From a virus (taxonomy: Duplodnaviria; Caudoviricetes), in the IMG/VR virus record IMGVR_UViG_3300020042_001792, positions 1 through 41,518 of that record: a DNA stretch of 41,518 nucleotides, one strand, 5' to 3'. Positions within the stretch are counted from its first letter, which is position 1. Each line of letters begins with the position of its first letter. The translations under genes were made by a program, and so were the position numbers. The notes under the pieces were generated by a model, which searched no databases, had not been told where the DNA came from, and saw nothing but the letters and a program-made list of their open reading frames with translations. Positions 1 to 41,518 of this stretch are shown piece after piece.

Positions 1-160
1 TTTTTGCTTTGGTCGTCGCAGCATACTCAGCAGGGCTAAGGCTCTTAATTGCAGACTCTGGAAGGTATCTTTCACCAGTTTCAGAAGATTTTTTACCACT
101 TTTCGTTCTCCATTTTTGGTCACCCCAAGCCTTCAGTGATTGCTGGGGCTTTTTAATCAC
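1..160 (-). CDS. Small basic phage protein (DUF5872-like C-terminal half), truncated at the window edge
   Basis: Not in the ORF track. Manual translation from GTG at 160 gives MIKKPQQSLKAWGDQKWRTKSGKKSSETGERYLPESAIKSLSPAEYAATTKAK, open to position 1, overlapping the upstream stop. The W-x-T-K and RYLP motifs recall DUF5872. Confidence 0.75.
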   Translation of the reverse strand, partial: MIKKPQQSLKAWGDQKWRTKSGKKSSETGERYLPESAIKSLSPAEYAATTKAK

Positions 161-605
161 GATAACCACCACCTGCGTCTTTATAACGCTTTGCTACAAC
201 CTGCGCTTTGCGGGCTGACCACTGTCCAGCACCCGTTCCAGCAGTAGCCTCAGACTTCACATCATTGAAAATACGTTTGCGCAACTCTGGCTTGGTGTAG
301 TTGCCTGCGGCGTTGACCGTTGACTTGCCGCCCTCTTTGTAAGAGGCAGTCTTAGCCGCATTGGCAAAATCGCTGGACTTAGGAGCGCCCTTACTACCAG
401 CACTACGCATTTTCTCGCCAGAGCCAGAGGCTATACGTTGCTTCTTTGCGGCAATATTTGCATACAAACCACCACCCGCCATCTTTGCATCTTCCTTGAC
501 AAATTCCTTGCCGACCTTAGAAGGTATGCCAGTCTTTTTGGCAAAATCAGGGTTATGCGCAACCGCCGACATTAAACGATGCTGAGAAGAGGATTTAGTC
601 GGCAT
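153..605 (-). CDS. Basic, modular late protein (three short modules joined by MAGGG and YKEGG)
   Basis: 150-aa ORF in the late operon; last module contains YTKP...GQWSARKAQ. Confidence 0.8.
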   Translation of the reverse strand: MPTKSSSQHRLMSAVAHNPDFAKKTGIPSKVGKEFVKEDAKMAGGGLYANIAAKKQRIASGSGEKMRSAGSKGAPKSSDFANAAKTASYKEGGKSTVNAAGNYTKPELRKRIFNDVKSEATAGTGAGQWSARKAQVVAKRYKDAGGGYRD

Positions 606-1005
606 AGGATTTAATCATATCAAGTGTGATTGAATAAAAATCTCCTGCGGCGGCGTCCGTTGTTGTAAATCTTATATCGCCAGTTTTACCAGCACCCGCG
701 TTGTTTGGAAGTCCACCAAACAATGAAAAATCTATGTTGTAAAATGTGTTTTGTGGGATACCAATACAAAATAAATCAGTTGTTGCATCCCACAAAATTT
801 CTACTTGCAAACCATGCGTTGATGCGTAAATTTTAAGAATTGTGACGCCATCACACGCTTTGCCAGAAGCACTTGACAAAAGAGTAGACACATCTACTTT
901 TAATACCGCAGATTCATTGCCAGAGCCATCGCACAAAAAATCAAATTTTTGAATTGCTGTGCGCTCCCCGTCAAAAATAGTTTGCGTCGCTACTGTGTTA
1001 GCCAT
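595..1005 (-). CDS. Hypothetical virion structural protein (beta-rich)
   Basis: 136-aa ORF with AAGGGA upstream; position downstream of the capsid genes. Confidence 0.7.
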   Translation of the reverse strand: MANTVATQTIFDGERTAIQKFDFLCDGSGNESAVLKVDVSTLLSSASGKACDGVTILKIYASTHGLQVEILWDATTDLFCIGIPQNTFYNIDFSLFGGLPNNAGAGKTGDIRFTTTDAAAGDFYSITLDMIKSYAD

Positions 1006-1019
1006 TTTGTTCCCTTAAT

Positions 1020-1044
1020 AAAAAGCAGGGGCCGAAGCCCCTAC
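1020..1044 (-). terminator. Rho-independent terminator
   Basis: Minus strand GTAGGGGC-TTCG-GCCCCTGC-TTTT just after the stop at 1051. Confidence 0.75.
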
Positions 1045-1050
1045 TCGTTT

Positions 1051-2262
1051 TCAACAAGCGCGTCCGCCGCGCTTTTTACCTGCTGGGGATACTGTTACAG
1101 ACTTTTCAGTCTGAGTAACAGAACCTTGTCCCTTAGCCGCACGGTCTGAATTCATTCTTTCAGCCGTTGCTCTACGGGCTTCGCCCTCAAACAACTTTTT
1201 GCGCTCATCGCCTTTGAAGTAACCTTCTGGGTCAAAAGAACGCATGATATGTCGTCCTAAGTCTTTTGCCATGCCCAAAGGGTTCATTGCTTCTTCTAAC
1301 TCACGATTTGCTTTGTCGCTTACAGACTTTGGGTCTACTTTGTTTTTGTCAAAGAAACTTTCGTCTGGAGTTGGAGAGCCACCTTTTTGCATCTTCTGGT
1401 ACTTGCTGTAGACATCGTTGGATTGAGACTTTGCCTGCTTCATAGCAGTCTTGTTCTCAGCCCCAAATGCTTTCATCAAGTTACCTTCAGCAGGGGTGAC
1501 CTTGCCACCCTTTTTGAAAGTACCAGCATAACGATTGATGCTTACAGGAGGCGATGGCTTTTTAGCGCCTTGGGGCATCGCGACGGGCTTGCCTGAATCA
1601 ACAGTTCCCCCCGTCGCGTAGGCTTTTTTTGAGGATTTACCCCCATGCTTAAAACCACCAGCATTGCCTAGTGCGACGCCACCAGTTTTCATCTTGCCCT
1701 TGCCATCAGCCGCAAAGTCGGGAACCATCTTCCCACCCTTTTCGACCATAGACATACCGCCATCTTTGTAACCGCCGCCGTTACCCAGCTTCACGCCACC
1801 AGTAGCCATGCCGCCTTTTTTGAAGCCGCCAGCGTTACCAAGAGCAACGCCGCCAGTCTTCAAACCTTTATGGCCCTTGCTGGCAGGCTTGGACTCGTGA
1901 GACTTCAGTTCTTTCTCAAGACCCTTCATCTTCGACATCTCAGCCATATTCGTCTTTTTGGACTCGCCGCCTTCCTTCATTGGAGGCATAGCCATAGAAG
2001 GCTTCTTAGCCATCATCGCCTTGCGACGTGAGGACATTGAAGGCTTGCCGGGGGCGCGAACAGGAGCGTTAACAGCAGGACGACCAACGAGGGCTGGAGT
2101 CCCCATCATCATGTCCATTGCACCGCCGCCCATCGCCATCTTCTTGTGACCAGCTTCCGCTTTGCCACCTTTTTTCATGTTGACGTGACCGCCTTTTTTG
2201 AGTTTTAACTCGACTGAAGGCTCAGTGGTCATCATCTTGACCATTGGTTTAAATTGACCCAT
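1051..2262 (-). CDS. Lys/Gly/Met-rich low-complexity late protein with about 15 xKxGG/xAxGG motifs
   Basis: ORF track 1051..2328; start revised to ATG 2262 (MGQFKPM) because TAAGGAG lies just upstream. Confidence 0.8.
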   Translation of the reverse strand: MGQFKPMVKMMTTEPSVELKLKKGGHVNMKKGGKAEAGHKKMAMGGGAMDMMMGTPALVGRPAVNAPVRAPGKPSMSSRRKAMMAKKPSMAMPPMKEGGESKKTNMAEMSKMKGLEKELKSHESKPASKGHKGLKTGGVALGNAGGFKKGGMATGGVKLGNGGGYKDGGMSMVEKGGKMVPDFAADGKGKMKTGGVALGNAGGFKHGGKSSKKAYATGGTVDSGKPVAMPQGAKKPSPPVSINRYAGTFKKGGKVTPAEGNLMKAFGAENKTAMKQAKSQSNDVYSKYQKMQKGGSPTPDESFFDKNKVDPKSVSDKANRELEEAMNPLGMAKDLGRHIMRSFDPEGYFKGDERKKLFEGEARRATAERMNSDRAAKGQGSVTQTEKSVTVSPAGKKRGGRAC

Positions 2263-2272
2263 GTCGCTCTCC

Positions 2273-3250
2273 TTATGCTTGTGTGACGCCAAGAGCGCCA
2301 ATACGGGTTGCATTTGGGCCTGCCGCAATTGCTGGCAGGGCTATTCCCATCACAAGACGCTTGACGCCATCTGCCGCCGAGGAGGGCAAATAAGTACCAC
2401 GCACATCACCTGTGGTTGTGGTTGCTGTGGCGGTAGCGGCAACAGTCATAGTTCCAGCATCTTCAGCCAAAGTATTGTCCCAACCAGCGCGGGTGACGTA
2501 GCCCCTATCAGTGATACGCAATGGCGCACCCAAGATGTCGGTTGTACCTACCGCAACAGTTACCACGCTTGCGCCAGAAGAAACAACACTGGAAATTTGG
2601 AAAAAGGCTTTTTTACCATTGACGGTTGTTGATGCCACTGTCCCTGTTGCAATCACCTCGCTCATGGCTTGACCGTAGTAGTCAAAACCTGAAACAGTAA
2701 TATTGACAGTAGTTGGAGAACCAGCGCCTGTGGTTGTACAAACAGCGCGTGGGCAGTCAAGTTGTAAGACTGTCGTGCCACTTGTGTTCGTAACGGATGT
2801 AACACCTGCACCTGCGGCAAGCGTGAGCGTGGTAGCAGTTGTGATGACAGCGGCAACAATGTTGGTTGTCAGTTTTGCTTGTGGTACAACATCCCAAACA
2901 TAAATGCGACCCAGAGGGCCAACACCTACGCTCATCGGAGATGGGTTTTGCAACAAAGCATTACCCGAACCAATGATGGTGGCGCTTGCTACAGTTTGTG
3001 AGTTGTTTACTGTGTAAGTTCCTACACCACCTGTGCCTGTACCAAAAGCGGAAATAAAAGTTCCATTGGTGAGTGACGTTGAACTGTCAATGAACATACC
3101 CACAGTAATTGGGTCACCAGAAAGCATGGCGGTGACGGTCAGCGTGGTTGTAGCAATTGAACCAGTAAAAGTTGAAACAGCAGGGTAGGCGTCCGCACCT
3201 TGAGTGGTAATAGCGGAACCTAGAAAAAGGTCGTCTGAAAATTGTGGCAT
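2273..3250 (-). CDS. Thr/Ala/Gly-rich virion protein (capsid decoration or fibre-like)
   Basis: 325 aa directly after the major capsid gene; AAGGAG RBS; beta-strand-rich composition. Confidence 0.7.
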
Positions 3251-3289
3251 TTTGTCTGCTCCTTGAAAAGTTTGACAAATACAGTTAAC

Positions 3290-3321
3290 AAAAAAGGGGC
3301 TGGGTGTTATCCCAACCCCCT
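3290..3321 (-). terminator. Rho-independent terminator after the major capsid gene
   Basis: Minus strand GGGGTTGGG-ATAACA-CCCAGCCCC followed by a T run. Confidence 0.75.
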
Positions 3322-3331
3322 GTGGCGTGGT

Positions 3332-4246
3332 TTAGACGCCCGGTGTGCCGTAAAGGGCGCGTGGGTCGGTAAAACCAACTTGGTAACGCTCGGTGGCCTT
3401 GTAGCGCATGGAGTCGGTTTCAAAATCGCCCTCCATAGTCTTTTCCAGCTTACGACGCATCAACAGCTTCATGCCCTCTGGAGCGTCTGTCTGCACCCAG
3501 AATGCTGTGGATGAAGTCAGACGAGACAGAACAGCAGCGCCTTCGTCCAGCAAGCCAATTGACTTGATTGGGTTGACGTCGTTGTTGCCTGTACCAGCAC
3601 GGAGAACTGATTTCAACAGAACTTCAGCTTGGAAGATGTTGCCCGGGGCGACCACCAATTGGCGGGGAACCAGACGAATCTTCTTGCCGTTGTTGTCAAC
3701 TGCTTGGCGAATCTGAATCAGCATCTGCTCAAGCGATGTCTGGCTCAGGTTGGCGGCGGTGGTCAGCAAGTTGCTGAAAGTACCGTTCACGATAGGATGG
3801 GAAGCACTGTTCAGTGCAACGCCGTCACCACCGGGGAAGGCTGAGTTGAACGCACGATTCAACACGTTTGCTGACAAAGTTTCTTTGGTTTCAATTAAAG
3901 ACTGTGCCAAGTGACGTGCATAAACCTGACCGATACGGATATGGTCGCCGTCTTCAACCAACACTTTGGTCAACGCGAAGGCCAAGCCAAACACGTTGTA
4001 TACATAGCGTTGCAAGAAGAGAACACCACCCTGCTGATACGAAACAGGAGTTCCGTCAGGCAATTGAGGTGCGGCACCAAATCCATAAAGGACTGGTTCT
4101 TCGTGGTAGTTGCGGGGGATACCTTCTTGCTCACGGAAAACCCGTGACCATTCGTCGGTACGTTGGTCATAGACTCCATCGAAGCATTCATTGAGGATTG
4201 GTTCAACGATGCTTCTAAAGTCCGTACTGCGCATTGGTGCGGCCAT
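3332..4246 (-). CDS. Major capsid protein (HK97 fold, Mu gpT-like)
   Basis: 304 aa; EEPVLYGFGAAP..GTPVSY and GGDGVAL..ASHP patterns, C-terminal ERY.VGFTDPR.LYG.PG; strong RBS; followed by a terminator. Confidence 0.85.
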   Translation of the reverse strand: MAAPMRSTDFRSIVEPILNECFDGVYDQRTDEWSRVFREQEGIPRNYHEEPVLYGFGAAPQLPDGTPVSYQQGGVLFLQRYVYNVFGLAFALTKVLVEDGDHIRIGQVYARHLAQSLIETKETLSANVLNRAFNSAFPGGDGVALNSASHPIVNGTFSNLLTTAANLSQTSLEQMLIQIRQAVDNNGKKIRLVPRQLVVAPGNIFQAEVLLKSVLRAGTGNNDVNPIKSIGLLDEGAAVLSRLTSSTAFWVQTDAPEGMKLLMRRKLEKTMEGDFETDSMRYKATERYQVGFTDPRALYGTPGV

Positions 4247-4256
4247 GATTTACTCC

Positions 4257-4829
4257 TTAGATGGCGTTAATGGTGGCAACAAACTGGCTTCGGCTCACTT
4301 GAACCTGAACCACCGTGAATGCATCACCAAAAGCATTATCAACAGCAGGTGTCAAACCGATGATACGCATATCACCGACGTTACCTGCACCCGCCAAACT
4401 CGAAGAGATGGTGCATTGCGACAAACCAGTGGTCGTAGAACCAGCCGAAATGTTTGTAAAGTTTGCTTGGTCGCCCACAGCAGTTGAAGCGATGCTACCG
4501 TCTGCCTGAATGTCGTAAACAATGTTCGGGTCAGAGTAGTAGTAAGTGATTTCAGAACCAGTTTGGTATGCAGTGTTTGCAACCCACTGATTGCTGACGA
4601 GACGACGACCAGTGAGGTCGGTGAACTCGTGACCAGCAAAAGCACCTTGATAGGCACTACCAGCAACAGCGCAAATGATGTTGCCGCTGGTGTTTAGCGC
4701 TACAGGTTGGCCTTTCAAGATGCCAGTGTTGTAGGCCGAAGCGATACCGTTAGGCAAAGCAACCGCTCTGTCCAAGCCAGAAGGATGGAAAGACGGACGC
4801 ATACCAAACGGAGCATTAGTTGAAGACAT
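4257..4829 (-). CDS. Capsid-associated structural protein (decoration/cement-like)
   Basis: 190 aa starting MSSTNAPFGMRP, immediately upstream of the capsid gene; AAGGAG RBS. Confidence 0.65.
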   Translation of the reverse strand: MSSTNAPFGMRPSFHPSGLDRAVALPNGIASAYNTGILKGQPVALNTSGNIICAVAGSAYQGAFAGHEFTDLTGRRLVSNQWVANTAYQTGSEITYYYSDPNIVYDIQADGSIASTAVGDQANFTNISAGSTTTGLSQCTISSSLAGAGNVGDMRIIGLTPAVDNAFGDAFTVVQVQVSRSQFVATINAI

Positions 4830-4859
4830 AGTCTCACTCCTTTGTTTCGTTCATAAACC

Positions 4860-5399
4860 CTACCCCGCAAAATGCGGCGCAGGAATCGGTTTGTCAATGT
4901 CAATAAGCCCATCGCCTTCAATCTGACCGAGGCTTCTGCCCCGACTATCACGTCCCACGTTTTGCTCTGCCTGAAGGCGAATTTTGTTCGCTTCTTCCTG
5001 CGGTGCATCATGGTGAAAATGAGCCATTACTTCTTGGTACAAGTCCATAGGAATCTTGTACAGCAACATCTCATTACACGAAATATAACCTTCATGCTCT
5101 CCAGCCTTTACGCGGTTGTTTCGCATCTCTGGTAACTCATCTGCTTTCACAGGAACGTACCCAAGGCGAATGCGCTTATCAATGCTGTCGTAACTGTTGG
5201 TTGTCGATAACCAGCAAACGTGCCATCCCTTCATATCAGGAACAGCGGGCAATGCACTTTGTGTCCACTCATCTTTCCACATCTTGCGACGCTCGTCTGA
5301 TGATACGAACTTCTCTTCTGGAGCCTCTCGAATGGTATCAAGACTCCCGCGATTGTCGCGGCCTCCAGCAGATAAATTTTTCTTTAAACGTGAATCCAT
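4860..5399 (-). CDS. Conserved head-module hypothetical protein
   Basis: 179 aa between scaffold-like and capsid genes; AAGGAG RBS. Confidence 0.7.
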   Translation of the reverse strand: MDSRLKKNLSAGGRDNRGSLDTIREAPEEKFVSSDERRKMWKDEWTQSALPAVPDMKGWHVCWLSTTNSYDSIDKRIRLGYVPVKADELPEMRNNRVKAGEHEGYISCNEMLLYKIPMDLYQEVMAHFHHDAPQEEANKIRLQAEQNVGRDSRGRSLGQIEGDGLIDIDKPIPAPHFAG

Positions 5400-5410
5400 T
5401 TTAAAACTCC

Positions 5411-6421
5411 TTAACGTTGGTTGTTGTTGCGTGCTTCGATTGCATAACGGCGAATCATCTTCGCTCGTTTGTCAGCGTCATCCCACATTCCTGCATCTTT
5501 CATGGCCCTCACCTGATCGGGTGAAAGGGTGAAGGTGTTTTTACCACCACCACTACCAGTTGCATTCTCGCGGCCTGAGCCTGTCACAACATTCCTCGGT
5601 CTCGAATTTCGAGTCGGTTCTCGTTCGGTATCATCAGTATACCGATGAGGAAGGTATCTTTGCAAGCGGTTGTCAAGTTCGTCCCAATATTCGGCAGTTT
5701 TTGGGTTGTAACCTTCTTCGCCCATGGCCTGATCAATGGCAAGAGCAATCTTTGAATCAGGGTCTTTGCCGTTGGGGTCGTACCAAGAGTTGTTGTTCAT
5801 CCATGCACTTGCCAAACGCTGCAATTGCGGGTCTACAGCAGCAATGGTGCGCTGCTTTTGGGGCTGGACGGCACGTTTTCTCAACGCATCAAGCGCCTCA
5901 TGCTGGCGACGAGCCTCAAACCACATTTCCTGCGCCGAAGTCAGCAATTCACCGTTGCCAGACGATGTTGCCTCTGAAATCTTCTGCTTTGCGAAGGCAA
6001 TGCGGGTCTCTTGGTCTTCAATTGCCTTGTTGATGCGGGCAATATCGCTTCCGTGGGATTTTTTCTCCAATACGGACAGGCGCTCAAGCAATTCGTGGTT
6101 CTGGCGCTCCAAAAACGTCAGTTTTACGTCCTTTTCAGAGGCCACTTGCTTGTGGTATTCCTTGCGCTTGTGCCTTTTTAGGCGTTTTTGCTCTCGCAGG
6201 CGCTCGGCATCGGCATTAACAGCGCCACCGACAGCCAATTCAGCCCGTCGTGCGGCCTCATCGTCTTCGTCAGAGCCGTGATCGTCGTCACCAGCGGCCT
6301 TTGCAGGCTGTTCGTCGGGGGAGGGGATGCTATCAGGCAGTTCGATGGTCGCGGAACCGTCAACCTCTTCCTGAATAGTGATCACCTCTGGTGTTTCTTT
6401 AATTTCTGTGTTCACGCTCAT
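5411..6421 (-). CDS. Probable scaffolding protein
   Basis: 336 aa; acidic N-terminus, long coiled coil, W..NN.WY motif, short C-terminal helical domain; position between portal and capsid. Confidence 0.65.
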   Translation of the reverse strand: MSVNTEIKETPEVITIQEEVDGSATIELPDSIPSPDEQPAKAAGDDDHGSDEDDEAARRAELAVGGAVNADAERLREQKRLKRHKRKEYHKQVASEKDVKLTFLERQNHELLERLSVLEKKSHGSDIARINKAIEDQETRIAFAKQKISEATSSGNGELLTSAQEMWFEARRQHEALDALRKRAVQPQKQRTIAAVDPQLQRLASAWMNNNSWYDPNGKDPDSKIALAIDQAMGEEGYNPKTAEYWDELDNRLQRYLPHRYTDDTEREPTRNSRPRNVVTGSGRENATGSGGGKNTFTLSPDQVRAMKDAGMWDDADKRAKMIRRYAIEARNNNQR

Positions 6422-6840
6422 ACGAATGCCCTCACTTCAAGTGGATTACCTGTGATCTTGGCAATCACCTCGTGGTCGTTCAGCACCATGAACTCGACGT
6501 TGTCGTCTTCTCCATGTGGAACAACCCAGCGGTCGCCAGTCCATTTGGGTACTCGTAGGTAGTCGCCTACTTCGCACCATATGCCCTCGACCCATGGCTC
6601 CATCGTGTCGCGTTTCTTAAACGCCAATGGGCCAAACGCGATCACTTTAGCGACGGGGTTTTGCGCCCGTTCGGTGTCGCGAGTCTCTTCAGGCAAAATA
6701 ATCCCGGATTGAGTCATTCGTTTCTTGGCTTTGCGCAATTGCACAAGTACACGCGCACCAAGGGGAATCGCACCGGGGTCTACAACAGGAAAGGCTTCCT
6801 GTAAATCAGCGGAATTACCCGCTACCGTGCTATCTGTCAT
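6418..6840 (-). CDS. groES: Phage co-chaperonin GroES (Cpn10)
   Basis: PLGARVLV, mobile loop TQSGIILP, VIAFGP, VGD, LNDHEVIAKI. Confidence 0.85.
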   Translation of the reverse strand: MTDSTVAGNSADLQEAFPVVDPGAIPLGARVLVQLRKAKKRMTQSGIILPEETRDTERAQNPVAKVIAFGPLAFKKRDTMEPWVEGIWCEVGDYLRVPKWTGDRWVVPHGEDDNVEFMVLNDHEVIAKITGNPLEVRAFV

Positions 6841-7018
6841 CTTTGTCTTCTTCCTTTAGAAGTTGGTTAAGTATTTCAAGGGATTCTTCAAGACCCTGAA
6901 GTTGTCCGACCAGACGCTGATATGCCTCAAAGTTGACACAGTTGCCCGTGGCAATACTATCGGCTATCGCGGCTCGACGTGCCTTTACAGCACTGATGAA
7001 GTCGGTAACGTACCTCAT
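6830..7018 (-). CDS. Small conserved head-module protein
   Basis: 62 aa helical protein (YQRLVGQLQGL), overlapping neighbouring genes. Confidence 0.7.
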   Translation of the reverse strand: MRYVTDFISAVKARRAAIADSIATGNCVNFEAYQRLVGQLQGLEESLEILNQLLKEEDKDDR

Positions 7019-7194
7019 GCGTTTTTCTTGTCAATTCCCTCGTTTTGGGAGAAATTCCCGTGGTCGCTGTTGGCCTCTGGCATGGTCGCTTTTGATTGCT
7101 CTTTTAGTGTTTCACCTGTGACCCAAGCGCCTGCCGCCATGCGGGTCTTTTGGCGGACTTGCTCGGATTGCTGTTCTTTGTCGGTTGTAGCCAT
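7015..7194 (-). CDS. Small hypothetical protein (59 aa)
   Basis: Manual translation MATTDKEQQSEQVRQKTRMAAGAW...DKKNA; AGGAG RBS; ATGA overlap with the next gene; fills the gap after the portal. Confidence 0.7.
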   Translation of the reverse strand: MATTDKEQQSEQVRQKTRMAAGAWVTGETLKEQSKATMPEANSDHGNFSQNEGIDKKNA

Positions 7195-7195
7195 T

Positions 7196-9703
7196 TCATT
7201 CTCCTAAGTTACGTTGTGCCATCTGGTTGAGTTGAATTGCAGTTTCTTCCTGCTCTTTGCGCAGTTTCGCCTCGTCGACCGTCAATTCGGCGGTCTTGAT
7301 GCGCTCCTGTGTGAGGTTGTCTTCCGCGTTCATCGCGATTTTGACCTGACGATCCTTGTCCCTGTTTGACTCGTCCGCTTGCAGGCGGGCGGTGTCAAGT
7401 TGGATGTCCGCTTGATCCTTGACGGTGCGGCGTTGCGTCTCAGCAAGAGAAGCCTGCAACACAGCCTGTGCTTCGCCCTCCATCGGAGGTGCTGGCGGCT
7501 TCAACTGCTGCATCATCTGTGACAACTGCTGAAGCGCAGGCATCACGCCTTGAAACACTTGCTGGGTATCCAGCTTGACGTGATCCGAAGCCAAAGCGAT
7601 TGCCTTGTCAATTTGCTTGACCAGTTTGCTGTCCTCGTACTTGCCGTACTGCACCGCGTTGCCGCCTTGCACATAGGTCGACATCTGCCCGGTGTACCAG
7701 AGCATCATGTGCTGCTTGATATGCTCCAAAACCTGCGGAATGAAGCGCTGGGCGATCAATGGGTTTGAGCCAAGGGATGGGTCTAGGGCAAACGTCAAAT
7801 GCGTCTGGATGTGGGCTAGGTGGTCTTGGCGTGGGTATGCGAACGCTGGGCGTCCCAAAGCCATGGCGGCGTTCTCGTCCGCTGCGTTCATCTCGGCAGG
7901 CTTGGCCGCGTTTGGAATCAACTCGTTGACGTTTGGAATCTTGAGTTGCTTGAGCATCCTGCTCACCACGGCACGCTGGTCAAAAATCTGCGGGTATCGC
8001 TCGGCCATCTGCAAGACTGCCTGCATCTGGGCGACACGCTGGGTCTCGCTGAAGATGTGGGGGTCTGACACTGGCACCACGTCGCTGTTGCGCTTGAAGT
8101 CTTCGCGCTTGATGGGCAACTCGGCAACCAAGTCACCCCGGCGCTGCTCGTCAAGATACCAGCGGTTGATGCGGCCAAGAATCTTCAGCACGCGGCCTTG
8201 TGAGTCGTGCAGGCGGGCGTGGATGCTAGAAAACACCACAGCGCCTTGCTCGATCAAAGCCTGCGTGGTGCCCACAGGCATGGTGGACTTGGCGTCTGCA
8301 ATCTTCTCTTCGCTGGTGGTGACCACGCCCTTGGCTGCGTCGGTAAGCCAGCCCAGCAGTTGATACAGTACTGCGCTTGGAGGGTTGAACGGCATGGGCA
8401 TGGCGATCTTGCGAACGTCGTCCACGCCGGGTGCGCCTTCGATCTCGGTGACTTGAGTCACATCGACATTGGCCGATTGACCGCTGATCTTTGCACCTTT
8501 TAACTTCAGCATGGTGGCCGAGTTATTGATGTGCGCAGTGTCCAGCAGGGCGCGGAGGGTTCCGGTCAGGGCTGCGGCAAGGCCACCAATCAGGTGAGGC
8601 AGGCCAATGGCGTAAGCACCGCGCCATGGAATGAACTTGTACTCGACGATCCAATCCAACTTGGTGAAGGTGTCGTCACCCTCTTCCCAGTTGCGGTACA
8701 GGCCAACAACTTTGTTGTCGAGGTCGTCAATCATCAAGACGTAGGGCGCGTTCTCGCCCTTGCTGTAGTCGTCGTCGTCAATGTCAAGGTAGGTGTAGAT
8801 GTGAAAGACGCGGCGCAGGCCGTCTGAGCCGTCTTGGTACTGCTTGCCCTCGATCTTGTCGTTGGCCTTCTCGGCACCAGTTTGATCTGGCTCGGATGTG
8901 GCCCGGATTTGCGTAACGTCACGATACAGGCCACGGTCAATACGCTGCTGGAACTCCCAGTCGGTGATGTCTTGCATCTCCGTTGCACGCTGCGCGGTGT
9001 AGAAGTTCGTTGCCGCAAACGGCAGCAGGATGTTGTCGATGGGCACAAATTCAGCGCACGGGCGACGCTTCTTTTCGTCGTACCAAATCTTCATAAACTG
9101 CGAACCACCCAGCGGCAACTGCGTGAGCAACTGCTCTTGCTCGTCGCGGAACTCTTCCATCTGCTCGGTCAACTGCCAATTCATGTAATCGCGCTTGCGT
9201 TCTGCGACCTCAGTCTTGGCCTCGGTGACCTCGCCCAGAATCTTGGTACGGGTTGGGCCATCAGGCGGGAACATCTCCTTCATGGCACGCGATGCAAAGT
9301 CAACACAAGCCTCGGCCATCACAGGATGCACCACCCTAGATGCGCCGTTGAACTGAGCGCCGCCGGGGGCGTCTTGGCCTAAGCCAGTGCGCTTGAGGCC
9401 GTCTTCATACTGCTTATCTCGCTCCTTACGGGCCTCCTTGTCCTTGCCAATCAAGTCAAGGTAGCGCATACCAATCTTCTCAAGGTCGAACAAATTTACC
9501 GTCTCAGCAAGGTTGGAGTAAAAGTCTTCTGCCTCGGATGGGCCTTTGAACTCTTCCATAGTGACAACAGCAGAGCCGTCTGGCAACTCCTCAACGTCGC
9601 TCAACTCATCGTCAGGCATATCCACTTCAACACCACCATCAGGCGTGTTTTTCATGCCGTCAATAAAACGGTCTGCATCTTGATCAATTGGCATTTCAGG
9701 CAT
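7196..9703 (-). CDS. Portal protein (P22-like, long C-terminal coiled coil)
   Basis: 835 aa between terminase and scaffold/capsid; HPVMAEAC, LPLGGSQFMKIWYD, GTTQALIEQG motifs; Gln-rich helical tail. Confidence 0.85.
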   Translation of the reverse strand: MPEMPIDQDADRFIDGMKNTPDGGVEVDMPDDELSDVEELPDGSAVVTMEEFKGPSEAEDFYSNLAETVNLFDLEKIGMRYLDLIGKDKEARKERDKQYEDGLKRTGLGQDAPGGAQFNGASRVVHPVMAEACVDFASRAMKEMFPPDGPTRTKILGEVTEAKTEVAERKRDYMNWQLTEQMEEFRDEQEQLLTQLPLGGSQFMKIWYDEKKRRPCAEFVPIDNILLPFAATNFYTAQRATEMQDITDWEFQQRIDRGLYRDVTQIRATSEPDQTGAEKANDKIEGKQYQDGSDGLRRVFHIYTYLDIDDDDYSKGENAPYVLMIDDLDNKVVGLYRNWEEGDDTFTKLDWIVEYKFIPWRGAYAIGLPHLIGGLAAALTGTLRALLDTAHINNSATMLKLKGAKISGQSANVDVTQVTEIEGAPGVDDVRKIAMPMPFNPPSAVLYQLLGWLTDAAKGVVTTSEEKIADAKSTMPVGTTQALIEQGAVVFSSIHARLHDSQGRVLKILGRINRWYLDEQRRGDLVAELPIKREDFKRNSDVVPVSDPHIFSETQRVAQMQAVLQMAERYPQIFDQRAVVSRMLKQLKIPNVNELIPNAAKPAEMNAADENAAMALGRPAFAYPRQDHLAHIQTHLTFALDPSLGSNPLIAQRFIPQVLEHIKQHMMLWYTGQMSTYVQGGNAVQYGKYEDSKLVKQIDKAIALASDHVKLDTQQVFQGVMPALQQLSQMMQQLKPPAPPMEGEAQAVLQASLAETQRRTVKDQADIQLDTARLQADESNRDKDRQVKIAMNAEDNLTQERIKTAELTVDEAKLRKEQEETAIQLNQMAQRNLGE

Positions 9704-9713
9704 TAGTTACCCC

Positions 9714-9742
9714 TTGTGTTTGTTTAAGTTGTCATGTAACAT
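9714..9742 (+). promoter_or_regulatory. Putative sigma70 promoter for the antisense ORF
   Basis: TTGTGT-N17-TAACAT ending 6 nt before ATG 9749; spacer carries a degenerate GTTTAA-N7-TGTAAC operator-like site. Confidence 0.4.
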
Positions 9743-9748
9743 CGAGGC

Positions 9749-10051
9749 ATGACGACCATCGCCCGAAGAACCCGCGCTCACTATCCATTTGTTGTCGAAC
9801 CTTTCGGGGATCGATGGCAAATCCTGTTTGTCAACATTGACAGACCGAGCCGCGTTGCGGAGTTTGATAAGCGTGAAGATGCGTTCATTCATATGCGATC
9901 ACTCAATCGGCTGTGGTGGCAGGAACTCCACGCGCTTGACGAAGCCCGCCGGGTGATTGAGAGGGTTCGCGAAACAAGCGCCCCTCCGCCCGTTGCAACC
10001 GCTCCCGCATCGCTTTGGACTCGGCTGATGACGGCTTTGCGCCTTCGGTAG
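9749..10051 (+). CDS. Antisense hypothetical protein (possible immunity or partner of the polyvalent protein)
   Basis: 100-aa ORF occupying the otherwise empty 9704-9902 gap, convergent with and overlapping the 3' end of 9903..13340. Confidence 0.55.
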   Translation: MTTIARRTRAHYPFVVEPFGDRWQILFVNIDRPSRVAEFDKREDAFIHMRSLNRLWWQELHALDEARRVIERVRETSAPPPVATAPASLWTRLMTALRLR

Positions 10052-13000
10052 CGTAGTCACCTCGCTCGATGTACAGGCGATCCTTCGCAGGGTCAGCCTT
10101 GCCATAGGTAAAGTTTGCACGCTTGCCCAGCACTGACTTGGCAACGTCCTGCGCATCAAAGAACTCTGTGGGCACCTTGCCTTTGGCTTGATCAAATGGC
10201 ATCACCACCACGCCACCCAGTCGTGGGTTGTGGGCGACAATCATCCCGGGCAACTGCTGGCCCAGTGCAACCACTTCCTCGTTGGTCAACTTCCCACCCT
10301 TGGGGCTGATCAGCATGGCCGATGCGTCGGCAATGTTGTTGGTCATCATGGGCACAAAGCGGTGCGCTGCTACGCTCTCCTGCGCCAAGTCTTGACCACC
10401 TTGCACGATGTCGGCACGCAAACCCTTGTTGGTCGACAGGTTGCCTGCACGCGGCACGTCCACAGCCACCAGCGGGTTGGTCTCAAGCTGCCCTTCAAAG
10501 TTCTCGTACACACCTTGGCCGGGTCGCTTGGTCGTCTTGCGTCCGCCCATGGTCTCCATTGATACCGGGGCACCGGGGCCAGTCATGCGGCGCGTTACAG
10601 TCTCCTGAAAATTACGGGGCTTGTACTTGGCAAGGTCTGGGGCCACGGCTTCCATGGTTACGGTCGCAGGCGTCATAGGACGGCGCACAGCGGCTGTAGC
10701 GGCGTTCAAGCCAGCTTCCCCTGCACGCATCACTTTCGGCGCAGCCTCGGCTGTTTTGGCGGCTCCCTTGATGGCTCCTGCTGGCGAGAACAGCGACAGG
10801 GCCGTCTCCATCATGGGGCGATCCGCTTCGGTCGTCATGCCGTACTGCTTCATCAGGTCTTTGAGATGCTCTGAGCCAAGGAATGGCTTGTCAGAAGCGA
10901 ATCGGTTATCGACTGGCTTACCACTCGCTAAACCACGCACAGCGTCGATGCCCTCCAACCCCATGTTCATCATGTCAACAGGCAGGCCAGCCAAGGGCGC
11001 GACCACGCCACGGTTGAGTAGATCGGTTGCAGCCCGGGGCTTCTTCAGGCTTCCCACTTCTTCCTTGCCCTGCTCTTTTGCCATGCGGGCCAGAATCTCG
11101 GCCATCAGTTTGGCCTTGCTTGGTTGGTCGGCAGGTGGTGCAGACACGCTTTGGCCGGGTATGCGTGCAGCCGCACCACCCTCGTCGTATTGGGCCACGC
11201 CACCACCAGCAGCCTTCCACGGCAACGTTTTGATCGCGCCGCCTTGGGCTTTCCATGGCATCTTCTTGATTGCACCACCATTGGCTGCATTGATGTGGCT
11301 GGCAAACTCGTCGTGAATCTTGGACTCGATGTCCTTGCCATACGCCTTGATCTTGATGGGCTGCTTGTTGACTGAGCCACCCTTGGCCTTGAGGTATTGC
11401 TTGCCACGCAGGACGTCTTCCATCACCTTAGTTGGGTTCTGGCCTGTCTGCTCTGCGGTGCGACGGATCATGCGCTCGAGGTTGTCGATGTAGAGTTCTG
11501 GCTTGGTCTTCAAGGCAGTCACGTCAGCCGAGCCATACCAGCCCAGTGCCTGCGCTTCTGCCGGGGCCATGTTGTGACGCTTTGCGCCACGTTGCCACAA
11601 CTCCTCAAAGCCTGCGTACTCAGAGCCTGATGGCGCAGCCTCCCAAAAGCCGGGTCGGGCCTTGGCCTCCTTCAGACTCATCTTGCCCGACGCGACATCC
11701 TTACGCGGAAAGTGAGTGGCGAGAATGTTGCCCTCCTCATCCTTCTCCACCAGTTTAGATGCCAGCCAGCGCGGATCACCACGCTCGATGATGGGGCCAC
11801 GCACTGCGTTGACGTCCACCGTCACAGGCTTGAGGTTGCCTTGGTAGTTGCGGTAGAACGTGCCCAGCTTCTTGTCTGGTGGCAGTGCGCCCTCAATGTC
11901 GCCGCTGGCAATCTGCTTGCCCCGGCTGAAGATGTCGCCCTGCGCCAGCGATCCATACCCGGGCGGCAACTCGATGGCCGTACCTTCTGGCCGTTCGGCC
12001 TTGCCGCGCTTGATCTTGTTGGTCATCAGAAATGCGTCGTCAGGCAGTTTGCCCGTCTGACTTAGGTGGTACAGGTAACTGCCCATCTTGTTCTGCTGGT
12101 CGACCGGATTGCGCTGTGATGCGGAGGCCATCTGGGCAAGGAAGATGTCGAACTCCCGTTGGGTCATGCCGATGTCCATCGCCACCTGCCTCAATGGCTC
12201 GGTGCCATACCACTCCTGCACGTTCAGGTCTTTGCCTTGGTTAATCAGTTTGTCCACCTTTTTACGGGCGGTCGGTGAATCAAGCAGGTCTTGCATCCGC
12301 TCGGTGTACTTGGGCTGCTTGCCTTCAGCGCGGGCCTTGTCAACCATGGGCATCCGGGGCAAGTCTTTCTGCTCAATGCCGGGTGTGTACATCCCACCAG
12401 TGCGAGGCATCAACGGCAGGCCAGTGCCAGACGGCGTCGTCATGGGGGCTTGCTTGGCCTTGAGCGCCTCTTGCAGCTTGCCAGCCTCAAGAGCGGCGTC
12501 AGCCTCTTTGTTGGCCGCTTTGATGGCCTGCGCTATCTTGCCAAGCGCCCCGGTCTTTCCGCCTTTTTGCATATGGATCGCCCCTCCTCGGGCCTCGTTG
12601 ATGTCACCTTTGGTGGCGTCGTATGTACCACGGTTGCCAATTGCGCTCTTGACTGCGCTGGGGTTGTAGGACACCACCTCGGACAGGTCGTCACCACGGT
12701 ACTGCATGATGCCGTCGTAGCCTTGGGCCTGCGCTCTGGTTTGAATTTGCTTGCCAATGTTGCCCTTCTCCTCGAACGCCTTTTCCACCAATCGAATGGC
12801 GCTGGCCTCATCCATGCCAAGGCTCATGAGCGCGTCAGCCGCTGGGTCAATGCTCCTGCCTGACTTGCCAATGATGAGAGGGTTACGCATCTGCACATGG
12901 ACTGGCAACATATTGCCGCTTGCTTGCCCTTCACGCAATGTGCCAGTAACGCGGTCAGCCGCAAATTGGTCAGCCATCTTCTTGCTGTAGTCACCACCCA

Positions 13001-13340
13001 GACGCATCATCTCAAGCGCCTCGTCATTAGGAATGCCCGTGTAACTGCTTGCGTGTGCGGTGTTAGGGGTTGTGTATATACCAGAGCCAAGTGCGCCCTC
13101 TTTGCTTGGCTTGATGCGACGGATGGCCTCAGTACCTTTGCCGCCTTCGGTCGCGTTCGTGCCGTGGTACAGGCGCATGGGCGCTTTGCTTGGCTCAAGG
13201 AACTTCTGAAGGTTGGCCTCGCGCTCCGCTTTGGGTAGAACGTCCTGCGTGCCCTTCAGCTTAGATGCCGCAGACACCTCTGCCTGCTTGATCGCACTGG
13301 TCAGTCCCTTGCCAAGTTTTTTGAAGTCAGCCATGGTCAT
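9903..13340 (-). CDS. Polyvalent virion-associated protein with an N-terminal ART-PolyVal-like ADP-ribosyltransferase domain and a HhH/glycosylase-like domain
   Basis: 1145 aa between terL and portal. LYHGT..GSGIY..NP..GYDG..EVVSYNPSAVKSAIGNRGTY, then WY..ASASQRNPV..K..F..N..G...VTVD..R..PAEAQALGW. Confidence 0.7.
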   Translation of the reverse strand: MTMADFKKLGKGLTSAIKQAEVSAASKLKGTQDVLPKAEREANLQKFLEPSKAPMRLYHGTNATEGGKGTEAIRRIKPSKEGALGSGIYTTPNTAHASSYTGIPNDEALEMMRLGGDYSKKMADQFAADRVTGTLREGQASGNMLPVHVQMRNPLIIGKSGRSIDPAADALMSLGMDEASAIRLVEKAFEEKGNIGKQIQTRAQAQGYDGIMQYRGDDLSEVVSYNPSAVKSAIGNRGTYDATKGDINEARGGAIHMQKGGKTGALGKIAQAIKAANKEADAALEAGKLQEALKAKQAPMTTPSGTGLPLMPRTGGMYTPGIEQKDLPRMPMVDKARAEGKQPKYTERMQDLLDSPTARKKVDKLINQGKDLNVQEWYGTEPLRQVAMDIGMTQREFDIFLAQMASASQRNPVDQQNKMGSYLYHLSQTGKLPDDAFLMTNKIKRGKAERPEGTAIELPPGYGSLAQGDIFSRGKQIASGDIEGALPPDKKLGTFYRNYQGNLKPVTVDVNAVRGPIIERGDPRWLASKLVEKDEEGNILATHFPRKDVASGKMSLKEAKARPGFWEAAPSGSEYAGFEELWQRGAKRHNMAPAEAQALGWYGSADVTALKTKPELYIDNLERMIRRTAEQTGQNPTKVMEDVLRGKQYLKAKGGSVNKQPIKIKAYGKDIESKIHDEFASHINAANGGAIKKMPWKAQGGAIKTLPWKAAGGGVAQYDEGGAAARIPGQSVSAPPADQPSKAKLMAEILARMAKEQGKEEVGSLKKPRAATDLLNRGVVAPLAGLPVDMMNMGLEGIDAVRGLASGKPVDNRFASDKPFLGSEHLKDLMKQYGMTTEADRPMMETALSLFSPAGAIKGAAKTAEAAPKVMRAGEAGLNAATAAVRRPMTPATVTMEAVAPDLAKYKPRNFQETVTRRMTGPGAPVSMETMGGRKTTKRPGQGVYENFEGQLETNPLVAVDVPRAGNLSTNKGLRADIVQGGQDLAQESVAAHRFVPMMTNNIADASAMLISPKGGKLTNEEVVALGQQLPGMIVAHNPRLGGVVVMPFDQAKGKVPTEFFDAQDVAKSVLGKRANFTYGKADPAKDRLYIERGDYATEGAKPSSAESKAMRERLQRAEGRLFREPSQSPGGLRQARGVPATTAD

Positions 13341-14752
13341 TCCGCATATGGATTCACGCGCTTAGGTTGCGCGTCATAGTAGTCATCTTCATCATCATAC
13401 CGAGGGTCAGGGTTTATGTCGAGGAAACCCATGTCCTTGAGCAGACGCATCGCCTGCGTTGCTGAGTCGACGTAGTCATCATGCGCGGCATCAGGGAAGG
13501 CGCATATCTGCGACAGGAACCCTTCGGCCCAGTCCTTGACGTAGCCCTTGTGGACAGACGACTCAGGCAACCAGACGCGCCCGGTCGCAAAGATGGACGC
13601 GGTGATCTGGAGGCGGGTCATCTTGTCAGCGTTGCCCGGGTTCCACGCACGCACAGGCAGGTGCATCGATTGCAACTCCTGCACCAGTGACAGGCCCGAC
13701 GCCTTGGCCTCGATCAGGATCAGGTCAGGGCGCTTGGCATCCTTGCCTTCGCCGTAGGAATTGCGCCACTCATCCAGCACCTTGGGCTTGAGGTCGGGGA
13801 AGGTCAGGTGTTCAGCCCAGCAGTCGATCAGCAGGACAGACATTGGCCCGTCGGTCGGCTTGAACACACCCCATGTGGTTGACGCTGTCGGGTCGTTGTA
13901 GGTCTTGTCGGTGTAGGCGCAGTCCAGCGACATGACGATGTACTCAAACTTGGGTAGTGGCCGCTCGGCTGGGTACATCTTGAACATGGAGCGGCTGACC
14001 ACCTTGCCGTCCTCGAGGTCGACCAGTTGGCCCATCACCTCCTGCTCATACAGCTTGCTGCCCTTGTACTGCTCCAACTGCTGCCTGAAGGATGAGGCAA
14101 GGTTGGCCTCGTTCTCATACGTCGAGGCGCGGTCGATCACCACGTCCTCACCTTCGCGCCCGATCAACTCGACGATCAAGTCCTTGGGGCGCGGTGTCGT
14201 CGTCACGATGACCCGGGGCTTGTCACCCAGACGCAGGCCCATAGTCATCATGTCCCACGCTTCGCCGGGGCCAAGATACTGAAACGCTGCGAGTTCGTCG
14301 CACCATGCGAAGTGAAACTGTGGGCCACGCAGACGCTCGTATGAGTCGCCGCTGATACCCCTGATGATCGAGCCGTTGCTCAATTTGATTTGATGGTCTT
14401 GCTTGTTGTAGTCCACCACGAGTTCGGCGGGTATGCAGGCCAGCAGGCCAGACTGACCCTCGAAGCAGGTGAACTTGATGTCGTTGGACGTAGGGGCCAA
14501 CACGAGGCAGCGACAGCCCGGGTGGCTCCATGCCCACCACCACAGCGCCTCGGCTGCACTGCGGGTCTTCCCAGCCCCTCGCCCCGCCAGCATCATCCAG
14601 ACCGTGTAGTCCATCTCGAGCGGTGGCGGTATTTGGTAGCGGTGAGCGCTTGCCACCCATTTTGCGTGGGCGATCTGCGCAATGCGGTCATGCTCCTGCT
14701 GGGCGTTGAACTCCGCCTGCGTTTCCGGGTCTTCGAGCAGTTCTGCTAACAC
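13337..14752 (-). CDS. terL: Terminase large subunit
   Basis: Walker A AGRGAGKT, LRGPQFHFAWCDE Walker B, VTTTP coupling motif, C-terminal nuclease (SLD, IEAKASG, HDDYVDS). Confidence 0.95.
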   Translation of the reverse strand: MLAELLEDPETQAEFNAQQEHDRIAQIAHAKWVASAHRYQIPPPLEMDYTVWMMLAGRGAGKTRSAAEALWWWAWSHPGCRCLVLAPTSNDIKFTCFEGQSGLLACIPAELVVDYNKQDHQIKLSNGSIIRGISGDSYERLRGPQFHFAWCDELAAFQYLGPGEAWDMMTMGLRLGDKPRVIVTTTPRPKDLIVELIGREGEDVVIDRASTYENEANLASSFRQQLEQYKGSKLYEQEVMGQLVDLEDGKVVSRSMFKMYPAERPLPKFEYIVMSLDCAYTDKTYNDPTASTTWGVFKPTDGPMSVLLIDCWAEHLTFPDLKPKVLDEWRNSYGEGKDAKRPDLILIEAKASGLSLVQELQSMHLPVRAWNPGNADKMTRLQITASIFATGRVWLPESSVHKGYVKDWAEGFLSQICAFPDAAHDDYVDSATQAMRLLKDMGFLDINPDPRYDDEDDYYDAQPKRVNPYAE

Positions 14753-14825
14753 AAGTAGTACTCAGGCCAGACACGAGGCGTATAACCCCGTGTTTTTCGA
14801 CACCACAAGGGTGCGCAATGAATAC

Positions 14826-15416
14826 TTATTGACCAGCACGCTTGGTCATCTCCATGTTCTTGATGATGTCCAAGAACTTGCTGGCGCTGGAATCTTCGGT
14901 CTTGATGGCCGCTCCACCCTCCACGCCTTCGACAGCCACCCGGTCGCCATACTTACGGGGCTTCAGCTTGGCTGACGTCCACTTGCGGGCCTCAATGCGC
15001 TGCCTCTGCCACGCTAGGTAGGTCTGGTCAAGGGAGGTGCGACCGTCCTTGTCAGTGTACTCAGGAGGCATCTCGTCAGCGATGGCAAGGATTTCGTCAG
15101 CGTTGGTGTCGGCTTGGTCTTCGCGTGCGCGTGCGTACATCTCGCAGAAGATGGGGAAGCGAATCAACCACCGATAAATCGTCGCGCAGTGTGGGAGGTG
15201 GTCACTACTACAGATTGACACAAGTGACTCTCCGTGAGCGAGTCTCCAGCACACCTCTTCTGCTATCTCTTCTGTGTACTCTACTGGCCTGTGTGCAGGT
15301 CTTGATATTTGCGGGGCTACAGGCTTCTTTGCGGGCGCAGTGGTACCTTGGGCCTGTGTCTTGGCCTTCGGTGTCTTGGCGGGCTTCTTAGGCCCCTTCT
15401 TGCTGGTTTCTGGCAT
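14826..15416 (-). CDS. terS: Terminase small subunit (Sf6 gp1-like HTH)
   Basis: RLAHGESLVSIC..P..ATIYRWL..YARARE.QAD..RKW..KLKPRKYGD; directly upstream of terL. Confidence 0.85.
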   Translation of the reverse strand: MPETSKKGPKKPAKTPKAKTQAQGTTAPAKKPVAPQISRPAHRPVEYTEEIAEEVCWRLAHGESLVSICSSDHLPHCATIYRWLIRFPIFCEMYARAREDQADTNADEILAIADEMPPEYTDKDGRTSLDQTYLAWQRQRIEARKWTSAKLKPRKYGDRVAVEGVEGGAAIKTEDSSASKFLDIIKNMEMTKRAGQ

Positions 15417-15565
15417 AACCCGTAATCCCCATGTGAATGAACGAATGTCGTCAGTGTAAACGAATCGCTTTCGGGGCGCTATAGGTTGTCAGTGGTCGGT
15501 GCGGTATCCAGTCAGCGTTTCAGACGTGTCTCGACTTGCCCATGCTCCGTTTACTTTCCTTTCCA

Positions 15566-15657
15566 CCAACACGGCTGAGATGGTGGGTGTCGAACCCACA
15601 GCCTTCAGGCTTGAACGGCGAATCTCGCGCCGACCTCATTCGTCCCATGCGTCTTGG
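15566..15657 (-). ncRNA. tRNA-like structured RNA (non-canonical)
   Basis: Minus strand: T-arm GTGGG-TTCGACA-CCCAC, acceptor-like stem TGGGACG/CATCTCA, hairpins CGGCG/CGCCG and AGCCT/AGGCT, outer stem CCAAGACG/CGTGTTGG. No proper D-arm and no CCA. Confidence 0.5.
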
Positions 15658-15685
15658 CTCCACTTATGTGGAAACCGATTCGCTA

Positions 15686-15919
15686 TCAGTTCGCTGGTGA
15701 CTCGCTATGCTCGATCAACTCTTGCTGCTCGGGCGGGCTGTACTGCTCCACTGCTGTTCCCTTGCCGAGTTCTTTGACGAGGTCATCTTGCGATGCCACG
15801 CGAACGGTCAGCATGGTATTGGCGACGTGACTCAGGGCTTGCTGTCGCAGGCTGGCCTTGATCAGGCGGGTCTTCCCTTCGGGTGTGCCGACGAGATAAA
15901 TTCTTTGTGCTGTTGCCAT
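15686..15919 (-). CDS. Hypothetical phage protein
   Basis: 77-aa ORF with its own upstream TATAAT box. Confidence 0.7.
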   Translation of the reverse strand: MATAQRIYLVGTPEGKTRLIKASLRQQALSHVANTMLTVRVASQDDLVKELGKGTAVEQYSPPEQQELIEHSESPAN

Positions 15920-15956
15920 GTTCGTTCTTCAATTTATTTTGTCTTTTGTATGTGAA

Positions 15957-15965
15957 ATTATACCA
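15957..15965 (-). promoter_or_regulatory. Extended -10 promoter element
   Basis: TGGTATAAT on the minus strand about 40 nt upstream of ATG 15919. Confidence 0.5.
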
Positions 15966-16038
15966 CTTCCACCCGTAAATAAGAAGACCCACTCGTGATG
16001 GGTCTTCGGTGTTGGTAGAGGGGCACCACCCCTTGATG

Positions 16039-16085
16039 AACCGAGTCGGTTAAGGTTCGCTGTAGGTTCGCTACACGTTCGCTTT
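16039..16085. repeat. Palindrome AACCGAGTCGGTT plus 11-bp-phased TCG(G/C)T array
   Basis: TCGST starts at 16046, 16057, 16068 and 16079. Confidence 0.75.
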
Positions 16086-16097
16086 TTTGATATACCG

Positions 16098-16125
16098 AGT
16101 ATACCCACAGGGCAAACAATTGCAA
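16098..16125 (-). promoter_or_regulatory. Putative sigma70 promoter
   Basis: TTGCAA-N16-TATACT on the minus strand, reading into the phased array. Confidence 0.55.
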
Positions 16126-16130
16126 GCCCC

Positions 16131-16268
16131 TCACGTCATCATCCGCCAGTTGCTGGGCTGGGCCTCTGGGGCCACTTCAGGGGCTGGCTGGTGGGTAGCC
16201 ATAGCCACCGCAAAGAAAAGGGCGTAGAGGCCACAGAACAGGGCCACAGTGATGGCCGCTAATTTCAT
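16131..16268 (-). CDS. Small membrane or secreted protein (45 aa)
   Basis: MKLAAITVALFCGLYALFFAVAMA hydrophobic N-terminus; ATGA overlap with the upstream gene. Confidence 0.55.
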   Translation of the reverse strand: MKLAAITVALFCGLYALFFAVAMATHQPAPEVAPEAQPSNWRMMT

Positions 16269-16456
16269 GCAGCCTCCAGCACGCGGTTCAAGGCGGCGAT
16301 CATCTCGCGGGCCTGCTCGTGACTCAGCACGCAGTTGGCACCGCCACCGGGCACTTGGATTGAGAGCCACACCTCGCCGTCGTCGTAGTGATCCACGAAT
16401 GCGACGCGGTTGTAGTCACGGGTGATGATGCGGGTTTGCAATTCGTCTGTTGTCAT
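16265..16456 (-). CDS. Hypothetical protein
   Basis: Start revised to MTTDELQ after AAGGGG RBS. Confidence 0.6.
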   Translation of the reverse strand: MTTDELQTRIITRDYNRVAFVDHYDDGEVWLSIQVPGGGANCVLSHEQAREMIAALNRVLEAA

Positions 16457-16466
16457 AGTGTTCCCC

Positions 16467-16718
16467 TTAATCGTTGAGTTGTTCTGCAATCTCGGACTCA
16501 ATGCGGCTTGTGTCCTTGTCGGTCAGCTTGCGCTCCAACCAAGGGGCTGGGCGTCCACGGCGGTCACACACCACCCACTCGCTCTCGGTGTACCCGTGGT
16601 AGTCCCAGTCGCTGGCGGCGTGGTAACTGAACGAGCCACGCACGCTCTCGAAGTGGGTCACGCCAATGATGCAAGGGATGCCTGCAACACGGGTTTCAAT
16701 CTCTGCTAGGTATGACAT
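16467..16718 (-). CDS. Hypothetical phage protein
   Basis: Start revised to MSYLAEIE after AAGGA RBS; DRRGRPAPWLERKLT motif. Confidence 0.7.
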   Translation of the reverse strand: MSYLAEIETRVAGIPCIIGVTHFESVRGSFSYHAASDWDYHGYTESEWVVCDRRGRPAPWLERKLTDKDTSRIESEIAEQLND

Positions 16719-16773
16719 TTTATTTCCTTTCGCTTTTGATTCGGTTATCAGGGGGCTTTCGCCCCCCTTCGCT

Positions 16774-17244
16774 TTATTGTTTTGTCCAGTACCCATAGAC
16801 GCACCTACGGGAGACGTGTCTTGTGCCGTCTGCGTTCACCTCGTAGGTCTCTCTCTGAGGGTTCCATGTGTCGTTTATCACGCCATCGACCACAGCGGTG
16901 TAATGCTTGCTAACCGACACCACCAAGTTACCCATTGGCAATTCGCCATCGTGCAAATGAACCTTGCAACCTGTGCCGATGCCCATCGTGGGAGTCCATG
17001 CAAAACCAATCGAGGCCATGTAGTCCTTGAACCACTTGCGCGTCACGCTGATGCCACTACGGGCGGATGCAGAGCGCTTACCACGCTTGCCTGCCTTTTG
17101 ACTCCCCTCGCCTTTGGCAAGAGCCGCATAGACCTCTGCGTATGGCAGGCCAGAGGCGATTGCAATTGAACGAGCCACGCAGTCACCTGCTGTGCCTTTG
17201 TAGCCTGCGGCCTCTCGGCCTCCATCGTTGTACTGATATTCCAT
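16774..17244 (-). CDS. Conserved phage protein with a possible Cys-His-Asp (papain/C39-like) triad
   Basis: 156 aa; GDCVARSIAIA...KHYTAVVDG..NDTWN; first gene after a promoter cassette. Confidence 0.6.
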   Translation of the reverse strand: MEYQYNDGGREAAGYKGTAGDCVARSIAIASGLPYAEVYAALAKGEGSQKAGKRGKRSASARSGISVTRKWFKDYMASIGFAWTPTMGIGTGCKVHLHDGELPMGNLVVSVSKHYTAVVDGVINDTWNPQRETYEVNADGTRHVSRRCVYGYWTKQ

Positions 17245-17362
17245 TTCGCTTTCCTTCGCTGTTACCTGACTATGCGGATTTGCTGTGTCAGTGCTGTTAG
17301 TATAACACCAAGTTAAACGATGTCAACAACTTTCTCAAATTATTTTCTAGGTACTTTCCCTA
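17245..17362 (-). promoter_or_regulatory. Early promoter/leader cassette, copy 1
   Basis: TAGGGAAAGTACCTAG...TTGACA-N16-TATACT...CTGAC-loop-GTCAG-GTAAC...GAAAGCGAA-ATG. Confidence 0.8.
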
Positions 17363-17363
17363 A

Positions 17364-17390
17364 TAAAAGAAAAGGGGCTTTCGCCCCCTT
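17364..17390 (-). terminator. Rho-independent terminator after DUF932
   Basis: GGGGC-GAAA-GCCCC-TTTTCTTTT on the minus strand. Confidence 0.7.
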
Positions 17391-17393
17391 CCC

Positions 17394-18248
17394 TTATGCA
17401 GCCACCAACTCTTGGATGTCGATGGTGTTGGACTTCAACTGGGCCAAGCCATCGGCCAGTGTCCACAATGCGCGGTTCAGCTTAACGTTCTCGCTGACGC
17501 CACCCACAGCACGCGAAGAGACGCGACGGCCAGAGGCAGAGCGACCGGGCACGCCACCCTTGACCAAGTTCTCCTGAATGCGGTTAAACGCTGTCCACAG
17601 ATCGGCCTTGTTGTCGGCCCAGCGACGTGGGCGCAACAGGCGGTCGGCCTCCACCGGGGCTTGACCTTCGTTCCAGCGCAGGCTCAAGGCTGCGTTGGCA
17701 AACACGCGCTGCTCTGGCTCGGACAGGGTGATGCCCTTGTAGGTGCCGATGCGGTCAATCACCTGCTCGGTGTCCTCAAGGATGCGAGTCGCGCCCTCAA
17801 TGACGTCGTCCACCACGTTGCCACTGTGACGCACGCGGATGTCACTGCACACGTCGCCAGCGATCAGGCCGTTGGAGCAAACAAAACGGAAGATGCCCGA
17901 CAGCAACTGGTAAGACGATGTGCCGTCATGGCTGTTGATCAGAATGATCTCAGGCACTTCTTCTGCGCTGGTGATGCTGGACTCGTGGCGCAGGCGAACA
18001 AGGTGCTTTGTATGCTCACGCTTGGACTGGTCGCGCACGCGGGTCTGGCGCACTTCGTAGGGTTGGAAGCCCTCACCACGCAGGCCATCGATCACGCTGA
18101 TGGTGGGGATGAAGGTGTAACGCTGGCCGCGTGACTCATGGGCGGCTTCTGCCAGCACGCTTGGGGCGTAGCGGGCGATCTCGTCATTGCTCAAAGGAGC
18201 GTTCGAGCGGAAAGAGGCTTGGTTTGATGATGTGCTGTAACGGTACAT
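17394..18248 (-). CDS. DUF932/DUF945 family protein
   Basis: HESR..RY.FIPT, KHLVRLR, PEIILINSHDGTSSYQL.SGIFRFVCSNGL, LW..FNRIQEN, LNRALW. Confidence 0.9.
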   Translation of the reverse strand: MYRYSTSSNQASFRSNAPLSNDEIARYAPSVLAEAAHESRGQRYTFIPTISVIDGLRGEGFQPYEVRQTRVRDQSKREHTKHLVRLRHESSITSAEEVPEIILINSHDGTSSYQLLSGIFRFVCSNGLIAGDVCSDIRVRHSGNVVDDVIEGATRILEDTEQVIDRIGTYKGITLSEPEQRVFANAALSLRWNEGQAPVEADRLLRPRRWADNKADLWTAFNRIQENLVKGGVPGRSASGRRVSSRAVGGVSENVKLNRALWTLADGLAQLKSNTIDIQELVAA

Positions 18249-18368
18249 GGTGATCTCGCTTTCGTTTGGTTACCTGATCAACACCTTGTTGGTCAGTGAT
18301 TGGAAGTTTAACACCAAATTAAACGATGTCAACACTTCCGGTAAAAATAATTCTAGGTACTTTCCCTA
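18249..18368 (-). promoter_or_regulatory. Early promoter/leader cassette, copy 2
   Basis: TAGGGAAAGTACCTAG...TTGACA-N16-TAAACT; operator-like GTTTAA-N7-TTAAAC at 18306-18324; leader hairpin 18274-18296. Confidence 0.8.
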
Positions 18369-18682
18369 GTGTCTGGTTTGCCTTCCATTTTCAAATGCGC
18401 CAGCAACTCGGCCAGCACAAATGCCTCGCTAGGGTAGCCCTTGATGTAGACCTCGATCTCATGCAGGACGTAGTCGTAGCCGCTGTTGAAGCCCTTGATG
18501 TACTCAGACATCACCGCCTCGCTTTGGGGGCGCTTACAGTCTTTGTGGGCCTCCATGAAGGTGTCAAAGGTGCCCAAGATGCTATCGATGGGCGCAGGCA
18601 TCTTGACGGCCTGAGTGAAGTTGCAGTGCTGGCACTCCATGCGCTGGGTGATGCTGTTGTGAATGATGTGGTCGGTGTTCAT
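18353..18682 (-). CDS. Hypothetical protein with CxxC
   Basis: 109 aa; GGAGG RBS; ATGA overlap. Confidence 0.6.
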   Translation of the reverse strand: MNTDHIIHNSITQRMECQHCNFTQAVKMPAPIDSILGTFDTFMEAHKDCKRPQSEAVMSEYIKGFNSGYDYVLHEIEVYIKGYPSEAFVLAELLAHLKMEGKPDTREST

Positions 18683-18870
18683 GCTGTTACCTCCTGACGG
18701 GCTTCTTGACGTCCACGCTCGACAAAATAGCGTGCGTCTGATTGTTCATCAATGTGTTCGGCTTGCAGCATCTTGCGAATGCCTTCGGCCACGGCCCGCG
18801 CTTTGTCGGCGCTGCTGGCCTTCTCGTAACGATACCCTGCGTTAATGTAGTCCGCCTGTGCGTGCTTCAT
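18679..18870 (-). CDS. Hypothetical protein
   Basis: 63-aa ORF preceded by GAAAGCGAATCGG. Confidence 0.65.
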   Translation of the reverse strand: MKHAQADYINAGYRYEKASSADKARAVAEGIRKMLQAEHIDEQSDARYFVERGRQEARQEVTA

Positions 18871-18904
18871 ATCCGATTCGCTTTCGTTTTAATTTCGTTT
18901 GGGT

Positions 18905-19105
18905 TTAATAATCTTCGCCAGCACGGGCTGGTTGCGCACCCAGAAACTCTGGGTTGTATGGCGCGTTGTAGTTAAACCCGCCCTGCAATGCGTTACGACG
19001 TTTTTGTGCCAGCCTGCAAGCGGCAAGACCAACATAGCCATTGCGCTTGAGCCAACGCTCAAACTGTTCGTCTGACAGGTTGATAATTTTTTGTGTGATG
19101 TTCAT
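18905..19105 (-). CDS. Hypothetical protein
   Basis: 66 aa; ATGA overlap with the upstream gene. Confidence 0.55.
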   Translation of the reverse strand: MNITQKIINLSDEQFERWLKRNGYVGLAACRLAQKRRNALQGGFNYNAPYNPEFLGAQPARAGEDY

Positions 19106-19395
19106 GATGCTGCCGTTTCAATTTCGCCAATAGCACTGTCGATGCTATCTACGGCGCTCTCCAATTCGCTAACAGCGTTTTCTAAGGCATTTGCAGCCTC
19201 TTCCATGGCCTGACCCCTGTCAGCGGCTTGCAAGCCTTCTGGGAGGTTGTCAAACTTCTCACGCTCCTCATCGGCCAGCGACTGAATCTCATCCTTGACG
19301 GACTCGTACTGGCTGCGGATGTCGTCAAGCTGGCCCTTGAGGGATTCGAGTGTCTCGTTGAAGTCAGCAAGGGTCTTGCGGGTTGCGTTGTTCAT
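19102..19395 (-). CDS. Acidic coiled-coil phage protein
   Basis: 97 aa with EE..FDNLPEGLQ..RG..ME motif; GGAG RBS. Confidence 0.7.
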   Translation of the reverse strand: MNNATRKTLADFNETLESLKGQLDDIRSQYESVKDEIQSLADEEREKFDNLPEGLQAADRGQAMEEAANALENAVSELESAVDSIDSAIGEIETAAS

Positions 19396-19511
19396 TCTGC
19401 GTCTCCCTCTGCTTCTTCTGCGGCCTGCTTGGCCTCGTACTCTGCCTGCGCCTTAGCCACCAAACGCTGGATGTCCAGTGCAACTAAACGATCAAATTCT
19501 TGCTGTGTCAT
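19392..19511 (-). CDS. Small hypothetical protein (39 aa)
   Basis: Manual translation MTQQEFDRLVALDIQRLVAKAQAEYEAKQAAEEAEGDAE; AAGGAG RBS; ATGA overlap. Confidence 0.6.
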   Translation of the reverse strand: MTQQEFDRLVALDIQRLVAKAQAEYEAKQAAEEAEGDAE

Positions 19512-19527
19512 TTCAATGCTCCTTCGC

Positions 19528-19549
19528 TTTTAAAGGGGCCGAAGCCCCG
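19528..19549 (-). terminator. Hairpin, probable weak terminator
   Basis: GGGGC-TTCG-GCCCC-TTT after the stop at 19555. Confidence 0.5.
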
Positions 19550-19554
19550 TGGGT

Positions 19555-19848
19555 TTAACGGCTTGTAACCTTGACAGAAAACACGGCGGTGGTCTTGCTG
19601 TACTTAGCGACTTGGTCGGCAGTGATGCCGAGGTCAACGCACAGGGTCTTGTAGTCAACAACAGAACGGTTGGACTCGATGTAAGTGGCCTTGAAGAGGT
19701 CGCCCTCGACAACCTTGTCGCCGCCAGCGGATGCGCTGTCTTTGATGTTGTCCTTGATGGCGTCGGCTTGCTTTGTTAGGTCGGCGATCTGAGCCAAGAG
19801 TGCGCCGAGGGTGTCAACTGCTGCTGGGGTAGTGATGATTGTTGTCAT
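19555..19848 (-). CDS. Hypothetical phage protein
   Basis: 97 aa, first gene after promoter cassette copy 3. Confidence 0.75.
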   Translation of the reverse strand: MTTIITTPAAVDTLGALLAQIADLTKQADAIKDNIKDSASAGGDKVVEGDLFKATYIESNRSVVDYKTLCVDLGITADQVAKYSKTTAVFSVKVTSR

Positions 19849-19960
19849 GATTCGCTTTCGTTAGTTACCTGACGGCTTGATTGCTGTCAGTGATTGCAGT
19901 TTAACCTCAAATTAAACCTCGTCAACACTTTTTTCAAAATAATTTCTAAGGAAAACCCTA
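19849..19960 (-). promoter_or_regulatory. Early promoter/leader cassette, copy 3
   Basis: TAGGGTTTTCCTTAG...TTGACG-N16-TAAACT; GTTTAA-N7-TTAAAC at 19899-19917; leader hairpin 19869-19890. Confidence 0.8.
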
Positions 19961-20257
19961 ATGTTGCTCATTTGCAACACCGAGCAATTCCAGCGTTTCT
20001 TTGAGCAAGTCGTCCTCGTCATAGCCATAGCGCTTTGGAAACCCCTTGGTGCCCAGCCCATGGAGGCCCGTAGCGCCTCTGTGATGCTCAGGACATAAAG
20101 GGATGACATCGTAGTGGCTGGAGCGCCTTCCAGCCCCTGTTCCAGCCCTTTTGTGGTGTAGTTCGGCGGGCGTGCCCTCATACCCCTGCCGCCTGCACAC
20201 CGCACACCCCAGTTCAGCCACCCGGTTCATGTGTTTTTTTTCTTTGAGCGTGGTCAT
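19958..20257 (-). CDS. Ref/DUF968-like HNH-type nuclease
   Basis: GCAVC..AELHH.R.G.G.G....IPLCPEHH; start revised to ATG 20257. Confidence 0.75.
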   Translation of the reverse strand: MTTLKEKKHMNRVAELGCAVCRRQGYEGTPAELHHKRAGTGAGRRSSHYDVIPLCPEHHRGATGLHGLGTKGFPKRYGYDEDDLLKETLELLGVANEQH

Positions 20258-20496
20258 GTGTTCTTCTCCTTGAGTTTGGCTGCTGTCATTAGCACGGCTT
20301 GAACACGAGTCAATGCCAAGTGGCTTATTTCTATAACTTCTTCTTCCGTCAGCCCTGCCCATTCGCGCTTTGATTCCTGCACTAACATGGATGGCTGTAC
20401 TTTTCTTCGGAACAGTAATTCATCTCTATCTGTAATGCCGATTGCCTCAAACCCCTGCTTCTTCATGTTGTCCATAAATTTATCAAAGCGGGTCAT
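20254..20496 (-). CDS. Hypothetical protein ending in a W.GLT...LKEKNT module
   Basis: Start revised to MTRFDKF at 20496 (AAGGAG RBS). Confidence 0.65.
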   Translation of the reverse strand: MTRFDKFMDNMKKQGFEAIGITDRDELLFRRKVQPSMLVQESKREWAGLTEEEVIEISHLALTRVQAVLMTAAKLKEKNT

Positions 20497-20654
20497 GTGT
20501 TCTTCTCCTTCAAAGCCCGCTCCACAGCCTCCATGAACAACAGCCAGTCGGCAGACATGGCCCCGCACTCAACCGCAATGGCCTCGCGCTCCCACTCGGT
20601 CAGACCCACCCACGGCTTCTTGTAGACCTGTGTGTCATCGTCTTCTTCAGTCAT
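20493..20654 (-). CDS. Small protein (53 aa) with WVGLT...LKEKNT module
   Basis: Manual translation MTEEDDDTQVYKKPWVGLTEWERE...ALKEKNT; ATGA overlaps on both sides. Confidence 0.7.
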   Translation of the reverse strand: MTEEDDDTQVYKKPWVGLTEWEREAIAVECGAMSADWLLFMEAVERALKEKNT

Positions 20655-21283
20655 GTGTTCTTATCCTTAATATCGTAAAACCAATCGCCTCCCGCACTCC
20701 ACTTGCGCGTGCCGTCGACCGTCCAAATTTCTTTGGCCGCTTGAAAGTCAGGGAACTTGGTCTCAGCAGGAATTAAGGACTGGTCGTACCACAGGCATCG
20801 GTTGTTTGGCTGGCAAGCAAACTGGCCGTTGTCCAAAGCAATCCAATTGAAAGACTTGTGTTCTTCGGCCTGCTCAGTAAACCCAGTGTCCAACGTCATC
20901 TCGTCGGCGCAGAAGTCAACAGTAAACAAGTAACGACCGAAGTGCCATTGCTTGTCCTTGCCCAAAAACTTGACCCCTAAATTGCGCAGGCCAATCTTTT
21001 CCACGATGGTGAATTGATAGCCCATGCAATCCCAAAGCTGCAAGAAGTCTATGGGCAAATCGCCGTGATCTTCTTTCCAGACGTAAGCGTGCAGGGGCAG
21101 CTTGTCGTACAGCGCCCCGTAGTTTGGCAACAGCGATTCAATGCGAAACACTTGGCCTCTCAAGGCTTTCAAACTTACCCAAATTGCTGGCTCTAATTCG
21201 CCGTGGCCTTTAATGAAGTTATACAAAAACTCGCGTCTGACAAAGCATTTCATTGGGGGCAAAGATGCCACGATGTAACTCAT
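20651..21283 (-). CDS. Conserved phage protein of unknown function
   Basis: 210 aa, aromatic-rich; LQLWDC, YLFTVD, EHKS, LDNGQFACQPNNR motifs. Confidence 0.8.
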   Translation of the reverse strand: MSYIVASLPPMKCFVRREFLYNFIKGHGELEPAIWVSLKALRGQVFRIESLLPNYGALYDKLPLHAYVWKEDHGDLPIDFLQLWDCMGYQFTIVEKIGLRNLGVKFLGKDKQWHFGRYLFTVDFCADEMTLDTGFTEQAEEHKSFNWIALDNGQFACQPNNRCLWYDQSLIPAETKFPDFQAAKEIWTVDGTRKWSAGGDWFYDIKDKNT

Positions 21284-21474
21284 TGCTTCCCCTTAGTAAA
21301 TCCGCCACGGTTCTTCAGGTCGTGGCAAGTCTGGCATCTCCACTGCGGTGCGCCGCTGCTGTTCTTGCCCTGCACGTTTGCTGGTTGCAGGCGGCACACC
21401 TGACAAGTCTTTCTGATTGCAATCTCCCGCTCAATGCGGTCAAACTCTTCGTCCTCTGGTGTTCTCTCAATCAT
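21280..21474 (-). CDS. Small Zn-finger protein
   Basis: CQVC...CQTC; start revised to MIERTP. Confidence 0.6.
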   Translation of the reverse strand: MIERTPEDEEFDRIEREIAIRKTCQVCRLQPANVQGKNSSGAPQWRCQTCHDLKNRGGFTKGKQ

Positions 21475-21679
21475 GGACGCCGCCCTCTCGGTTAATCTTG
21501 AAAAAATAATCATTGCGCACTTCGCTTGGTGGCACGAACCCGTGGCGCTTCCATGTGCCCATTACGTCAGCACCCCGAGTCCACACCCTGCCCCATGGCG
21601 TGGTGTGCGTGTCTGACAATTCTTGCACCGGGATGATGTCTGCGACCAGTACAAGTTTTTTCCTTTTTTCACTTGCCAT
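21467..21679 (-). CDS. Hypothetical protein
   Basis: Start revised to MASEKRKK (GGAG RBS); TWKRHGFVPPSE motif. Confidence 0.6.
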   Translation of the reverse strand: MASEKRKKLVLVADIIPVQELSDTHTTPWGRVWTRGADVMGTWKRHGFVPPSEVRNDYFFKINREGGVHD

Positions 21680-21821
21680 CGTTTGCTCCAAATTTAAAGA
21701 ACGTGTAAAACAATAAACAAAATCCAATGAGCGCCAACCAATGTATGTGCATGGCCCAGCCATCAAGCAAAACAAGAAACCAACCAACGCTATGCAAAAC
21801 AGAAAGTTGGTAGTGGTTCAC
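21669..21821 (-). CDS. Small membrane protein (50 aa)
   Basis: Manual translation from GTG: MNHYQLSVLHSVGWFLVLLDGWAMHIHWLALIGFCLLFYTFFKFGANDGK; GTGA overlap. Confidence 0.5.
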   Translation of the reverse strand: MNHYQLSVLHSVGWFLVLLDGWAMHIHWLALIGFCLLFYTFFKFGANDGK

Positions 21822-22153
21822 AGCGTAATCTTTCCTTCGGCCCGGAAGTTGGCCTGCTCAGTGCGCCATATTTCCACGCGGGCCTGCGCACCGATCAAAT
21901 CCCAGCGCAGCTTCTCTTCTGCCTCGACGGCAACACGCAGGCCAAGCAGCAACTGCAAATACTCTGGGTCGCTGTACGCCTCCCGCTCTTGCGCATTGAC
22001 CGCCGCCTCCATGCTTCGCTTCATCAAGATGGCCTTGAGGGACTTGCGGTACTCCTCAAGATAAATGCGCTCTGCCTTGGCTTTCGCAAAATGCTTTGCG
22101 TTCGTGATGATGTAGTCGACAGCCTTGTGCGGGTCGCGATGTTCAGAGGTCAT
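21818..22153 (-). CDS. Conserved helical phage protein
   Basis: 111 aa coiled coil, EREAY...WRT..AN.R pattern; GGAGG RBS. Confidence 0.75.
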   Translation of the reverse strand: MTSEHRDPHKAVDYIITNAKHFAKAKAERIYLEEYRKSLKAILMKRSMEAAVNAQEREAYSDPEYLQLLLGLRVAVEAEEKLRWDLIGAQARVEIWRTEQANFRAEGKITL

Positions 22154-22277
22154 AGAACCTCCGCTTGGCCCGCTGGCGCTTGATCACCAACCCAACGAAA
22201 ATTGCTACGCAAATCCAGAACATCAAACCGGACAGCGCCATGAACGTCCAAAAGAAATTTCCAAACGAATCAAACAT
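22143..22277 (-). CDS. Small single-pass membrane protein (44 aa)
   Basis: Manual translation MFDSFGNFFWTFMALSGLMFWICVAIFVGLVIKRQRAKRRFYDL; AAGGAG RBS. Confidence 0.6.
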   Translation of the reverse strand: MFDSFGNFFWTFMALSGLMFWICVAIFVGLVIKRQRAKRRFYDL

Positions 22278-22785
22278 TGCCTTCTCCTTTTTTTATATTT
22301 GCCCACTTAAATTGTGCAGACATCATTTCATCAAAATCAAAGTATTTTCCAAAACAACTGCGGAACGATGTCTCTTCATCGTCAAAGCCCCACACCCTGT
22401 TGTCGTAGATGTACACGGCTGACGGCATGGTGATCGTGCCATCAATAAATTCCAGCGCTTTTGGTGTAGCCCTCCAGACGCCTGATCGGTTGGACTTTGA
22501 CTCAATCAAGCCCCAATGCTCTAGAAGGCAATAATTTTTTCCTTTAAGCATCCAGCGCGGGCCTTTGTTCTGCACATTGACCCAGCCGTCGTCATCCTCT
22601 TTGTTGACTGCAATCCAACGCAAAGCCAGAGCCATAGTCTGGTGAAGCCGCGCCCTGTACACCTTGCCGTTGCGGTCACAGCACGGGCAGATAGCGCCGC
22701 CACCTTCAATGGCCTTGCTCCAATTCGTGCGTAACTTGTTGAGCCACGCGGACTCATCGCCAAACATATCAAACTGCTCTGTCAT
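22270..22785 (-). CDS. Hypothetical protein with CPCC motif, possibly winged helix
   Basis: 171-aa ORF; WGLIE...G.WR.T.K pattern. Confidence 0.7.
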   Translation of the reverse strand: MTEQFDMFGDESAWLNKLRTNWSKAIEGGGAICPCCDRNGKVYRARLHQTMALALRWIAVNKEDDDGWVNVQNKGPRWMLKGKNYCLLEHWGLIESKSNRSGVWRATPKALEFIDGTITMPSAVYIYDNRVWGFDDEETSFRSCFGKYFDFDEMMSAQFKWANIKKGEGNV

Positions 22786-22808
22786 TTTTAATCCTTCGCT
22801 GTTAATTT

Positions 22809-22994
22809 TTAATCGTCACGCTCTTGTTGTTCCACCTCCATGCGCTCAGCCATATCCCACGCATCTATCGCGACATCTTGATAGGTGCCCTCAAAATTGG
22901 GACGAGACAGCAGAGCCATCATTGCCATGCCTGCCCAAACTTGCTTCATGCTTGGCTCAGTCATTTTTTTCTCCTGTGCAATTGTTTTTTTCAT
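22809..22994 (-). CDS. Small hypothetical protein
   Basis: 61 aa; may start at the internal Met 22964 after AGGAG. Confidence 0.6.
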   Translation of the reverse strand: MKKTIAQEKKMTEPSMKQVWAGMAMMALLSRPNFEGTYQDVAIDAWDMAERMEVEQQERDD

Positions 22995-23335
22995 ACTTCG
23001 CTCACTTTCAATTTCACCATTCCGCCGACCGTGTCAGCCCAATAAATTCTCAGATCAACGATGTTGCTGTCGTCAACCCAAACCCCTGCGTGCGTACACC
23101 CATCAAGGATGGCCTTGAGCAGGTTGTCAAGATCACGACGTCGGTTGTCAGGACGGAATGCCTGAATCTCGACTCGCATCTTCCCGGCAAAGTTTTTGCT
23201 GCCGCGGTGGATCAGCACTTGATCGGCAACATCCTTGCGGTACTGCCGACCCTTCTCGCTGATGATCATGCGACCTTGGAACGTGCGCCAATAGGTGTTC
23301 ACGCTCGGAGGCCACGGCAAAGTCAATTCATTCAT
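22991..23335 (-). CDS. rusA: RusA-family Holliday junction resolvase
   Basis: LPWPPSVNTYWR...RRRDLDNLLKAILDG..HAGVWVDDSNI. Confidence 0.92.
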   Translation of the reverse strand: MNELTLPWPPSVNTYWRTFQGRMIISEKGRQYRKDVADQVLIHRGSKNFAGKMRVEIQAFRPDNRRRDLDNLLKAILDGCTHAGVWVDDSNIVDLRIYWADTVGGMVKLKVSEV

Positions 23336-23601
23336 TGACGCTGCTCAGGAACGCGATTGAACAAACACTCGGCTGCATTGCGAAGTGCAGTGCAAACCGT
23401 GCCCTCGTCCTCCATGTCGGCCATGTCCAGCAGCATTTGAGCGCAAGCCCGTCGCTCCAAAAACATTGCCTGTTTTGTTGTTTGAATTGCAACGGCCATG
23501 ATCTCAGCCTTTGCTTCAGTCAACGCTTGATTGAACTCATCTTGTGTAAACAGGGTTTGGCCCTGCGACAAAATATTTGACTCAAATTTTTTCATTTCCA
23601 T
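23332..23601 (-). CDS. Hypothetical protein
   Basis: 89-aa ORF coupled to its neighbours. Confidence 0.65.
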   Translation of the reverse strand: MEMKKFESNILSQGQTLFTQDEFNQALTEAKAEIMAVAIQTTKQAMFLERRACAQMLLDMADMEDEGTVCTALRNAAECLFNRVPEQRQ

Positions 23602-23840
23602 TCTCCGTTGTTACCTCGATTACCTTTTGACCACTGGTCTCGAACATCTCTTTCAAGTATTGAGCCGGGATGCAAATCGTTCCATCCTTTGACCCAGCGA
23701 CCTCTATCATTCGTGTATCCCCTGAGCCATCGGTGCGCAAAATCACGATCTTGTAGTCGCTGAGTAAGAACCCATCGGACAAGGCAACGATGGCGATGCT
23801 CGTCTGCACCTTGTCCTTCTTTGTTTCCCTCAACATTCAA
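23592..23840 (-). CDS. Hypothetical phage protein
   Basis: 82 aa; EHRHRCLVR...QW.KGNRG motif; overlaps the helicase stop. Confidence 0.65.
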   Translation of the reverse strand: MNVEGNKEGQGADEHRHRCLVRWVLTQRLQDRDFAHRWLRGYTNDRGRWVKGWNDLHPGSILERDVRDQWSKGNRGNNGEWK

Positions 23841-24841
23841 AATGCTCCTCCACCATCAAATGACATTGCAACCGCTCCACCCTGCTCGGTGAACTGCTGA
23901 CTGTCTTTATCAAACCATAGGGAGAACCAATCCTCTGCTTCGCCGTTGCGCTGCTTCTCGCACATCAGCATGGCGTCGGACAACTTGTCGTCAGCAAAAC
24001 CTTTCTTCTGCTTATCGTGTTCTTTTTTCTTGTTACGCCACATCAACAGCACGTTGTCTACTTGGTCTGCAATTGCACCAGTGCCTTTGATGTCGTTTTT
24101 GTTTGGCTGCATCTCTTCGTTCTGCAACTTGCGGATGTGATGGATCAGGTGGATGTGAATGTTGTGATCACGCGCCAGCGCTGTCAACTCATCAACAAAC
24201 ATCTTCTGCGCGTTGTAATCATCTTCACCAGACACGCACTTCATGAGTGAGTCAATAAAAACGTGGGTGACGCCCAACTCCATTGCGCTGTAACGAGCCA
24301 TGGCAATTACCTGCTGCGAGTTGACCGTGCCCTGTTGGTCGTAGAGCCACAGACGGTTGCCTGCAAATGCGTGAAAGCGGTCTAGTATCTTGCCCATGTA
24401 CTTTTCTTTGGACATGAATTTTGGAAACTCAATGTTCTCGCCTGCGAATTGACGCAGCATTCGATACAGCGTGCGCTTAGGCTTCATCTCAAACGATGCA
24501 ATGCAAATCTTTTGCTTTTGCTTAATCAGACTCAGAGCCACCTGCCCGGTGATTAGGGACTTGCCGCCGCCATTGGAACCAGCGTAAAGGGTGACCTCGC
24601 CGGGACGGTATCGAAAACTGTGTTCGGTCTTAGGCCAAGGCATGGTCTGACTGACGTCGGCCACAGGGTTGGCGATCTCGTCCCGCAACTCTTCAAGCCA
24701 ACCGCTTACCGCCTTGACCTTGTGCGTGATGTCTGTCGCGTGCAGGTACTTATCGACGTCAACGTCTTCTGGCTTCAAGACTCGAACGCGACGTGCCTCA
24801 TCAAGGGCTTTGGCCCGTTCTTGGACGCTAGATGTTTGCAT
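23837..24841 (-). CDS. DnaB-like (SF4) replicative helicase
   Basis: Walker A AGSNGGGKS, SFEM, VFIDSL, KGTGAIADQVD, KQRNG. Confidence 0.9.
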   Translation of the reverse strand: MQTSSVQERAKALDEARRVRVLKPEDVDVDKYLHATDITHKVKAVSGWLEELRDEIANPVADVSQTMPWPKTEHSFRYRPGEVTLYAGSNGGGKSLITGQVALSLIKQKQKICIASFEMKPKRTLYRMLRQFAGENIEFPKFMSKEKYMGKILDRFHAFAGNRLWLYDQQGTVNSQQVIAMARYSAMELGVTHVFIDSLMKCVSGEDDYNAQKMFVDELTALARDHNIHIHLIHHIRKLQNEEMQPNKNDIKGTGAIADQVDNVLLMWRNKKKEHDKQKKGFADDKLSDAMLMCEKQRNGEAEDWFSLWFDKDSQQFTEQGGAVAMSFDGGGAF

Positions 24842-25262
24842 AGTGCATTACCTCTTCAATTCGCTGTTGTGCCACTTTTAATCTTTCGTTGTCGCCATCG
24901 GTCAACGCCTTACCTCGGCGCATATCGCTGGCGCAAATGCTGACCACCAAAGCCTCAAACGCAAGGATACGCATCAGGTCGCTGGCGTAGAACGCTGGCT
25001 TCATGCGCGGCTTGCCTTCGGCGGGATAGTCCCTCCGCTTTTCGTCCGGGGGAAATAGGTCAGTCATGTCCATGCCGACAGCCTGCACCACGTTTAAGGT
25101 TTCGCACCCGGCAAAGCAGTGAAGCAGGATGCGGCCATCGTCAGTCTCGCGGATCGCAAGGGATGGCCCCTTGTCGTTGTGCGCAGGGCAGCAGGCAGTC
25201 CATGAGCCATTGCGGCCCTTAACCTTCTGCAACCGTGACAGCAGCAACTCGACTGGGGTCAT
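24828..25262 (-). CDS. Primase-type CHC2 zinc-finger protein
   Basis: ACCPAHND..PSL...LLHCFAGC; no TOPRIM domain. Confidence 0.8.
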   Translation of the reverse strand: MTPVELLLSRLQKVKGRNGSWTACCPAHNDKGPSLAIRETDDGRILLHCFAGCETLNVVQAVGMDMTDLFPPDEKRRDYPAEGKPRMKPAFYASDLMRILAFEALVVSICASDMRRGKALTDGDNERLKVAQQRIEEVMHYANI

Positions 25263-25576
25263 GCTTGTCCTCTTTCTCGTATGGCTTCAGCGCAATCCTT
25301 TGGCCTCAGCGAGGGCCATACACCAACTTCTTCACACGCTTTCGCACACGCCTCACGCTCTTTCTCTTCTATTTGCCATTCAAGTTGGTCAAGCAAATCA
25401 ACAATAGAATCTCCATGACCAGTCGCAAAACCTTTATTCATAATCCAGTTAGCCACCACCTCACGCTCTTTGGCGGCTATTGTTTCCAACTGCCCACGCA
25501 AATTTGCAACCTTGAGCAACAGAGAATCTCTTGCCGTTTTGAGGCGCTCAAATTCAATCGCTTCATCGTCCGTCAT
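25259..25576 (-). CDS. Hypothetical protein with EREACAK..E...AEAIR.RG module
   Basis: 105 aa; ATGA overlaps. Confidence 0.65.
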   Translation of the reverse strand: MTDDEAIEFERLKTARDSLLLKVANLRGQLETIAAKEREVVANWIMNKGFATGHGDSIVDLLDQLEWQIEEKEREACAKACEEVGVWPSLRPKDCAEAIRERGQA

Positions 25577-26211
25577 ATCACTCTCCTGCTCACGGCTGGC
25601 GTGCCTGCATCATCTTCCCAACGACGTTGGTTGATGTACGTCAGCGGTGCTGGCTCAAAACCGCTTGTCCACTGCTCAGAGGACTTCAGGTCGTTGACAT
25701 TGGCAATGATTGCGTCGGCCACGTCATCAAGACCACCACGCTCCCACTTGACCAGCACGGCAGCTTTGCCGACCTTGCGTTTACTAGACGGCCATGCTGC
25801 CCAAAACTCTTCAAAGCGCGTTGCCGACAATGTATTCTTATTCTTATTCTTTATCTTATTAGGGTTCGTGTTCGGTTTCGATTCGGTTAGCGATTCGGTT
25901 TTCTTCGGCCTGCCGCCTCGCTTTCCAAGGGATCGGTTTGTTGCGACTTGATGTTGATATTTTGCTATTTCAGCATCACAACGTGTGTTTTGATACCCTT
26001 CTTCGGTCAATTCAAAAAACTCACCCAAAACCGATTCGGTTATGTCAAGATCAAGGCGAATTTTTCGTGCTACAAAGGCGGTGTCAGAGGGGATAGGTGC
26101 CTCGCTGATGTAGTAAAGATCAAGCAGGCGACGGTATGCAAGGTCTTCAGCATCTGACAAATGTGTGGTGTGGGTGATGTAGTCACCGAGATGGAATTTG
26201 TACCAAATCAC
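25573..26211 (-). CDS. DUF1376/YdaU-family replication initiator-like protein
   Basis: WYKFHLGDY..T.HLS..E..AYRRLLD.YY; GKRGGRP; C-terminal FEEFW.AWP..K..K...P.TY.N..RWED. Confidence 0.85.
   Translation of the reverse strand: MIWYKFHLGDYITHTTHLSDAEDLAYRRLLDLYYISEAPIPSDTAFVARKIRLDLDITESVLGEFFELTEEGYQNTRCDAEIAKYQHQVATNRSLGKRGGRPKKTESLTESKPNTNPNKIKNKNKNTLSATRFEEFWAAWPSSKRKVGKAAVLVKWERGGLDDVADAIIANVNDLKSSEQWTSGFEPAPLTYINQRRWEDDAGTPAVSRRVI
25866..25940. repeat. Iteron-like repeats, probable replication origin inside the initiator gene
   Basis: TCGGT-type repeats at 25872, 25883, 25895, 25906 and 25918, next to an AT-rich tract at about 25829-25862; palindrome AACCGATTCGGTT at 26029-26041. Confidence 0.65.
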
Positions 26212-26417
26212 TTGATCTCTCCAAAGAGGTCAGGGCGCAACGTTTTGCGTTTAACCTTGCCGTTGGTAAATTTCTCGATCATCAATGCGAGGCCCGCGCT
26301 GGGCACATCACGCCCAGTTGTGAGTAGCGACATCCACGTCTTGCTCACGCCAAGTTGGCGGGCAAGCGCGATCTGTGCGCCCCTTGGTTTGTCCTGAAAA
26401 TACTCTTGAAGAGTCAT
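26208..26417 (-). CDS. Cro/YdaS-like HTH regulator
   Basis: AQIALARQLGVSKTWMS HTH; IE..T.G.V....LRPD.F; AGGAGG RBS. Confidence 0.85.
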   Translation of the reverse strand: MTLQEYFQDKPRGAQIALARQLGVSKTWMSLLTTGRDVPSAGLALMIEKFTNGKVKRKTLRPDLFGEIK

Positions 26418-26442
26418 GCATCCTCCTGTGGTTGTTTAAGTG

Positions 26443-26505
26443 AATAATACACCAAGAAAAACTTTTTGCAAGTGGCTTGTAAATAAAAGTTAAACGCGGT
26501 AAGAT
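26443..26505. promoter_or_regulatory. Divergent promoter pair
   Basis: Leftward TTGCAA-N17-TATATT (26471-26443); rightward TTGTAA-N17-TAAGAT (26477-26505). Confidence 0.7.
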
Positions 26506-26533
26506 TACGCCGTGTTTACCGTGAGGACAAGTT

Positions 26534-26719
26534 ATGGACGATGAAGCAGAACACCATCAAGCAATGCTTGAGCGAATGCAAATGCTGGAGGACGCCCTTC
26601 ACCGGGCTGAGACGGGCATTGCTACCGAAGACGACTGGAGCGTCATCCGCCATGAGTGCGGTGTGTCCAGAAGTCAAACTTTGAAACCTGAAATTGAATG
26701 GAGTGAATCATGGCCTTAA
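26534..26719 (+). CDS. Hypothetical protein
   Basis: 61 aa; GAGG RBS; first gene of the plus-strand operon. Confidence 0.65.
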   Translation: MDDEAEHHQAMLERMQMLEDALHRAETGIATEDDWSVIRHECGVSRSQTLKPEIEWSESWP

Positions 26720-27369
26720 TAGCGAAAGAAAGCGGCGGCGGAACCTTTACCCCTGTGCCGCAGGGAATGCACCTTGCTCGGTGCTATCGAGTGGTTGATC
26801 TAGGAACCCAGAAGTCAGAGTACCTCGGCACCATTAAACACCTGCCAAAGGTGATGTTGCAGTTCGAGGTGCATGGCGAAGACGAAGACGGGAAAGCCAT
26901 CGTCACGACCAAGAACGAGCCGATGACCATCAGCAAGAACTTCACGCTGTCGTTGGCTGAAAAGGCCACCCTGCGCAAGGATTTGCAGACATGGCGTGGG
27001 CGCGAGTTCACTGCTGAAGAGTTGCGCGGCTTTGAACTCAAGAACGTGTTGGGCGCGTGGGCAATGATCTCCGTGATCAAGGCCGCTGGCGCAAACGGGA
27101 AAGAGTACACCAACGTCGCGGCCATCATGTCCGTGCCACCAGCGATTAAGAAAGCTGGACTGCCAGAGGGCTTCAATACCCTCGGCATCTTCTCAATTGA
27201 TGAGCCTGATATGACCATGTTTGGCACTTTTAGCGACGGCCTAAAGCAAAAGATTTCGGGGTCGCCTGAGTGGCAGCGTGGCGGCGGCTCAAGCGATCAG
27301 TCGTCGGCCAGCAAGCCTGCTCCCGGCGGCTCTGGCTTTGATGACATGGATGACGACATCCCGTTTTAA
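26710..27369 (+). CDS. Probable ssDNA-binding protein
   Basis: G.H.ARCYRVVDLGTQ; OB-like beta pattern; acidic SSB-type tail DDMDDDIPF. Confidence 0.75.
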   Translation: MALIAKESGGGTFTPVPQGMHLARCYRVVDLGTQKSEYLGTIKHLPKVMLQFEVHGEDEDGKAIVTTKNEPMTISKNFTLSLAEKATLRKDLQTWRGREFTAEELRGFELKNVLGAWAMISVIKAAGANGKEYTNVAAIMSVPPAIKKAGLPEGFNTLGIFSIDEPDMTMFGTFSDGLKQKISGSPEWQRGGGSSDQSSASKPAPGGSGFDDMDDDIPF

Positions 27370-27411
27370 ACCAATTGAGCAAATGCCCAAAAATTTTCTT
27401 AGGAGAAAAAA

Positions 27412-27639
27412 ATGAGAGTTTTGTCCGTTAGTTGGAATTCGGAAACCGATAAAACAAAAGTCCATTTGAATGAGGATTTTGCCTCTTCAGATTGGATTGT
27501 TAGGGCTGATATTTTAAGCGACCTTGTTGCTGAAATTTTAGACCTATACGATAAAACCAAAAACGAAGTACGCAACCCAATCATGCTTGAAACATTTGGA
27601 CACAATTCAAGCGTAACCAGTTTAGAAAGCGTCAAATGA
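27412..27639 (+). CDS. Hypothetical protein (AT-rich insert)
   Basis: 75 aa; AGGAG RBS; visibly lower GC than flanking genes. Confidence 0.6.
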   Translation: MRVLSVSWNSETDKTKVHLNEDFASSDWIVRADILSDLVAEILDLYDKTKNEVRNPIMLETFGHNSSVTSLESVK

Positions 27640-28397
27640 CAATTACAACCCCCGCAGTACGCGCCAGCGAATCGAATCACTGGTACACCCGTGATGGCGT
27701 CCCACGCTACACGGTCATGGGCAAGAACGGTAAAGAACGCAACACCACGCTGCGCGATGCCCGTACCGAAAGTCTGGTGCCCAGCGTCACTACCGTCTTG
27801 AACATCGCCGCAAAGCCAGCGCTCACGCAGTGGCTTCAAAAGCAGGTTTTGATGGCGGCGCTGACCTTGCCACGTCGCACAGACGAGCCAGAGAACGACT
27901 ACATCGACCGGATCATGCAGGACTCAAAAGAGCAGGGCCGCTCCGCTGCCGATGCTGGCACCGACATCCACGCCTCGATCCAGTCGTTCTACGATGGGCA
28001 GGTCAACACCAAGCACCAAGAACACGTTCAGGGCTGCGTCAGCACCCTGCGAGAATACTTCGGTGAGCAGGCATGGATTGCAGAACGCGCCTTCGGCCAT
28101 TCCTCCGGGTTTGGCGGTAAGGTCGACTTGCACGCGGCCAACATCGTGGCCGACATAAAAACCAAGGAGTTCAGTGACCCGGACAAGGTCGACACATACG
28201 ATGAACACCTGATGCAGTTGGCCGCTTACAGAGTTGGGCTGGGAATGCCTGAAGCACGCTGCGCCAACGTGTTTGTGTCTCGTAGCGTGCCGGGTCTTGT
28301 GGTGGTCAAGGAATGGTCGCAGGACGATCTGAGCCGGGGCTGGGAAATGTTTTTTAATCTACTGAAATTTTGGCAATTAAAAAACCAACACTCTTGA
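27636..28397 (+). CDS. PD-(D/E)XK exonuclease (Cas4/lambda-exo-like)
   Basis: PSVTTVL, GTDIH, E...GGKVD...DIKT, QLAAY. Confidence 0.85.
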   Translation: MTITTPAVRASESNHWYTRDGVPRYTVMGKNGKERNTTLRDARTESLVPSVTTVLNIAAKPALTQWLQKQVLMAALTLPRRTDEPENDYIDRIMQDSKEQGRSAADAGTDIHASIQSFYDGQVNTKHQEHVQGCVSTLREYFGEQAWIAERAFGHSSGFGGKVDLHAANIVADIKTKEFSDPDKVDTYDEHLMQLAAYRVGLGMPEARCANVFVSRSVPGLVVVKEWSQDDLSRGWEMFFNLLKFWQLKNQHS

Positions 28398-28399
28398 TC

Positions 28400-28609
28400 A
28401 TGGAAAAAGTTAATGCATTCAAGACGAGTGACGGAAAGTTGTTCGACACCTCTCGCGAGGCCGAACGACACCAAGTTTTCATTGAAAAATCAAACGTGGT
28501 GGAAGAGTTTTTGGACAGCGACCTTAGCCCATACGTCGGGCCACAGCGCGTCATCGCACGCAATTCAGTCATCAACTGGGAACTATGGAAGATCAAAAAT
28601 GTTAAGTGA
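28400..28609 (+). CDS. Hypothetical protein
   Basis: AFKTSDGKLF....EA..H motif; start revised to ATG 28400. Confidence 0.65.
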   Translation: MEKVNAFKTSDGKLFDTSREAERHQVFIEKSNVVEEFLDSDLSPYVGPQRVIARNSVINWELWKIKNVK

Positions 28610-28820
28610 AGAAACCATCAAGCAAATCTTTTTTCAAAGCGACCGCCCACGCAAAGACCCCTTGATTGCGGATGAGGTAGACATCATGCAGTTTGCGCAC
28701 AACATTGAGTTGTTTGTAGCGGTGCAGTACGCCCGCAAAGAACACGCCCGCTGCGTGAAGATTGTCAGCGACATGAACCGTGAGGTTGCCTGCGCACTGG
28801 AAACCCAGCGGCCCGCATAG
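28599..28820 (+). CDS. Hypothetical protein
   Basis: Start revised to MLSEETIKQ at 28599. Confidence 0.6.
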   Translation: MLSEETIKQIFFQSDRPRKDPLIADEVDIMQFAHNIELFVAVQYARKEHARCVKIVSDMNREVACALETQRPA

Positions 28821-28822
28821 CC

Positions 28823-29008
28823 ATGGACATCAGCCTCATCACACATTTGGCACAGCAATACGAAGAGGGCAGGCGCGACCCGGAGGCGACTCTGGCTTTC
28901 GCTTGCCTTGAAGCCTATCAACAAGGGTTTGATGATGGGGTACACCAAGCAGAAGAGCAATTTGCACAGACCCAAATGCTCTTGATGTGTACTGCTGGGC
29001 ACGCATAA
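28823..29008 (+). CDS. Hypothetical protein
   Basis: 61 aa with AYQQGFDDG; last gene before the terminator. Confidence 0.6.
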   Translation: MDISLITHLAQQYEEGRRDPEATLAFACLEAYQQGFDDGVHQAEEQFAQTQMLLMCTAGHA

Positions 29009-29033
29009 AAAAAGCCCCCCGGTTAAGGGGGGC
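29007..29033 (-). terminator. Terminator between convergent operons
   Basis: GCCCCCC-TTAACC-GGGGGGC-TTTTTTT on the minus strand. Confidence 0.8.
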
Positions 29034-29063
29034 AAAGAGGAGAGTGGCAACTGCTCCTAAAAC

Positions 29064-30695
29064 TTACTCTTTGGGCTGGCCTTTGACGGCTTTGTAGCCT
29101 TCATACCCGGCCAGACCCAAGCCACCGACCGTGCCTATGCCGCGCAGGGCCAGCAAAATTGGATGGGTTGGGGGTAGCATAGACATCACCCCAAACGTGG
29201 CCTCTAGCGTTGGCAGGACGGCCCCGGAATAATCTCCCTGTTTGAACTTTTCGATGGCCTCTGCTGCGGCCATTCCAGTCGCGGCCCCGCTGATCACGCC
29301 AAACGCCTTTGGAGCGATTTTTGCCGTGGCGGCACCCACTTGCCCCAACGCACCCGGTTTGACCTCTCCAGCGCGGTCTACGGCCTTCTGTGCCACATTC
29401 ACACCGGACTCGGCGCGTTGCACCTGACTTTGGGCTGTGCGGGCATCCTTGACGGCTTGGTTGGCCGTGCGCCTTGCTTCTCCTGCGGCTTGACGGTCGG
29501 CGCGTGCCTTCTGCGTCCTTTCGTCCATTGGGGCAAGTTCTGCCTCCAGCTTTGTCTTCTGAATTTGGGCCTCGGTTGGGGAAACCAGCAAGCCGCTGGG
29601 GGTGGATGCGCTGATGCCCTCGGTCAATGCATACGCCTTACTGGGGTCGATGAGACCTTGTTGCCCCAGTCTGCCCAGTGTGGCACGCTGTGCCCGCTCG
29701 TTGCGTGCAATTTGTGAGGTTCTTTCGTTGAAGGTAGTCTGAGAGGCGCGGCCAGTAATCCCGGTTTCCTTGGTGGTGCCTTGGATTCCACGGGCCTGCT
29801 GATCTGCCGTAGGGGTCAGACCATCTGGCTCAGGGGTGGGCACTGGCGCAGTGCGTGCGGCCCGAGCAGACTTCATTTCGTCTGTGGCTGTAGCCAGTTC
29901 CGTTTCGGCTGCTTGGTATGCGCCCTGTGCGCGTTTAAATTCTGCCTCAAGGTCACTTAAAGAAGAGCCAGAGCCTACGCGGCTTTGCACCTCATTTAAT
30001 TTGTCGCGGGCCACCTGCAAACGTTCACGCGCACCTTCAAGTCGAGGTGACGAAGGTTGCTTAACGTTGCCAGCAACGATGCCAGAGCCAAGGCCAGCAG
30101 CCGCTCCAATAAGTGCGGCATCTTCTTTGTTGACATCGGCCTCACGCTTGACCACAGGAGGGGGTGGCTCCTTAGCAATTCTCTGGGCCTCCGTCTCACC
30201 AGAGCCAAAACCAAACTCATCGTCTTCTGCTTTGACTGGTTTGGCTGACTCCATTCGAGCATTGACCAACGAAAACGCGCTGTTCAACTTGCTGCCGTAG
30301 TCTTTGTCCTCCGCGTAACCGCCTTGCGTCCCGGGGCGCAACGCTTTAGTAAAGGCACCAACATCAGCGCCAGAACCAACAACCTCTGGGAACTGACGCT
30401 TTATGTACTGCGCATAGTAATCGGCAAAAACATTTGGGTCTTCAAACTTGAGGTATCGGTCTTTGCTTTTTGTGGCGTTGTCAGTGGCCTCAACGCCCTT
30501 GCCTGCGGATTTAATATTTCCAAGGTTATAGGTTCCGGGCACAATACTCGAACCCCATCCCGTTTCCATACCAAATTGCGCAAGCAAGATGCGCGGGTCT
30601 ACGTTAAGTTGTTGCCCAATACGCTCGGCAATCGGCGTGTACTCTTGAATGAATGCATTGGCGTCTCCGCCTTGTTTTGGTTCTGCCACAATCAA
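29064..30695 (-). CDS. Internal virion protein with N-terminal GH73 (FlgJ-like) peptidoglycan hydrolase
   Basis: LAQ..METGWG, YNLGNIK, GYAEDKDY..KL; coiled coil; C-terminal Gly-rich hydrophobic segments. Confidence 0.85.
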   Translation of the reverse strand: MIVAEPKQGGDANAFIQEYTPIAERIGQQLNVDPRILLAQFGMETGWGSSIVPGTYNLGNIKSAGKGVEATDNATKSKDRYLKFEDPNVFADYYAQYIKRQFPEVVGSGADVGAFTKALRPGTQGGYAEDKDYGSKLNSAFSLVNARMESAKPVKAEDDEFGFGSGETEAQRIAKEPPPPVVKREADVNKEDAALIGAAAGLGSGIVAGNVKQPSSPRLEGARERLQVARDKLNEVQSRVGSGSSLSDLEAEFKRAQGAYQAAETELATATDEMKSARAARTAPVPTPEPDGLTPTADQQARGIQGTTKETGITGRASQTTFNERTSQIARNERAQRATLGRLGQQGLIDPSKAYALTEGISASTPSGLLVSPTEAQIQKTKLEAELAPMDERTQKARADRQAAGEARRTANQAVKDARTAQSQVQRAESGVNVAQKAVDRAGEVKPGALGQVGAATAKIAPKAFGVISGAATGMAAAEAIEKFKQGDYSGAVLPTLEATFGVMSMLPPTHPILLALRGIGTVGGLGLAGYEGYKAVKGQPKE

Positions 30696-32617
30696 CCCCC
30701 TTTTGGTTTGCGGCGGATTGTGCCGTCTGTATCTTCAAAAAGCCCACCCTCTGGGAGGCCGTTATATCCGGGCGTTCCTTTCTTGGGAGGAATGCCCGAT
30801 GGCGCAGGAGCGACAGATGTAGTCTTGGGCGCGGCGGCTGGTGCAGGAGTGGCCGCAGGTGCGGCTGGACGTGGGGCCGCAGCAGGGGCAGCAGGAGCGG
30901 CTGGCTTCTCTGCTTTAACAGGAGGGCGCAACAACGCAGAATTGGCTTTTTGCATTTCGCCAAGTCGGAAGTCGTATGCGTCGTTGACTTTTGCTAATTC
31001 ATCAGACGCCAAGAAATCTCGGTACGAATTTTCAGGGTTCTTGCTGAATTTATTCCAAGCCTTGAATACCTGTTGGTCGTACTTGCCCTTGAGTTCAATA
31101 AACTCAGACTTCAAGCGAATAACTTTTGACGTGTCTGTTGGCAACGCGCCCAACGCAGCGTAAAGATCGCCCTCTCGTTCAGTTGTTGCGCCCTCACCCG
31201 GCACTCGAGCGGCCTTTCGGAATGCGGTTGTCAACTGAGCGTATTGTTGCGCAAACATCTGAAGCGCTTCGCGATCCTCTTTTGGCAATTTAATGCCCTG
31301 ATAGACAATATCTGTTGGGATTGAAATAGAGCCTAAGTTGCCAGCCTGAAGACCCGCCTTTGCAGCACGAGCAACAGCTAGAGCAACGCCTTCGTCGTTC
31401 ATCAAATCAAATGCACGGCTGTTGCTTGTAGCAAGTTCTTTCATAGCACGGGCAGAATTTATCAATTCGCGAGACTGGGTAAAGTTGGTGTCAATACGAC
31501 CAATCTTGTCTTTCTCCTCACCCACCTGAGACTTGAGTCGCTCTTGGCGAATTTCATCGCGTCGTTTGCGCTCTTCCAAAGTAAGTGGCGCTTCGCCCTT
31601 GCCGCCTGCAACCTTTGTGGAGGGTTCGCCGTCCATCCAGCCCTTGGACTTGAACCAGTCAAACTCAATGTTGCGGTCTTTCTGTCTGTTGGCTTCGTCG
31701 TGGAAGGTCTTCCACTCTTGGTACACGCTGTACGGAACTTTCTTGTTGCCGATGTAGCGACCAAAGTCAACTTCAACAATCTCGTCGGGGTTTGCATCAA
31801 GAAACTGTTGGCGGCTTGTTGAATAAGGACGGTTGCCAATTGGTTTGATGTCCTCGCGCTGCAACTTGGCAATCTCGGCCAACTCTTTGCCGTACTTGCC
31901 AGACGGGTCAAGCAGGTAAGCCTGCTCGATGTCAGCGTCGGTTATCATTTTTTGTTGGCGTGGTGCGCCAGTTGACATCACAGGCTCACGCGCAGCACCC
32001 GCAACGGCAGGCGCTTGTGGTGCGCCACCCGGCGTAGGCACCGATGGGCCTTGTGGTGTGCGGCCAGCAACAGCGGGAACCGCGCCACCGACGGGGCCAC
32101 CGACAGGCCCACCCGCTGGGCCTCCTGCTGGCGATCCACCGCCAAGGCGGCTCATGCGGTGACCCATGATGGCACCCTGCTGCGTCATGTCCAGCATTTT
32201 CTGCTCGAGTTCCAGCTTGAGTTTATTGATGCCCTGCTTGCGGGCAAATTCTTTCTCACCCTCTTCAACAGCCGCATCGGCAGCGTAGCCCATGGACTCG
32301 CCAAACGATCCAGTTTTAGTTGGCTTTGCAAAACCTGCGGCCACCTTCAATAGCATGGGGTCAAACGGCAAGCCCATGCGCGAGTCAAGACTGTCCTTGA
32401 GCGTCCTGATCTGACTGTTGAGCGATTCGCGTTGCGTCTGCAAATCGCGCATTGATTTAGTGAAGTAGTCTTCTGGCTGTACCGCTTCGTCTTGCTCCAT
32501 CCCTGATGCGCGTACAGCGAGGTTCTCCTGCTTTGGTGCAGCAACAGCCGGGGCTACAGGGCGAGTCTGATTTAAACCGCCAGCGGGGGCTTGTGTTTGT
32601 ACCTGTGTGGTTGCCAT
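30692..32617 (-). CDS. Internal virion (ejection) protein
   Basis: 641 aa, helical; GF..PTKTGSFGES and GEGATTERE motifs; position in the ejection gene block. Confidence 0.65.
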   Translation of the reverse strand: MATTQVQTQAPAGGLNQTRPVAPAVAAPKQENLAVRASGMEQDEAVQPEDYFTKSMRDLQTQRESLNSQIRTLKDSLDSRMGLPFDPMLLKVAAGFAKPTKTGSFGESMGYAADAAVEEGEKEFARKQGINKLKLELEQKMLDMTQQGAIMGHRMSRLGGGSPAGGPAGGPVGGPVGGAVPAVAGRTPQGPSVPTPGGAPQAPAVAGAAREPVMSTGAPRQQKMITDADIEQAYLLDPSGKYGKELAEIAKLQREDIKPIGNRPYSTSRQQFLDANPDEIVEVDFGRYIGNKKVPYSVYQEWKTFHDEANRQKDRNIEFDWFKSKGWMDGEPSTKVAGGKGEAPLTLEERKRRDEIRQERLKSQVGEEKDKIGRIDTNFTQSRELINSARAMKELATSNSRAFDLMNDEGVALAVARAAKAGLQAGNLGSISIPTDIVYQGIKLPKEDREALQMFAQQYAQLTTAFRKAARVPGEGATTEREGDLYAALGALPTDTSKVIRLKSEFIELKGKYDQQVFKAWNKFSKNPENSYRDFLASDELAKVNDAYDFRLGEMQKANSALLRPPVKAEKPAAPAAPAAAPRPAAPAATPAPAAAPKTTSVAPAPSGIPPKKGTPGYNGLPEGGLFEDTDGTIRRKPKGG

Positions 32618-32620
32618 TTT

Positions 32621-33559
32621 TTACGCCCCAGTCCGCTGAACACGACCACCGATGCGATAGCCTTTGCCACGATGAGTGACAGACATTGGTGGGGTTTTTT
32701 TGATAGCGCCGCCGTCTTTTGTACCCTTTGCTGGGTCTGCACGCATGAACGAGCCGAGACCAGCCAAAAGGCTTGCAATTTGCGACAACGGGCTGTTGGA
32801 ATAAGCGCCAGCCTCTGGGCCAATTTTTTGTTGGACTGTGCCTGTTGGGACAGGGTTGCCCTGCATAAGTTTGGAAAAGGCTTGAGCCTGAGCCATTGGG
32901 TAATCAAGGGTCTTTTGACCAAGCGCTTGCTCTTGACCGCCGTAGTCAAACATGGCCTTCAGACCACCCAAACCAAGTTGCTGCTGCTCTTGGCCCAGCG
33001 ATTGAAACGAGCGGCCAGCATTCAAAGCCCTCTCAAGATCGCTCTGCGCAAACTTGCCCGCTTCGCTGTAGCCTGACTGAAGCGCCTGCGCCTGCTTGCC
33101 CAGTAAATCAGCTTGCAAGTCTCGCAAGACGTTACCAGTGATCTGGTTTTGACGACGCGATCCAAACTGGCCCATGCCGATTGCCGCGCCGCCAAGGTTT
33201 GGCAGCACGTTTTCTTGAATGTTGCGCTGCTGCAAACGACCCATTTCATCTACCACCCTTGAGGTGTAGGGGTTCATGTAGTCGCCGACAACGTCGGGCA
33301 TGGTGGTTGCACCAGCCTCACCCATCAACTTCGATGCCGCGCCCAATGAGCCAGCGCCAGAAAAGGCAATGTCTGGCACCATTTGAAGCGCTTGCTGTTG
33401 CAGGCCAGAAAAGCCAGCAACGCCACCCTGTTGGATTGCGTTCTGGCCTAAGTTGGCAATGTCCTGAAGATAGTTGGTATAGAACTCTGGAGCAGTCTGT
33501 TGCTGTTCGGTTGTCGTGACCACATCAGGTAGTGGATCACCTTGGAAAAGTCCAGCCAT
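32621..33559 (-). CDS. Internal virion/DNA transfer protein
   Basis: 312 aa, Gln/Gly/Ala-rich; YMNPY and GQFGSRR motifs. Confidence 0.7.
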   Translation of the reverse strand: MAGLFQGDPLPDVVTTTEQQQTAPEFYTNYLQDIANLGQNAIQQGGVAGFSGLQQQALQMVPDIAFSGAGSLGAASKLMGEAGATTMPDVVGDYMNPYTSRVVDEMGRLQQRNIQENVLPNLGGAAIGMGQFGSRRQNQITGNVLRDLQADLLGKQAQALQSGYSEAGKFAQSDLERALNAGRSFQSLGQEQQQLGLGGLKAMFDYGGQEQALGQKTLDYPMAQAQAFSKLMQGNPVPTGTVQQKIGPEAGAYSNSPLSQIASLLAGLGSFMRADPAKGTKDGGAIKKTPPMSVTHRGKGYRIGGRVQRTGA

Positions 33560-33560
33560 T

Positions 33561-36341
33561 TTATTTTCCTTTCTTCAGGTAAGACGTTAGCGCCTTGGTC
33601 TTTGGCGGGATTTTGTTCAATGGAGCAGAGCGCTTGTGGGCGCGGATACTCTCGCGGAACTTGTCCAAAGCCTGCGCTCCTGCCTTAGTTGAGCCGTTGC
33701 CAATCTGGGCCACGGTCTCAGCATCAATCACATATTCACCATCCGCCAGCATAGCTGGGATGTCGTCCGATTGTCCGTCACCCGGCCCATGCACGGCGGA
33801 ACCTTGGCGGAAGTCCAAGCGGCCCTCCCTGAGCGGAACGTTTGACAGCGCTGGCAAGCCGCCGCTACGCATACCTTGCGGCATACCCGGTTGGCCTTGG
33901 GGCACGCCCATCGGCGCTGCCATTGGCATTTTGGGAGGCATTGCAGGGCGCATAGCCATGCTTGGCTGTGCAGCTTGCGACAACGCGCCAAGACCGCCTT
34001 GTGGGGCATTCTGGGGCATTGTGGGCGGCATGGCCTGCGGCATCCCGGATTGGCCCTGTTGCATCGGCTGGGGGTTGCGCAGATTCTCCAAAGGATCAAC
34101 CGCTTTGCCAAAGGTGAAGTAGGTGTCAGCCAAGCCGCCTGCGGCCATCTTTGGCGCTTCAGCGGGTGCCTCTGCCGGGGCTGCTTCGGTAACGTCGTAG
34201 TCGCCCTCGCTCACAGGGTTAAAGCCCGGTGCGTTCAGGTTTGTATACAACTCATCGCCATACAGGTCAGGCATTTGATTCCGAGCGCCGTACTCGTCAT
34301 AAGTGACGTAACGAGGTGCGCCGACACCAAAGTTAGTGGTGCGAGGATTTATTGCTCCAACCTTGGTCATGTCGATGGCCTGACGATCAGAGCCGCCGCC
34401 AGAGAACAAATCACTATTGCCAAGCAATGCACCCAGCACGGCACCAGCAGCGCCAGCACCGAGGTACTCACTGCCAGTGATGCTCGAGATCATCTTGTCC
34501 AAAGTGCTTTTTTGTTCTTTTTGGTTTAATTTTTCTTTGGCAATATCCGCAGCACTTTTGACTGGGTTGCGCTTGTAGATGTCTTTGTCGCCAGAACCTA
34601 CGTTGATGATGGATGAGTCTGGCGATTCTGTGTAGTCAACCACGCTTCCATCGGGGCCGTAGGTAATGGATGAGCCATCATCAAACACCTCAGTGCGGTT
34701 GCCCGCCTGATCAGGAGCCTCGGTGTAACCAACCACGTCACCGTTGGCGTCGTAGGTAATTGTTGAGCCATCGTCAAATGTTTCAGTGCGGTTTCCAGAG
34801 TCTTGATTGCCGCCAGAAGATTCGTACACGTTGCCATCAGTGTCATAGGTGATGTATGTGCCATCGCTTAAATACTCTATGTAACTGCCGTCATCAAACA
34901 TTTCGGTGTCCATAACTTCGGAGTCAGCAGTGGTGTATGTGTTGCGAGGCGTACCAGTGTTATACAGGCTCATGTCGCCTGTCAGCAAACCGGGTTCGTC
35001 GTACTCGCCGTAGTTATATCCAACGTTCTGGAAGTCTTGGACTTCTTCAGTCGTGTCTGAATAGCCACCATCTACAAAATGGCGCACGTCTCCACCGTGT
35101 TTCATCATGGTAATAAACCCGCCCTTCTTGAGATCGTAGTAGTCGTCGTAGTTGTACTCTTCTTCGTCCACAATGGTGTCATCGATTGGATCATCTTCGT
35201 ACATATCCGTGTAGTCAATTTCGCTGTCGTCATATTCAACGCCAGTGTCATAGGGGTCATACGACAGGTCACCGTTTGAGTCGTACACATAGCCGTCGTC
35301 GTCTGTGTAGTAGTCCTCCACATACTCGTTCTCTTCTTCGTATGCGCCGCCATCGGCCTCGTACACCAACTCGCCGTCAGCGTTGTAGATGTTGCCGTCA
35401 TCATCTTGAAAAAAGCCCGACTCGTAGTCATCGACCACATCGCCAGTGTCATCATCGGCATCATCGGCAACATCGGTGGCATCGGTTGAGCCAGTTACAT
35501 TGCCACTGGCGTCAACAGTAATTGAACTGCCATCGTCATAGGTATAGGTGATCGAGCCGTCGTCATTGACAATCTCTTTTGAGCCACCGCCAACGTCACC
35601 AATGTCAGTCGACTCTTCACTGGAAACAATATTGCCGTCCGCATCAACGGTGATGGTTGAACCGTCATCATAAGTGTAGGTCTTAGAGCCGTCGGCATTG
35701 GTTATCGAGCCGTCATCATTTCTGACTGGGCCTGAATCAACCACCGGGGTGGTCTCGCCATCTTTAGGCGGAGTCGTTGGGCCTTTAGGAACGACGGGAA
35801 CTTTTGGAGTGACAGGGGGCTTCGTGACCGGGGGCTTGGTCACTGGCGGCTTAGTAACAGGCGGTTTTGTGACGGGCGGCTTCGTCACAGGTGGTTTTGT
35901 GACGGGCGGTTTTGTGCCCGGGATTGTTGGAAGCCCGGGGATTTTTGGCGGCACTACAGGTGGCCGAACCACAGAAGTAGGGGGAGTAACCGGGGCACTT
36001 GGCTGCTTGGGAGTAGATGGTTTTTTGCCAAAAAACTTGTCGTAGGCCATCTTCCCGGCCACACCAGCGCCTGCGCCAGCCAATGCGCTTGTCAATGTCT
36101 TGCCAAGGCCAGAGGTGCTTTTGTTTGAGCCGCTGGCCGATTTGGTAATTGCTGGCCGAGTACCACCCGAGCCGCTTGACGTAATAGACGTCGGCGAACT
36201 TACGCCCACGGCAGGGCGCGTGTTAACTGCGTTAGGGCCACTCAGGGCGCTGGTCAGCTTGGCAGACGGCCTTGTCTTGGTTTTGACGCTAGTATCCTTT
36301 GCTGGGCTTGAACTTGAGCGACGTTTGCTGAGAATTGCCAT
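33561..36341 (-). CDS. Large modular internal virion protein with C-terminal GPG..SD.IPAML.DGEYV domain
   Basis: 926 aa: basic N-terminus, (KPPVT)7, acidic DDGS repeats, Pro/Met-rich linker, conserved C-terminal domain. Confidence 0.75.
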   Translation of the reverse strand: MAILSKRRSSSSPAKDTSVKTKTRPSAKLTSALSGPNAVNTRPAVGVSSPTSITSSGSGGTRPAITKSASGSNKSTSGLGKTLTSALAGAGAGVAGKMAYDKFFGKKPSTPKQPSAPVTPPTSVVRPPVVPPKIPGLPTIPGTKPPVTKPPVTKPPVTKPPVTKPPVTKPPVTKPPVTPKVPVVPKGPTTPPKDGETTPVVDSGPVRNDDGSITNADGSKTYTYDDGSTITVDADGNIVSSEESTDIGDVGGGSKEIVNDDGSITYTYDDGSSITVDASGNVTGSTDATDVADDADDDTGDVVDDYESGFFQDDDGNIYNADGELVYEADGGAYEEENEYVEDYYTDDDGYVYDSNGDLSYDPYDTGVEYDDSEIDYTDMYEDDPIDDTIVDEEEYNYDDYYDLKKGGFITMMKHGGDVRHFVDGGYSDTTEEVQDFQNVGYNYGEYDEPGLLTGDMSLYNTGTPRNTYTTADSEVMDTEMFDDGSYIEYLSDGTYITYDTDGNVYESSGGNQDSGNRTETFDDGSTITYDANGDVVGYTEAPDQAGNRTEVFDDGSSITYGPDGSVVDYTESPDSSIINVGSGDKDIYKRNPVKSAADIAKEKLNQKEQKSTLDKMISSITGSEYLGAGAAGAVLGALLGNSDLFSGGGSDRQAIDMTKVGAINPRTTNFGVGAPRYVTYDEYGARNQMPDLYGDELYTNLNAPGFNPVSEGDYDVTEAAPAEAPAEAPKMAAGGLADTYFTFGKAVDPLENLRNPQPMQQGQSGMPQAMPPTMPQNAPQGGLGALSQAAQPSMAMRPAMPPKMPMAAPMGVPQGQPGMPQGMRSGGLPALSNVPLREGRLDFRQGSAVHGPGDGQSDDIPAMLADGEYVIDAETVAQIGNGSTKAGAQALDKFRESIRAHKRSAPLNKIPPKTKALTSYLKKGK
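35808..35912 (-). repeat. 7 x 15-bp coding tandem repeat (KPPVT)
   Basis: Seven units identical in protein but varying at synonymous positions. Confidence 0.9.
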
Positions 36342-36344
36342 GGC

Positions 36345-38015
36345 TTATCCTTGTCCCTTTCCGCCAGCCAAAAGGGCTGACAGGCTGGTGATGTCTTTGA
36401 GTGGAGTAAGTTTCGCAACATCTACTTTTTGCGCAACTGGTTTTCTTTTTGGTGCAGCTTTGCTGATGTCCATTTTTTGTAATGGCTGCGTTCTTTGGAT
36501 TGCGGCCATTTGGTCAGCCGACAACCTTCTCGGCGCAGTCTTGGCGGCAACCCGCGTAGGCGCTTGGTTTGGTCTGGTAGTGGGTCTACGCAAAGTCTTT
36601 GTGATGCCTTGACGGAACGCAGGCTTCAAAATCTGATTCAAAGCGCCAGAGACTATTGACTTGCCTGCGGTGCCAGTGTCCTGAGTCAGAGACGTCTGGA
36701 GGCCACCCATTGGCTTGTCAATCTCCCCCAAAGGCTTGAGCAATTCACCGCCAAAATCGGGAGCGGCCTCCTCAGTCGGGGTGGCAACAAGATTTTGTGT
36801 GAACTCGTCAAAGGCATCTGTTTGACGCGCTGCCTCGGGGCGCTGCTCTTCAAGAGCAGGCATCTCATAAATTGACTCTTTAGCCCGAGGTTGCACAGCC
36901 GCCAGACCACCAAGGATTGGCGCTTGCATCTCAGGGGCGGTTTCTCTCTCTAACTCTGCAACATCAGCAGGTACATCTTCCTTGGCATATTCTTCAGCCA
37001 AGTCTTCGACATTTTCAGGCTCACCAATTTCAGCCAAACTTGAATTGCCCAACTCGTCAGGCTTGGTGTAACCAATCAATGCGCTTTCGGTTTCATCTTC
37101 TGTGATTGCCTCAAGAATCATTGGGTCATCTTGCACACTGGTTGTGCCACGACCAATATCGGAGACTTCAACTTCTTCAACAATCTCATCAGGCAAGCCT
37201 GCGCTTGTACCAACCATACCTGTGGTTTTGGCCCACGAGTCATCTAACTCAGTCAGCAAATCAACGTAGTCTTCTTTGTTGCCATCTTCAGCGCCTACGA
37301 TTTCCTGATCAGTTGCAACGGTAGTGTTGAACTGATCGCTGATTGCGCTTGTAGCGTAATTTGCACCAACGTTGGCTGCGGAATTGATCACGCTGTTGGT
37401 GAACGCGGTATCAAAACTGCCGCGCCCGGTAATCTCTGCTGTGATGCCAGAAGTCACAGCCTTCTGTGCGTAGTCGCCAAATTTGCCCATGTCAGGCAAC
37501 TCTTCAAAAATATTCTCGTTCACAAATTCGCTAACCTCTCCGACCCCAGCGCCAACAATGGTGCCAGTAAAACCGCCAGCGAATCCGTCTCCAAAGTCAC
37601 CGCCCCTGATTTCAGAAATAGTGCCGTTGACCAATCCTTTGCTGATGCCGTCGACGACAGTGTTGGACACAGTCTCATTGATGAGCGCATCACCAATGGT
37701 GGACGACAGGGTAGAACTGATTGAGTTTGATACGGTGGGCGCAAAGTAAGCAGTGCCTACAGACAAAGCGATGTCGCCAAGGTCGCCCCCGCGTGCTGCC
37801 GTAATGGCGGCGTTTGTGACCATCGGAGGAATGCCGACAAACGACCCAGCAATAGAAAGCAGAACAGGCAGTGGGTCATCAATGACGGCCTGCACCGTTT
37901 CACCAACAAACTCAACAGCTTGCTCAACAACGTCAACAACGCTTTCAACAACGTCACCGACTGCATCAACAACGCTCTCGACGACGTCTGAAACAAAACT
38001 TACGACTGCACTCAT
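36345..38015 (-). CDS. Internal virion protein with N-terminal amphipathic helix and Gly-rich hydrophobic segments
   Basis: 556 aa starting MSAVVSFVSDVVESVVDAVGDVVESVVDVVEQAVEFVG; acidic middle; basic C-terminus. Confidence 0.7.
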   Translation of the reverse strand: MSAVVSFVSDVVESVVDAVGDVVESVVDVVEQAVEFVGETVQAVIDDPLPVLLSIAGSFVGIPPMVTNAAITAARGGDLGDIALSVGTAYFAPTVSNSISSTLSSTIGDALINETVSNTVVDGISKGLVNGTISEIRGGDFGDGFAGGFTGTIVGAGVGEVSEFVNENIFEELPDMGKFGDYAQKAVTSGITAEITGRGSFDTAFTNSVINSAANVGANYATSAISDQFNTTVATDQEIVGAEDGNKEDYVDLLTELDDSWAKTTGMVGTSAGLPDEIVEEVEVSDIGRGTTSVQDDPMILEAITEDETESALIGYTKPDELGNSSLAEIGEPENVEDLAEEYAKEDVPADVAELERETAPEMQAPILGGLAAVQPRAKESIYEMPALEEQRPEAARQTDAFDEFTQNLVATPTEEAAPDFGGELLKPLGEIDKPMGGLQTSLTQDTGTAGKSIVSGALNQILKPAFRQGITKTLRRPTTRPNQAPTRVAAKTAPRRLSADQMAAIQRTQPLQKMDISKAAPKRKPVAQKVDVAKLTPLKDITSLSALLAGGKGQG

Positions 38016-38458
38016 TTTTCACTCTCCCGTTTTGGGCCTAGTTTCAAAGTGACACGGTAACCCTTTGTCGTCTTTTCTGCCTTGTAGCCCATGCCCTCTT
38101 GCGGTGGATTGCGCGAGATGGCCTTGAACACGTTAATGATGGTCGGGTCTTCAAACTCGGTCTGCATGACGTCAAAACCCATCTTGTAAGCGGCCTGCAC
38201 CCACTCGTAGGAGTTCTCAAGGTAATTGCGGGCTACGTCTGCATTGAGCGCACGGAAAAATCCTATGCGGTCTTTGGCGTGATGCATCACAAAAATGGTG
38301 TTACCCGCACGGTAGGTGCTGGTTCCATATTGATTCATCTCCTCAACGATGGCGGCGAACACGGTGGCGGCAGGGTACTGAGACTTTGTCTCCTGCGCGG
38401 CGATCATCAACACGGCCTCGTCTTTGAGTTCTTTCTTTTTGCTGTCGACTAGCATCAC
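38012..38458 (-). CDS. Hypothetical protein, possibly GNAT-like acyltransferase
   Basis: 148 aa mixed alpha/beta protein; size and position match the acyltransferase-like genes often found before podovirus ejection genes. The fold is inferred only. Confidence 0.5.
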   Translation of the reverse strand: MMLVDSKKKELKDEAVLMIAAQETKSQYPAATVFAAIVEEMNQYGTSTYRAGNTIFVMHHAKDRIGFFRALNADVARNYLENSYEWVQAAYKMGFDVMQTEFEDPTIINVFKAISRNPPQEGMGYKAEKTTKGYRVTLKLGPKRESEK

Positions 38459-39564
38459 ATTTCCTCAAAAATTGCAGCGGAATAGATGTTTCCCATCCCC
38501 GCCGCCAAACTTAGAATCAACCCCTTTGGGGGGCTTATCGATTCCGAAAGGAATACCGAGTCGCTTTCAGTTCGGTTTTCGATTCCCGGGACGAATCCCT
38601 TTTTCATATCATCCAGCAATAGTAGCGTTTCCAGCAAACCACTGGAACCCATTGTGTGACCTATTTTTTGCTTGTAGGACGTTGCAACAAAATCCCAGAG
38701 GTTGCCAGTCAAGGCTGCTTTTTCAGCCTTGTTGTTGGACTCCGTGCCTGTTCCATGCGTTTTGACTATTTTAATGTCAGCCTTGATTATTTTGGAATAA
38801 TGGATTGCACCAGCCATGGCCTTTGAGAAGCCCTCACCGTCCTCGCATTGACCGATGGCATTGGTAGATGCCTCAGAAGCGTTGTACGCGCCCCATAGGC
38901 GGGCCTTGGGGTCGATTTGCAAAGCCTTGACTGCCTCGGCACTATGGAACACCGCAAACGCGGCTCCTTGGCCTACCCTGAAACCTTTGTTGGCGCTGTC
39001 AAATGCGCTGGGCTTCAGGCCAGCCTCTTCGTCCTTGGCCGTCAACACAGCGCGGGCTTCACCAAAAAACTCCAAAACAGCGTTGGACACGCCGTCCTCT
39101 ACGGTCAAAACGATGACGCGATGGAAGTCATAGTGCTGGATCAGGTTCTGCACATCTTGCATGACCTTCAGGCTGCTGGCGCAGGCGCTTGAGTCGGTGG
39201 TCACCATATCCATGGTGCCGCAAGATTGAGCGGTGCGGCCAGCGTAAACCTGCGTAAGGGTAAAGGGCAAAAACTTGTAGTTGTATGTCAGCTTGCTGTC
39301 GTAGGGGCGCTGGTTGATACCCGCAAAGTGCGCGTTGCCAGCCGCAAGAATAAATGCAGTCTTACCCACGGGGTTCTCGCGCAAGTACGTCATTAATTCA
39401 GGGTCAAGAACTTTCTCGGCCAACTTGTGGGGGACGTAGAAAAGCCCAGTTTTTACTCGAGCGTATGTGTCAGGAAACCAGTGAACCTTTTGGGGGTAAA
39501 TGATGTCGTCAAATTGCTCAACGTTATCTGTGGAGGCCGTTCTGTAGTGAGTCAGGTAGATCAT
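38455..39564 (-). CDS. Beta-ketoacyl-ACP synthase (FabB/FabF or type II PKS KS-like)
   Basis: SSACASSL (Cys), KTHGTGT (His), SYKQKIGHTMGSSG (Lys/His), AFD....GF.VGQGA, C-terminal AGMG. Confidence 0.92.
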   Translation of the reverse strand: MIYLTHYRTASTDNVEQFDDIIYPQKVHWFPDTYARVKTGLFYVPHKLAEKVLDPELMTYLRENPVGKTAFILAAGNAHFAGINQRPYDSKLTYNYKFLPFTLTQVYAGRTAQSCGTMDMVTTDSSACASSLKVMQDVQNLIQHYDFHRVIVLTVEDGVSNAVLEFFGEARAVLTAKDEEAGLKPSAFDSANKGFRVGQGAAFAVFHSAEAVKALQIDPKARLWGAYNASEASTNAIGQCEDGEGFSKAMAGAIHYSKIIKADIKIVKTHGTGTESNNKAEKAALTGNLWDFVATSYKQKIGHTMGSSGLLETLLLLDDMKKGFVPGIENRTESDSVFLSESISPPKGLILSLAAGMGNIYSAAIFEEM

Positions 39565-39845
39565 CGAATGGCCTTTCTGGCTTCTTCAACCGACACTGGC
39601 TCTTGTGTTTTGCGGCTCATAATGAGGTCGTAGGTCTCTTGCACCGTGGTTGGGTGCCAGTACTTGGTTTCTTCGTCGTCAGGAATGCCGTAGAGTTCGC
39701 AGAGGTACATCAGCATTACAAGCCCATCAAGGCTGTCAAGACCGATCTCTTGGAGAGAGTCCTCCATCGACGTTGCAATAATTTTCCCGGCGTGCGCTGG
39801 CCGCGCCACACCAGACACCATGTTAAAAAGTTCAATGAAGTTCAT
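39561..39845 (-). CDS. Acyl carrier protein
   Basis: 94 aa acidic protein; L.EIGLDSLD phosphopantetheine-site motif, ELYGIPD, TVQE. Confidence 0.88.
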   Translation of the reverse strand: MNFIELFNMVSGVARPAHAGKIIATSMEDSLQEIGLDSLDGLVMLMYLCELYGIPDDEETKYWHPTTVQETYDLIMSRKTQEPVSVEEARKAIR

Positions 39846-40132
39846 GTTGCCATTTCCTCTGTGGGCTGATTGACTGCTCCGACTACGGCTTGCGCCCAGT
39901 CATACCAGTTCTCATATATGTAGGGGCCGGGGATACCTTCGTTCTCAAAAACGTCAATAGCCTTCAGTCCAGCCGCCCACTTCTGCCACTCCTCTTCGGG
40001 AGTATTTATTGATAGCTGTTGCGCCGCATAAGCCTCGCACATAAGACTCGACCAAGAGTTCCATGTGTGATACCGAGGGTCGTATACAAGCGCAAGCGCC
40101 ATCTTAATTTCCGAAAGGTCTGACGTCGCCAA
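39842..40132 (-). CDS. Trp-rich small tail-module protein
   Basis: DPR..TW..W, WQKWA, P.PY.YENWYDWA; true start probably MALALVYDPR at 40102. Confidence 0.7.
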   Translation of the reverse strand: MATSDLSEIKMALALVYDPRYHTWNSWSSLMCEAYAAQQLSINTPEEEWQKWAAGLKAIDVFENEGIPGPYIYENWYDWAQAVVGAVNQPTEEMAT

Positions 40133-41518
40133 GCGTGACGCTTAACAACACCCTACCCATTTCATAGTTTCCACCGCTCACGTTGCTTCTAAACCGCAAG
40201 CGAATCTCACGTCGCTGCTGACGCATATCAATCTTGCCCGTATCAGGGTCAAACGGATACTCTTGCGAAGCCACATCGGTTGACTGCGCGTAGGGGCGAC
40301 CAGTCACTTGAAAAGTCATTTCCCCTTCCTGTATAAAGTCAGGCTCAACACGTTCCAAATTGACCCAGAAGTTATCACCCACAGGCGAGGTCTGAGCGGG
40401 GCCACCAGCCACAAATCCCAAGTCGCTTGTCTCGAAGAAACTGTCAATTGCGTTGGAAGACTCAAAAATAATTTCGTCAGTGCCAATTTCATGTTGCCAC
40501 AGGGTAACCCTGCCTGCGGTCGTATTGAACGTCACAGGGACGGTTGCAGACGCTGTGGCGGGATTGTCCAAGGTGACGGTAAAGAAGTTGGGCGTTGCGC
40601 TTGGGGCAATAGCAATCACCAGCGAAATGTTTGTAATGCCAGCGCCAATGACTTGTTGACCCAACAACACCAAGTTGGTGATTGGGATTTCAATATTGGC
40701 ACTAGCGTTCACCGTAGTAGCGGTCGTGGCAAAAACTTCAGTCAACTCGCTCAAGGTTGCGCCAGCGTTAATGGGAAAACGAAACACTGTTGAGAAAAAT
40801 CCAGCAGTACGATACGCGCCCAAGGCTTGCCCAGCGTCATACCAACAGTCTTCGCGAATGTTGTAGATGATGCAGTCGTTGCACTCTTCGCTGTCTCCAG
40901 AAGGGTAGAACCACCAAATTTCTCCAAAACGAGGAACCTTGTTGGCATACACTTTTTGACGTTGCTGGTAATTCAGATTGTCGAAGAAGTAGTTCTGATT
41001 GAACGTGTTCTTAATTTCCTTGACCACACCGTTGTACAGCAAGAAGCGGTCAACACCAATCCAATAGTAGATGCCGTCGTACTCAATGACGCACTGGCTA
41101 GAGAGAATAGAAGACTGGCTGGAAATAATGTCATACCGCCAAAAAAAAGTTTGGGGGACTGAAGCAATTGTCACGGTGGTTGGCGTGTAGCTGACGCGAA
41201 TCAGCGAGTCCAACGACCAAAACAAACCAGAGGGAGCGTTTGAGCCACCGCGCACTGGCAGACCTTTAACAATCTTGGTTGACGATACGTTGGTCTCGTT
41301 GGCGTCCGCGCCGTTCCAATTAAAGGGGTCTCCTGCAACGCAGTTTCTGATGAGACCGTTGTCACCATACACAAAGACGTAAGGGTGAAGCACCACCACA
41401 CCACCAGAAACTTCAATGACATCGCCCGTAGGAGCCGTGCCTGCCGTATCAGTCAAGGGAGACATTTGAGTGCCGCTGATGTCGCCAGCAAACACAACCG
41501 TATTTACGATGGCATCAA
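40104..41518 (-). CDS. Tail tubular/nozzle (head-tail stabilisation, P22 gp10/T7 gp12-like) protein, 5'-truncated
   Basis: Frame stays open to the window end; beta-propeller-like content; EIWWFYP, IYN....WY, RVEPDF motifs. Confidence 0.75.
   Translation of the reverse strand, partial: DAIVNTVVFAGDISGTQMSPLTDTAGTAPTGDVIEVSGGVVVLHPYVFVYGDNGLIRNCVAGDPFNWNGADANETNVSSTKIVKGLPVRGGSNAPSGLFWSLDSLIRVSYTPTTVTIASVPQTFFWRYDIISSQSSILSSQCVIEYDGIYYWIGVDRFLLYNGVVKEIKNTFNQNYFFDNLNYQQRQKVYANKVPRFGEIWWFYPSGDSEECNDCIIYNIREDCWYDAGQALGAYRTAGFFSTVFRFPINAGATLSELTEVFATTATTVNASANIEIPITNLVLLGQQVIGAGITNISLVIAIAPSATPNFFTVTLDNPATASATVPVTFNTTAGRVTLWQHEIGTDEIIFESSNAIDSFFETSDLGFVAGGPAQTSPVGDNFWVNLERVEPDFIQEGEMTFQVTGRPYAQSTDVASQEYPFDPDTGKIDMRQQRREIRLRFRSNVSGGNYEMGRVLLSVTLGDVRPFGN

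Follow-up and report, generated by a model that had tools for sequence, protein, structure and literature searches.

A double-glycine motif in late phage proteins as a candidate dock-and-cut maturation signal

Introduction

Several late proteins encoded by the window, the whole stretch of 41,518 nucleotides of tailed-phage DNA analysed here, share a short motif ending in a pair of glycines, which raises the question of whether this motif is a site at which the proteins are cut, a tag by which they are loaded into the head or a by-product of their composition. A preliminary description had listed such peptides in five late ORFs and proposed either a cut site or a loading tag; all of the listed peptides are present in those ORFs, every one on the minus strand. 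No description of the motif was found in the literature searched, and the available parts of the phiRIO-1 and Xop411 papers hold nothing on it. The protein roles given below (scaffold, internal, ejection) are assigned from gene order and families.

The motif and its distribution

The consensus of the motif is [MYFL(K)]-[AK]-x-G-G-x-[VAI], of which the preference for V, A or I two places after the glycine pair is absent from the preliminary description. Copies were counted with the strict pattern [MFYL][AK]xGG and compared with 2000 shuffles per protein that keep its composition. The product of 1051..2262 (minus strand), a basic (pI 10.1), low-complexity protein of 403 amino acids encoded downstream of the capsid gene, holds 12 strict copies against a mean of 0.41, a count that none of the 2000 shuffles reaches, and 14 copies once MQKGG and KKRGG are included, spaced 5-105 residues apart between a first copy at 2188-2202 and a last at 1063-1077 (minus strand). 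The 150-residue product of 153..605 (minus strand) has two strict copies (mean 0.07) and that of 33561..36341 (minus strand), a hypervariable likely ejection protein of 926 amino acids with motifs at 35064-35132 (three), 34134-34148 and 33858-33872 (minus strand), has three (mean 0.21); in each case one shuffle in 2000 reaches the count. The 1145-residue product of 9903..13340 (minus strand), encoded between terminase and portal, and that of 32621..33559 (minus strand), a likely ejection protein of 312 residues with TKDGG (32708-32722) and YRIGG (32645-32659, both minus strand) in its C-terminal tail, have no strict copies; those present are loose, and since the wider pattern was fitted after they had been seen, the window alone is no fair test for these two proteins. 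The motif is accepted in both because the strict pattern is enriched in their relatives, with 90 copies against 8.4 expected in the main cluster of 9903..13340 relatives (carried by 29 of 32 proteins) and 82 against 12.7 in 64 distinct homologues of 32621..33559, 61 of which have a copy within their last 60 residues. The claim that five late proteins have the motif in common is thus upheld, by shuffles for three ORFs and by relatives for the two loose ones.

Across 80 related loci the motif is family-wide in homologues of all five proteins and is also found in some scaffolds. Relatives of 1051..2262 hold 660 strict copies against 21 expected and all 66 of them carry the motif, as do 71 of 73 distinct homologues of 33561..36341, with at least one copy each. 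The glucosaminidase-bearing likely ejection protein of 29064..30695 (minus strand) is without the motif in the window, and 14 of its 54 distinct homologues end in K-A-[RH]-G-G followed by five residues. A copy overlooked by the preliminary description, LAVGG (6224-6238, minus strand), follows the acidic N-terminal stretch of the product of 5411..6421 (minus strand), which is called scaffold-like from its position and that acidic N-terminus; 22 of 72 relatives have a copy, where 1.0 would be expected.

The preliminary description had seen no such clusters in capsid, portal or terminase, and these window proteins are indeed free of strict copies. As negative controls, the major capsid protein (3332..4246, minus strand) has none in 78 relatives and the portal protein (7196..9703, minus strand) shows no enrichment, with two in 63 relatives against 4.0 expected. 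The late-versus-early comparison that had been suggested also came out in favour of the motif: the 29 early ORFs of the window (3715 amino acids) hold no strict copy (0.48 expected), and late families are enriched both here and in relatives. Copies are internal or C-terminal in position, and in many proteins the motif stands 5-10 residues from the C-terminus, with nothing there to release. Conservation is at the level of protein rather than DNA, and the same motif is found across phages of Alpha- and Gammaproteobacteria, Bacteroides and actinobacteria.

Module junctions

The 153..605 protein is a string of three small basic modules, A-B-C, to which three PHROG families map (residues 1-43, 43-88 and 89-149), with one motif per junction (MAGGG at 468-482 and YKEGG at 327-341, minus strand). 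In relatives these module strings occur in shuffled order, and for modules B, C, D and E of this family the motif is present at 70 of 70 internal junctions versus one of 19 gene starts, where M-[AS]-K-K-[NK] or M-K-K-G fills the same register (Fisher p 6e-18, not corrected for kinship; two spurious module-A matches are left out of the count). Where A, A2 or B forms a gene of its own, a terminal copy is often retained; stand-alone D genes are mostly motif-free.

The 9903..13340 product is a polyvalent protein with an ART-PolyVal domain at residues 120-239 and clusters of loose motifs at residues 249-261 (12558-12596), 651 (11376-11390) and 685-722 (11175-11288, all minus strand). In its family a motif is found no more than 15 residues from 114 of 455 internal BLAST-match ends, where 1000 shifted controls average 53 such ends and never exceed 73, and Pfam domains lie between motifs; ART-PolyVal, PcfJ, LPD23 or DUF7178 is present in 10 of 20 relatives scanned. 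Judged from these alignments, the motif clusters delimit exchangeable modules. The module borders of both families confirm the earlier impression that copies stand at domain boundaries, and the motif marks module junctions and C-terminal tails of late proteins that are likely packed in the head. Cut site and loading tag are both still live as readings; the contrast between junctions and gene starts speaks more for a cut or joint than for a tag that only gives an address.

A tape-measure module at the end of a likely ejection protein

The 33561..36341 protein ends in a module of about 60 residues (33627..33812, minus strand; F-R-Q-G-S..G-P-G-D-G-Q-S-D-D-I-P-A-M-L-A-D-G-E-Y-V..) that is a candidate reader or cutter of the motif. 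It is 75-96% identical among 80 relatives, matches tape-measure PHROGs, is homologous to the sequences of PDB 8ZDO (E 1e-13) and 8RK3 (E 2e-4), and is found in 139 phage records and in 12,074 clusters at 50% identity. By this homology the module is the 'hook' of tape-measure proteins such as JBD30 gp46, Douge gp16 and lambda gpH. It belongs to no Pfam or NCBIfam family and contains no recognised catalytic motif. An AlphaFold2 model built on 43 close sequences is unreliable (pLDDT 51, pTM 0.26; two helices and no confident strands, where the hook of tape-measure proteins has two helices and a short hairpin), and a predicted complex between the module and residues 200-232 of the 1051..2262 protein (score 0.02, mark 0.32) is silent on binding either way. 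S-D-[DE]-I and G-E are invariant in the 107 single-copy modules; in all 29 tandem pairs copy 1 keeps S-D-D while its G-E becomes G-D, and copy 2 keeps G-E and has lost S-D, a pattern that would be expected of a site common to two copies.

Around the capsid genes of the window family there are 638 motif copies against 16.6 expected, and the module is present in 15 of 16 records. The CRP-901-like clade has 3 copies against 11.4 expected with the module in 0 of 14 records, and the QDWS535-like clade 6 against 8.6 with the module in 0 of 17; the module is thus undetected by profile in the 31 records of two motif-free sister clades, which have the same head gene order. The comparison comprises three clades, and the profile would miss lambda-type or crAss-type modules. 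Within this scope motif and module travel together. In Caulobacter phage GB2A the module is present and motifs are almost confined to the protein that bears it.

The window's module does not open with the canonical motif: the homologous place reads F-R-Q-G-S and the nearest copy, MRSGG, is 20 residues upstream, while the GB2A module opens in canonical form. Tape-measure proteins have the motif as the module's own first strand, and in tape-measure-type loci it precedes 58 of 58 module copies and also follows 44 of them (the search seed held the motif). In JBD30 gp46 the module directly follows F1019-ASGG; residues 1022-1066 are a predicted 'hook' (PDB 8RK3), for which the authors, in the available text, saw no peptidase motif and proposed an anchor (PMC11445458). 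In lambda gpH, where residues 725-796 match the module (HHalign 91.6%), the order is F733-ATGG, module, Y778-ATGG, and residues 1-729 account for 79.2 of 92.3 kDa. According to the accessible part of PMC12617516, gpH loses about 14 kDa to reach about 78 kDa, by an enzyme and at a site that were called unknown in 2025, and the cut is placed near residue 710, 20-40 residues before the motif.

Cargo protein C1 of phage crAss001

Seams of the same motif type recur eight times in C1 (gp45) of crAss001, at module borders, on both sides of a conserved domain and at the C-terminus, and 19 distinct homologues hold 91 copies against 30.5 expected. The crAss001 paper, which describes neither motif nor cleavage, places C1 within the capsid on the portal wing and models it as a single chain (PMC10172136). 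The first residue of the portal-bound domain resolved in C1 (425-552) is the Ala of N-A-F-G-G, and a tail-bound piece (214-245) 420 Å away sits between two seams. In our own reading of the sequence, absent from that paper, C1 is a string of modules with x-[AK]-x-G-G seams between them and a copy at the terminus. Its domain contains G-G-[ST]-H-E and then E-x-G-E-V, by eye the same order as G-Q-S-D-D and D-G-E-Y-V here, and C1 (PF25725) is the nearest named cluster to the module in the ESM Atlas (score 0.85), which is a lead only. PF25725 has no match in the window's record or four relatives, the C1 domain and the module align at 0.3-1% in HHalign, and Pfam and HMM tests are also negative; sequence homology of the module to C1 is not supported by these tests.

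No virion proteomics of the window's phage family was found in the literature searched. Band spectra of crAss001 (source data of PMC6235969) were matched for bands 4-13 of 13 at 70 ppm with common trypsin peaks excluded. The portal, gp22, gp23, gp25, gp26, gp44, gp49, capsid, gp36 and gp29 stand out, and C1 gives 0-4 matches per band versus 0.1-2.8 by chance, with the motif-free C2 no better; in these bands neither full-length C1 nor C2 was found.

Interpretation

It is proposed, at about even chance, that the motif is a dock-and-cut maturation signal on proteins likely packed in the head, probably read by the C-terminal module of the 33561..36341 protein. Within the prohead this module would bind the motif, probably in the form of a dimer or a portal-bound ring, and the chain would then likely be cut, at a best guess between the hydrophobic residue and Ala/Lys. 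Cutting would release the effector domains (ADP-ribosyltransferase, PcfJ, LPD23), remove tails from ejection proteins and scaffold, and reduce the 403-residue basic protein to short peptides. This reading is favoured because the motif fills the junctions and hardly any gene starts in the 153..605 family, because match ends cluster near motifs with domains between them in the 9903..13340 family, and because the substrate set (scaffold-like, internal basic and ejection proteins) fits head maturation. It is favoured further by the tight clustering of copies, which resembles that of the propeptide cut sites of SPN3US in the text available (PMC10052503), by the co-occurrence of motif and module by clade, by the motifs that flank the module in tape-measure-type loci, by the agreement between the mass loss of lambda gpH and the position of F733-ATGG, and by the resolved pieces of C1, which begin at or lie between seams. 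The module as catalyst is the weakest step. Single and tandem modules keep S-D and G-E as though they were a split site, with the Asp of S-D-D and the Glu of G-E-Y common to two copies, and the idea that the module may be a phage protease of a kind not yet recognised, with an Asp/Glu site in a dimer and a cut between a hydrophobic residue and [AK]-x-G-G, is tentative and rather doubtful. Against dock-and-cut stand the C-terminal copies with short tails, which fit a tag equally well, the near confinement of motifs to one protein in GB2A, the lambda cut reported before the motif, the module's want of a recognised family, catalytic motif or confident model, the limits of a co-occurrence drawn from three clades with a profile that would miss lambda- and crAss-type modules, the negative homology tests between module and C1 domain, and the single chain by which C1 was modelled.

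A serious rival, whose chances are somewhat below even, is an uncut docking tag or hinge, in which the module sits on the portal, like C1, and takes up the motif as an added strand, and nothing is cut; multivalent proteins such as the 14-copy 1051..2262 product would collect cargo beneath the portal or set the order in which it leaves. The short C-terminal tails, the terminal copies kept in stand-alone A, A2 and B genes, the motif's place as the first strand of the tape-measure module, the hold of C1 on the portal wing (PMC10172136) and the anchor reading of the JBD30 authors (PMC11445458, in part) all suit such a tag, and co-occurrence with the module suits binding as well as cutting. However, an address tag is needed once per chain and not at every seam, the motif is lost in 18 of 19 gene-starting modules and mostly in stand-alone D genes, and the reported cut of lambda gpH falls close to the first motif.

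It is unlikely that another enzyme, either a host protease or a phage cutter that has gone unrecognised (the 179-residue product of 4860..5399 being one example), cuts the motif while the module's part is confined to holding the substrate or the newly made end. The positional evidence for a cut would stand without the module being the enzyme, in which no catalytic motif is recognised, and host involvement in the T5 tape measure is reportedly indicated by the title of a 1973 study by Zweig and Cummings. Nevertheless, the same motif serves phages of widely different hosts, and the motif-free sister clades keep the head gene order yet are without the module. Least probable by far is that the motif arose as a by-product, whether of a composition rich in Lys and Gly, of repeats within the proteins or of a recombination site in the DNA by which modules are shuffled. 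The 1051..2262 protein, at 16% Gly and 16% Lys and with short internal repeats, would suit it, but composition-keeping shuffles yield 0.4 copies in this protein and not 12, and unrelated families, some of them acidic, have the motif too, so that composition does not explain it. A DNA-level repeat or recombination site is rejected by the Gly codons of the motif, which are as mixed as elsewhere, and by the lack of any 15-mer in more than 5% of copies.

Significance and comparison with known systems

Cut or uncut, the motif would be a common code for the head contents of a phage group of great abundance (its capsid patterns have matches in about 1800 stored stretches), a code that reaches beyond this group to the cargo of crAss phages and to tape-measure proteins. 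It would allow prediction of the mature products of injected polyproteins not yet characterised, F733/A734-T-G-G and the two residues of the putative site are offered as candidates for the cleavage of lambda gpH, and the motif may provide a short tag to load or release proteins in phage particles. If the module were a protease, the cargo polyproteins of podoviruses and crAss phages and the tape measures of siphophages would share one processing system, which would also account for where and by what lambda gpH is cleaved.

Double-glycine leaders are cut by C39 peptidases and ubiquitin-like proteins end in Gly-Gly, so that a glycine pair is familiar as a signal. Unlike C39 leaders, the copies here are internal or C-terminal with different flanks, and a bacteriocin-type leader is rejected on this ground and for lack of a C39 peptidase; C39, JAB, ClpP-type and zincin proteases were not found among the scanned proteins of window and relatives, nor, in contrast to ubiquitin-like systems, were a ubiquitin-like fold, E1 or E2. 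The only peptidase among 37 window proteins (Pfam, PHROGs) is a cell-wall M15 enzyme, and a Pfam scan of 30 late proteins from relatives, 27 of them encoded by a single complete genome, found no other type; a remote protease could escape these searches. A T4 capsid targeting sequence reportedly both loads and is cut, by the title of a 1996 study by Mullaney and Black. In the prohead-protease systems of T4 (gp21) and SPN3US/phiKZ (gp245, A-X-E) one short motif is common to scaffold, internal and ejection proteins, according to the part of PMC10052503 available, and the window family likewise has one short, often clustered motif across these classes. Unlike there, however, no prohead protease gene was found, capsid and portal are without the motif, the copies are not in N-terminal propeptides and the motif is unrelated; the window's capsid matches fused protease-capsid profiles only over their C-terminal capsid part.

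The 9903..13340 protein and its relatives are ART-PolyVal, LPD23, PcfJ and DUF7178 mosaics of the polyvalent type (Iyer et al. 2017, PMC5512222). Processing of such proteins has been proposed via a zincin metallopeptidase domain in the part of PMC5512222 available, in whose main text 'glycine' is missing; 9903..13340 and 20 relatives have no such domain. Cargo protein C1 of crAss001 (PDB 7QOG chain M; Pfam PF25725) has the same seam motif, with no sequence homology to the module found. The hook of lambda and JBD30 is the same module with the motif directly before it, whereas here the module stands at the end of a likely podovirus ejection protein, and six or more further proteins carry the motif.

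Genome and phage family

The record is 41.5 kb long, about 77% complete, and comes from a short-tailed phage belonging to an abundant family whose complete members measure 54-60 kb. The nearest cultured capsids are those of the Caulobacter phages RW/RLK/KcrB/GB2A (76%), followed by CRP-901, HTVC023P, DSL-LC04 and QDWS535 (37-42%). The minus strand carries, in order, terminase, portal, GroES, a scaffold-like protein, capsid, a missing stretch, a tail gene and a group of probable ejection proteins (four or five), the roles of unannotated proteins being assigned from gene order. The GroES-like co-chaperonin (6418..6840, minus strand) lies within the head module and is retained in every related clade examined. 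The tail gene is separated from the ejection genes by a stretch (38012..39845, minus strand) that contains a ketoacyl-synthase-like gene (FabF-like, E 3e-28, under the cut-off), a gene resembling those for acyl carrier proteins (E 0.002) and one for a 148-aa unknown. These occur in 44, 38 and 43 distinct versions, respectively, across related loci and are absent from loci L153 and L159; a possible role is the acylation of a virion protein.

A Gly-Gly motif in late proteins

The Gly-Gly motif, with the consensus [MYFL(K)]-[AK]-x-G-G-x-[VAI], is real. Strict copies ([MFYL][AK]xGG) are present in four of the 24 late window proteins tested, with twelve in 1051..2262, three in 33561..36341, two in 153..605 and one in the scaffold-like 5411..6421. 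The preliminary description held the motif to be shared by five late proteins, and the relatives bear this out: at 80 loci around related capsid genes, strict copies number 660 against 21 expected in the 1051 family (carried by 66 of 66 proteins), 65 against 3.7 in the 153 family (52/69), 90 against 8.4 in the main 9903 cluster (29/32) and 22 against 1.0 in the scaffold family (22/72). The claimed lack of clusters in capsid and portal also holds at these loci, where 78 capsid proteins have no strict copy and 63 portals have two against 4.0 expected. One portal protein (L067:4672-7233) has acquired M-A-K-G-G 15 residues before its C-terminus, and the 179-aa protein after the scaffold (4860..5399, minus strand) has a conserved L-S-A-G-G at residues 9-13, near its N-terminus and one residue off the motif.

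At 80 loci around ejection genes, 73 distinct homologues of 33561..36341 hold 170 copies against 20.6 expected, and 64 distinct homologues of 32621..33559 hold 82 against 12.7, with a copy within the final 60 residues in 61 of the 64. Lysin-bearing homologues have a copy at the C-terminal end in 14 of 54 cases, a number no higher than chance, yet all are terminal; two further families of the ejection region have copies at chance or fewer. The protein 33561..36341 (minus strand) also contains eight or so TKPPV repeats followed by acidic D-D-G-S-x-I-T-Y-D repeats (residues 120-190 and 205-590), possibly a calcium-binding or glycosylated stalk, and the acidic repeats are C-terminal in some 32621 homologues as well.

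Position of the motif

Proteins of the 153 family are built from a set of small basic modules (A, A2, B, C, D and E, with D corresponding to DUF6321), which are found singly or in strings. Among 70 distinct ORFs of this family, with the wide pattern sought within 9 residues, the motif accompanies modules B, C, D and E at every one of 70 internal junctions and at only one of 19 gene starts (p 6e-18, which is overstated because the loci are kin). Three different modules behave alike in this respect, and stand-alone module genes start with M-A-K-K-N, M-S-K-K-K or M-K-K-G in the register of the motif. The 9903 family is a polyvalent mosaic, in which 114 of 455 ends of shared blocks lie near a motif, about twice the number in 1000 shifted controls (mean 53, maximum 73). 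The proposal that copies sit at domain boundaries is borne out in so far as they lie at module borders; the majority of block ends in the 9903 family lie away from any motif. Beyond the last motif, many proteins in the 1051 and 153 families (for example window 1051..1077 and the relative loci L003, L009, L039 and L041) end in Cys, Cys-Trp or Gly-Trp, with tails such as GGRAC, GGMC, SKSCW, GGACW and CPGW.

A candidate partner module

Across the 80 best relatives, sequence identity over the final 99 residues of 33561..36341 is 75-96%, the remainder of the protein being highly variable. The core of this module (33627..33812) matches tape-measure proteins and occurs in 12,074 clusters, and no Pfam or NCBIfam name was found for it. 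Among proteins from the cluster search, single modules retain S-D-[DE]-I and G-E in 107 of 107 cases, and in 29 of 29 tandem pairs the two are divided between the copies. In the branch with the tandem duplication (proteins P0187-P0254; loci L170:12575-14494 and L260-L268), the copies are spaced 49-50 residues apart and their losses of acidic residues complement each other. The 29 pairs probably descend from one duplication, and their sequence pattern suggests a site assembled from two copies, the Asp of one and the Glu of the other.

Motif and module occur together across the handful of clades compared, the module profile being blind to lambda or crAss types. The window's family has 638 copies of the motif with x-[VAI] around capsid genes against 16.6 expected, and 15 of its 16 long records contain the module, the exception being 91% complete. 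The sister clades have three copies against 11.4 expected (CRP-901-like) and six against 8.6 (QDWS535-like), and the module in none of 14 and none of 17 records, of which six and five, respectively, are at least 90% complete. Judged by eye, HTVC023P, HTVC027P, DSL-LC04, Pra-JY27, ctpbd312 and USP_25 have both, CRP-901, QDWS535 and ct2os315 have neither, and ct2G2228 has one stray motif copy. GB2A has the module, with motif copies almost only in the protein that bears it; whole-genome counts are at chance in GB2A and Pra-JY27. The system is also present in an unrelated cultured phage, Pseudomonas phage vB_PaeM_USP_25, where a small gene with the module and three motif copies (L340:5851-6684) precedes a 4,900-aa protein. 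Module-bearing contigs L253-L270 are binned into unrelated bacterial drafts (Burkholderiales, Saccharibacteria, Bacteroidetes and others) and resemble free phage contigs; the bins therefore name no host.

Tape measures and the crAss001 cargo protein

The lambda tape measure gpH has the order F733-ATGG, module (HHalign 91.6%), Y778-ATGG. Residues 1-729 account for 79.2 of its 92.3 kDa, and cleavage at the first motif would by calculation yield about 79.5 and 13 kDa, a near but inexact match to the published pieces of ~78 and ~14 kDa, which were equated with residue ~710 in an account that calls site and enzyme unknown (PMC12617516). In the JBD30 tape measure gp46, F1019-ASGG precedes the predicted hook; its authors guessed a cut at 1066 and report seeing no peptidase (PMC11445458). 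The crAss001 cargo protein C1 has motif copies at module borders (seams) at 17, 206, 260, 329, 370, 424, 559 and 825; its resolved domain (425-552) opens at Ala425 and its tail piece (214-245) lies between seams. The two are 420 A apart and are joined by the authors through an unseen linker, and none of the four C1 peptide regions named in their text spans a seam (PMC10172136). Separate fragments would account for this layout with no need for twelve linkers to run through the portal tunnel. A re-reading of the published crAss001 band spectra turned up no full-length C1, but equally no C2, which lacks the motif. The C1 domain resembles the module in motif order, and no homology between them was found in the sequence/profile comparisons made.

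Mechanism and comparison with known systems

The leading reading, given an even chance, is that the motif is a maturation signal, bound inside the prohead and cut; the marked proteins would be packaged as cargo, and the module may bind the motif and catalyse the cut in a putative register. The Asp/Glu pattern would be accounted for by amine or metal binding as well as by catalysis. Cutting of the motif by another enzyme is improbable. Many chains retain a copy 5-10 residues before their end, often ahead of a Cys or Cys-Trp tail, which argues against a pure cut site; the main rival, a docking tag that stays uncut, is a serious if less probable reading. The motif codons are mixed, so selection acts on the peptide, and it is very improbable that the motif is a by-product.

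The C39 leader and ubiquitin systems were rejected as identities for the motif. In the open-access literature searched, no description of it was found; work outside that literature may bear on it. Prohead-protease maturation is similar in its mode of working, but the tests for that family came out negative, in that no such gene was found here and capsid and portal are unmarked. In T4, the targeting sequence serves for loading and is itself cut, and a maturation signal bound inside the prohead and then cut would act in the same manner.
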